DNA of 64,000 nt, taken from NCBI RefSeq assembly GCF_022045235.1, contig NW_027266319.1, positions 34,968,001-35,032,000 of the forward strand. Reading direction: 5' to 3'. The notes beneath the pieces are model-generated. The model saw only the letters and a program-made list of their open reading frames with translations. It did no database searches and was not told the DNA's origin. Shown one piece after another: positions 1 through 64,000 of this stretch. A program made the translations under genes and the position numbers. Positions within the stretch are counted from its first letter, which is position 1. Each line of letters starts with the position of its first letter. The DNA comes from Haliotis cracherodii (Eukaryota).

Positions 1-445
1 GTGCAGTCTTAGTGCCATTACATAATAGTGACTGATTGTATGCCCTTGGCTCCAAATATGCTGATATGCATTACTACATAAAGTATAATGTAGGTATGGT
101 AAACTGTTCTCGGTTGTGCAGTCTTAGTGCCATTACATAATAGTGACTGATTGTATGCCCTTGGCTCCAAATATGCTGATATGCATTACTACATAAAGTA
201 TAATGTAGGTATGGTAAACTGTTCTCGGTTGTGCAGTCTTAGTGCCATTACATAATAGTGACTGATTGTATGCCCTTGGCTCCAAATATGCTGATATGCA
301 TTACTACATAAAGATTAATGTAGGTATGGTAAACTGTTCTCGGCTGTGCAGCCTTAGTGCCATTACATAATAGTGACTGATTGTATGCCCTTGGCTCCAA
401 ATATACTGATATGCATTACTACATAAAGTATAATGTAGGTATGGT
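1..445. repeat. 115-bp tandem repeat, ~4 copies, runs off window start
   Basis: GTGCAGTCTTAGTGCCATTAC... recurs at 1, 116, 231, 346. Confidence 0.95.
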
Positions 446-3400
446 ACATGACTCAACCAATTACACTTTCTTTGCAATACTCCCCATGAAATGTGAACAT
501 TGAATTGAATACACACTTTTGATTTTTGGGTATTTTAAATAAATATATAAGTATTATCATTTGGATCAACAATAATTAATGGAAACATCCTTAATTTAAT
601 GAGTAATAGTGTGGTGATGGCGTTTATTCTACATATAATTGTCTATAGTATGTATTTTCTCTTCGCATCATCGTATATATCACGGTCGTATTGAATATAT
701 TCTGCTACTCTTGCCTTAAATCAGTCAGAATTTAATATCCAGCATTTTTCTATGGTAAAACAGGTTTGGTGTTTATTTGTCAAATAGCGTGGTTGTTGTT
801 TGATTTCACAACCCATTTAAAGAAAATATTAAGCCAAGGTAACCAAACTGAGAATCATGTACTTGATATTCGGACAACAATCCTTTTCAGCTCAAACTGA
901 AATTTGGATAATAAAGCTGCTTATATGTTTTGGCTATATTTACTGCTAGACCCAATTCATCACAAACCAATGAGAATGAACGTCCTAAATGATTCCATAA
1001 TGACAAAAGGTTAAGTTTCAGGCATATTTTGCTTGACTGTGTGAACGAATTTTGCAATCGCACATTTCCTCCTTATAAATGAGGAAATATGAAACATATA
1101 TTTTCTCGTATGATCAGGCATCTCATTGTAAACATCTTTAAGAAATTGATATGTATGCTCAATTTTAGATGCTTTAATAACTATTTGCCTGCCTGTATGT
1201 TTTGTGTGATGCTGATATCAACTTAGAGTAATGACGGCTCTGTGGTTAAAGTAGTTATTGTCCCTCTGTGGAACACATTGTAAATACTGACACAATACAT
1301 GGAGCCATATCTCACTGAGCATGGTTTCAATACTGATCCCCAGCAAATTCTCCTGGAGTTGGCCACTCATGGCTTTATAAATACGACTGCTATCCTATGC
1401 GATATATGTTTGACAAATTGCTGTTATAATGTACGGAATCTCACACTCGTGTCTTTTGACATGTTATACATCAACACTCGTTGATGAAAGTTTTATCCAT
1501 TTATCAACTCGTGTTGACACATTTGTTATCAAAAGGCACGAGGGTTGTGCAATATACTGTTATAAACAGTAAAATCAGCGGTAAAAAAAAGCAGTTATAA
1601 GCAGTTTGTTACGTGTCGATTCCAAAATTGAAATATTATGTTAGCGCAGAAATTTATACGTAAAAGAACTTAAAAGAAAGAAGAATCACCAATATACAAT
1701 CAATAATTATATTTCAAAATTTACAAGGTGTACAAATTAATACAAATTACTGCACAGCAATTACAATGGCCGTACATAATAGAAGGGCATGCAGTATAAA
1801 ATGCTACAGCAGTGGAAATGACGATGACAAGAATAATAATCACCACGCGGCAACAGTAGGCATAGCTTCCGGGATAGGCCTAGGCTATGAATCCAGGGTG
1901 GAAACTAATCTTCACATGAAAGCTGGTCAAATTTCAGATGAAATGTGAGATGAGACAGGCTTACGCGCGCTCCGCTTATTTCGTTCAACTAGCTCCCAGA
2001 ACTTTCCACACAGTACCACCACATCACAGAATATTCCATATGTTTCTATAGCGCTTGACATCCACCCATGCTATTTGAAGTTTACACATCACACCAGCAT
2101 CTAAATAATAGATAGTAATTTCCTCAGCACTGCTTACATTAGCAGCTGATCATTCTCCAAATGCAATGTGCTTCTACCGAATCTCAACAGAAATAATGAA
2201 ATACAGTTATAACCATTGTGTAAGAAATAAACGATGAGTGGGAGTTGTTTATCTACAATAAAACACTGCAGGGAGAATAAACCAGCCCCAGGTGATTTAT
2301 TCTCCCTGCAGTGCTTTTGTGTAGGATAAGCACGTCCGAGTGTTAAAGGTTTTAGATATCATAAAAAACTAGGGGAAGTTCTTCATCTAACTTATAAACC
2401 GAAAAAAGAAACTTAAAACAACATTTATCAACCTTTTTCATGTTTCAAACATACTTTCTTTGAACCTTAGGAAACAGGCGTAAAATATCTGTTGCTGGCG
2501 TACGGTTCTTAAAAAAGACATTCTTTTGGTATTCTCACTATTTTCACGTCCATTATCTGCACCATTCCTCCCAATACCGATTGTCATTTCTTTCCACTAT
2601 TCGGTGAGATCGTTCGACCATTTCGTTTATCAGCGCTGTCCAGCTGCATCTATGGGGAACAACTCGCTAGATGTTTCCCTCTCAAAACTAAAGTCGACCA
2701 ATGTGCGACGACACCAAGTAGCCAGCGCATATTTGAATGCCTAGAAATGACTTCATGGTAGAACAACGTTTTATCGCAAATTAAACCACGCTTCGTTGTT
2801 CAATGTACTTTGCGATTTATTGCGTAGCTATCTTACATATAACAATAAAATACGCCTCCGTACAACAAGCCTCAGTGACCGAGGGATTGGTGATGTCATT
2901 TCCAAGTGACGTCATGGAAACTGTGATTTTGGATGATAAATCACAATGCTGTATTGTTGAGTTCAGCCACGTTAACCACACTCTCGACAAATGAGTCAGA
3001 AATACATAATCCGGGCTCATACCTAACACTACATAAGCTGTTGCTTACGTGCCAAATATTCTAAGAAGAGAAAATTAGCTATGACCATAACATTTCTGTT
3101 GATGTTAATACATTTTGCGTTTAAACGTTGTGAATTGATTATTGACGTAATACATGATTTATACTCACATAACATGGATCTGCAAACATTTGTTAACTAG
3201 TATCTATTATCTACATAGTTTTAACCATGGAACATTTTTTTACAAACACTATCAAAAGCATATTTGACAGTCTACAACTACACAAAACTGTTTATTCTGA
3301 AACAAGTGTAATCTTTAGTGTGAACAAGTAAACACCGCACCCATTGTACTGTAACCCTTGTTGAATCTGTGAATATGTTATCAAACTCAAATGTAGCTTA

Positions 3401-3940
3401 TCTATTTTAATTTGCCCAAATTATTCAAAAGTGTGATTTCTCTTTATGTTACCCTTTACATTGTGTTTGCACTATTGACCCTCTTTGACCAGGAACCTAC
3501 AAGTCACAGTTGTACTACACACGGACACATGAGACAAGCTGAACAAGAACACCTTGCCTTTTCGAGACCCGGTTGTGTCACTAACCAGTGTACTACTATC
3601 CAATAAAGTTAGGCCACTGGCTTAATTCAGTAACTATTATTATCGTTGATTGACAAACAGATGCATACCATCATTTTATAAAGCTTACACTTAAAAAGCA
3701 AGAAGTGGCCTAGAAAGTCCATGTCTTACTCTTTAATGTAACTAAATGGACGGAAGTGAATAGTCGCGTAGGATAAATAAAAGCGACAAAACCCTTTTCA
3801 TATTCATAAGAAATCTCTGCCAAAAAGCAGAGTAGATTCTTTGATTACGACTCTGTCATAAGCATGTGTTTATGAATCATTATCACATAGTGATGATACC
3901 AGGTGTTCGCGAAAAGGTGAGCATATCCTGCCCTTGATAA

Positions 3941-4213
3941 TGAGTGAGTGAGTGAGTTGGGTTTAACGCCGCTTTTAACAGTATTCTAGTTATATCACGG
4001 CGTGTAAGCTTAATGTGGGAGGAAAGCCATGTCTCTGACGTTTTCCACTTCGGTGAAACCCCCGAGCACGGGAATGGTGCTGACAAACCTAGAAACATAA
4101 TCGGGGCGAACCGGGATTCGAACCCAAAATAATAGGTTTGTGGCGTGCCAGAGGGACGCAACGCTGCACAGCGAATCGCGACGCCTTAGACGACTGGGTC
4201 ACCCGTGTCCCCG
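3941..4213 (-). mobile_element. tRNA-derived SINE, family A, (ACTC)n tail
   Basis: Reverse complement of the 5901-6181 copy; A/B-box-like head, (TGAG)n at 3941. Confidence 0.85.
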
Positions 4214-5258
4214 CACAGTATTATGAAGTACAAATACAAACCAGCACCAAAATTGGTTTCTACAGTAGGATCAGTGTATTCAATTCACAACAGGACAATT
4301 CGATAACATTTTCAAGACGTTGGACAGAACCAAAGCTCAATGTCTCTTCGCTATAGCTAGCACCAATGCGTTCGCGTCATATTTAATCACGATAGAATGG
4401 CGATAAACACATTGTGTGTCAATGTAGGGCTACTGTAGGTTGACTGTAGATTGAACCGTGCTGTATTGAATTTGGAACTGAACGTGCAGAGTTAGGTTTT
4501 CAAATGTAAAAAGAAACAACATATCACAATAAATAATATGAAGGCAGTTGTCAGTATCAAATGCAAAAATACAGTGGTGATAGCAAAAGTCAGTGATAAT
4601 AATATATATTCACACAGCAGCGACACTTGTCAAGCGAGGTAGGGAATAAGGGAAGATGAGCGATCCTCACATGAAAGCTAGTACGACAGCGGTTATGTCT
4701 TTGGGAATGCCATCATAGTGGAAAAGATTTATGACTCACCATATTTCCCAGATGAATTTATCTTTTGTTTGTTTGATCTGGTTGGTTCGAGATTGCAAAC
4801 GAAAGGAAAATCTCTTAACTTCCACGTTATTTTATTACTATACCAATTACATACTAGTTGAAATGAAATAGAAATTCAAATGGACAAACAAATGACAAAT
4901 GATGATTTAGCATGGGTAAGAGTATTCGGAATCACGGCAGTCATCACTTGTCAATAAACATAACGGTCAGCAGGTTGCGAGTTCAACTCCAAGCATGGTT
5001 GTAGCCACCTATCATAGTGGGGAGCTTTCACCGGTGGCAGCGGTAGTACAGAGAGTTCCGCGAACGGGAAATCGCTGCGAGGAGCTTGCACACGAGCATC
5101 TGAATAATATTATAGTAACTTTCTGACGACTGATCACTGTCCAAACACAATGCAATGAACGTCTACCGACTTCAATCAACTACAATGCAAAAGTTCTACA
5201 ATCACTGTTAAACTATAAAATACACTGCCACATAACAAATGTAACAACACTAGACCAG

Positions 5259-5365
5259 GGACCCGTTCCACAAAGCGATCTTAGTGCTACGACTGTCGTA
5301 AGTCAGTGTTAAAGAATGGGAGTTACGACCGACTTAGCGCTAAGATAACTTTGTGGAACGGGGCC
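5259..5365. mobile_element. MITE, PIF/Harbinger-like
   Basis: TIRs GGACCCGTTCCACAAAG / CTTTGTGGAACGGGGCC, flanked by CAG on both sides; second copy at 43114. Confidence 0.75.
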
Positions 5366-5900
5366 CAGGTCCAAATGAGGAGACTGACTAGAGCCTGACG
5401 TCTATTAATTCGACACACTGGGGTTCGAGTTCGAGATAACGAGGTTCACAATCATATAGACGTTCATAATAAAATGTATCGGCGCCATAGTAAATTATAC
5501 AACGTTGATGAATTATCCAGGTGATTTTAAGGATGAACATACTGTGTTTTCAATATTGGTATTGATGCTACATATTGGTAACCTGTAGGTTTAACCGCGC
5601 TATTTTAACATTTGAAACCTAACTCTGCACGTTCAGTTCCAAATTCAATACAGCACGGTTAAATCTACAGTCAACCTACAGTAGCCCTACATTGACACAC
5701 AATGTGTTTATCGCGATTCTATAATGATTAAATGTGACGCGAACGCATTGGTGCTAGCGAAGAGACATTGAGCTTTGGTTCTGTCCAACGTCTTGAAAAT
5801 GTTGTCGACTTGAATTGTCCTGTTGTGAATTGAATACACTGATACTACTGTAGAAACCAATTTTGGTGCTGGTGTGTATTTGTACTTCATAATAGTGTGC

Positions 5901-6181
5901 GGGGGCACGGGTGGCCCAGTCGTCTAAGGCGCCGCGATTCGCTGTGCAGAGTTGCGTCCCTCTGGCACGCCAGAAACCTATGATTGTTGGTTCGAATCCC
6001 GATTCGCCCCGATTATGTTTCTAGGTTTGTCAGCACCATACCCGTGCTCGTGGGTTTCACCGATGTGGTTAACGTCTGAAACCTGCATTACTTCGTGCTT
6101 TCCACCCACATTAAGCTTACACGCCGTGATATAACTGGAACATTGTTAAAAGCAGCGTTAAACCCAACTCACTCACTCACT
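5901..6181 (+). mobile_element. tRNA-derived SINE, family A
   Basis: GGGGCACGGGTGGCCCAGTCGTCTAAGG head, GGTTCGAATCC B box, (ACTC)n tail, TSD CATAATA(G/C)TGTGC at 5888-5900 and 6182-6194. Confidence 0.9.
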
Positions 6182-6642
6182 CATAATACTGTGCTCACAT
6201 ATGAACAGGCATTGAACGTGTGTAGCACAGCAACTTCGTTCCCCAACACGCGTTGAGTGTGTGAACCTCAAGAGAAAAGAGAAAATCTTGCAAGTTTAGT
6301 TCTACACATACACCGCACGCCACTATTACGACGTCAAGACGCTCAGTGTAACGTGAGTAACACTCTCTCAGTCGATTTCTTTCGTGTTAACTGTACACAT
6401 ACCGTGACTATTGTAGTCAGTGTACATTGTTATTTATATGTCTACCAACAATGACCAGAAACAAGCACCTTTCTACGAAGGATATGGCCATCGAATCGGC
6501 TGTTGCAATCAGAGGTGGATATTGTCATCCAATACTTCTGAATCAGAATTGACTAATTTCCAAATTCATGGTACATTACTGCTTTACCAAAGAATTAATC
6601 TCAATGGAATCACTAAAACACACGCAATATGTTTATTACCAG

Positions 6643-6894
6643 GGAACATCGCTCTGAACAAACAAACACAACAAAGCGGCACTATCAATGACTGTAAGTG
6701 GGCGAGTACAGCCGCCAAGAGAGACGTGTGTGGGGACAAGACTTCCTCCCTGGCTGTGGACGGTGTGACCAGCAGCAGGTACTGGTCAGGGACCTGCACA
6801 CACACCGCGCCAGGCCGGACACCCGCCTGGTGGACAGTGTATCTGGGAGAGACACACCTCATCACCAATCTCACAATATTCTTTTCAACTCCAA
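6643..6894 (+). CDS. Gene 1 F-type lectin exon a
   Basis: ccag|[14 protein letters not shown]...AVDG...[18 protein letters not shown]...; needs GC donor gcaagt at 6895 for phase 1. Confidence 0.85.
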
Positions 6895-9800
6895 GCAAGT
6901 ATTATTAACACACTCTACAGTAATGAATCACGACTGACCCCTCTAATAATGTTCCATAAAAAAACCAAGAGGAATAATATACAACCAAATGGAAACTGAA
7001 ATACTCTATTAATACTTTTGTAAAAAACTGGTCACGGTTGTTGGGGACATATGATTGGAATATTACCAATTACTAATTTTTTCGATAATGATTGACAGTG
7101 TGCAGTTTCCGTTTAATTTATTTACCAAATGTTTATTCTGTGAGTGTGCTAATCGCAATGATGGTGATCATCGCATTGTCACAGGACTAGTCGTACGACA
7201 AAACAACACCGTCAATGTTTCACTGGTAAGATCCCTTGATCTTATTGACGTTAAATAAATGTACTTCCCTTGAAACATACACAGGGTTAACCAGACAGTT
7301 AGTTTTCGATTCAGTCGACATCGATTACCATGTTATACCCTCGTGTTGACGCCTTCATTTATATTGGATTTGTTTTGTCTCCAGGACGAATGAGAGGTTT
7401 CTTGGTCGTTGTAGACAACAACCTCTGCTATCAACAGAGCCAGTACTACCCTCCCAGCTCCCCTGTCAGCATCAACTGTGACACCCCTACACGTGGACAA
7501 CGTGTCACTGTTCTGCTGCCAACACTGAATGGCTCGGAGTACATTCTCAATCTGTGTGAAGTGGAAATATATGGTAATGGACGCATATTAAGGTTTTCCT
7601 AATTTGACATACACTTAGATCAAATAGGATGTTTTGTGTGATCAGCCATGTCTTGGGAACTTGAAGTTTACTTATGTGGCAATCATAGCAATTTTATAAT
7701 ATTTAAATGTGTTTTATATTCATTTACATTAAAATACTAATCAAAAGTTGTTTCTCTTATCAGAGTGTGCTGACGGGAGTTTCGGGCCTGGGTGTAGTTC
7801 CTGGTGTTCCTGTAGGAACACATCCGAGGCGTGTGACAAAGCCACTGGACACTGTGAGAGTGGCTGTGCTGACGGGAGTTTCGGGCCTGGGTGTAGTTCC
7901 TGGTGTTCCTGTAGGAACACATCCGAGGTGTGTGACAAAGCCACTGGACACTGTGAGAGTGGGTGCGTTGACGGGTATGCTGGGACTGGATGTCAGGAAA
8001 GTAAGTGCATGTTGCTTCATCTTCCAACCCATGACGTATTTATTATGTTAAGAAGTGTGTAAAATTAAAAGAGATGGGTCAGGGCTGGAATTGAAATATC
8101 TGTTTTGTGTTATTTCACCCATGCTTCAAAACATTTCATTGTGATGCCCTACAAGGTCCTGCAATGTCGTTACAGCTTGTTCCCCGGGACGCTATGGCCA
8201 GGGATGCATGGAGACGTGTGGACATTGTGATGGAGGGGATCGGAACTGTGACGAGGTAGATGGGCGCTGTACCCGTGGCTGTCAGGACAAGTGGAGTGGA
8301 ACATTGTGCAAAGGTTTGTATCAAGACTTTGATCCGACACCTTGGTGTCTTGGAATTGCTTGTGCTGAGCCTAGTACCAGGCCAGGCAGACATGGGGAAT
8401 TGCCCTACATTACACGATCTAGTCACACAATTACTTCAGACATACATTTCATGTTGGTTTACTGGAGTGGTTTAGTTATTATTATACATCTAGTCCTGCA
8501 CTATGACCGTGGATTATATTTATTTTATGAAAAAAATAATAATCTAGAAACGCATACAAAAGCAAGTCTACCCAGCCCAAGCTAGCTCTATTCTACTCTG
8601 AAATCAGCATAGGGAATATTTATTTTATTTTTAGAGTCAACACCTCGTTTGTCCGTCCGTCCGTAATCATTTCATTTCCAGAGCACAACTCAAAAACCGT
8701 TCAATATCTTTCAACAAAACTTGGCAGATATATCACACAATTGCTGAAGTGGTGACTTTTGCTATTTGCGATTTTTTTGGCATTTTTATTTATCGATTTT
8801 CATGGATTCAATTTGGACTTAGTCTGAAAAGGGTCGGGGTAGGTGTCGTTTTCGGATCACAACTTGAAGACGGTGAACGACTTTTCGTCCTTAGCTGAAA
8901 CGGAGGTAGGTGTCATTTTTCATCCAAACCTGGTACATGTTTTAATCAAGGCCTGAAGTGGTGCTTTTTGCTGTTTAGGAATTTACAAAATATTTTTTTT
9001 ACTTTGTGTATGACTGGACCATATCTCTTAAACTAATAGGTATTCTTTCTTGAAACTGTGCACACACAAAGACCAGGTTGCCAAACGGTGCCATGTGCTA
9101 CTTTGGGGTGTTTCGAATTTATATTTTTTCCGTTTCCATGGCAACAAGTTTGACTTTGAGTCTGTTCATAGTGGCGTGTACCTGACATAGAAATACAAAG
9201 TTCCGAATCCCAATTCCATGGTATTGTTTTTATAGCTCAAGAACTACTCTTGTATACGGACAGACAGATTAGATAGAAATTCTCTCATCAAGTTGGACTT
9301 AAAGTAACAGTCAGATGATTTGTTCTTTCGAATTTGCGGGGGACAGGGGAATTTGTCATCTTCTGATGACTCTTGTTTACAATGGTTGGGTGATTCCGCT
9401 TGTAGGCATCAAGGGATGCAGGACAACACACACTGTTGCTCAGAGATATAAGGACTGCTCTGATTTCAGTATAACCACTTTTGGTGACTTACAACAGGAA
9501 CCTTACTGTATGATATGTAATGACACTGACACGGATGAATAGTGGAATAATTATTGTCCCAATAAACAAGAACCCATAACACATTTTTATATTTTGTTGG
9601 GTTGAAAAAACTTAACCTTAAAAATAAACCCTTTACAAGACTTCCCGTAGTCTCGTGGAGTGTTGACTGTTATGTCTTGTCTTTACAAGACCTCTTAATG
9701 AATGTTTATTGTGATGTATTTTTCCAGAGTGCAGTGACTATTGGTTTGGTGGCCGATGTGACAGAGAGTGTAAATGTAAGGAGACTTATGAAGTGTGTGA

Positions 9801-12800
9801 CAAGAAGACAGGTCAGTGTGACTCTGGGTGTGAAGATGGATGGACAGGACTGGACTGTCAAACACGTGAGTAGTGCAGTCGGGGTGATCACCTCCAGATG
9901 TCAAACCCATGTATCATATGGTTATGATGTGTACGTACAATGTAGAGTTGCAGTCACAACAATCTTCAAAGCATGTGTGACAGTACGGAATGAGCGGAAA
10001 ACATGATGGATATTGACTGAGAGAGCATATTTCAGATATTGAGAAAACTGAGAGCATTGCTGTTCTCGATATCCGACTATGACGTCATATCTATTAGGTC
10101 ACAATGAGCGATGTGACGTCATAATATTGGCATGCGGTAAATCTTGCGTCCTGTCGTTGTTCCATTCGTTGTAATTATCAGCAGAAATTTTAAACTGAAA
10201 GATGACAATACCAGATCACATTGTGCGCAGGTCGTCACCGATTATCTCCGACGAGAAGGCATACGGACATTGCACAGGCCCGCTATGTCCCCTGACATGT
10301 CCCCAATAGAGCATCTTTGGGGTGTTCTTGGGCAGAGACTGTACACCATAAAAAATCATCGGTGTTTCCTTAATTCAAATTGACAACCATCAACCTACAG
10401 GCAACATAGCTCTACATTGAAAACGCAGTATGTTTCTCTCCTAGTTAACAAGCGTGTGATATATCTATTGTACATCATATGAGTAGCTGTGAAGATAATG
10501 ATATCATCATAAAACATAATGATTTGTTACATTATCATAATGAACTCTCAGCAGTTGTTGTGATCTCAGAATCTGAAAGAAAGATTGGGTTCCTGACACA
10601 CCTACAGGTTCAATACCAAAATTAGACTAAGATTTAGTCCCAGAAATGAAGTTATCATCTTTAAAACATATATCTACAAAATAGAAAATAATGATATCCA
10701 AATGGAGTCCAGCACAATGATTAATTTCAGGAGCTGAGGCCATCTAGACTTGCCCAATCATTCTAGTTGGTTGGTTGGTTTGTTGTTTAACGCCGCACTC
10801 AGCAATATTGCAGCCATATGACGGCGGTCTGTAAATAATCGAGTCTGGACCAGACAATCAAGTGATTAATATCATGAGCATCGATCCACGCAAATGGGAT
10901 CGATGACATGCATCAACCAAGTCAGCGAGCCTGACCACCCGATCCCGTTAGACGCCTTTTACGACAAGCATAGTCACCCTTTACGGCAAGCATAGTCACC
11001 CTTTACGGCAAGCATGGGTCGCTGAAGACCTATTCTACCCCGGAATCTTCACGGGTCCCAATCATTCTAGACTTGAGTTGTACAAAATATGGAATGCAAG
11101 CGATTTCGTTGACCAAACAAGCACAGTGATTCATAGTGGGTTCACGTGTAAGAGTAACATATGCATCATTTAACGGTGTCGGATATTTGAACATATTACC
11201 TTGGGAGAAAAATGGCAAGATGATGTTAACCGTCTCTCATGCAATGGGTTTTTCACCAACATTTCCTAAACAGGGAATCCGTGCCACAGTGGACACAAAG
11301 TCGTCCGGGAGTGAACAATCATTAGCACATGTACACGTGTTGCTAAACGTAGGGCATGTAGCAACACACTGCAGTCAAACTAACAACAGCTGTACATACC
11401 CAGCTGTACTTCCTCTGCCATGTTTGGCCCACGGTGACGCCATTACACTCCCCAAATCGCCTTATTGCTACACGGACATATGGATAATCACCCACTGAAC
11501 TGATATCACAATGAGACTTATTTAACCCTAAACGACCTAAACAACGTAACTGAGCTGGCAGTTTGATGGAACAGCCTGTTCGAGAATTTTCAGTTGAAGA
11601 ACACCCTTGTAACGAATTTGATTTCAAACCTATCCCCAAATGTACACAAGGTTAGTCTCAAATTTGGCATCTTATAAAAGTAATAAAGTTTGCTCTACCC
11701 CTGCGTTTAGTGTAATAAAGTATAGTTTTGCCCTGAACTATTTCAACGTCAACGCACTAGGAGGCATGTTTTTTCGTGCTTTAACCATAGGGTTCACTTC
11801 ACAGCGTGTCAGGACGGGACCTACGGCTTCAACTGTAAATCCAGGTGTGGGAGATGTCGGGATGGAGTGCCATGTGAAAAGATAGGAGGAGAGTGTGCCA
11901 AGTGTGACCCAGGATTCATGACCCCGCTCTGTCAAGGTAAGGAGACATTAACAAAGTGCTGCAATACTTTTAATCCCAGTTACATGCTAGAAAGGTTTCA
12001 AACCTACAAACCACTCTTTAGCGTTTCAACTTACATGTGTGTGATTCGCGTGTTTAAGATTGTCTCAGACTCGACTCCAAAACGGAAAAATGATCAGGAA
12101 ATATCGGAAAGACATGTTTTGGGAATAAATACTCACAAGATGTTGAATAAGATCACGATGCCTTTGTGTCCAATAAACAGATGATAAACAGTAGTCGACC
12201 TTTTCATTGTGCCTTGCCCCCTCCATGTTTTAATTCACCGGCAGCAAACAATCATTTATTCTTTTTTTAACACATGTAAGCTTTTGAATGTTGCCGATTT
12301 TCTTTTTCACTCCCCGACCTTTTTTTAGAGTGTAAAGACAAAAGCTTCAGCCCAAATTGTAGTCGGCAATGTCGCTGTAAGAACACAAGCGAGGTATGCG
12401 ACAAAACCAGCGGAGACTGCAGCAGTGGTTGTAGAGATGGATGGACAGGGGGCGGCTGTCTGAAACGTAAGATCAAAATGACATTAATCAATTCAATCTT
12501 ACACCGAATATGTCGGGAAAGGATATTTCAACAGAAAGTCATTCATAGCTAATTAACTCTGAAACACTTTTTTGTGTAATAAAATAACAGTCGCATGCTG
12601 GAGAGGAGTGGGTTTGTACAAGTCAGATGCGAGTGATACATGAAATGAGTTCAAGGTCTGTTATATTTATTACATACACACTTGTGTTCACTGTAACCAC
12701 TGTGTCATGTTGTACCCCACAGCATGTCCCAGGGGACGCTATTGGTTCTAGAGTAGATATGTGTGTGTGGCCAGTGTAAGGGAGGTAACCACTGTGTCAT

Positions 12801-15800
12801 GTTGTACCCCACAGCATGATCCAGCGGACGCTATGGTTCCAGTGTGGGTGTGGGTGTGGTCAGTGTAAGGGAGGTAACCACTGTGTCATGTTGTACTCCA
12901 CAGCATGATCCAGCGGACGCTATGGTTCCAGTGTGGGTGTGGGTGTGGTCAGTGTAAGGGAGGTAACCACTGTGTCATGTTGTACCCCACAGCATGATCC
13001 AGCGGACGCTATGGTTCCAGTGTGGGTGTGGGTGTGGTCAGTGTAAGGGAGGTAACCACTGTGTCATGTTGTACTCCACAGCATGATCCAGCGGACGCTA
13101 TGGTTCCAGTGTGGGTGTGGGTGTGGTCAGTGTAAGGGAGGTAACCACTGTGTCATGTTGTACCCCACAGCATGATCCAGCGGACGCTATGATTCCAGTG
13201 TGGGTGTGGGTGTGGCCAGTGTAAGGGAGGTTACCAGTGTGTCATGTTGTACCCCACAGCATGATCCAGCGGACGCTATGGTTCCAGTGTGGGTGTGGGT
13301 GTGGTCAGTGTAAGGGAGGTAACCACTGTGTCATGTTCTACCCCACAGCATGATCCAGCGGACGCTATGGTTCCAGTGTGGGTGTGGGTGTGGTCAGTGT
13401 AAGGGAGGTAACCACTGTGTCATGTTGTACCCCACAGCATGATCCAGCGGACGCTATGATTCCAGTGTGGGTGTGGGTGTGGCCAGTGTAAGGGAGGTAA
13501 CCACTGTGTCATGTTGTACCCCACAGCATGATCCAGCGGACGCTATGGTTCCAGTGTGGGTGTGGGTGTGGCCAGTGTAAGGGAGGTAACCACTGTGTCA
13601 TGTTGTACCCCACAGCATGATCCAGCGGACGCTATGATTCCAGTGTGGGTGTGGGTGTGGCCAGTGTAAGGGAGGTAACCACTGTGTCATGTTGTACCCC
13701 AAAAACATGATCCAGCGGACGCTATGGTTCCAGTGTGGGTGTGGGTGTGGTCAGTGTAAGGGAGGTAACCACTGTGTCATGTTGTAACCCACAGCATGAT
13801 CCAGCGGACGCTATGGTTCCAGTGTGGGTGTGGGTGTGGTCAGTGTAAGGGAGGTAACCACTGTGTCATGTTGTACCCCACAGCATGATCCAGCGGACGC
13901 TATGATTCCAGTGTGGGTGTGGGTATGGCCAGTGTAAGGGAGGTAACCACTGTGTCATGTTGTACCCCACAGCATGATCCAGCGGACACTATGGTTCCAG
14001 TGTGGGTGTGGGTGTGGTCAGTGTAAGGGAGGTAACCACTGTGTGACGTTTTTACCCCACAGCATGATCCAGCGGACGCTATGGTTCCAGTGTGGGTGTG
14101 GGTGTGGTCAGTGTAAGGGAGGTAACCACTGTGTCATGTTCTACCCCACAGCATGATCCAGCGGACGCTATGATTCCAGTGTGGAGGTGTGTGTGGCCAG
14201 TGTAAGGGAGGTAACCACTGTGTCATGTTGTACCCCACAGCATGATCCAGCGGACGCTATGGTTCCAGTGTGGGTGTGGGTGTGGTCAGTGTAAGGGAGG
14301 TAACCACTGTGTCATGTTGTACCCCACAGCATGATCCAGCGGACGCTATGGTTCCAGTGTGGGTGTGGGTGTGGCCAGTGTAAGGGAGGTAACCACTGTG
14401 TCATGTTGTACTCCACAGTATGTCCCAGCGGGCGCTATGGCTTCCAGTGTGGGTGTGGGTGTGGCCAGTGTAAGGGAGGTAACCACTGTGTCATGTTCTA
14501 CTCCACAGCATGATCCAGTGGACGCTATGGTTCCTGTGTGGGTGTGGGTGTGGTCAGTGTAAGGGAGGTAACCATTGTGTCATGTTCTACCCCACAGCAT
14601 GTTTCAGAGGACGCTATGGGTTCCAGTGTGGGTGTGGGTGTGGCCAGTGTAAGGGAGGTAACCACTGTGTCATGTTCTACCCCACAGTATGTCCCAGCGG
14701 GCGCTATGGGTTCCAGTGTGGAGGTGTGTGTGGCCAGTGTAAGGGAGGTAACCACTGTGTCATGTTCTACCCCACAGCATGTCCCAGCGGGCGCTATGGC
14801 TTCCAGTGTGGAGGTGTGTGTGGCCAGTGTAAGGGAGGTAACCACTGTGTCATGTTCTACCCCACAGTATGTCCCAGCGGGCGCTATGGCTTCCAGTGTG
14901 GGTGTGGGTGTGGTCAGTGTAAGGGAGGTAACCACTGTGTCATGTTCTACTCCACAGTATGTCCCAGCGGGCGCTATGGCTTCCAGTGTGGGTGTGGGTG
15001 TGGCCAGTGTAAGGGAGGTAACCACTGTGTCATGTTCTACTCCACAGCATGATCCAGTGGACGCTATGGTACCTGTGTGGGTGTGGGTGTGGTCAGTGTA
15101 AGGGAGGTAACCATTGTGTCATGTTCTACCCCACAGCATGTTTCAGAGGACGCTATGGGTTCCAGTGTGGGTGTGGGTGTGGCCAGTGTAAGGGAAGTAA
15201 CCACTGTGTCATGTTCTACCCCACAGTATGTCCCAGCGGGCGCTATGGCTTCCAGTGTGGAGGTGTGTGTGGCCAGTGTAAGGGAGGTAACCACTGTGTC
15301 ATGTTCTACCCCACAGCATGTCCCAGCGGGCGCTATGGGTTCCAGGGTGGAGGTGTGTGTGGCCAGTGTAAGGGAGGTAACCACTGTGTCATGTTCTACC
15401 CCACAGTATGTCCCAGCGGGCGCTATGGCTTCCAGTGTGGGTGTGGGTGTGGTCAGTGTAAGGGAGGTAACCACTGTGTCATGTTCTACTCCACAGTATG
15501 TCCCAGCGGGCGCTATGGCTTCCAGTGTGGGTGTGGGTGTGGCCAGTGTAAGGGAGGTAACCACTGTGTCATGTTCTACTCCACAGCATGATCCAGTGGA
15601 CGCTATGGTACCTGTGTGGGTGTGGGTGTGGTCAGTGTAAGGGAGGTAACCATTGTGTCATGTTCTACCCCACAGCATGTTTCAGAGGACGCTATGGGTT
15701 CCAGTGTGGGTGTGGGTGTGGCCAGTGTAAGGGAGGTAACCACTGTGTCATGTTCTATCCCACAGCATGTCCCAGCGGGCGCTATGGCTTCCAGTGTGGA

Positions 15801-18800
15801 GGTGTGTGTGGCCAGTGTAAGGGAGGTAACCACTGTGTCATGTTCTACCCCACAGAATGTCCCAGCGGGCGCTATGGCTTCCAGTGTGGAGGTGTGTGTG
15901 GCCATTGTAAGGGAGGTAACCACTGTGTCATGTTCTATCCCACAGCATGTCCCAGCGGGCGCTATGGCTTCCAGTGTGGAGGTGTGTGTGGCCAGTGTAA
16001 GGGAGGTAACCACTGTGTCATGTTCTACCCCACAGCATGTCCCAGCGGGCGCTATGGGTTCCAGGGTGGAGGTGTGTGTGGCCAGTGTAAGGGAGGTAAC
16101 CACTGTGTCATGTTCTACCCCACAGCATGTTCCAGAGGACGCTATGGCTTCCAGTGTAGAGGTGTGTGTGGCCAGTGTAAGGGAGGTAACCCCAGATGCA
16201 GTAAAACTGACGGGAGATGTAAGACCGGTTGTAAAGAGAAGTGGCAGGGAGCTCGGTGTGGCGGTAAGATACAAATATATACCCATCTAGATCTGATCTT
16301 CCGTTTTTCTACTGTACTCTGAAGTGCACGAAGGAGCAGGTACAGTTCTCCCAACTCTTAGAACATGTCTGAATGTTATTTGGCATGGAATACAATCTGA
16401 AAACATTATTGTTATCATCCTGCACTTTACGAATATTTAATTGAAGTATAGTATTCGTTGACTTCGCTAGATTCATAACTGACAGCCCAGGTTGTTCCTG
16501 TGGTCACCCGCTACACTTCTTCTTTGTTTGCAATTCATTACATTACACAAAAGGATATGATATAAATACAGTACCTTGCAGATGTGACGGCCTATCAACT
16601 GAAGCAAATCAAGAAATTCTTCTATCTGTCCATACTTTCTTCACAAATTCTGGCAGATTTAAACTTACAAAATACACCAAACCCTCACATATAATATATA
16701 TGTATCTTGTGTACGTTGTGTAGTACTTAATATTACGTATAACCCCATCATTCGGACTATCAAAACCGGACACTGCTGATCATACTTGATAACTAACCAT
16801 CAAGGTATTTTTGTGTAAATATTATGTATGTATACACCTTGACTATGTTTGTTACCTGAATTCTATGTAGGGAGGGGTATTCAAATAAGCGCTGTTTTCT
16901 TTGCCGATTCCAATTTTCATTTGAAATAAAAATATGTTTAAACCAAACAGGAAGAGCATAGAAACCTAAGTTACTGTTGTGTTAAGATACAGTCGTTAGA
17001 GAAACGTCTTGTTGTGTTCTCAGGAACATACTGTGTCAGGTGTAATTGCTCTCCTTTATACTGAAGACGTCTCCTTCTTTGTTTCCATCAGTACATAATC
17101 CTCAGACTAGACTGTGACACCAGGCTTCCAATAATCAACTGAGGTTCAAAGTCTGTGTATTTTTTTTATCTTTAGGAACACTTACGCTTGTCGAATGTCA
17201 AATATTTATGTTAAACTGGTATTGATCTATTTACAAAATTGTAAGAAAGCTAAAACGTAACAATACATTACGTTATTCTAGAGTCTGTCCGTCCGTAATC
17301 ATTTCATTTCCGGAGTACAACTCGAAAACCGTTCAATATCTTTCAACAAAACTTAGTAGATATATCACACAGATGCTGAAGTGGATTTTTGGCACTTTAT
17401 TTTTCTCGATTTCCCTGGAAACACTATGGACTTAGTCTCGAAAGGGTACGGGGTAGATGTCGTTTCCAGAGCACAACTTCAAAGCTGTAAAAGACTTTTC
17501 ATCAAAACCTGGTCCTTAGCAGAAACGGAAGTAGGTGTCGTTTCCGGCGCACAACTAAACAACTATTCAACATTTTTCATCCAAACTTGGTACATGTATA
17601 AATCAAAGGTTGAAGTGGTGCCTTTTGCTATTAAGATATTTACAAACTATTAATTTGTCCTGTTTCCATGGCAACAAGTTGATAGAAATTCTCTCTTCAA
17701 ATTCGACTTAAAAAGTAACAGAGGTTTTTTCATCTTTCAAATTTGTGGGGGTGGGGGAATTTGTCATCTTATGATGTTTACAATGGTTGGGTGATTCCGC
17801 TTGTAGGCATCAAGGGATGCCGGACAACACACACTGTTGCCCAAAGATATGAGGACTGCTCTGATTTCAGTATAACCACTTATGGTGACTTACAACAGGA
17901 ACTTTACTGTATGATATGTAATGACACTGACACGGATGAATAGTGGAATAATTATTGTCTGACAACAAACGAACCCATAACACTTTTTATTTTGTTGAGT
18001 TGAAAATACTTAGAACAAAACTTTTACAAGGAATCCCATACTCTTGTTTATTTTGTTGACTGTTATAGGTTGTCTTTACAAGAGCTCCGTCCTCTCATGG
18101 ATTGTTGACTGTTATGTGTTGTCTGTACAAGACCCCCCGTGGATGATTGACTGTTGTTGTTCCAGAGTGCAGTAACTTCTGGTTTGGTGGCCGATGTGAC
18201 AGGAAGTGTAAATGTAAGGATCCTTATGAAGTGTGTGTCAAGAAGACAGGTCAGTGTGTCTCTGGGTGTGAAGATGGACGGACAGGACTGGACTGTCAAA
18301 CACGTGAGAAGTGCAGTCGGGGTGATCACCTCCAGATGTCAAACCTATGTATCATATGCTTATGATGTGTATGTACAATGTAGAGTTGCAGTCACAACAA
18401 TCTTCAAAGCGTGTGTGACAATACGGGATGGGCAAAAAGCATGATGGATATTGACTAAGAGAGCATGTTTCAGATGTTGAGGAAACAAAGAGGATTGATG
18501 TTAAGCTCTTCTTTATATCCGACTATGACCTCATATATATTGGGGGTCACAATGGGGGTATGACGTCATAATATTGGTATGCGTCCTGTCGTTCCATTCG
18601 CTGGAATTATCTGCAGAAATTTTAAACTGAAAGATGACAATGCCAGACCACATCGTGCGCAGGTCTTCACCGATTATCTCCGACGAGGAGGCATACGGAC
18701 ATTGGACTGGCCCGCTATGTCCTCTGACATGTCCCCAATAGAGCATCTTTGGGATGTAAAGACTGTGTCATGTTCTAATCGACAGCATATCCCAGAGGAC

Positions 18801-21800
18801 GCAATGGGTTCCAATGTGGAGGTGTGTGTGTTTGTGTGACCAGTGTAAGGGAGGTAACCATTGTGTCATGTTCTAACCGACAGCATGTCCCAGCGGACGC
18901 TATGGGTTCCGGTGTGGAGGTGTGTGTGTTTGTGTGGCCAGCGTAAGGGAGGTAACCACTGTGTCATGTTCTACCCCACAGCATGTCCCAGAGGACGCTA
19001 TGGTTCCAGTGTGGGTGTGGGTGTGGCCAGTGTAAGGGAGGTAACCACTGTGTCATGTTCTACCCCACAGTATGTCACAGCGGGCGCTATGGGTTCCAGT
19101 GTAGAGGTGTGTGTGGTCAGTGTAAGGGAGGTAACCACTGTGTCATGTTCTACCCCACAGCATGTCCCAGCGGGCGCTATGGGTTCCGGTGTGGAGGTGT
19201 GTGTGGTCAGTGTAAGGGAGGTAACCCCAGATGCCGTAGAACTGACGGGAGATGTAAGACCGGTTGTAAAGAGAAGTGGCAGGGAGCTCGGTGTGACGGT
19301 AAAATACAAATATATACCCATCTAGATCTGATCTTCCGTTTTTCTACTGTACTCTGAAGTGCACGAAGGAGCAGGTACAGTTCTCCCAACTCTTAGAACA
19401 TGTCTGAATGTTATTTGGCATGGAATAAAATCTGAAAACATTATTGTTATCATCCTGCACTTTACGAATATTTAATTGAAGTATAGTATTCGTTGAACTC
19501 ATGGAATTCCTCATGGCAAACTGGTTATACTGTCCTGGGGAACAGACATACATTCGCTAAATTCATAACTGACAGCCCAGGTTGTTCCTGTGGTCACCCG
19601 CTACACTTCTTCTTTGTTTGCAATTCATTACATTACACAAAAGGATATGATATAAATACAGTACCTTGCAGATGTGACGGCCTATCAACTGAAGCAAATC
19701 AAGAAATTCTTCTATCTGTCCATACTTTCTTCACAAATTCTGGCAGATTTAAACTTACAAAATACACCAAACCCTCACATATAATATATATGTATCTTGT
19801 GTACGTTGTGTAGTACTTAATATTACGTATAACCCCATCATTCGGACTATCAAAACCGGACACTGCTGATCATACTTGATAACTAACCATCAAGGTATTT
19901 TTGTGTAAATATTATGTATGTATACACCTTGACTATGTTTGTTACCTGATTTCTATGTAGGGAGGGGTATTCAAATAAGCGTTGTTTTGTTTGCCGATCT
20001 CAATTTTCATTTGAAATAAAAATATGTTTAAACCAAACAGGAAGCGTTAGAGAAACGTCTTGTTGTGTTCTCAAGAACATACTGTGTCAGGTGTAATTGC
20101 TCTCCTTTATACTGAAGACGTCTCCTTCTTTGTTTCCATCAGTAAATAATACCTGGAACTAGACTGTGACACCAAGCTTCCAATAATCAACCGAGGTTCA
20201 AAGTCTGTGTATTTTGTATCCTTAGGAACACTTACGCTTGTCGAATGTCAAATATTTATGTTTAACTGGTATTGATCTATTTTGTAAGAAAGCTTAAATT
20301 TAACAATACACTTCGTTTTTCCAGAGTGCAGAGATGGTCACTTCGGAGTCAACTGTACCCAGTCCTGCCTCTGCCTGAATGTGACGGAGATCTGTGACAA
20401 GACCACAGGGGAGTGCAGGAGCGGCTGTGAGGCAGGCAGAACAGGGAGGGGCTGTCAGCAATGTGAGTTTACATAACGGCACTACATGTCGTGATATCCT
20501 GTAGTCAGGCAGGCAGAACAGGGAGGGGCTGTCAGCAATGTGAGTTTACATAACGGCACTACATGTCGTGATACCCTGTAGTCAGGCAGGCAGAACAGGG
20601 AGGGACTGTCAGCAATGTGAGTTTACATAACGGCACTACATGTCGTGATACCCTGTAGTCAGGCAGGCAGAACAGGGAGGGACTGTCAGCAATGTGAGTT
20701 TACATAACGGCACTACATGTCGTGATACCCTGTAGTCAGGCAGGCAGAACAGGGAGGGGATGTCAGCAATGTGAGTTTACATAACGGCACTACATGTCGT
20801 GATACCCTGTAGTCAGGCAGGCAGAACAGGGAGGGGATGTCAGCAATGTGAGTTTACATAACGGCACTACATGTCGTGATACCCTGTTGTCAGGCAGGCA
20901 GAACAGGGAGGGGATGTCAGCAATATGAGTTTACATAACGGCACTACATGTTGTGATACCCTGTAGTCAGTCAGGCAGAACAGGGAGGGAATGTCAGCAA
21001 TGTGAGTTTACATAACGGCACTACATGTTGTGATACCCTGTTGTCAGGCAGGCAGAACAGGGAGGGGATGTCAGCAATATGGTAACATAACGGCTCTACA
21101 TGTTGTGATACCCTGTAGTCAGGCAGGAAGAACAGGGAGGGACTGTTAGCAATGTGAGTTTACATAACGGCACTGCATGTTGGTATGTCGTGTCGAAATC
21201 AAGGAAGCAACCTTGCACCCGAGTCCCCAATATGTTATTTTGCAGTACATTGATTGTGTTTACTTTCTGTACCATAACTTTGAAACAAATCAGAACAAAT
21301 CTCCTAATGTATTTTTTTCCTCTTCTACATTCATTAATCAAAGATCAATGGAGTAACATTTTAGAAAACCCGGTATACTAACACCCGTTTAATTCTGATG
21401 GCCCGAATATGTCACTTATGCCTTCTACATGTTTTCATCTTGTGACTGTGTCACAGGTACTGGGTGTTTTTATTCTGTCGCACTTACAAATGTAATAAGC
21501 ATGAATCTAGATCTGAATGTTGGTATCAATGAATAAGCCACGTTTGCCATCCCGGTAGATTTTATTCAATGACAAGTAAAGGTCTTTATCATTGCCCTTT
21601 CTGTAGGGCGGTGTGGTCAGTGTGCAGGAAGGCATCTTAGATTCACGTCCATTTCGGTGTTCACCATTTCCCTTGCTGTATTCATATAGATCTGTTTTGT
21701 TTCAAGTATGCGAGTCCGACAGTTACGGCCTGAAGTGTGAAGGGCGGTGTGGTCAGTGTGTTGGTGGTCACAAGAACTGCAGTCCCTACAACGGCTCCTG

Positions 21801-24800
21801 TCACCATGGTTGTGAGGGCAACTGGGGAGGAAGTCGTTGTGGAGGTGAGTCAGCTTTTGTCACAAGATGTCTGTACTCTCTGAGTGTCCAGGACAGGACC
21901 ACACGTCATTGCTGCACATTAGAACAGATGTAACATAGCAAAATATAAGATAATGTGAGTGAGTGGGTGTTTTGGTGGGTAAGTGAATGAGTGAGTGAGG
22001 GAGGGAGGGAGTGAATTCTGTATGACCGGTCCCACAGATTATCGTATGATATATGACTAAAGACTGCCAACTGAACAATGAAATCATGATTTATAAGCTG
22101 ACAACAAGACTTAGAACAATGTCATGATCAAATCCGGAGGCACATGCTGCAGTAAACGTCCACTCATTAATATCCATATAATTTGTGATCATTCTATTCT
22201 AGATATAATTATACATATTTCCATTTACACATCCACATCACTATTTATATTTCTACTAAGGATTAGGATCTTCATGTGGAGGAGAGTGACTGACAAACAA
22301 TTGCCACAAAGAATTTGAAAAGAGTTCAATACTTAGGCGGAAACTTTTTTATTTTAGGTTACCACGACCACGGCAAAATTTGCCGCTTGGAAAAACAAAA
22401 TTTCAAAAGATATGCTTTTATTAGTACGCGACAATCAATGTGTCTATAAGAACACACACACAATAAACTGGTATACAGATACATAACAAAATATACAGGA
22501 AATATTGTAATCAAATAAATAGACATAAAACAGGAAATCCATCTGTTACACTCACGTGACAATTAGTCAAAAAGATTTGAGAATTTTTCCACAAAAAAGA
22601 GGTAGTTGATTTAGTTTAAGTTTCCTAACGACCGAAACTAAAATATATGAGCGTAATAGCACATAAAGTCTCGTCATAAAAAAGACTATTGAATTTGAGA
22701 AGGTGTGCGTATTGTCGTCTCAACGTAGCATGTCCACAATGTAAACGAATTGTGTCTACCACGCAGAGTGTACGGACCATTTCTATGGGGCTCTGTGCAA
22801 CTCTAGGTGTGGCCAGTGTCGTGGTAACGCCATCTGCAGCAAAACGTCAGGCGACTGCCCGGATGGATGTGAACCAGGATGGCAAGGGATGACATGTCAC
22901 CAAGGTATCACAGTCGTTTGCGTTTTGCATTGGATCAACTCAGAGACAATACGTCTTGCATCAAACAAACGAAGGTCCAATATTTCGGAAATATTTATTT
23001 TACTTAATTATGTGTCTGTAACTTTGTGCATTTCTTACATTCCACTATAACCCTTGTGATTGTTTGATTATGCCTGGTGGGGAAGAAGGATAGGCCGGCC
23101 TGCAATGGGACGGGCTCAATATGTCAAGGAGGTAAAAGTGGCTTTACTGTATCAATACTGGTAAACGAACTTTTGTTTGGTAGAAACGTTTTTCATACCT
23201 GCTCAAACAAGCAGTCGACTACATTGTGGTGTTTTATTGCCAACACTTTTAATGTGTCACAAGGGTGTAACCTTTTTCATAAATGAGTTTCTCAACAGCT
23301 TGACTATTGTCGACAGAATGTCACGAGGGCAGATATGGTGACGGGTGTTCTGAGACTTGTGGTCAGTGTGCAGGGAAGTGCAGCCCTGTTGACGGAACAT
23401 GTGATCAGGAGGGTTGCAGTGATGGGTTGGTGGGGCAGAGATGTGACGAAGGTGAGTGACCTGTAGTCAGGGAGGGTTGGTGGGGCAGAGATGTAACGTA
23501 GGTGAGTGAACTGTAGTCAGGGAGGGTGGACAAGGAAGAGATGTTATGTAGGTGAGTGACCTGTAGCCAGGGAGGGTGGACGGGGCAGAGATGTGACGTA
23601 CATGTGTAGGTGAGTGACCTGTAGTCAGGGAGGTGGACGGGGCAGAGATGTGACGTAGGTGAGTGACCTGTAGTCAGGGAGGTGGGCGGGGCAGACATGT
23701 GACGTAGGTGAGTGACCTGTAGTCAGGGAGGTGGACGGGGCAGAGGTGTGACGTAGGTGAGTGACCTGTAGTCAGGGAGGGTGGACGGGGCAGACATGTG
23801 ACGTAGGTGAGTGACCTGTATTCAGGGAGGGAGGTGGACGGGGCAGAGATGTGACGTAGGTGAGTGACCTGTAGTCAGTCAGGGAGGTGGACGGGGCAGA
23901 GATGTGGCGTAGGTAAGTGACCTGTAGTCAGTCAGGGAGGGTGGACGGGGCAGAGATGTGACGTAGGTACATGTAAGTGACCTGTAGTCAGGGAGGGTGG
24001 ACAAGCCAGATATGTGACGTAGGTAAGTGACCTGTAGTCAGGGAGGTGGACGGGGCAGACATGTGACGTAGGTGAGTGACCTGTAGTCAGGGAGGGTGGA
24101 CGGGGCAGACATGTGACGTAGGTGAGTGACCTGTAGTCAGGGAGGGTGGACGGGGCAGACGTGTGACGTAGGTGAGTGACCTGTAGTCAGGGAGGGAGGT
24201 GGACGGGGCAGAGATGTGGCGTAGGTAAGTGACGTGTAGTCAGTCAGGGAGGTGGACGGGGCAGAGATGTGGCGTAGGTAAGTGACCTGTAGTCAGTCAT
24301 TTTGTTTTTTAAATTATTTATTTTACTCAATTACTTTGTTTAACCTTTGTAAAACATAATTTTTTTCCTGCTGCATTTGTTACTAAGTCAGGAACTTTCT
24401 CCGTACGCGTATTATTCAGCTTATTGTCTGAGTCTTTTTCTTTAGCTTCATCTTTCCTCATTTCTTATAGTAAATTGTCATTCCTCTAATTTTTAGTTAC
24501 AGGATTTTCTACACTAGTTGTTCATTAATGAACCAGTAAAATGATTATTTATGCTTTGGTATTGATTTAGTGTAGGTTTTCTTGTAGGTTTTCATGTAGT
24601 TGTATCGTCTTTTATGTGGGTTTGATTCTCTCCGAGGGTCTTTAAACATAAAGTTTCCACATGCTCTAGTAAGCTATTTCTTTATTTTGGATTATTAACG
24701 CGTTTGTAGTTACAGGTATCCTTATTGCCATCTAATACCAGATTCCCGTCTCCACAAAGGATAAATCTCTCACTATCCAAGTCTTCTGTCATTTTTTAAA

Positions 24801-27800
24801 TGTATACTATAAATTCAGGATTATCTTGATTTGGGACCATATATATTTATTAATGGGTATTTTTTTTCTTCTGTTTTAATATTAAGTGCTACATAACTCC
24901 CCCCACTCCTCCCCGCCCTCGAAAATAATTAAAATAATACCTGTCCTTCTGGCATTGCTTTTATATGGACTAATATCCCCATTGTTGTTCAATAATTTGG
25001 TCTTGTTCGCTTGTAAAATGGACATATTATAAACAAAAATATTTAGTCCTTTTTCTTTTCCATAAATCCTAATACCTGTTTATGTTTGGCTGTATTATTT
25101 AGACCTCTTCAATTTTATGTTAAAATCTTCAACAGCTATAAGTCATGTGGTGTTGGTACCTAAGTATCATAAAGTATAGCATACATTGTCTATCATGGTT
25201 TGATTTTTGGTTGTACAAACAATGTAAAATTAGAAACAACAATGGTATATGTCCTTGTACCACAGGAACTTTCCTATACACACAACTATACATGGTGGTG
25301 ACGTAGCCCTTGAATCAACCAAGACACATTCAATTATGAATTACATTCATCTGCTCATTATTAATGTCAGATGACGAGTTAAAGTATTCAGGGTATTGTT
25401 CAGACAATAACCGTCTGATATTCATGATTATCATGTAAGGATTGTGTTATACATATTAACACTCTTTATTTACATATACTCGTAATTCAATGACCATTGT
25501 GTGAATAATCTAACATCTAGGATTTTTTTGTTATGTTGTATTCAGTATACATTGAACTCAAGACCGTTTTAGTTTAATGAATTCATCTGTATTATCAATT
25601 TCCAGGTTTTGAAATCTTTGACCGTTGACTGTTTAGAATATTATAATGCCAAATCAGAATGTGTATATTAAAATCAGTGTTTCTTGTATGTAGCATGTAC
25701 AGACGGTACCTTTGGTCTAAACTGCGGACAACGCTGTGGTCAGTGTCTGGCTGGACATGTGTGTGACAAGGTGACAGGACAGTGTCCGGGTTCGAGGTGT
25801 GAGAGAGGATGGATGGGGCTTCAATGTGGAACAGGTGGGTTGGTCACGTTATGGCCGTACATCCACGTAAGATGTGATCAGAACAGATGAAGGTTCAGGC
25901 CTATACGGTTGCGCCATTAGCTGCCATTAACAATGTATTAAAAAGTTTCTTAGTTGTTTGTGGTATCCAACATCCACCCCTGGTACGGCAAGGTTGACGT
26001 CTTTATATTCCTAATGCCGTGGTACAGGTGTTAAATCAGAATTGATCGATGGAAACTACAGTCAGTGACTCATACATTGTTATTCTTTCAATCAGCCTGC
26101 AACGACACTGGCCTCTACGGCTACAACTGCAACGAGACATGTGGGATGTGTCTCGGGGAGGACTGCCACCCCATCACAGGAGAGTGTTCCCGAGGGTGCA
26201 GACCAAAGTATGTGGGTGCGACGTGTCATCTGAGAGGTATGCGTACGTACCGTGGTCTTGCTCTGGAATCTGTTGGAGTCACCTGTCTTGCAACCGGTGT
26301 CATAGCTGTGGGCGTACCCTGTAGACTGTGGGTGTGACATGACCTATGGTAGCTTGGTCTGTCTGGCAAATGTAACGTAGCTGTGGGCTGACCCGGTAGA
26401 CTGTGGGGGTGGCATGACCTATGGTAGCTTGGTCTGTCTGGCAAATGTAACTTAGCTGTGGGCGGGCTCGGTAGAATATAGGTGTGACATGACCTATGGT
26501 AGCTTGGTCTGTCTGGCAAATGTAACTTAGCCGTGGGCGGACTCGGTAGAATGTGGGTGTGACATTACCTATGGTAGCTTGGTCTGTCTGGCAAATGTAA
26601 CTTAGCTGTGGGCGGACCTGGGAGAATGTGGGTGTGACATGACCTATGGTAGCTTGGTCTGTCTGGCAAATGTAACTTAGCTGTGGGCGGACCCGGTAGA
26701 ATGTGGGTGTGGCATGACCTATGGTAGCTTGGTCTGTCTGGCAAATGTAACTTAGCTGTGGGCGGACCCGGTAGAATGTGGGTGTGACATGACCTATGGT
26801 AGCTTGGTCTGTCTGGCAAATGTAACTTAGCTGTGGGCGGACCCGGTAGAATGTGGGTGTGACATGACCTATGGTAGCTTGGTCTGTTTGGCAAATGTAA
26901 CGTAGCTGTGGGCGGACCTGGGAGAATGTGGGTGTGACATGACCTATGGTAGCTTGGTCTGTCTGGCAAATGTAACTTAGCTGTGGGCGGACCCGGTAGA
27001 ATGTGGGTGTGGCATGACCTATGGTAGCTTGGTCTGTCTGGCAAATGTAACTTAGCTGTGGGCGGACCCGGTAGAATGTGGGTGTGACATGACCTATGGT
27101 AGCTTGGTCTGTCTGGCAAATGTAACTTAGCTGTGGGCGGACCCGGTAGAATGTGGGTGTGACATGACCTATGGTAGCTTGGTCTGTCTGGCAAATGTAA
27201 CTTAGCTGTGGGCGGACTCGGTAGAATGTGGGTGTGACATGACCTATGGTAGCTTGGTCTGTCTGGCAAATGTAACTTAGCTGTGGGCGGACCCGGTAGA
27301 ATGTGGGTGTGACATGACCTATGGTAGCTTGGTCTGTCTGGCAAATGTAACTTAGCTGTGGGCGGACCCGGTAGAATGTGGGTGTGGCATGACCTATGGT
27401 AGCTTGGTCTGTCTGGCAAATGTAACTTAGCTGTGGGCGGACCCGGTAGAATGTGGGTGTGACATGACCTATGGTAGCTTGGTCTGTCTGGCAAATGTAA
27501 CTTAGCTGTGGGCGGGCTCGGGAGTAAATAGGGTTACAAACCTTGCAAGGTAAGTTAGCGGACGGTAGATTACTTGGATACGCCCATCTCTCCTTTTAAG
27601 AAAGAAACGGGATTCGTCACTAAAGCAAACGCTACGCCACTGATAATGCAACCGACACCACTGCAGACACTGAAGTCTTTTACATTAAGTTAAAAGGGCC
27701 TTCTGGCTCGGACTCTGGCAGCTCGTTAAATCAACTGGGCACTTTCTGGAGAATATGGAGACGAATGTACGAATATGTTACAAGTATACGTTCGCTGTGT

Positions 27801-30800
27801 GTAAACTATGGAGAATATGGAGACGACGTGTCATGTTCTTCTGAAGTATGTACGACTATGTTACAAGAGTACGTTGGTTGTGTGTAGACTATGGAGAATA
27901 TGGAGACGACGTGTCATGTTCTTCTGAAGTATGTACGACTATGTTACAAGAGTACGTTGGTTGTGTGTAGACTATGGAGAATATGGAGACGACGTGTCAT
28001 GTTCTTCTGAAGTATGTACGACTATGTTACAAGAGTACGTTGGTTGTGTGTAGACTATGGAGAATATGGAGACGACGTGTCATGTTCTTCTGAAGTATGT
28101 ACGACTATGTTACAAGAGTACGTTGGTTGTGTGTAGACTATGGAGAATATGGAGACGACGTGTCATGTTCTTCTGAAGTATGTACGACTATGTTACAAGA
28201 GTACGTTGGTTGTGTGTAGACTATGGAGAATGTAGGGATGGCGTGTCACGTTCTAATACATTATGTACGAATATGTTATACGTTTACTTTAGCTGTGTGT
28301 AGACTATGGAGAATGTGGACATTACTTGCATGGTGATATGTTTTGGTTTTCGATATGGATCTTGGTGTTATTTCAGAGCCGCCGAACGTGGGTGGTCAGG
28401 CCGGTGTGGGTGTGGCCTACGCCTTTGGTTTTTTTCTTATCGTGCTGCTGATCATCACGTTGTATCTTCTGAAGAGGTACTGCACATTCTTGTATACAAC
28501 ATTTTGAATAATTAAAAACAGTTTACGGCATCACACAATATTACAATTTACTAACATAAAATACATTACAAACAGTTTACGGCATTGCACAATATTACAA
28601 TTCACAACATACACAACATTACAAACAGTTTACGGCATCGCACAATATTACAATTCACAACATACAAAACATTACAAACAGTTTACAACATCAAACAATA
28701 TTACAATTTACATTTCACAAACCATTACACACAGTTTACGGCATCACATAATATTACAATTTACAACATTACAAAACATTACAAACAGTTTACGGCATAT
28801 CAAAACTCAAGCACAAAATATCCTTGAATGTCTAATGATAAGTCCATGCGTGCTATTATTGCATTATGTGGATATTGGTACGGATTGTAAATTGCATTCA
28901 TTACTTCATTAAGGGTTTAAGGTGCGTTACTCATAACTTATCTACCGGTATTGTTAACCGGTATTGTTAACTGGTATGTGATGTAAGAAAATGAACAGTT
29001 ACAGGCTGCTCTTACAGGGGTCCTACTGGTGCAAATAATGCCCGGTAGTTCTAGCCTGAGGCTTAGCATTATGTTTTTGATATACGCTTTCCACAGACGG
29101 CAACAACGGAAATCGACTGGTGGAGTCGCTGCAGATGCCATTGTTAATCCAGCATTTGCAGGTGAGTTTTAATAAATGCATATACAACCAATACCGAGCC
29201 AGCTGACAATCCTAGTGCATGTGGATGAAGCATTAATGTTATTGCGACAACGTCATCTATCAGCTTTATGGGGCAGGTATAAATTACCTGTCTGTGATTC
29301 TTAACATCGAGTCACACATTACGGGGAGCGGCCGGGTAGCCTAGCGGTTAAAGCGTTCGCTCGTTACGCCGATGACCCGTGTTCGATTCCTGACATGGGT
29401 ACAATGTGTGAAGCCCATTTCGCCGTGATATTGCTGGAATATTGCCAAAAGCGGCGTAAAACCATACTCACTCACTCACTCATTACGGGGCTTGGCGCAC
29501 GAAAACTGGTGCTAGTCATGGCCACGTCCCAAGTTTGTCAAGAGACCCAAGTTAAGTAGTTGCTTTGAAAATGATAATACTGATCACTGGAATGAAACTG
29601 CCAATGGTTTGGCATTCGAAATGATACATTATAGGCTAGGGGCACGGGTGGCCCAGTCGTCTAAGGCGCCGCAATTCGCTGTGCGGTGTTGCGTCCCTTG
29701 GGCACGCCAGAAACCTATGATTGTGGGTTCGAATCCCGGTTCCCGGTTTCACAGAAGTGGTAAACGTCTTAGACCTGCATTCACTTCGGGCTTTCCTCCC
29801 ACATTAAGCTGACACGCCGTGATATAACTGGAATAATGTTAAAAGTGGCGTTAAACCCAACTCACTCACATTATCAGCTACTATCCTACAGATCCGTGAC
29901 AACAGCGATGTTCTGTAATCTTTCAGGTGAAGACGGCGTGTCGGATGAGAATGATGATGACGGCATTTACATCAATGTGGAGAAGACCAAGGTGAAGGTA
30001 GCTGAGCTTCGAGAATACATCGCCAAGAGAGAGGACAAGTTCGTGTCTGAGTATGGGGTACGTTCATCAAATCAAATCGTAACTGAGAAGTCTTTAAAAT
30101 CGTCTCTTGGAACTATTAACGTCTTTTTTTCTGCTGATGTCCAGATAATGATGTGTTCACCTTTTCGCGAACACCTAGTATCTTCACTATTTGATAGTGA
30201 TTCATAAACACATGCTCATGATACAGGAGCATCCGTCCTGTCCAATCTGAACTTTAATATGTATAGCACACACTCCGAGTACTTCGGGGACATCGTTAAG
30301 CATTGTTTTTGCACAGCTGTGTATATTTCAGTCGTGCAACTATGTTTCTTCACTTCCAGAGAGTTCCCCGGGGTCTTCTTCACCCCCACACCGCCGCCAT
30401 CAGCCAGGAACACAGGGCCAAGAACAGATTCAAAGCCATGTATCCCTGTAAGAGTTTTGATTTTAATGTCATTCGCGATTAACAGTATACTAGTTTATTG
30501 CGAAACACCATGAAATTGAAAACTGACTAAATGTCATTGGTTAAATAGAATAAACTCCACTACTTGTACATGTTTGTTAAGCAGTCCTTTCCCCACCAGC
30601 CTATTCAGTTGAATATCTGGCCCAGGGCTATCTGAAGTAATATAAAGGAGGGTATTTTCGTATTATCGATGTCCTTGGCAAAATAACACAGGCTGAAACA
30701 TATAGTGTATGTTACTGAGAAAAACCCTTAATCATTAATTGTGTAAGAACTATTTTCTGGAATGTTGATGCATATCACGAGTAGGATTTGTTTGTTTGTT

Positions 30801-33800
30801 TAACGCCGAACTCAGCAATATTCCGTCTGTCTGTAAAATAATCGAGTCTGGACGAGACAATCCAGTGATTAATATCATGAGCATCGATCCACGCAATTGG
30901 GATACGATGACATGCATTAACCAAGTCAGCGAGCCTGACCACCCGATCCCGTTAGTAGCCTTTTACAAGCATAGTCACCTTTTACGGCAAGCATGGGTTG
31001 CTAAAGACTACCCCGGAATCTTCACGGGTCCACGAGTAGGGGAACCTCGAAGGCGTTGGGGTTTAATTGGTCACACAGTAGGTTACATGATCTCTTACAG
31101 ATGACCACTCCCGCGTTGTCCTGCAGAAGATCCCTGGGGACAAGAACTCCGACTACATCAACGCCAACTACATCAGCGTATGTCTCTCTTATCATTAATG
31201 CTGGCATATTTAAGTACACATCTCTGCTGTAAGAAAGCATTCTGAATAACTGTGCTGGTATGTGTTGTTGGTATTACAGCTAGTAGTGTCTGGAATGAAA
31301 GGAATAATTAATCGGATACAAAAATTAAGAAAATTAAGAAAAAACTTTTATCAAAATATCATTTTGCATAAATATGAGTGTCATTGTAGGGGTGGAACGT
31401 AAAGGGCGATACAATGATTTATGATATGTATAATTGTACACAGACCTACAAGAGGAAGAAGGCCTTTATTGCAACTCAAGGTAAGCTTAAAAGCTCCTGA
31501 CTTTACCTTATAATCATAATAGTGGAGACATGTTGCTACTTTGGTCTAATATAATGTTTATTTCATGAACTAGTCTGGTAATTTATAGGGGCGGTCGGGT
31601 AGCCTAGTGGTTAAAGCGTTCGCTCGTCACGCCGAAGACCCGGGTTCGATTCCCAACATGGGTACAATGTGTGAAGCCCATTTCTGGTGTCCCCCGCCGT
31701 GATATTGCTGGAATATTGCTAAAAGCGGCGTAAAACCAAACTCACTCACTCACTCACTGGTAATTTATAAAACATTGACCACACATTGTATTTATCTTAA
31801 ACCTAAAAAGCAAATCACAAGCATGTTTTTTTTTAGCAATATCCAATCTATATAAAGGCGGTTTTAAATAATCGATTCTTGACCAAACAATCCAATGATT
31901 AATATCATGAGCATCGATCCATGAACTTGGGATACGATGACATGCATCAATCAAGTCAGCGAGCCAGACCCCCCGATCACGTCAGTCGCGTTTTACAACG
32001 TTTGTTCAATAACGTCATTGTCGTAGAACATAATTCGACATAATGGAAGGATTAGAATGTCCTGTTACCAGTTGAAAATAACATTGTTATTATGTTCGTA
32101 AGGTCCAATGCCGAAGACTGTGGGCGACTTCTGGAGGATGGTGTGGCAGGAGGAGACCAACATCGTCGTCATGCTCACCAGACTCAGGGAGGGGATAAAG
32201 GTGATGCTGCTGCTCAAGCATCTAAATGTTGTCACTTTCTCCTCATTCCTAAATACCCCTAAACATGACTTTTTAATCAGAACACAACTATGTAATGTTG
32301 GCTTTAAATTTAATATTTGTTCCGGAAAATGACACCGGGGAGCAATGTAAACAGGATGGCATAATGATTCAAAACGTTAACGCCAGATAATATTCCGCAA
32401 TCTCAACTGAAAGAGTTTCCATTGGCCAGATGCCATGATTATCTATGATGGTCCTGCTGTGTCTTTGTGTTGATTTTAATGGAGAAGTAGTAATGGAAAC
32501 CCGGAATGTCTATGTGTGTGTTGCTGTGAATGTCAGTGTATTTGTGTTTATTGCTGTGAATGGCGGTGTATACATGTGTGTGTTGCTGTGAATGTCAGTG
32601 TATGTGTGTGTCTGTGTTGCTGTGAATGTCAGTGTATGTGTGTGTTGCTGTGAATGTCGGTGTATATGTGTGTGTGTTGCTGTGAATGTCAGTGTATGTT
32701 TGTGTGTTGCTGTGAATGTCGGTGTATATGTGTGTGTTGCTGTGAATGTCAGTGTATGTTTGTGTGTTGCTGTGAATGTCAGTGTATGTGTGTGTGTTGT
32801 TGTGAATATCAGTGTATGTTTGTGTGTTGCTGTGAATGTCAGTGTATGCGTGTGTTGCTGTGAATATCAGTGTATGTGTGTGTGTTGCTGTGGATCGCGG
32901 TGTATTTGTGTGTTGCTGTGAATGTCAGTGTATGTGTGTGTTGCTGTGAATGTCGGTGTATATGTGTGTGTTGCTGTGAATGTCAGTGTATGTTTGTGTG
33001 TTGCTGTGAATGTCGGTGTATATGTGTGTGTTGCTGTGAATGTCGGTGTATATGTGTGTGTTGCTGTGAATGTCGGTGTATGCGTGTGTTGCTGTGAATG
33101 TCAGTGTATGTTTGTGTGTTGCTGTGAATGTCAGTGTATGTTTGTGTGTTGCTGTGAATGTCAGTGTATGTTTGTGTGTTGCTGTGAATGTCGGTGTATG
33201 TTTGTGTGTTGCTGTGAATGTCGGTGTATATGTGTGTGTTGCTGTGAATGTCAGTGTATGCGTGTGTTGCTGTGAATGTCAGTGTATGTTTGTGTGTTGC
33301 TGTGAATGTCGGTGTATATGTGTGTGTTGCTGTGAATGTCAGTGTATGTTTGTGTGTTGCTGTGAATGTCGGTGTATATGTGTGTGTTGCTGTGAATGTC
33401 AGTGTATGCGTGTGTTGCTGTGAATGTCAGTGTATGTTTGTGTGTTGCTGTGAATGTCGGTGTATATGTGTGTGTTGCTGTGAATGTCAGTGTATGTTTG
33501 TGTGTTGCTGTGAATGTCGGTGTATATGTGTGTGTTGCTGTGAATGTCAGTGTATGCGTGTGTTGCTGTGAATGTCAGTGTATGTTTGTGTGTTGCTGTG
33601 AATGTCGGTGTATATGTGTGTGTTGCTGTGAATGTCAGTGTATGTTTGTGTGTTGCTGTGAATGTCAGTGTATGTTTGTGTGTTGCTGTGAATGTCAGTG
33701 TATGTTTGTGTGTTGTTGTGAATATCAGTGTATGTTTGTGTGTTGCTGTGAATGTCAGTGTATGTTTGTGTGTTGCTGTGAATGTCAGTGTATGTTTGTG

Positions 33801-36800
33801 TGTTGTTGTGAATGTCAGTGTATGTTTGTGTGTTGCTGTGAATGTCAGTGTATGTTTGTGTATTGTTGTGAATGTCAGTGTATGTGTGTGTTGCTGTGAA
33901 TATCAGTATATGTGTGTGTTGCTGTGGATGGCGGTGTATTTGTGTGTTGTTGTGAATGTCAGTGTATGTGTGTCTGTTGCTGTGAATGTCAGTGTATGCG
34001 TGTGTTGCTGTGAATATCAGTATATGTGTGTCTGTTGCTGTGGATCGCAGTGTATTTGTGTGTTGCTGTGAACGTCAGTGTATGTGTCTGTTGCTGTCAA
34101 AGTCAGTGAATGTCAGTGTTGCTGTCAACGTCAGTATATGTATGTGTTGCTGTGAATGTCAGAGTATGTGTGTGTCTGTGTTGCTGTGAATGTCAGTGTA
34201 TGTGTGTGTTGCTGTGAACGTCAGTACATGTGTGTGTTGCTGTGAACGTCAGTGTATGTGCGTGTTGCTGTCAACGTCAGTGTATGTGTGTGTTGCTGTC
34301 AACGTCAGTGTATGTGTGTGTTGCTGTGAACGTCAGTGTATATGTGTGTTGCTGTGGATGTCAGTGCATGTGTTGCTGTTTATGTCAGTGTATGTGTGTG
34401 TGTTGCTGTTTATGTCAGTGTATGTGTGTGTTTCTGTGAATGTAAGTGTATGTAAGTATGTTGCTGTGAATGTCAGTGTAGTTTTGCCTTGCTGTGAATG
34501 TCAGTGTCTGTGTTGCTGTCAATGTCAGTGTATTTGTGTGTTGTTGTCAATGTCAGTGTATATATGTTTCATGGTGTGGATGGCGATGTATATGTGTGTG
34601 TTGCTATGAATTTAGTGTATTTTGTTTATTGCTGTGGATGGCGGTATATGTGTGTTGCTGTGAAAGATTTTGTATGTGTTTTTGTTGCAGGTGAAATGTG
34701 AGAAATACTGGCCGGAGAGGAACAATCCACTGCAGCTTGCAGACCTGACCATCACAAACGACGGGGTCGTTGAGAGACCGGACTACTGCATCAGACAGAT
34801 GATCCTCCAGCACAAGAAGGTTCTCACCACCACAACATCGTATACTTTACCCCTATAGGCTGTGTCCCCTGTGCCCCATGCTTGCCACGAGAGCCTACCA
34901 GAGAGGTTAAAGTGTGTGACCTGGCTGTGTGTCATCTTATACATTAACCCTATAGGCCGTGTCCCCTGTACCCCATGCTTGCCACGAGAGCCTACCAGAG
35001 TGGTTAAAGTGTGTGACCTGGCTGTGTATCATCTTATACATTACCCCTATAGGCCGTGTCCCCCGTACCCCATGCTTGCCACGAGAGCCTACCAGAGTGG
35101 TTAAAGTGTGTGACCTGGCTGTGTATCATCTTATACATTACCCCTATAGGCCGTGTCCCCTGTACCCCATGCTTGCCACGAGAGCCTACCAGAGTGGTTA
35201 AAGTGTGTGACCTGGCTGTGTGTCATCTTATACATTACCCCTATAGGCCGTGTCCCCTGTACCCCATGCTTGCCACGAGAGCCTACCAGAGTGGTTAAAG
35301 TGTGTGACCTGGATGTGTATCATCTTATACATTACCCCTATAGGCCGTGTCCTCTGTAACCCATGCTTGCCACGAGAGCCTACCAGAGTGGTTAAAGTGT
35401 GTGACCTGGCTGTGTGTCATCTTATACATTACCCCTATAGGCCGTGTCCCCTGTGCCCCATGCTTGCCACGAGAGCCTACCAGAGAGGTTAAAGTGTGTG
35501 ACCTGGCTGTGTGTCATCTTATACATTAACCCTATAGGTCGTGTCCTCTGTAACCCATGCTTGTCAATAGAGCATACCAGGATGGTTACAATATGTTACC
35601 TGGCTGTGTATCATCTTATACATTACCCCTATAGACCGTGTCCCCTGTACCACATGTTTGTCAATAGAGCCTACCAGGATGGTTACAATGGGTGACCTGG
35701 CTGTGTATCATCTTATACCTTATCCCTATTGACCAGATCTTTTGTACCCCGGGCTGGTCAATAGAGCCTACCAGGATGGTTACAATATGTGACCTGGCAG
35801 TGTATCATCTTCCTGGACGACTTGGAGTCATTATACTGTGTCTGATTGGGGTATCTCTAAAAACCGGCATTACTCTGGACTAGTACAAGCAGCACCCTAT
35901 CCACACCCCGCAACCGCACCCCGCACCCCGCACCCCGCACCCCACACGTGTAGCACGTCGCTAAATAAGCGCAATGATCTTGAATCCGACCTACCAACCT
36001 ATTCCCTAGTGTATATAATCATTTACTGAACGGGTTCAGTTATCTATTCAGAGAGACATTATGAATATGTTTTATGAATATGCAGATTATGTTCCGTTAT
36101 AGCTGAACGAGCGCCGTCAAGTGATGCAACTGCACTATGTCACGTGGCCGGACCATGACGTCCCATCAACCCCTCAGCTCGTCCGGTTCTGGAAGGTGTT
36201 CCGGTCAATGACGGCTGACGGCCAGGCTCCCGTCGTCGTTCACTGCAGGTTTCCAAATTAACTTACACCATCTTATAAACTGATCCATTCGAAATCTGAT
36301 CATATGAAGACTGATGTGTTTACGTGTGTGTTGATTTTGTGTGAAAAATGCATCACCCTCAACAGATAATAGGGAAGATGTGATAGCATGGTGGCTAAGT
36401 TTGTTCGTCAGTTTCAAGACACAGATTTAATTCCCTAAATGGTGCAAGAAGTGAAGCTTTCGTTGTGTCCTCCGTCATGTAATTTCCTTGATTCTTTTAT
36501 GCAAATTATGTTAGTGACGTGTGACACATGGTGTCATCCCTGATTTTCAGTGATCCATTCTTGTTGTTTTCACCACAGTTTTGCCTTTGTGATCCTATCT
36601 AATCTGTTTCGGCGGATACTCGAGACCGACTATTCTCTGGCATTGACGTTTTTTATACATTTGATACTGCTAAAATCACAATTACTGACTCACTCAGTGG
36701 TACTCACACGAGGGACCCTTCACTTCCCCATGTATGCAGTCGCCCTGAGAAATGTGTTTATTTCCAGTGCTGGAGTTGGGCGGACAGGGACGTTCATTGG

Positions 36801-39800
36801 ACTCGACGCGATGATGGAGCGGGCTAGGCAGGAAGGAGTGGTGGACGTCCATGACTTCGTCCTCAAGATGAGAGCTGACCGGGTCAGCATGGTGCAGACA
36901 AAGGTCAGACAGAGATCGCGCGTGTCCGTTGTTATTGGTGACAGTCACTGAAGTAGAAGTTAACAATAACTGATTATTATTCCAAAACCACAACTTAATA
37001 TAGTCCTGAACCACACATACATCGCATGTCAATAGTGCAAGAAAAATAACATTCTTTGATGTTTTACATCTCTAAAATGCACATTCCCTCTGAATTGCAA
37101 AGAAAAACGCAGTCGTCCCGTGAATGTTTGATCTTCTGGAGGGACATGTACGTGGAGGGGCATATTACGTTTCTGTGCCTCGATTTAACGAAACATGCGT
37201 GACTCAATTGCAGCAAATACCTGTCGCCTCATTTGTAATGTGATCGCTTCCGACATTGCTGAGCTATTCTACACATAACATTATATAATTTCGGTTTCCC
37301 TGAATACATCTTCGTCAGTGATGAAATTCCCGTCCCGCCATGTCTCCTCCTTCCCCCAGGAGCAGTACCTGTTTCTCCACCAGGTGGTGCTGGAGGCGCT
37401 AAACAGCGACATGACACACATGACGCCCGCCATGTTTGACAGAAGGTTCAGCACCGAGAACATGGCTTCTGCACCAGAGGAGGCCATCTTGAAAAGAGAA
37501 TGGGAGGTAAGGCATGGCCTTTGAACAACACTGCCCTTCGCCGACATTGACAATATGCCCTTCAGTGAGGGATTAGGATTTACACCGATACTTCCCTTCA
37601 CTACAAGCCACTATCGGCACATTAACGAATTCAACATTACGACTTCCTAGCTTCCATCATTTACTTTCAATGACATATTTTGGGCGAAATTTAGATATAT
37701 CTTGTGACCCGTTCGCTGACAGCCAGTGTGGCGATATAAGTATGCATGTTGTCAAGGTATGTCCATACTGTCCGGCTAGCCGATATGGATGTTTTGCACA
37801 AGGCAGTGCCCGGCCAAAGGAACCTGCAGGAGAATAAAGATAAATTTCCTTTACGAACAGAAATAAACCACACTCAACCTTACCTGCTTCTATTTTTCAG
37901 AAACTCGTTGAATTGAAAGCAGAATTGGCTGCCTCTGAAACCGAGGGTGCTCTTCTGACAGAAAACACGCGGAAAAACCGTAGCAAGGACATTCTGCCAG
38001 GTACCATTTTTCCTGCCATGTGTAATATGGCAAATAGACCTGTGATGTTATCCACACAAAAAGTGTATACTATATACTAAAATATGAAAACATATGCTTG
38101 TATTAATTCACTAATGAGATTTTAGCGGGTCGTTTATATCAAGACTACAAGTATTCAAAAAATATGTTTTGAAGGTTATTTTGGATGTATTAAACATGTA
38201 TTAACTTAATTATATATACATGATGAGTTGATTGTAACATAGTAAATTACACGGGGTATCAGTTCTGATTATTACTTTAAAAGTTGAGTTTGATCAGTAT
38301 TATTACAGTCAGATCTCTTAGCTTCTAGGTTTGATTATCCTAAATAATGGAAGAAGTATCATTGAAAAACGTCAGTGAAAACTCATGATATCATGTCAAT
38401 GTGTTCGTTATTACGGTACACACAGAGAATCTGGTTCAGAACATCTTCACTCACCACTCGCGTCTTATTTAGCTGAGTATAGGTGAGCTTCTGTACCTCT
38501 GACACGTACGTTGTATTCTGTGTACCACTGTCTTGTTCCTTTTCGTCTGAGAATGGCGATTGTATGATTTCATGTTGGGAAATAAGGAAGATACACAGAA
38601 TTGCACCTTCTGTTCACCCTAACTATATAGTATGCATAGTATCTGACAAAACCACAAGATAAATTTCTTAAATTACCTAAATTTTAACTTCCTATATATA
38701 TTCTTTCAGCTGATAAATGCCGGCCGATCTTAAGTCTTCCAGTTGCCGGAAGTAACGATTACATCAACGCAGTATTTGTCCCTGTAAGTACGATGCTCTT
38801 GTCAAAGATTCAGTTGGTACAAGTAGATTCAGTTGGTAAAAGTAGATTCAGTTGGTACAAGTAGATTCAGTTGGTAAAAGTAGATTCAGTTGGTACAAGT
38901 AGATTCAGTTGGTACAAGTAGATTCAGTTGGTATCGCGTAGGGTATTGAAAGAATCTGTATAAATTAACAGTAATATTATTAAGTTATGGTAATATCTGA
39001 AACAACGGATCTCGTTTGACACAATGACATAAGTAAAGATGTAGACAGTAATGAAATAGCCCTTTTGGTGTCCTTTCACATTATCAGTGTATCCTTCTCC
39101 TTATATATGTTCCTCATCCACGCCCTTACCCTGACAATGTTTTTAACAGTATTTTAACACATACCTTGTAACATATACAAGTCTCAGTGTCTCCTTACTC
39201 TAACACGTGTAATACTGTAAAACATAGTAAATACAGCAATGTGTCCTTACTCTGACACGTGTAATAATGTAAAACATAGCAAGTTCCCCAGTAGAGCAAT
39301 GTGTCCTCTTACTCCAACACGTATTTCAACATTACCTTACTTGAACACGTATTCCAACTCCTCCTTACTCCAACACGTATTTCAACGTCCCCTTATTCGA
39401 GCACGTATTTCAACGTCCCCTTACTCCAACACGTATTTCAACGTTTCCTTACTCCAACATGTGTTTCTACGTCCCCGTGCTGCAACACATATTTCAGCGT
39501 CCTCTTACTTCAACCTTCAACACGTATTTCAACGTTCCCTTACTCCAACACTTATTTCAACGTCCCCGTACTCCAACACATATTTCAGCGACCCCTTACT
39601 TCAACACATATTTCAGCGTCCTCTTACTCCAACACATATTTCAGTGTCCTCTTACTTCAACCTTCAACACGTATTTCAACGTTCCCAAACTTCCCTCCTT
39701 ACTCCAACACCTATTCCAACTCCTCCTTACTCCAACACGTATTTCAACGTCTCCCTAGTCCAACACGTATTTCAACGTCTCCCTAGTCCAACACGTATTC

Positions 39801-42123
39801 CAACGTCCCTTACTCCAACACGTATTTCAACGTCCCCTTACTCCAACACGTATTTCAACGTCTCCCTAGTCCAACACGTATTTCAACGTCTCCCTAGTCC
39901 AACACGTATTCCAACGTCCCTTACTCCAACACGTATTTCAACGTCCCCTTACTCCAACACGTATTTCAACGTTTCCCTAGTCCAACACGTATTTCATCGT
40001 CCCCTTACTCCAACACGTATCTCAACGTCTCCTTACTACCAACACGTATCTCAACGTCCCCTTACTCCAACACGTATTCCAACGTCCCCTTACTCCAACA
40101 TGTATCTCAACGTCCCCTTACTCCAACTCGTATTCCAACGTCTCCTTACTCCAACACGTATCTCAACGTCTCCTTACTCCAACACGTATCTCAACGTCCC
40201 CTTACTCCAACACGTATTCCAACGTCCCCTTACTCCAACACGTATCTCAACGTCTCCTTACTCCAACACGTATTCCTTACTGTACATCCTGTCTCAATGT
40301 CTGTGTGTAGACGGAGACCCGTCAGAAAGGCCTCCTGGCCACACAGCTGCCTCTGCCCTGGACTGTGGTGGACTTCTGGAGGATGGTCTTGGACCACAAT
40401 GTGCAGACCATCGTGTCTCTCGTCTCAGAGGAGTGTTCATCACAGGTAACTCAGCTGCGAGTCCTGTGGGCTCGAGGCCGTGTCGGTGCCCGCTGACTGT
40501 TTGACCATGAAAATTGTGGACCAGTTGTCAATACGTTCTCGTATTGATTCCAAACTTATGCTCGAGATTTCCGAATAAATGACATTTTCCAAAAAAAATA
40601 ATTTTAAGTAAAATATTTTTTGGATCTTAATAATATTTATTCTGTCTGGGTTATTCTGTGCTATCCCTTTTGGTATTTTATCTACAGGGGTTACGGGTGG
40701 CCCAGTCGTCTAAGGCGCCGCAGTGTACTGTTGCGTCCGTCATACTTATGACTGTAGGTTCGAATCCCGGTCCCCCCCGATTATGTTTCTAGGTTATTCA
40801 ACACCATACCCGTACGTGCTCGTGTGTTCCACGAAAGTGGTAAACGTCTGAGACCTGCATAACTTCGGGGTTTCCTCCCAAATTAAGCTGTCACGCAATT
40901 ATAGAATAGGAATCCTGTTCAAAAGGGCGTTAAATCCAACTCACTCACTCAACCTTATCCGCATAATATAACTTAGCCTTTCAAGTGGAGCCACACCTTG
41001 CCTTACTGAACACATAACATACATCTACTACCAGGTCGACGAAGCCCACGTTTGGCCTAAGACAGATGGGGTTTTGGAGTGTGGACCATTTCTTGTCAAG
41101 AAGACGGAATCAAAGGACAAGGCTATAGTTTTGCGAGTCTGGTTAAAGGTATGCAATATAAATTCCAGTACCTTATCGCTACTGAACACCCAGGAACATA
41201 AATAGACGCCATCACAAACATACAGCCACAACTAGATACACACATGGTTGATGCCATTCCTGGTGCCACAACATTATTTAATTCTATTTAATGTCGAATA
41301 GCAACAGTTTGCCAACTCGTGGTTTATACATTTCTGTGTCTCCCAGAACGCTGAAGAGAGCACCGAAAAGGATGTCACCTTGCTGTTTGTGAGTGACTGG
41401 ATAGAGGGAGTGGACACGCCTACAAATACGTCACAGTTCCTGTGCTTCATCAACGACCTTGACGCCCGGAACACCTCCGACAACATCGCCGTCATGTGCA
41501 TGTAGGTTAAGTCCGTCGCCGTCCATCTGATATTAAACAATGAATCGAAAGTATCCGGAGTAAAATTTTCAAATTAAAATGTTTGCAATGTGAATGCGTT
41601 TTGTTATTAAGGCGTTGTTTGTGTGTTAAATAACTGTAAGAGTACGGGGTATACGCAATACTGGAATTGTTACCTCGTATTCTAGGGATGGTGCCAGCAA
41701 GTGTGGATTGTTATGTGCTGTGCTGAACATCATCCAACAACTGAAGCAAGACCAGGTGATCGACGTGTATCTGACAGTCAGAATCCTGCAGACAGTCAGA
41801 CCAAACTTCCTGACATCCTATGTGAGTATCTGACAGTCAGATTGCTACAGACAGTCAGACCCAGTCCTGACATCCTATGTGAGTATCTGACAGTCAGATT
41901 GCTGCAGACAGTCAGACCAGCTTTCTGATCATCTCATGATCGACATGTTTTGTAACACGAGGTTTTTAGGGCACGTTCACCCCGTTTTCTCAAGGGTGAA
42001 ACACATCTGGCATATATAACATGTACGTCTCTCTGTCTACAGGCACAGTACCAGTTCTGCTACAGGATGGTTAAGGAACATCAGAAGACCATCAACTCTG
42101 TGTATGAGAACTTCCAGAGATAG
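6643..42123 (+). CDS. Gene 1: receptor-type protein tyrosine phosphatase with N-terminal F-type lectin domain, ~15 EGF-like repeats, TM, PTP D1 and D2 (34 coding exons; signal-peptide exon not located)
   Basis: Exons joined at AG/GT sites total 4418 nt (2 + 1472 codons incl. stop), frame closes without internal stop; motifs NIAL..AVDG..CTHT..WW..LCEVEIY, 8-Cys EGF exons, hydrophobic [30 protein letters not shown]. Confidence 0.9.
7385..7573 (+). CDS. Gene 1 F-type lectin exon b
   Basis: [16 protein letters not shown]...[10 protein letters not shown]; 189 nt, AG/GT. Confidence 0.9.
7764..8000 (+). CDS. Gene 1 EGF exon with internal 99-bp duplication (~2 repeats)
   Basis: [34 protein letters not shown] x2; 237 nt, phase 1-1, gtaagt donor. 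Confidence 0.9.
8176..8313 (+). CDS. Gene 1 EGF exon
   Basis: [20 protein letters not shown]...WSGTLCK; 138 nt, phase 1-1. Confidence 0.9.
8630..9378. mobile_element. Non-autonomous Helitron/Helentron-like (pearl/DINE-type) element
   Basis: T-rich start, (GTCC)n microsatellite, internal degenerate repeats, 3' hairpin GTCATCTTCTGATGAC then TCTTGTT; shorter copy at ~17283-17780. Confidence 0.55.
9728..9865 (+). CDS. Gene 1 EGF exon A
   Basis: [46 protein letters not shown]; 138 nt, gtgagt donor. Confidence 0.9.
10141..10345 (+). pseudogene. Tc1/mariner transposase fragment
   Basis: KDDNTRSH...[14 protein letters not shown] matches the DD34E C-terminal motifs; copy at 18579. Confidence 0.8.
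10767..11056 (-). mobile_element. SINE family C (Meta-domain-like core, head-less)
   Basis: TSD CCCAATCATTCTAG at 10753-10766 and 11057-11070; at least six other copies in window. Confidence 0.85.
11805..11936 (+). CDS. Gene 1 EGF exon B
   Basis: [43 protein letters not shown]; 132 nt, gtaagg donor. Confidence 0.9.
12329..12466 (+). CDS. Gene 1 EGF exon C
   Basis: [46 protein letters not shown]; 138 nt. Confidence 0.9.
12693..16191 (+). repeat. 89/90-bp minisatellite (~39 units) built from splice acceptor + first 60 nt of EGF exon D; 539-bp higher-order repeat in 3' half
   Basis: Unit GTAACCACTGTGTCATGTTCTACCCCACAG|CATGTCCCAGCGGGCGCTATGG...AAGGGAG; ORF starts at 14510/15049/15588 are 539 apart. 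Confidence 0.95.
16126..16263 (+). CDS. Gene 1 EGF exon D (last unit of the array plus unique 3' half)
   Basis: [45 protein letters not shown]; 138 nt, gtaaga donor. Confidence 0.85.
18166..18303 (+). CDS. Gene 1 EGF exon A' (duplicate of 9728-9865)
   Basis: [46 protein letters not shown]; 138 nt, open, AG/GT intact. Confidence 0.8.
18579..18753 (+). pseudogene. Tc1/mariner transposase fragment (duplicated copy)
   Basis: KDDNARPH...[15 protein letters not shown]. Confidence 0.8.
18763..19226 (+). repeat. Short (~5 unit) version of the 89/90-bp acceptor/exon array
   Basis: Same unit as 12693-16191; acceptor AGs at 18981, 19070, 19160 among others. Confidence 0.9.
19161..19298 (+). CDS. Gene 1 EGF exon D' (duplicate of 16126-16263)
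   Basis: [45 protein letters not shown]; 138 nt. Confidence 0.8.
20325..20462 (+). CDS. Gene 1 EGF exon E
   Basis: [46 protein letters not shown]; 138 nt, gtgagt. Confidence 0.9.
20430..21182 (+). repeat. 77-bp minisatellite (~10 units) made of exon E 3' end + donor site
   Basis: AGGCAGGCAGAACAGGGAGGGGCTGTCAGCAAT|GTGAGT... donor G at 20463, 20540, etc. Confidence 0.95.
21707..21844 (+). CDS. Gene 1 EGF exon F
   Basis: [45 protein letters not shown]; 138 nt. Confidence 0.9.
22767..22904 (+). CDS. Gene 1 EGF exon G
   Basis: [46 protein letters not shown]; 138 nt. Confidence 0.9.
23317..23451 (+). CDS. Gene 1 EGF exon H
   Basis: [45 protein letters not shown]; 135 nt, gtgagt. Confidence 0.9.
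23424..24298 (+). repeat. ~50-bp minisatellite (~17 units) made of exon H 3' end + donor site
   Basis: GGGTGGACGGGGCAGAGATGTGACGTAG|GTGAGTGACCTGTAGTCAGGGA repeated. Confidence 0.95.
25694..25834 (+). CDS. Gene 1 EGF exon I
   Basis: [47 protein letters not shown]; 141 nt. Confidence 0.9.
26096..26236 (+). CDS. Gene 1 EGF exon J
   Basis: [47 protein letters not shown]; 141 nt. Confidence 0.9.
26302..27522. repeat. 75-bp intronic minisatellite, ~16 units
   Basis: GACCTATGGTAGCTTGGTCTGTCTGGCAAATGTAAC... period 75. Confidence 0.95.
27748..28318. repeat. 83-bp intronic minisatellite, ~6 units
   Basis: GGAGAATATGGAGACGACG at 27810, 27893, etc. Confidence 0.9.
28377..28476 (+). CDS. Gene 1 transmembrane exon
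   Basis: [34 protein letters not shown]; phase 1-2, followed by basic RRQQRK. Confidence 0.9.
28515..28800. repeat. ~53-bp AT-rich degenerate tandem repeat
   Basis: AAACAGTTTACGGCATC...AATATTACAATT recurs ~5 times. Confidence 0.8.
29097..29161 (+). CDS. Gene 1 juxtamembrane exon 1
   Basis: [21 protein letters not shown]; phase 2-1, gtgagt. Confidence 0.85.
29327..29480 (+). mobile_element. tRNA-derived SINE, family B
   Basis: tRNA-like head, (ACTC)n tail, TSD CATTACGGGG at 29317-29326 and 29481-29490. Confidence 0.85.
29639..29868 (+). mobile_element. SINE family A (internal deletion)
   Basis: Same head and tail as 5901-6181. Confidence 0.85.
29927..30057 (+). CDS. Gene 1 juxtamembrane exon 2
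   Basis: [44 protein letters not shown]; phase 1-0. Confidence 0.85.
30360..37506 (+). CDS. Gene 1 PTP D1 domain: exons 30360-30447, 31101-31177, 31444-31480, 32103-32200, 34691-34819, 36103-36248, 36768-36903, 37360-37506
   Basis: [74 protein letters not shown]. Confidence 0.95.
30786..31030 (-). mobile_element. SINE family C
   Basis: Homologous to 10767-11056; TSD CACGAGTAGG at 30776-30785 and 31031-31040. Confidence 0.85.
31588..31756 (+). mobile_element. tRNA-derived SINE, family B, full length
   Basis: TAGCCTAGTGG A box, GGTTCGATTCC B box, (ACTC)n tail, perfect TSD CTGGTAATTTATA at 31575-31587 and 31757-31769. Confidence 0.9.
31833..31997 (-). mobile_element. SINE family C, partial
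   Basis: ATCATGAGCATCGATCC...CAAGTCAGCGAGCC core. Confidence 0.75.
32505..34690. repeat. ~30-bp GT-rich satellite running up to the acceptor of a PTP exon
   Basis: TGTGTGTTGCTGTGAATGTCAGTGTATGTT repeated ~70 times, homogeneous centre, degenerate ends. Confidence 0.95.
34843..35812. repeat. 97-bp minisatellite, ~10 units
   Basis: ORF starts at 34862, 34959, 35056, 35153... spaced 97. Confidence 0.95.
37901..42123 (+). CDS. Gene 1 PTP D2 (pseudophosphatase) and C-terminus: exons 37901-38000, 38710-38783, 40311-40445, 41035-41148, 41347-41501, 41686-41821, 42043-42123
   Basis: [53 protein letters not shown], ends SVYENFQR* (TAG 42121-42123). Confidence 0.9.
38806..38932. repeat. 19-bp tandem repeat, ~7 units
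   Basis: AGATTCAGTTGGTACAAGT repeated. Confidence 0.9.
39305..40280. repeat. ~29-30-bp C-rich satellite
   Basis: CCTTACTCCAACACGTATTTCAACGTCC repeated. Confidence 0.95.
40686..40950 (+). mobile_element. SINE family A
   Basis: GGGTGGCCCAGTCGTCTAAGGCGCC head, GGCGTTAAATCCAACTCACTCACTC tail. Confidence 0.85.
41767..41925 (+). repeat. 57-59-bp tandem duplication (~2.8 units) of D2 exon 3' end + donor
   Basis: GTATCTGACAGTCAGA at 41767, 41826, 41883; ACATCCTAT|GTGAGT twice. Confidence 0.9.
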
Positions 42124-42243
42124 GGAGGGGCATTTCATCTTCGGTGTCCACAACGGTGAAAGAGCCAAACATTTCAGCGATCCACTTCAGGCCGAGGAGG
42201 GAGAACAAGGGATTTTTCCAGTGCAATACCAAATTACTTAATA

Positions 42244-42418
42244 CAGTAAACTACGTTTATAACGAACACTCATATAACGAACTGACGGATATAACGAACT
42301 TACTTTTTAGTCCCGACCATTTGTTATATGTTTGTTGTATGTATGCTTATAACGAACTATGGTTATTACGAACTAAAATGAGTGGTCCCCCCGAGTTCGT
42401 TATAACCGTAGTCTACTG
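42244..42418. mobile_element. Tc1/pogo-type MITE in the probable 3' UTR of gene 1
   Basis: TA|CAGTAAACTACG...CGTAGTCTACTG|TA; inverted copy at 46251. Confidence 0.85.
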
Positions 42419-43113
42419 TAAATCATTACTGTTATACAACACAACATCGGTTATTTAGATGGAGCATATTTCTTGGACACACAGAACTGCCAAGTTTTGG
42501 AAGCATGAGACAAAACACAATGTGGTTCAAAATTGTATAAACCAATCCGTTGTTTCATCCTTTTGATACGTTGCTTCATGTACTGTGATTTATATATTCC
42601 TCATTTTATACTCATTTATTAGTTTTTTCTACACTCACATCCATGTGAATTATGTATAACCTGTGTCTCTATGTGCATGCCCATCGTAATTATATACAAA
42701 TGCCAAAATATATATTATCGCTACCCCTTGCCATTCGCTTGAAACTTAAAAAACTTATTGAAGCCACAATATGGTCCATGTCCATTTTCTAAATGGAAGT
42801 TTTTTGCATGACTGCATACATGTGAACATCGCCTTGGGTCAAATAGTATTTGCACTTAGTTCATGACTATATCATGCCTCCTCTGTTATCACTATTTCTA
42901 AACCACATGCCATACTATAGGTATGAATGGTATGTATATAAGGCAAGGCTAGCTATGTCAGTTGTATACCTCATCATCATCAGAATTTAGTTAGTAATCA
43001 ATGATATATCTATATGAATACTAAATAAGACAAGGCTATGTTTAGATTCATACATCATCAGAAGTATTTAGTAAGTTATCCATCATACATGTGTACATGG
43101 TATATAAGGCCAG

Positions 43114-43220
43114 GGCACACTTGCACAAAGCGATCTTAGCGCTAAGACTATTGTAAGCCTATGTTAAAGTATGGGAGTTACGATCATCTTAGCGCTAAGA
43201 TCGCTTTGTACAAGTGGGTC
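43114..43220. mobile_element. MITE, PIF/Harbinger-like (same family as 5259)
   Basis: CAG TSD, palindromic ACAAAGCGATCTTAGCGCTAAG arms. Confidence 0.75.
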
Positions 43221-44949
43221 CAGGTCCTGTTTAGTTTTCTACACCATCAGAAGTTTTTAGTAAGTAATCAGTGATGCATTTGTACATGGTATATAAGAGA
43301 AGGCTATATTTATACATCGTGTGAAGTATTGAGTAAGTTAACACAAAAGTGGCTCTACTGACAGGGATTCCAGGGATCGCTACCTACTGCTGGCTTTGAC
43401 ATAAAACGACATCGGAAGTATATGTGTTGCCTCAGATCCCCAAATCCCAGAGTTGATAACAGAGTTGTTAACAGTCTATCATAACTGTACATTTTGCTTT
43501 AACAATGAAAGTTTTCTAATAATGTTGATGCCTTTAGCCCCTGGATGCCGTAAGCCCTCCATTTGTACAATCATTGTTGAACAAGGCTGAAAATGCACTT
43601 CACGCACAAAACTACATTTCACACGTTTAGAGCCAGCTGAAAAGTGTCTTGTGATAACTTTCAGGTCTTTGAGGGCAAAGCAAATAGATTGTAAACGACC
43701 TCTAAACACTAGGTGCATGTATTGTGAAAATATTGCTATTTTGGACATGTTTCTGAAGCATCATTCTCGTCGTTGTTTCGTGTATTTTTAAAAGTCTACA
43801 TTTTAGATAAATACTCGGATCATTCATTTACTAAAATAGCTGGTGTCTGTGATTTCTTGATGATTATCACGAACCTTAAATTTCTTTCGTATGCCTAAGA
43901 ACATACCTGGAAGCAAACGCCGAAGCGAACTTGTTAGATACATTTTAAGAATTCATGTTTGGCATATGTAGATAATAAATTGTCTATGTCACTAATGCAA
44001 ATGATCAAGTATCAAGCTATATATATCAGATGCGAACGCTGTACTCTGAATCGCGTACTCGTTTGGAAACGTAATTCTACTACTTGAGATAGCCGTGGCA
44101 TCATCTGTCGATACTACAAACTGCGCAAAATATAATCTTACTCAATATTTAAGCACTGTGTACTTTTCAAATCAGCCTCAGAGCTGAAAATAATTTTACA
44201 CCATGAGACAGAAAACTAATAAGTAATCTACACCCCGTGGAATTACTTAAAGGTAGATGCAGTGCCGCGTGTGCGTAATTCTCGCGCACAACAAAATTAA
44301 ATCGGCATCCGAGGTTATGAACAGATGCTTTGTGATATTATTTCTTCTTCTTCTTGACGCAAATAAAAATTTCTCTCAAATATTAAATTGTTTGTCATTA
44401 ACAGTGAAAACACCCGAATTTAAAGTAAGTGTATGAACTTTGTGCTCTTGACAACATGTAGGACAGGTGATACTTTCATGGATTGCCATATGATGTTAAA
44501 TAGGACGTAGTGCGTTATTAACTACAGGTATTTATGAGGCCACATGCAATAGATGAAGAAAAGGTGCCTGTCTCTCAACACGCTCATGCGCTAAGGGAAA
44601 ATGTTCGGGCATCGAGGTTAACATATACTGCTCAAATATGATTAAGGATCCCCCGATTATTTCATATAATTATTCTTAATCTGTCATGTCTCTATGGGGT
44701 CACATTACTACTAAAAATAGTTATGGACCTACCCACTTCTTTCATATTATCATAGTTAATATGTTATCTCCTTGTGGGTTTACTATACTACTCAAAAATA
44801 GTTAAGGACCACCCGATTCTTTCATATTACTATTGTGTATCTGTTATGTCAGGATGATTTACCCCATATATATAATTCACCGGGGAACCTTTGGGAAATA
44901 AATGAAGTTTACACACGCATCTTGTGTGTAAACCTATGTATATTACAGT

Positions 44950-45212
44950 TTTCGATCCCCGGCCGAGTCATTACAAAAGACGATGAAAGATGGTATTTGT
45001 TGTTACCCTGTCTGGCGCGCGACATTAAGGGGCTAAAACAAGGACTGGTCGGCTCGGAGTCAGTATACTGTGTCTGAGTGGGGTAACGTTAAACTGCGAC
45101 ATGGGATCTCACTGGGCTGGCACCATCAAATCGACATTAGTCCGGACTAGCGTAAGCAGCTGCACACTCACGTGCATGCACGTCGCTATATACATGTAAG
45201 TGCAATAATCTT
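44950..45212 (+). mobile_element. SINE family D, 5'-truncated
   Basis: Homologous to 54506-54770. Confidence 0.8.
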
Positions 45213-46250
45213 GAACGCTAATGGTGACGAGAAAAATTGACACTTCTGAGGACAAAAGTCTCTGTAGCACAATTGGTAGCGTAATGGGCTAGAAAGCAAG
45301 AGTTTGCAGGTCCAAATCCCACAGAGGTATGAACATCTTTGTGTTAATAAATGGGGTGTTGCTGTATACCTAATTATACACACATACAGGAAGCTGACAA
45401 TGAAAGTTTATCTGATTACTATTTAACTATGTTTGATACCTAGTAAAAAAATACTAATTGATAAATAAAGTCTATTAACATGTTAGTGACTGAGTGAACA
45501 GTAAAATACACTAAGCTAGTAAAAAAAATTAAACAGTTTCCGTCAGTGAGGAATCTTGACGTCAACAATACCATCAAAAGTAGTCTGATCCAGAAACACG
45601 GGCAAACATGGCGCATTGAGGACAGACAAAGGTTAGAAATGTCAAGGACGACAATAGCACGCAATTCGCTTCTAACATGGAACAGCACCATTCTCGAGTA
45701 CCACTGGAATGCAGGAACCCGCTTCTCAATCACTACTGGGAGACTTGGTTGCAGAGAAGCCGGTTTACAACTACGTTGCCTGCTATTGCCAAGACATTAG
45801 CAAAAGCGTTTAGCTTGGAACTTGACATCATAAAGACGGATCCATTGGTCTGATAAATTTTGCTACCTTCTTCACATGACTGGCGGAGGTCAGCTGCACA
45901 ATTGGTGATTTAACCAACAAACGCACATAGTCGATCGAAATTTAAAAAGAATAGTTTGAGGTGCTTGAATATACATGCACGTTGCCTCTAGCTGCTTTCC
46001 GTGTATGGCAATAGTAAATATGACTTTTAGACATGTTAGGATCCGTTCACAAAGTCAAATGACCCAGTGTGGATTTCCGGATAGAAACGGTGCCCAGCAA
46101 TGTATGTATGTTGTAAGAGGTGACATCAATTGTTCGGATGGTGAGGCTCGGTGATTGTGTGTCATCGTACCCCGACGGCGTGGATCGTTGCTCATAACAT
46201 CAATCACTGGTCTGTTGGGTCCAGGCGAAATATCATAGATCTCAACAATA

Positions 46251-46424
46251 CAGTAAACTACGGTTATAACGAACTCGACGGTGCCACTAATTTTAGTTCG
46301 TAATAACCGTAGTTCGTTATAACCATATGTATAACAATTATACAACAAATGGTGGGACTAAAAAAAAAGTTCGTTATATCGGTCAGTTCGTTATAAGCGT
46401 GTTCGTTATAAACGGAGTTTACTG
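46251..46424. mobile_element. Tc1/pogo-type MITE (opposite orientation to 42244)
   Basis: TA|CAGTAAACTACGG...CGGAGTTTACTG|TA. Confidence 0.85.
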
Positions 46425-46694
46425 TAATCACACTCTATCACATTTCGACTCAGTTTGTACAAATCTGTATTAACTTAGTAACATTCCATCTCTGATATGT
46501 CGACGTTTATCAATAACAAGAGTTACACCGTTTCCAGTACATTTCAATCCAGTTGAAATACAGTGAAATACCTCTTATAAATTTCGTATCACCCGTCCTG
46601 TTATCGCCATGACCTGAATACAAAACGCTGTTATCTCCATGTTATCATCCATGCGCTGCATACCTGGCGTACACCTATGGATGTCGGACACCAC

Positions 46695-46770
46695 ATGATG
46701 ACACAGACTACGATATTTATTATTCTGTGTTTCTCTACTCTCGTGGCGGTGGTGAAAGTCGGTAGCCAAG
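46695..46770 (+). CDS. Gene 2 signal-peptide exon
   Basis: MMTQTTIFIILCFSTLVAVVKVGSQ + G|gtaaga, phase 1 matches the FTP exon. Confidence 0.75.
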
Positions 46771-49700
46771 GTAAGACAAGTTGGAAAATAAATGGTTGAT
46801 TTGGGAACAATTTCTTCGACTTCTTTCACCCAAAGACCCTAATAAACCGCTCAAAATATCATATATTACATGTATACAATGTCGGGCTCAAATGGCCTGA
46901 GGTCTGTGTGTCATCGCTATATCAAACCTACAGTGTCCTTTGTCTCGTCAGATTGCATGTTGTAGTGCGCTCAGATATTGTTATGATTATGAACGTGATG
47001 CCTAAACCCTCTTCGCTCAATCACAATAACAGGTATCACTGACTGCGGGTGCACTTCCGGGTGTTCCTACCCACCGACTCCCTGCGTCTCGGGGTGCATC
47101 ACGGGCCGGGATGGAAGCTTTTGTCAAAGACGTAAGTAAATGTACCTAACACGAGAGTCAACATGACTTGACACCTTCCGAAAGAACTCTGCGTAACATT
47201 GAAACCTCAAGTGATTACAGATTGTTCTCTGACTAATCAACCTACCGAATATAAAACGTCAATAAATGAGATTATCCAACGAAACCTATTCCAATGGGCT
47301 TAAAGTCAGAATAGCCGTGAAAAATATATGTACGGATAAATGAAAATCAGTTATGACACCGGGTGTTCTCGAAAAGGGTCAGCATGTTCTGCCCTACCGC
47401 TAGCACCCTCCGCTCACGCTATTTGCATGTGCTTGTTGTAATAATATTATAAGTTTGTTGAAACTGAAAACGATAAGTGATTTTATAATTCTGCTGCCTT
47501 AAGTGAGTGAATGAGTTGGGTTTAACGCCGCTGTTAACAGTATTCCAGTTATATCGCGGCGTGGGATATAATGTAGGAGGAAAGCCCGAAGTGGTCGACC
47601 AACAGAACACATCTAACACTGTTGTTCCAGGTAACCAACTGAACACACCTCACATTGTTTCTCCAGGTAACATTGCCCTTGGTCGACTTACCTAACACAT
47701 CTCACACTGTTGTTCTAGGTAACATTGCCCTTGGTCGACTTACCTAACACATCTTACACTGTTGTTCCAGGTAACCAACTGAACACACCTCACATTGTTT
47801 CTCCAGGCCCTCGGATGACCAATTAAACACACCTCACACTGTTGTTCCAGGTAACATTGCCCTCGGTCGACCTACTGAACAAACCGGTTCCTTCAACGAC
47901 ACCGCGTTCTGCCCCTCCCCCGACCCCAGCTTCGGCCGCATTGTGTGTGGGGTGAAGAACAGCAGCCTGGCGGTTGACGGCGATGCCGACCACACCTACT
48001 GGCACGGGACGTGTACCCACACCGTACCCCACAACACAACCGCAAGATGGAGCGTCAACTTTGGCGACAGTCACGTGATCAGTCACGTGGTCATTCACAC
48101 TGACGAAGATCGTTAGGTTTTTTTAAAGATATTTCATATCAGTCAGTTGACTTAAAATCTTATTTTGATTGAATTCATTGTATAAAGATAATTATAGAAA
48201 TCACTTGAAGGGTTGAATCCATTCACCATGTTCTGCCGAGGCATAGCAAGTTTTATTTTATTCTAATGAAACACAAGATCCGCAACGGCTAACGGTCACC
48301 GATGTGACTCTCATATGCAGTGTGGTATTTCAACCAGAGCCATCGACCTTCAAGACGTTCCAGCTGTATGTGAATGACCAGTGGTGTCAGAACTGGACAG
48401 CACGGTCAGACGGTGACCTTGTGGCAGATATTACGTGCGTCCGGGCGTTGATTGGCTCCAACCTAACCATCCTCAGCCCATCAGGTCCCGGGAATCAAAA
48501 CCTGTCTGTGTTGGACTTGTGTGAAGTACAAGTTTACGGTAAGTGACTCATTCNNNNNNNNNNNNNNNNNNNNNNNNNNNNNNNNNNNNNNNNNNNNNNN
48601 NNNNNNNNNNNNNNNNNNNNNNNNNNNNNNNNNNNNNNNNNNNNNNNNNNNNNNNNNNNNNNNNNNNNNNNNNNNNNNNNNNNNNNNTTTGGTGGGTGAC
48701 CTTGTTTTTAGTGAGTGGTAGAAAATTAGAGGGTAGCACGTATAGTTTATCCACTAATAGCTACACACATTTATTCAAAAGCAAAGGTTCTTATGACTTG
48801 CTGTTTTGCTCATATAATTTGTATATAACGACACAATTGATAGCCAACCAATGATGAGCTTGTCAAAGAATGGGTATCTTAGATGCGTAGCTGACCTGTC
48901 AATATTGCAAGGATCGGAAACACTTCATTGCGAATGCTTAACAACGAAAACACTCCTGACAATTACAGATGGTGTGTCCCCCTTTGAAAACAAATTATCT
49001 GAGAATTCAAAGGATTTTGATATTTGGCCCCCTCCCTTTTAAAAATACTGGATCCGAACCTGAAGGAAATAACCTGAACAAATAACGTAGGCAAACCCTC
49101 GGTACCATGGTGGAACGAGGAAATAGAACAAACTAGACGCAAACGTAAAACAGCCTTCAATAGAGCCAAACGCGACCATAACCATATAACGGTAGCTCAC
49201 GAACTAAACCACAAGGTCCAAAAACTAGTCAAAATAGCTAAAACCAAAGATTGGAAATTATTTTGTGAAGGAGTAAATAATCGCACAGATGCCAGAACAG
49301 TCTGGCGAAAAATCCACGCCATTAGAGGCTTAAAACGTCACAAAAAAACACCCAACATAAACAATTCAACCAACCCTACCGAAAAGGCAAATAACCTAGC
49401 AAACCACTTCTCGGCCATAAGCAGCAACAATAACTTCAGCGAAAAATTCCAACAAAAACTTAAAGCAGAAGCCAAACCTACTAAAGTACCAAATAATGAT
49501 AACCTCGAAATAAACCAACCTTACTCAATGGAAGAACTCCAGTACGTACTCCAAAATAGGAAAAAGGGAACTGCCCCAGGACTAGACCTAACATCCTACC
49601 AAATAATCAAAAAACTCCCCCCCAACCTACTCCAGGCACTACTTAAACTATATAACCTAATCTATCAAAACGGACAGGTACCAACTCCCTGGAAACAGGC

Positions 49701-52700
49701 ACTAGTCATCCCTATCCCTAAACCCGATAAACCAACTAACCAGGCAAATTCTTATAGACCAATATCCCTAACCTCAAACCTATGTAAAGTAATGGAATCT
49801 ATGGCCAAAAATAGACTACAACACTACTTAACTCAAAATAACATCATAAACACAGATCAAAGCGGTTTCACTCCTGGCCGCTCAACCTTAGATAATCTCG
49901 CCCGACTAGAACAGGACATAAAGACGGGACAACTCAACAAACAATACACAACAGGCATCTTTCTGGATTTCTCCAAAGCATTCGACATGGTTTGGCACAA
50001 CGGGCTAATACAAAAACTTAAAAAAATAGGACTAAAAGGACAAATAATAAACTACATTCAGGACTTTCTAAACGAACGTAAAATAACAGTGGGGATAGAC
50101 CATACTCTATCGGACCAGTGTCCCCTAGAAAATGGCACTCCCCAGGGCAGTATCCTCAGCCCCACACTCTTTAATATAATGATAAACGATCTCTTCGAGG
50201 GCCTATCCCCTAAAGTAAACACATCCAAATTCGCGGATGATGGAGCCCTCTGGATCCGCACAAAAAGTATTAATATGGCCCAAAATTTACTCCAAAAATC
50301 TCTTAATAAAATACAACAATGGGCTGACAAATGGGGCTTCTCCCTTAACTCAGAAAAAACAACAGGAATAGTATTCAAACATAAAAACATGAAACCCGCC
50401 TCCCCAATTCTCCAGCTAAACAATCAAACAATCAAATTTCAAAAACAAACCAAATTCTTAGGACTTATCTTCGATCAACATCTCACCTGGGATGCTCACA
50501 TCCAAAACCTAACAACTAAATGCAGTAAAGACCTAAACACCCTAAGATGCCTCACTGGCTCAAACTGGGGAGCCTCCAAAGATACCCTCCTCTCACTCTA
50601 CATATCACTAATTAGATCAAAACTAGACTACGGCTGCGCCATATACAACACCCTAAACAACTCTCTATCTAAAAAACTTGACTCAATACAATATCAGGCT
50701 CTCAAACTAATTACACGCACCCAACATGGCACCTCCTACACTTCACTCCAGGCCTTAACAGGAGAAATGCCACTAAGTCTACGCAGGGAACAGCTAAGCT
50801 TAAATTTCTGGGCCGCATCCCAATCAAACCCTCTCATCCAAAACCTAATAAACCAAAATATCAGCCCCAAAAACCAAGCTCTAGCTCGTAAACACCCCTT
50901 ACTTACCCCAATATCTCAAAGAATAACAAACTACCTAAATGAACACCAAATTAAAAATCTTAAACAAAACTGCAAACAATCAAATATCTTCACCCCTAAA
51001 CTTAAAATACCCCAAATAGACACAACACTAGCTAGCCAAATAAATAAACAAACCGACCCAAACATAGCTAAAACCACCACACTAGCATACATACACGAAA
51101 ATTGGCCAAATTGGTGTCACATTTACACGGACGGATCTTCAGATCCGACCTCCAAACACACAGGTTTCGGAGTCCATACCACACAACCAACTAAAACTAC
51201 ACAATCCTTCCGACTCCCAAACAACCAATCAATATTCACGGCAGAACTAATGGGCATGGCCTCAGCCCTCCATAGTCAAGAATCCAAAAACCACAATAAA
51301 ATCCTAATACTTACCGACTCCCTAAGTGGACTGCAAGCCCTCAAAAACAAAAATACCAAAAACCGACCTAAATTAATAAATCTAATACTTAAAAGCTCCA
51401 ACGACCTAACTAACGCAGGCAAACAAATAACTTTCTTGTGGATACCCGCCCACGTAGGAATATACGGTAATGAAAACGCCGATAAGGCAGCTAAACTATC
51501 CCTCAAAATCCCAGAAATAAGCTTAAACTTACCCATCTCAAAATCAGAAATTAAAAGTGTAAATAAGCAAAAAATCACCAAAAAATGGCATAACCTATAT
51601 CTAAACTCAAATAGCCAAATCAAAAAAGTACTCAGCAAACCACTAACCAAACCAAAAATTCACCATCCATCAAAAAAAATCGACAGAGTAATCACTAAAC
51701 TCCAAACAGGACACACCAACCTAAATAACCACCTAAAAAAAATAAAAAAACATACTACAGGTAACTGCCCACACTGCAAACAACTAGAAACCCCAGAACA
51801 CGCACTCATCTACTGCACACACTACCTAACACATCGAACCGCATTACAAACCACCCTCAATCTAAACCAGGCTCTCACTCTAGAAGCAATACTAAACCCA
51901 CAAAATAAACTAGAAAACTTCAAGGCCTTAGGCGTATTCTTAATCAAAACGGAACTAATAAAACGCATCTAAAAACACTATAATCCACCAAATCAAAATT
52001 ACATAAACACACAAAAATCCACCATACCCAGCTCCCTTAGTTCTCCTCCCCAACCCCATCGGCATCTATTCCAAATCTCAAAATTCCCAAATTATGTATA
52101 AGCAACCCCTAAAGCCCCCTCTTGGGTTGCACACACCACTTTCGCCCCTTTCGGAAACACATTAAATGGCCTGGCCGGGCCCGTGTGCGAAATACGCATC
52201 AGTCGGAAAGCGCACGTTAAATCTACAAAGTAAGTAAGTAAGTAAGAACCTGAAGGCACTTGCGTATCTGATGTCGACGTCATCATCACCATTATGATCC
52301 AGCTATTAATACACGTCATAACCGCAGTTTACGGCTATTTTGTATGTGTCACGTGTGATCTCTGTCTCTTCTCGTACTGACAGAGCGTGTGATATCTGAA
52401 TCCTTTAATTGTACTGACAGTGTGCATGATATCTGAATCCTTTTCTTGTACTGACAGAGTGCGTGATATCTGAATCCTTTTCTTGTACTGACAGAGTGTG
52501 TGATATCTGAATCCTTTTCTTGTACTGACAGAGCGTGTGATATCTGAATTCTTTTTTGTACTGACAGAGTGCGTGATATCTGAATCCTTTTCTTGTACTG
52601 ACAGAGTGCGTGATATCTGAATCCTCTTCTTGTACTGACAGAGTGCGTGATATCTGAATCCTCTTCTTGTACTGACAGAGTGTGTGATATCTGAATCCTT

Positions 52701-55700
52701 TGTTTGTACTGACAGAGTGCGTGATATCTGAATCCTCTTTTGTACTGACAGAGTGTGTGATATCTGATTCCTTTTCTTGTACTGACAGAGTGCACCGATT
52801 TCTGGTTCGGCTTCAAGTGTGACAAGCGGTGTTACTGTTACAACACGTCGGAAGTGTGTCACAAGGTCACAGGTCACTGTCTTTCTGGGTGCGCCCGGGG
52901 AAGGTCAGGAGCCGATTGCCAGATGAGTGCGTGTTTATTTAAACAATGACGTTAATACCACTGCCAGTTGTCTCGCATTGATCACCTACCCTTTCTTCAT
53001 ATCAACGATTAGGCATGCCAGAAATATATGGTCGTCGATTCGAATCCCGGTTTGCACAAATTATGTTTCTAGGTTTGTCAGCACTATGTCAATGCACGTG
53101 TGTTCGACCAAAGTGGCAAATATCTGAGACCTGCTTCTCTTCGGCTTTCCTTCTTCATTAAGCTGACCCAGCTCGATGTTACTGATTTACAATTTAAAGG
53201 GCGTTAAACCGAACTCACTTACTTATGAAATATTCGGAACCGATGGAAATTATAGACATTTAACGTACAATGTCAATTGAACTTATCGGTTTCTAAATGG
53301 TTGTATTTAGTGTTATAGGACACGGTATAAAGACACTATTTGGCCAAATATATATGCATGATTTATGTAATAAGAAAACAAAATTACATATGAAAGTGAC
53401 CCGTGGAGATGCGGGTAGAGAATAGTTCTTCATCAACCCACGGTTGCCGTAAGATGCTACTATGCTTGTCGTAAGAGGCAACTAACGGGATCGGATGGTC
53501 AGACTCGCTGACTTGCTCGCTGATCGCAGCTCAATTGCGTGGATCGATGCTCATGATGTCAATCACTGAATTGTCTGGCCCAGACCTGATTATATACAGA
53601 CTGGCGTCATAAAGCTGAAATATTGCCGAAAGCGGCGTAAAACAACAAACAGATGTGTACTCACGAAAAAGAAATATGCTCTGATCATCCCAATATTTGC
53701 ATGTTTTTGACTGAAACCAAATCCAAGTGTAGCAGCCAGATTAAATTTGATGAAGGGGCTTTTCATGAGGCTTCTGGGCCGCATTTTACTGTTGGAACTG
53801 TGACCCAAGATTAGGCAGGAGCAGTCAGTGGAACAATTGATATGGTCGCGGACGGACTTGCAAGGAGTTCCATCTTCACTTGACATTCGAGCAGAGAGCC
53901 TATTTCACTTATTTAGTCATAGTGTTGTAGTTTCAAATGTGCAAGTCTAACAATCAGTGATATGAACCTGTTCAATAACTACCACAACAATGTTAAGTTT
54001 ATAAGTTGACATTTCAATAAAAAGGCGTCCAAACGCCCAACATGGACCGGACCGTTCATCAAATACATTCTTACTGTACTTACGTCTTACTATATTTCTG
54101 CTTATTCAGTTAATGTCGCACTGGCCAGGAATGCCATACAGAGCAGTACGTTCAAAGGGTTACTATGTGCCAATTCCACGTCTCCTCAGTGTGAGACATC
54201 TGCCAATCACGCAGTGGATGGGGACACAAGGAGTATAAACGGGTCGTGTTCATACACCGACTCTGGTCAACCCTCGTCCTTCTGGAGTGTTGACCTGGAG
54301 AAGACTCGGGACATCCACAGCTTCAGGATCTATAATAATAAAGACCGTACGTGCAGGTTACAGTAAACCAAACGAAGGGGCAGACGGGTCAATCATTGAC
54401 ATAATTATCAGGATGTATACATGTTTCTCTGTTTAATTATTATGAAGTGTAACCGCCTCCGTGGTCTAGTGGTAGAGCGTCCGCCCGGAGAGCGGAAGGT
54501 TGATGGTTCGATATCCGGCCGCGTCATACCAAAAGACGTTAAAAGATGGTACTTGTTTCTACCCTGTCTGGCGCTCGGCATTAAGGGGTTAAAACAAGGA
54601 CTGGTCGGCTCGGAGTCAGTATACTGTGTCTATGTGGGGTATTCATGTTAAACTACGGCATGGTATCCCAGTGAGCTAGCACTATAAATCGGCATCAGTC
54701 CGGACTAGTACAAGCAGCCACACAAACACATACATGTACATGCACGTCGCTATATAAGTGCAATAATCTTGTGTAATTATGTCCGACAGTATATTAAGCA
54801 ATGAAACAAACACAATCAAATCGACCACATTTGTGTCCCTTGGGCACATCAGAAAAGTATGATCGTGGGTTCGAATTCCGGTTCGCGCAGATTATGTTTC
54901 TTGGTTTGTCAGTACCATACCCGTGCTCGTGGGTTTCACCAAAGTGGTAAGACCTGCATCACTTCGGGATTTCCTCCCACGAGATAAGACGCCGTGATAC
55001 AACTGGATTACTGTTTAAAGCGGCGTTAAACTCAACTCAAAACGCTTTAAATGTTTATGATTCATAGCCTTCTGGAATCATGCAATAACCGTTCAATCAT
55101 TTCCTTCGGGCAAAATAGTTTTAAAAATCACAATACGACAGTGATATCCCACAGGTAGTCTACCTGCTATGATATAATGTTATTATGTAAATACCATGTA
55201 ATTTCCAGAGTATATTTCCTAATGTAGACGAAACTGTTGTGTGTTCACATCGTCATGTATATTTAAGACGCAAATGTACTCTTTATTTAGATCTAGACTA
55301 CTTGAGAGGATTCAAAGTGACGGTAGACGGCGCTGCGTGTTACCAGGCCGACACCACAGCAACGCCACCTGCTGTCATTGACTTTAACTGCACTGACGTC
55401 ATTTCCGGTTCTAATGTCACTATTCTTCTCCCATCCGCGTTGCCGGGGCAACGTATACTCAGTTTATGTGAAGTGGAAATTTATGGTAAATCAAAAACAC
55501 ACGCGATTATGATATACATGCTCCTACTAAAATGATTTTTATTGTTGAAGACAATAATCAGATTTTTTAAGGGCACTTAATTCTCATCAATATCATCTTC
55601 CCGAGGTAAGAGTGCCCACTGGCCTATGTAAAAGTCTAGTTTAAATTAGACCCTTTTCTTTCATACCAACTCGCCCGGGAGAAGACTGTCGCATATATCG

Positions 55701-58700
55701 ATAGTCCAGTCATAGAACGTTTTACAAAATCAACATCAAGGGTCCGAAAATGAGGTCGTTCTTATGACAAATATTACGGAGTGTTTTCAATCAACTAGCA
55801 CAGGTACTTTTGTACATCTGTGTGCAAACTTCACCCTTTTTTAACTCGAACGACTCAATCTCATTAAAATCAGATCTTAGTTCTCACCACCGCTAATGAA
55901 AGATCTGAGGACATCCCATTAGGGGTCACGTCAGAACGACCTTTCATCCGCCCAATCAGAGCGTCGCTTACCAGATTATGAAAGTGACAGTCGGAATGTG
56001 ATTTTCAATCTTGCAACCTTGAAAACTTTAACTCGGGGTATTCCGAACGATAGTTACGGGTTTAACGACTGAATCCATACAATCTAGACCATCTAATGGC
56101 CATTCCAGAATGTTCTTTTGTTCAGGTTTCAAATTTTTAATCGAAAATTTGTCAAAATATGTTTCGAAGCGTAGTCGCCAATTTGAAATTAGTGCCGTGA
56201 TGCACGAGAAAGCTGTCTTTTGATTGGCTTATGTCGACTACTTGTCAGTCCGTCAAAAGGTCGGTCAAAGTTCGCGCAAGGTCGGTCTGACGTGACCCGT
56301 AATGGGATGTCCTCAGATCTTTGTTTAGCGGTAGCGAGAACTAAGATCTGGTTTTATTGAAATTGCGAACGACTCAACTTTTATCGCAGTCCCCCCTGTG
56401 ATGCACATCTATTTTTAGAAGACCCCGGCTGAGTGTTTCATGTTACCGGATGTGAAGTGTAACTTGATACTTTGTACTCATGAGCCTCTAGTACTGTAAG
56501 AGTAAAATGCGACAGTAATAAGTATCTTTGCGGTGGCAATCTGTTATTTTGTTTGTCATTCAGGGAGGAACTCTCGAATCTTTTCGTTATGTCTACTATG
56601 AAAGCCATCCCATGAAGATCAGGGTTAGAATAGGTCAACAGCGACCCATGCTTGCCATAAAAGGCGACTGACGGGACCGGGTGGTCAACGTCGCTGACTT
56701 GGTTGATACCAGCCATCGTGTCCCAATTGCGTGGATCCACGCTAATTATATAAGTCCCTGGATAGTCTGACCCAGACTCGATTATTTACAGACCGCCGTC
56801 ATATGGCTCGAATATTGCTGAGTGCAGCTTTACACAACAAACAAAAAAAAACTATGGAAGTCATTTTTTAAAGCCATTCAAAATAAGAAAAGCGTTCTGT
56901 TTGGACATCGCGTTTTCACAAGAAGGGACACGGCTCGTGTTCTACACGGGATGGCGCCACAATCAAACGAACAACAGAAGGCTTGACCTTGCGCGAACTT
57001 TGACCGACCTTTTGAAGGACTGACAAGAAGTCGACATAAGCCAATCAGAAGGCAGCTTTCTCGTGCATTACGGCACTAATTTCAAATTGGCGACTACGCT
57101 TCGAAACATATTTTGACAAATTTTCGATTAAAAATTTGAAACCTGAACAAAAGAACATTCTGGAATGAAAAAAAAGGTGAAAACTAGACTTGGATATAAG
57201 CTAATGGACACTCTTGCCTCGGGAAGATGTATGGTATACCACTGTTATGCATTCTTCACTTGTTGTTTGGTCTGCGAAATACAACACAGCAATAATTCAG
57301 CTATAACAGGGCGGTTAGTGGCGTGACACACGTCTCATGACGACGGAGCATTATGACCCTCAACTACCCAGCTCAAACATTGTAAATACTTGATTCTCAT
57401 CAATCGGCTCTTACTGGAAGTGTGGAAGCTACTCTTACTAGGGGTCCCCTCGTGTATATGTGTATGGACTTGCCAACTGTACATACGTCTGGTCAGCTAT
57501 GTGTCCAAATGTTGTGCTCCTTGCTTTACTTCAGAGTGTGATGACTTCAAGTACGGGCTGGACTGTGAAGCCACCTGTAGCTGTGAGGACGTCACGGAAG
57601 TTTGCAACAAGACCACAGGCTATTGTCGGAGTGGATGTACTCCGGGCTTGAAGGGTCAGAGTTGTACACAAGGTGGGGCGGTGCTAGGTTATGTCAGAGT
57701 GTATACAAGTGGATAGATGATGTGTTTGACTAAATAGGTAGCTGTGGTACGCAGTGGTTAGTTTATAGGTTTGTGACTGAAGAGTCGTACAGGTAGTTTC
57801 TAATTGAAGAGTACATGGGCTGGGTGGTTGTTGAGTTTCTGACCGAAACGCTGTACACAGAGTGGGTGGTAGCTGGGTTTCTGAATGATGAGTTGTACAC
57901 AGAGTGGGTGGTAGCTGGGTTTCTGAATGATGAGTTGTACACGAGGTGGGTGGTAGCTGGGTTTCTGAATGATGAGTTGTACACGGGGTGGGTGGTAGCT
58001 GGGTTTCTGAATGACGAGTTGTACACGGGGTGGGTGGTAGCTGGGTTTCTGAAAGATGAGTTGTACACGGGGTGGGTGGTAGCTGGGTTTCTGAATGATG
58101 AGTTGTACACGGGGTGTGTGGTAGCTGGGTTTCTGAATGATGAGTTGTACACGGGGTGGGTGGTAGCTGGGTTTCTGAATGATGAGTTGTACACGGGGTG
58201 GGTGGTAGCTGGGTTTCTGAATGATGAGTTGTACACGGGGTGGGTGGTAGCTGGGTTTCTGAATGATGAGTTGTACACGGGGTGTGTGGTAGCTGGGTTT
58301 CTGAATGATGAGTTGTACACGGGGTGGGTGGTAGCTGGGTTTCTGAATGATGAGTTGTACACGGGGTGGGTGGTAGCTGGGTTTCTGAATGATGAGTTGT
58401 ACACGGGGTGGGTGGTAGCTGGGTTTCTGAATGATGAGCTTTACACAAGGTGGATGGTGGCTGGGTTTCTGAATGATTGGTTGTTGAGTTTCTGATCGAA
58501 ACGCTGTACAGAGAGTGGGTGGTAGCTGGGTTTCTGACTGAAGCGTTGTACACAGGGTGGGTGGTTGCTAGGTTTCTTACTGATGAATTGTACACGGGGT
58601 GGGTGGTTGCTGACTTTCTGAATGACGAGTTGAAAACACGGGTATGTCAGTTCTTAAATGTGTACAGTAAACTGCAAAACACCTTGTCTAACACGAACAC

Positions 58701-59584
58701 TTACGGAATGATATATAGATGTACAATCTGCTACACCACATGCATGAATACATCGGAGTTATGTCCCTTGTTTCAGGTTGTCTAGGGGGCCACTATGGTG
58801 TGAACTGTTCCGGCGTGTGTGGTCACTGTGCCTATGGATCTGTCTGCCACACGGTAACAGGGAAATGTCCGGACGGTCTATGTGAAGGGTGGTGGACTGG
58901 TGACCGTTGTCATGGTAACTTCCAGTTTCCAAGATAGTATAATACCAAAACACGCTAAAATGCTAAAATGAATACCGTAAAGTTTGTTTGTTTGTTTAAC
59001 ACCGTAAAGTAAAGATACGTACAGTACGTAAAGTAAAGATACGTAAAGATACACCCTCCCGAAAAAACCTCAACAAATACATTTGTATGTAACGCAACTG
59101 TTGAGATGGCCCCCTTGTTATGAAATCCTTGGTTGAGGGCGCGGTTGGCCCTTAGCTATGTCAGAAACCTATGATCATGGGTTCGAATCCTAGATTCGTC
59201 CTGGTAATGTTTCCAAATGTCTCTGTGCCATTAATGTGCTCCAGGGATTCACGAGAGTAGTAAACCTTTCCTCCCACATCAAACTGAGAGCCGTGATAAT
59301 ACTGAAAAAAATTTTAAAATGGTATTAAATTCACTCACATTATCCATAGCTAGTTAATGTACTTAGACCGGCAAGGCGGGTAACTGAAGGATGTTGTCTG
59401 TACAGATTGTCGGAAGGGTACCTACCCCCGGGGTGAACGGTGTGAGCCCTGTCTTGCTTGTGAGAACGACGACTGTGACATCACCGGGACGTGCCTGAGG
59501 GGATGTCGTGCTGGATACAGCGGGGAATTGTGTAACGAAAGTGAGTTGACATGGCAGACACTCTCCTTGTGGCTTGACACTTAG
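46695..59584 (+). CDS. Gene 2: signal peptide-FTP-EGF-FTP-EGF-EGF-EGF; exons 46695-46770, 47851-48111, 48338-48538, 52789-52926, 54110-54346, 55291-55485, 57535-57672, 58777-58914, 59406-59540(-59584)
   Basis: All junctions phase 1 AG/GT, no internal stops; 3' end uncertain (donor at 59541 or read-through to TAG 59582-59584); assembly gap in intron 3. Confidence 0.85.
47605..47872 (+). repeat. Tandem copies (~6) of the acceptor and start of the gene 2 FTP exon
   Basis: AACACA(T/C)CTCACACTGTTGTTCCAG|GTAAC(ATTGCCCTTGGTCGAC) repeated. Confidence 0.9.
47851..48538 (+). CDS. Gene 2 F-type lectin domain 1 (exons 47851-48111, 48338-48538)
   Basis: GNIALGRPTEQTG...AVDGD...CTHT...WSVNFG...LDLCEVQVY. 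Confidence 0.9.
48554..48687. other. Assembly gap (Ns)
   Basis: Run of n. Confidence 1.
49067..52245 (+). mobile_element. 5'-truncated non-LTR retrotransposon, I group (I/Nimb-like), in gene 2 intron
   Basis: TSD GAACCTGAAGG at 49056-49066 and 52246-52256; (TAAG)n tail; RT + RNase H ORF. Confidence 0.92.
49078..51972 (+). CDS. LINE ORF2 remnant: reverse transcriptase, RNase H, CCHC knuckle (endonuclease missing)
   Basis: Open from 49078 (PWWNEE linker) through YRPISLTS, GTPQGSILSP, FADD, IYTDGS, WIPAHVGIYGNENAD, CPHC...EHALIYC. Confidence 0.92.
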   Translation, partial: TNNVGKPSVPWWNEEIEQTRRKRKTAFNRAKRDHNHITVAHELNHKVQKLVKIAKTKDWKLFCEGVNNRTDARTVWRKIHAIRGLKRHKKTPNINNSTNPTEKANNLANHFSAISSNNNFSEKFQQKLKAEAKPTKVPNNDNLEINQPYSMEELQYVLQNRKKGTAPGLDLTSYQIIKKLPPNLLQALLKLYNLIYQNGQVPTPWKQALVIPIPKPDKPTNQANSYRPISLTSNLCKVMESMAKNRLQHYLTQNNIINTDQSGFTPGRSTLDNLARLEQDIKTGQLNKQYTTGIFLDFSKAFDMVWHNGLIQKLKKIGLKGQIINYIQDFLNERKITVGIDHTLSDQCPLENGTPQGSILSPTLFNIMINDLFEGLSPKVNTSKFADDGALWIRTKSINMAQNLLQKSLNKIQQWADKWGFSLNSEKTTGIVFKHKNMKPASPILQLNNQTIKFQKQTKFLGLIFDQHLTWDAHIQNLTTKCSKDLNTLRCLTGSNWGASKDTLLSLYISLIRSKLDYGCAIYNTLNNSLSKKLDSIQYQALKLITRTQHGTSYTSLQALTGEMPLSLRREQLSLNFWAASQSNPLIQNLINQNISPKNQALARKHPLLTPISQRITNYLNEHQIKNLKQNCKQSNIFTPKLKIPQIDTTLASQINKQTDPNIAKTTTLAYIHENWPNWCHIYTDGSSDPTSKHTGFGVHTTQPTKTTQSFRLPNNQSIFTAELMGMASALHSQESKNHNKILILTDSLSGLQALKNKNTKNRPKLINLILKSSNDLTNAGKQITFLWIPAHVGIYGNENADKAAKLSLKIPEISLNLPISKSEIKSVNKQKITKKWHNLYLNSNSQIKKVLSKPLTKPKIHHPSKKIDRVITKLQTGHTNLNNHLKKIKKHTTGNCPHCKQLETPEHALIYCTHYLTHRTALQTTLNLNQALTLEAILNPQNKLENFKALGVFLIKTELIKRI
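52360..52793 (+). repeat. 37-bp minisatellite (~12 units) made of the EGF exon acceptor + first exon bases
   Basis: GTGATATCTGAATCCTTTTCTTGTACTGACAG|AGTGC; last unit supplies the real acceptor at 52788. Confidence 0.95.
52789..52926 (+). CDS. Gene 2 EGF exon 1
   Basis: ECTDFWFGFKCDKRCYCYNTSEVCHKVTGHCLSGCARGRSGADCQM; 138 nt. Confidence 0.9.
   Translation, partial: SAPISGSASSVTSGVTVTTRRKCVTRSQVTVFLGAPGEGQEPIAR
53010..53222 (+). mobile_element. SINE family A, truncated/diverged
   Basis: TTCGAATCCCGG...ATTATGTTTCTAGGTTTGTCAGCAC...GGCGTTAAACCGAACTCAC. Confidence 0.7.
53398..53650 (+). mobile_element. SINE family C
   Basis: GACCCGTG...ATGCTTGTCGTAAGAGGCAACTAACGGGATCGG...GCGGCGTAAAACAAC. Confidence 0.8.
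54110..55485 (+). CDS. Gene 2 F-type lectin domain 2 (exons 54110-54346, 55291-55485)
   Basis: NVALARNAIQSST...AVDGD...CSYT...FWSVDL...LRGFKV...LSLCEVEIY. Confidence 0.9.
54452..54772 (+). mobile_element. tRNA-derived SINE, family D
   Basis: TGGTCTAGTGG A box, GGTTCGATATCC B box, body shared with 44950-45212. Confidence 0.8.
54832..55040 (+). mobile_element. SINE family A, 5'-truncated
   Basis: GGGTTCGAATTCCGG...GCGGCGTTAAACTCAACTC. Confidence 0.75.
55856..56365. mobile_element. Nested MITE with ~90-bp TIRs and 9-bp TSD
   Basis: CGAACGACT at 55847-55855 and 56366-56374; arms CAATCTCATTAAAATCAGATCTTAGTTCTC... / ...GAGAACTAAGATCTGGTTTTATTGAAATTG. Confidence 0.85.
56607..56850 (+). mobile_element. 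SINE family C (nested in TIR element)
   Basis: CCCATGAAGATCAGGGTTAGAATAGG...AATATTGCTGAGTGC...ACAACAAAC. Confidence 0.8.
57535..57672 (+). CDS. Gene 2 EGF exon 2
   Basis: ECDDFKYGLDCEATCSCEDVTEVCNKTTGYCRSGCTPGLKGQSCTQ; 138 nt. Confidence 0.9.
57812..58642. repeat. 42-bp minisatellite, ~19 units
   Basis: GTACACGGGGTGGGTGGTAGCTGGGTTTCTGAATGATGAGTT repeated. Confidence 0.95.
58777..58914 (+). CDS. Gene 2 EGF exon 3
   Basis: GCLGGHYGVNCSGVCGHCAYGSVCHTVTGKCPDGLCEGWWTGDRCH; 138 nt. Confidence 0.9.
59136..59340 (+). mobile_element. SINE family A, diverged
   Basis: CAGAAACCTATGATCATGGGTTCGAATCC...GCCGTGATAATACTG...CACTCAC. Confidence 0.65.
59406..59540 (+). CDS. Gene 2 EGF exon 4
   Basis: DCRKGTYPRGERCEPCLACENDDCDITGTCLRGCRAGYSGELCNE; 135 nt, gtgagt. 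Confidence 0.85.
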
Positions 59585-59761
59585 GGAAGGTATCATACGT
59601 GTTCCTTCTGACTGTTAATAAACATATTTGTGTAAATTATGACTTATAAAGATCAGTAAATTAACATTCATCTTTCTCAATAGAACCCTCAGCTTGTTTT
59701 GGTGGTTGTGAAAATTTGCAAGCAATAACAGTATTGCTATGCAGCATCTCCCAACTATCTC

Positions 59762-59794
<33 letters not shown>

Positions 59795-59795
59795 A

Positions 59796-59837
<42 letters not shown>
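59762..59837. repeat. (GTA)n microsatellite
   Basis: Direct reading. Confidence 0.98.
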
Positions 59838-59957
59838 AATTGGTAGTGGTGCTGGTCTTGAACTGTCTTGTTCCGCCTAATGTTTTTCAAACTCACCAGC
59901 CATAGTTGTCTCCCTTACCATAGCATCGACAACAAGTCTCCTTTGCATATCGTTCAT

Positions 59958-60160
59958 TGTTTGTTTGTTTGTTTCTTAACGCCGCACTCTCCAGTATTCC
60001 AGCTGTATGATAGCCGTAAATAATTGAGTCTGGGACAGACAATTCAGTTATTGTCATCACGAGCATCGTAATACGCGATTGGGATACGATGACATGCATC
60101 AACCAAGTCAGCGAGCCTTACCGCCCGATCCCGTTAGATCAATTCGAATCCGGATCTTCG
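59958..60160 (-). mobile_element. SINE family C, internally deleted
   Basis: (TGTT)n then TTAACGCCGCACTC...CAACCAAGTCAGCGAGCC. Confidence 0.8.
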
Positions 60161-60619
60161 AGGACGTTAGTTGTTGATGATGCTGATAATGAGACATGCA
60201 TAGCGACTCGACAGGTTAGAAAATGTAGGTGTTGACAACATCGGAAAAGTGAACAAAGTTTAACCATGTCTGATACTTACCATGACTGTTCAACCACTAA
60301 AACGGAAGGATAACTTTCGTGCTTAGCAACAACATTATCTGACAAGTTTAAAATCTATATTGTGATTGAACCAGTACTATGCACAAAAGGGTTTCTAGGT
60401 TTATCGAAAACGTCACAGTTCTATACAATACTACAGGTAATTAAATAAACACTAATATGGACTGAGGAATGACGACGTCATATCCTGCTGACGGGCTTGT
60501 TATCTCAATGACCTACATGCCCAGCCTTGTTATCTGACCGTGTTATACCGGGGGACGGCTGCATACAAACTACCGTACTCCCATGATCCTCCGGGAATCG
60601 AGACACAGACAGAGACGGC

Positions 60620-60692
60620 ATGACATATTCGACATACACACTCATTCAGTCATGTCTTGTATTCATGGTAACGATGGGCGTGTCTGTACAAG
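60620..60692 (+). CDS. Probable signal-peptide first exon of a third gene or alternative first exon
   Basis: MTYSTYTLIQSCLVFMVTMGVSVQ + G|gtaaga; same phase, similar length and identical CAAG|GTAAGAC junction as the gene 2 first exon; no upstream polypyrimidine tract. Confidence 0.6.
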
Positions 60693-61950
60693 GTAAGACC
60701 ATGTGAGAATACCCTTGTGTATTCTGTTGTTCAAGGTATAGCGCCCTCTGGTGGTGAGTTTGATATCGAGTTTGTCCATTACCTGGACATGACCACACCC
60801 GTGGGTTTACTCTGATCGTTAGTTTGCGGTTCGGTTTTAAACTATTTGGGTTTGAATATGGATATTTTAGTACCCTTTATGCTGGCGGTATGGCGGGGAT
60901 ATAGAGGCTCGGTTAGGTAACCTTCGCGTGTTATTTCCGGGAAGTAATTAAAGGCAATACCAACTGATAGTTTAACACATAGTGGTCCCAATGTGTGAAC
61001 ACCTACAGTCCACGTAGGTTGGCCGTCATGATGAAGAATGAGGTTCATGGGTGAAATTAGTCATGCCCTTTCTTGGTGTTCCCAGCCGTGAAATACCCGA
61101 GGTAGCTCTGAAAGATGTGAACCCGTATTCGATAATAGCTATAAGAACCTGGCTGGTAATTAATCAATGACATTCTAGACGATAGTGGTAATATATTGGT
61201 ATATTTCCCAGCCATACTTCCTTTAAAACAATTCAAAACATCCTTCCTGATAGTTGATCAAAATGTACATGTATTGGTTTTATTCACACACATGTTAGCG
61301 CCCACATCTGTTATCTCACATTCTTCTAACACAAGAACACATGCAGCGTTCCCTTTATCTAAGAAACATAGACCCGGAATTACAACATGTAGCTGCAGCG
61401 CCCCTAAAGATAGGACAAACTGGGCTCCGTATCAACAAATAGTAAGTTGACAGCGCGCAGCAGGATCCCGGGATTCGAACCCACGTTCATTGGTGACTGG
61501 CACGCATAAGAGACGAATCCCTGCACAGAGACCTTTGTCACCCCTGTACCCTAGTTCTTGTTGTTGTTGTTTTGCTCATTGTTATATTTTTGGCAGTGAC
61601 TGTTGATGTTATCATTGTTGTCAACTACATACACTTTATTCAGATGTACTGTAGGCCATAGGCCCATGATACTATGGTTACAGTGTGGTGATGGGAGTTG
61701 GAGATCTCAACAGACTTTGCCTTAGATTCATAGCTTTTAGAATATACATGGCTAGTTTCTTAACAGTAAATGGGTTGGTGGATGACATTAAAATATTGTA
61801 CTTATGTCTTGTCGGGAACTCATAATAATTCAAGGATATATATTCTGTTGTTGTTGTTGTTGTCAATCTTTCGGTAGTTCTTAATATAATAAATGCGTTG
61901 TCATGTTTCTGTAATTACTACAATTGACCCCAGGGGCCCCACATACAGTG

Positions 61951-64000
61951 TCTTGGTATATCAAACCTGTCCTCATGTCTTTGTATGTCAATCCTGCTCA
62001 CGTCCTTGCATGTCAATCCTGTTCTCATGGCCTAGGTATATCAAACCTGTCCTCATGCCTGTGTACGTCAATCCTGTTCTCATGGCCTAGGTATATCAAA
62101 CCTGTCCTCACGTCTTTGTATGTCAATCCTGTTCTCATGGCCTTGGTATATCAAACCTGCCCTCATGTCTTTGTACGTCAGTCCTGCTCACGTCCTTGTA
62201 TGTCAATCCTGTTCTCATGGCCTAGGTATATCAAACCTGTCCTAACGTCTTTGTATGTCAATCCTGTTCTCATGGCCTAGGTATATCAAACCTGCCATCA
62301 TGTCTTTGTATGTCAATCCTGTTCTCATGGCCTAGGTATATTAATCCTGCTCAAGTATTTGTATGTCAATCCTGTTCTCATGGCCTAGGTATATCAATCC
62401 TGCTCAAGTATTTGTATGCCAATCCTGTTCTCATGGCCTAGGTATATCAAACCTGTCCTCATGTCTTTGTACGTCAGTCCTGCTCACGTCCTTGTATGTC
62501 AATCCTGTTCTCATGGCCTAGGTATATCAAACCTGTCCTCACGTCTTTGTATGTCAATCCTGATCTCATGGCCTTGGTATATCAAACCTGCCCTCATGTC
62601 TTTGTACGTCAATCCTGCTCACGTCCTTGTATGTCAATCCTGTTCTCATGGCCTAGCCATAACAAACCTGTCCTCACGTCCTTGTATGTCAATCCTGTTC
62701 TAATGACCTAGCCATAACAAACCTGTCCTCACGTCCTTGTATGTCAATCCTGTTCTCATGGCCTAGCCATAACAAACCTGTCCTCACGTCTTTGTATGTC
62801 AATCCTGTTCTCATGGCCTTGGTATATCAAACCTGCCATCATGTCTTTGTATGTCAATCCTGTTCGCATGGCCTAGCCATATCAAACCTGCCATCATGTC
62901 CTTGTATGTCAATTTTGTTCTCATGGCCTAGGTATATCAAACCTGTCCTCGTGTCTTTGTATGTCAATCCTGCTAAAGTATTTGTATGCCAATCCTGTTC
63001 TCATGGCCTAGGTATATCAAACCTGTCCTCACGTCTTTGTATGTCAATCCTGATATCATGGCCTTGGTATATCAAACCTGCCCTCATGTCTTTGTACGTC
63101 AATCCTGCTCACGTCCTTGTATGTCAATCCTGTTCTCATGGCCTAGCCATAACAAACCTGTCCTCACGTCCTTGTATGTCAATCCTGTTCTAATGACCTA
63201 GCCATAACAAACCTGTCCTCACGTCCTTGTATGTCAATCCTGTTCTCATGGCCTAGCCATAACAAACCTGTCCTCACGTCTTTGTATGTCAATCCTGTTC
63301 TCATGGCCTTGGTATATCAAACCTGCCATCATGTCTTTGTATGTCAATCCTGTTCGCATGGCCTAGCCATATCAAACCTGCCATCATGTCCTTGTATGTC
63401 AATTCTGTTCTCATGGCTTAGGTATATCAAACCTGTCCTCGTGTCTTTGTATGTCAATCCTGCTAAAGTATTTGTATGCCAATCCTGTTCTCATGGCCTA
63501 GGTATATCAAACCTGTCCTCACGTCTTTGTATGTCAATCCTGTTCTCATGGCCTAGGTATATCAAACCTGTCCTCGCGTCTTTGTATGTCAATCCTGTTC
63601 TCATGGCCTTGGTATATCAAACCTGCCCTCATGTCTTTGTACATCAATCCTTCTCACGTCTTTGTATGTCAATCCTGTTCTCATGGCCTAGCCATATCAA
63701 ACCTGTCCTCACGTCTTTGTATGTCAATCCTGTTCTCATGACCCTTGGCCTTGGTACATGTATATCAAACCTGCCCTCATGTCTTTGTACGTCAATCCTG
63801 CTCACGTCCTTGTATGTCAATCCTGTTCTCATGGCCTAGGTATATAAAACCTGTCCTCACGTCTTTGTATGTCAATCCTGTTCTCATGGCCTAGGTATAT
63901 CAAACCTGTCCTCAAGTCTTTGTATGTCAATCCTGTTCTCATGGCCTAGGTATATCAAACATGTTCGCATGTCTTTGTATGTCAATCCTGCTCACGTCCT
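61951..64000. repeat. Composite satellite (23-32-bp subunits, ~55-bp unit, 490-bp higher-order repeat), runs off window end
   Basis: TATATCAAACCTGTCCTCACGTCTTTG / TATGTCAATCCTGTTCTCATGGCCTAGG; ORF pairs 62496/62986 and 62741/63231 are 490 apart. Confidence 0.95.

Follow-up and report, generated by a model that had tools for sequence, protein, structure and literature searches.

The question raised by this locus is whether a single gene of the abalone Haliotis cracherodii joins a lectin-like extracellular head to tandem tyrosine phosphatase (PTP) domains and, if so, what such a receptor would recognize and how it would signal. The window analyzed here is a stretch of 64,000 nucleotides (contig NW_027266319.1, positions 34,968,001 to 35,032,000), and all genes and exons described below lie on its forward (+) strand. 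From a six-frame reading and splice-site coordinates, 34 exons at 6643..42123 were spliced into an open frame of 1470 codons with 0 internal stops, ending in a TAG codon at 42121-42123. The exons were picked by eye, and the openness of the 34-exon frame is partly by construction. The frame as originally predicted is nevertheless borne out by RefSeq protein XP_071081758.1 (P0016, Haliotis cracherodii; currently named 'uncharacterized'), which is identical at 1378/1378 residues to the 32 exons of the model that remain when exons 7 and 8 are left out. Introns are of the GT-AG type in 32/33 cases, intron 1 being GC-AG; a GT donor at 6899 was rejected for exon 1, since it breaks the phase, and the GC donor matches RefSeq instead. 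RefSeq protein P0016 also carries 60 additional N-terminal residues, comprising a hydrophobic leader (a putative signal peptide) and a first EGF-like unit, for which no match was found in window positions 1-6642, indicating that the gene starts upstream of the window, that the leader exon lies outside it, and that the model is 5′-incomplete. A hydrophobic open reading frame starting near 3080 was discarded as a candidate signal-peptide exon for the same reason.

The encoded domains follow the order of a lectin-fold head (exons 1-2), an EGF stalk, a transmembrane (TM) helix, a juxtamembrane segment, and the phosphatase domains D1 and D2. Exon 1 (6643..6894, with the GC donor) encodes the first half of an F-type-lectin-fold head, including the AVDG cation motif, a His52 equivalent, and a Ser at the Arg79 position, while exon 2 (7385..7573) encodes the second half, with the Arg86 equivalent and a CEVEIY end. 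The TM helix, recognized by hydropathy, resides in exon 17 (28377..28476) and spans model residues ~831-853; it is followed by juxtamembrane exons 18-19 (29097-29161, 29927-30057) containing a basic stop-transfer stretch and an acidic Y-x-N motif. When 36 exon pieces were compared with Pfam, exon 1 passed PF22633, and 7/14 pieces from the PTP region matched PF00102. The locus is confirmed as a real gene, and the proposal of one receptor in which D1/D2 and a TM helix are joined to EGF repeats under a lectin-fold head is upheld.

The stalk is built of MEGF/SCARF-type EGF units, beginning with exon 3 (7764..8000), which encodes one short and one full unit and contains an internal 99-nt duplication. 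Single units follow in exon 4 (8176..8313), exon 5 (9728..9865), and exon 6 (11805..11936), as well as in two intact candidate exons left out of the RefSeq models, namely, exon 7 (12329..12466) and exon 8 (16126..16263), the latter a near-copy of exon 10. Exons 9-16 (18166..26236) also carry one unit each, at 18166-18303, 19161-19298, 20325-20462, and 21707-21844 (exons 9-12) and at 22767-22904, 23317-23451, 25694-25834, and 26096-26236 (exons 13-16). All 14/14 EGF exons are phase 1-1, and the Cys pattern recurs exon by exon. Pfam EGF-type matches are weak for individual exons, with 6/14 at E<=0.05 and one, exon 5 (PF00053), above the cut-off. Judged by these Cys-repeat exons and by its one hydrophobic helix, the protein has the MEGF-type repeats and single TM helix of the molluscan receptor PTPs discussed below. 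The ~15 repeats originally proposed are recovered in the 34-exon model (14 full units and one short), but 13 units is the better-supported count, because both RefSeq models of this locus leave out exons 7 and 8 and nothing in the Haliotis rufescens orthologue closely matches exon 7. Six RefSeq isoforms of that orthologue differ in their EGF exons.

Transcript-level continuity was considered using contigs from four Logan runs, taken by guess to be RNA and compared with positions 16300-32400 only, a stretch that begins past exon 8. At least eight joints appear among the matches listed: spliced joints or adjacent pieces were found for exons 10-11, 11-12, 12-13, 13-14, 15-16, 19-20, 20-21, and 21-22, with contributions from 4/4 runs. 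In run X2, exons 15-16 sit on a contig of 2085 nt with a depth of 9.64, the same value as that of the joints 19-20 and 20-21 in this run, and this contig extends 1751 nt past exon 16, compared to 1732 nt for exons 17-32. Based on the equal depth and the fitting length, this contig likely bridges the EGF and PTP exons, with the proviso that placing these joints on the same contig is our inference and that a contig does not amount to one molecule. The head-to-EGF joint rests on the RefSeq models and on exon phase.

The first phosphatase domain, D1, is encoded by exons 20-27 (30360..37506), located at 30360-30447, 31101-31177, 31444-31480, and 32103-32200 (exons 20-23) and at 34691-34819, 36103-36248, 36768-36903, and 37360-37506 (exons 24-27). 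It aligns along its full length with D1 of PTPRS and has all of the catalytic motifs, including the HCxxGxGR loop, the WPD loop, the Q loop, and the pTyr-recognition loop, the last in the variant form KNRF rather than KNRY; F occupies this position in 28/61 D1 domains of the family. The second domain, D2, extends over exons 28-34 (37901..42123), at 37901-38000, 38710-38783, 40311-40445, and 41035-41148 (exons 28-31) and at 41347-41501, 41686-41821, and 42043-42123 (exons 32-34, including the C-terminus with a second Y-x-N motif and the stop codon). It has MCMDGASKCG in place of the catalytic loop and lacks WPD. Among head-bearing relatives, HCxxGxGR and WPD are each retained in 59/61 D1 domains, whereas HCxxGxGR occurs in 0/45 D2 domains, such that D1 is predicted to be active and D2 to be a pseudo-phosphatase. 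Both the juxtamembrane and the C-terminal Y-x-N motifs are present in a 37-sequence family consensus. The closest solved PTP structures to the tandem domains are of the LAR type.

What the receptor might bind depends on its head, for which an F-type beta-barrel fold is predicted. The sequence matches solved F-type lectins (3CQO at E 1e-17), the AlphaFold model has a pLDDT of 95.5, and a Foldseek search with this model returned F-type fucose-binding modules in all of the top 11 rows (TM-score 0.71-0.77), including 2J22, 2J1T, 3CQO, and 1K12. In the accessible text of PMC5712786, the F-type lectin motif is given as a His/Arg/Arg triad in H...RxDx4(R/K) together with a cation motif, h2DGx. The abalone head has the cation motif (AVDG, although the next residue is Val and not small polar), and alignment to 1K12 indicates that the equivalents of His52 and Arg86 are retained. 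In the same alignment, Arg79 is replaced by Ser, the loop is 3 residues shorter, and the Asp and the Cys82-Cys83 pair are gone; by lacking Arg79 and the RxD-CC loop, the head falls outside the canonical fucose-binding class despite its predicted F-type fold. Because only two of the three residues classically used to bind fucose are kept, plain fucose is an unlikely ligand. The original view of a glycan-sensing receptor is doubtful where fucose is meant, as the canonical motif is missing. An alignment-based count over 82 heads (domains of >=100 residues) from 57 PTP-bearing relatives found the full triad by column in 27/82 and none of its residues in 19/82; the His/-/Arg pattern of the abalone head occurs in 2/82, and the strict motif is matched by 4/82. 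Since only about a third of heads keep the fucose triad, naming these receptors 'lectin' is unsafe. The abalone head has an additional Arg ahead of the Arg86 equivalent, but it is not conserved in close relatives.

In abalone, divergence is also much faster in the head than in the enzyme. Compared with the H. rufescens orthologue, identity is 81% for the head, 91% for the EGF stalk, 98% for D1, and 97% for D2, and the difference yields a Fisher p of about 1e-10, using counts back-calculated from the percentages. Among the variable head positions are those in the loop that follows the His and in the loop that precedes the second Arg, and the head is about equally distant from the orthologue and from paralogues. 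These patterns fit ligand-driven diversification or gene conversion without proving either; because ectodomains usually drift faster than catalytic domains, 81% versus 98% falls short of proving positive selection.

To place the gene among its relatives, searches were conducted with parts of the protein and with a paralogue. The head exon retrieved 10 abalone proteins among 53 candidates, a search with D1 alone was swamped by LAR/PTPRS sequences, and full HMMER searching with P0006, a paralogue from H. rubra, yielded 4186 clusters at E<=1e-30. Among the best 150 of these 4186 clusters, a sample chosen by similarity to the query, 60 combine head, EGF, TM, and PTP, and 44 of those 60 have two PTP domains. 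H. cracherodii itself has at least five proteins of the family (P0016, P0003, P0140, P0368, and P0371), in line with the proposed membership in an expanded family. The 20 clusters looked up came from oysters, scallops, clams, freshwater mussels, Solemya, abalone, Pomacea, Bulinus, Elysia, and the brachiopod Lingula. These family members are named 'uncharacterized' or kappa/mu/alpha-like, and the expected automatic annotation as MEGF6/10- or PTPR kappa/mu/alpha/epsilon-like is seen in relatives' names. In a FastTree phylogeny of D1, all 65/65 head-bearing domains group in one clade apart from LAR-type domains; together with 6/6 Biomphalaria proteins, which had been found via the Bulinus member, they fall within a 108-tip clade of 153 tips (support 0.925), one RPTP-zeta sequence having been left out of the trees because its anchor motif is absent. 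The architecture is therefore neither new nor abalone-specific, and a lineage-specific exon shuffle, as originally envisaged, is contradicted by one D1 clade spanning bivalves, gastropods, and Lingula.

The closest described counterparts are found in Biomphalaria snails, which carry schistosomes. According to the accessible text of PMC12297450, the Biomphalaria sudanica resistance region SudRes1 encodes single-pass proteins with an extracellular GBD and MEGF and with tandem PTP domains, and the genome contains 14 further proteins of this receptor PTP (RPTP) type; the associated variants are intronic, and a resistant haplotype shows EGF loss. In B. glabrata, the same design in the parasite-resistance region LG5R constitutes subgroup 1C of scavenger class F-like receptors, whose ligand is supposed to be a fucose or galactose glycan, and the causal genes of LG5R are stated as not identified (PMC13712769, accessible text). 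The available portion of PMC13619432 has nothing specific on these receptors. The abalone gene shares with the Biomphalaria proteins a galactose-binding/fucolectin-like head (judged by PF22633 and fold), MEGF repeats, one TM helix, two cytosolic PTP domains, clustered paralogues, and a variable EGF number; the hydrophobic N-terminus of P0016 is a candidate for the signal peptide that belongs to this architecture. The SudRes1 and LG5R genes themselves were not picked out among the matches, and the likeness rests on the described architecture and the D1 clade, which points to common descent with the Biomphalaria members. The abalone EGF stalk is longer, and five Biomphalaria proteins with a head keep the His and both Arg residues (by eye), whereas the abalone head lacks the first Arg. 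Because the abalone gene lies on another sub-branch of the D1 clade, at about 28-32% identity to the Biomphalaria genes, function need not carry over. Moreover, in these sources, the snail link is an association with non-coding variants and unnamed causal genes; the architecture has already been described and tied to parasite resistance genetically but not biochemically. The open-access literature searched yielded no biochemical study of a receptor of this kind and no functional one from abalone or oyster, which does not prove that none exists.

Other known systems resemble the abalone receptor in part. F-type lectins (Anguilla agglutinin 1K12, MsaFBP32 3CQO, and the pneumococcal fucose modules 2J1R/2J22) share the predicted fold (TM-score 0.74-0.77), the cation motif, and the His52 and Arg86 equivalents with the head, which differs in lacking Arg79, the acidic residue, and Cys82-Cys83 and in belonging to a membrane-bound, phosphatase-fused protein. 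The scavenger receptors MEGF10, SCARF1, Draper, and CED-1 likewise have a stalk of tandem Cys-rich EGF-like repeats and cross the membrane with a single helix; they signal via short tyrosine motifs and are not known to carry a phosphatase, and in contrast to them the abalone protein has a lectin-fold head. Tandem-domain RPTPs (LAR/PTPRS and PTP-alpha/epsilon) similarly combine an active D1 (predicted in abalone) with a degenerate D2, but the abalone protein lacks their Ig/FN3 ectodomain, belongs to a separate D1 clade, and has KNRF for KNRY. With no Ig/FN3 or MAM match in Pfam on any ectodomain exon, and with D1 outside the LAR-type branch, the protein belongs to neither the LAR/R2A nor the kappa-mu/R2B class.

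These observations suggest, with moderate confidence, a surface receptor of haemocytes or epithelia in which a remodeled head would bind a ligand of microbial or cellular origin, probably something other than plain fucose, and D1 would reset tyrosine phosphorylation. The 13-15 EGF units would keep the head away from the membrane, and its pocket, in which the His and one Arg are kept, the Arg79/RxD-CC loop is lost, and nearby loops are variable, likely accommodates a ligand other than simple fucose. Ligand binding may cluster or reposition the receptor and thereby change substrate access of D1, with D2 acting as a putative regulatory pseudo-phosphatase. Y-x-N motifs dock SH2 adaptors in the tail of PTP-alpha, and the conserved juxtamembrane and C-terminal copies may do the same here. 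The net effect would be to set a threshold for responses driven by kinases, for example adhesion, phagocytosis, or encapsulation. A role in immunity is plausible; nothing was found in this analysis to support a role in gamete binding or allorecognition, both of which had been raised by the original prediction.

Several other explanations bear on the same evidence. The head could still serve a true fucose/galactose pattern-recognition receptor, with a neighboring Arg in the shortened loop substituting for Arg79, an unlikely reading that draws on the F-type fold, the retained AVDG, His52, and Arg86 equivalents, the extra Arg before the last of these, and the full triad in 27/82 family heads. Sugar binding is also possible for bacterial modules that have only two of the three basic residues (PMC5712786, accessible text). 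The Ser at Arg79 and the lost acidic residue and Cys-Cys pair argue against this reading, as do the lack of conservation of the extra Arg in close relatives and the scarcity of the His/-/Arg pattern (2/82 heads). Binding of a host protein, whether the receptor itself, a paralogue, or matrix, would instead imply an adhesion or self-marker receptor whose phosphatase acts in cell contact, development, or shell/mantle rather than in defence. RPTPs of the LAR and kappa/mu types serve as adhesion receptors, the nearest solved structures are LAR-type tandem domains, and 19/82 heads have zero triad residues; however, tandem expansion, a variable EGF number, and fast-evolving heads are better suited to a recognition arms race, and the snail association data favor defence, leaving this option unlikely as well.

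It is very improbable that the gene is a chimeric prediction in which annotation fused adjacent lectin-EGF and PTP genes. Lectin-EGF-TM paralogues without PTP do exist (P0005), and RefSeq isoform P0022 begins inside the EGF array, which would fit such a fusion. The locus, however, has one TM exon only, no stop between the EGF and PTP exons, and a likely bridging contig, and the same combination recurs across many species in 60 of the best 150 clusters. In H. rufescens, P0005 has the same head with a short tail and no phosphatase, and the close paralogues P0001/P0014 carry three heads in tandem; this combination suggests paired receptors.

Beyond the surface receptor with a remodeled head favored here, it is possible, though doubtful, that the abalone subfamily has an F-type pocket rebuilt for a non-fucose ligand and diversifying under pathogen pressure, yielding a variable immune-receptor repertoire wired to a phosphatase; variable pocket loops, head multiplication, and EGF-exon skipping would be the routes of diversification. 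If so, the abalone proteins would serve as a model, amenable to biochemistry, of a receptor family that is lophotrochozoan-wide and has snail members in schistosome-resistance loci. The present analysis adds to the snail genetics a family that forms one phosphatase clade over bivalves, gastropods, and a brachiopod, and ligands, if found, would be relevant to snail-schistosome resistance loci and to disease resistance in shellfish.

The gene also contains extensive repeats. Minisatellite sequence, at 12693-41919, accounts for about 33% of the gene span, and 10/11 of the larger arrays checked overlap an exon edge or lie within 60 nt of one, with several consisting of amplified splice-site sequence. 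The array at 12693..16191 comprises about 39 copies, each of 89-90 nt, of the exon-8 acceptor and the 5′ part of that exon; the exact acceptor is found in 27 copies, and the first 20 codons are open in 12 of those. The last 90-nt units share the reading frame of exon 8, so that splicing to an acceptor further upstream would insert repeats of 30 residues that are rich in Cys. In addition, an internal segmental duplication (9374-10325 vs 17775-18757 and 16463-16762 vs 19553-19852; 92-100% identity) copied EGF exons (5 and 9; 8 and 10) together with flanking intron.

Downstream, a paralogous lectin-fold and EGF gene occupies 47041..59533 and continues towards the window end, with approximate exons at 47041-47133, 47853-48095, 48337-48540, 52788-52922, 54112-54348, 55302-55484, 57534-57665, 58779-58910, and 59405-59533. 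No PTP exons of this neighbor were seen within the window. An adjacent antistasin gene is a feature of the Biomphalaria group, and the downstream neighbor seen here is this lectin-EGF paralogue. It encodes two heads, both with degenerate fucose motifs and the second without the His. An assembly gap of 134 N lies at ~48554-48687, just past a head exon of this gene, and one of its introns contains a 964-codon open reading frame (49078-51969) that by eye resembles a LINE retrotransposon protein. SINE-like or tRNA-like high-copy repeats are found at 3900-4500, 5500-6160, and 29300-31900, including an inverted pair upstream of the receptor gene, and SINE-like repeats dominate contig depth in the Logan comparison.
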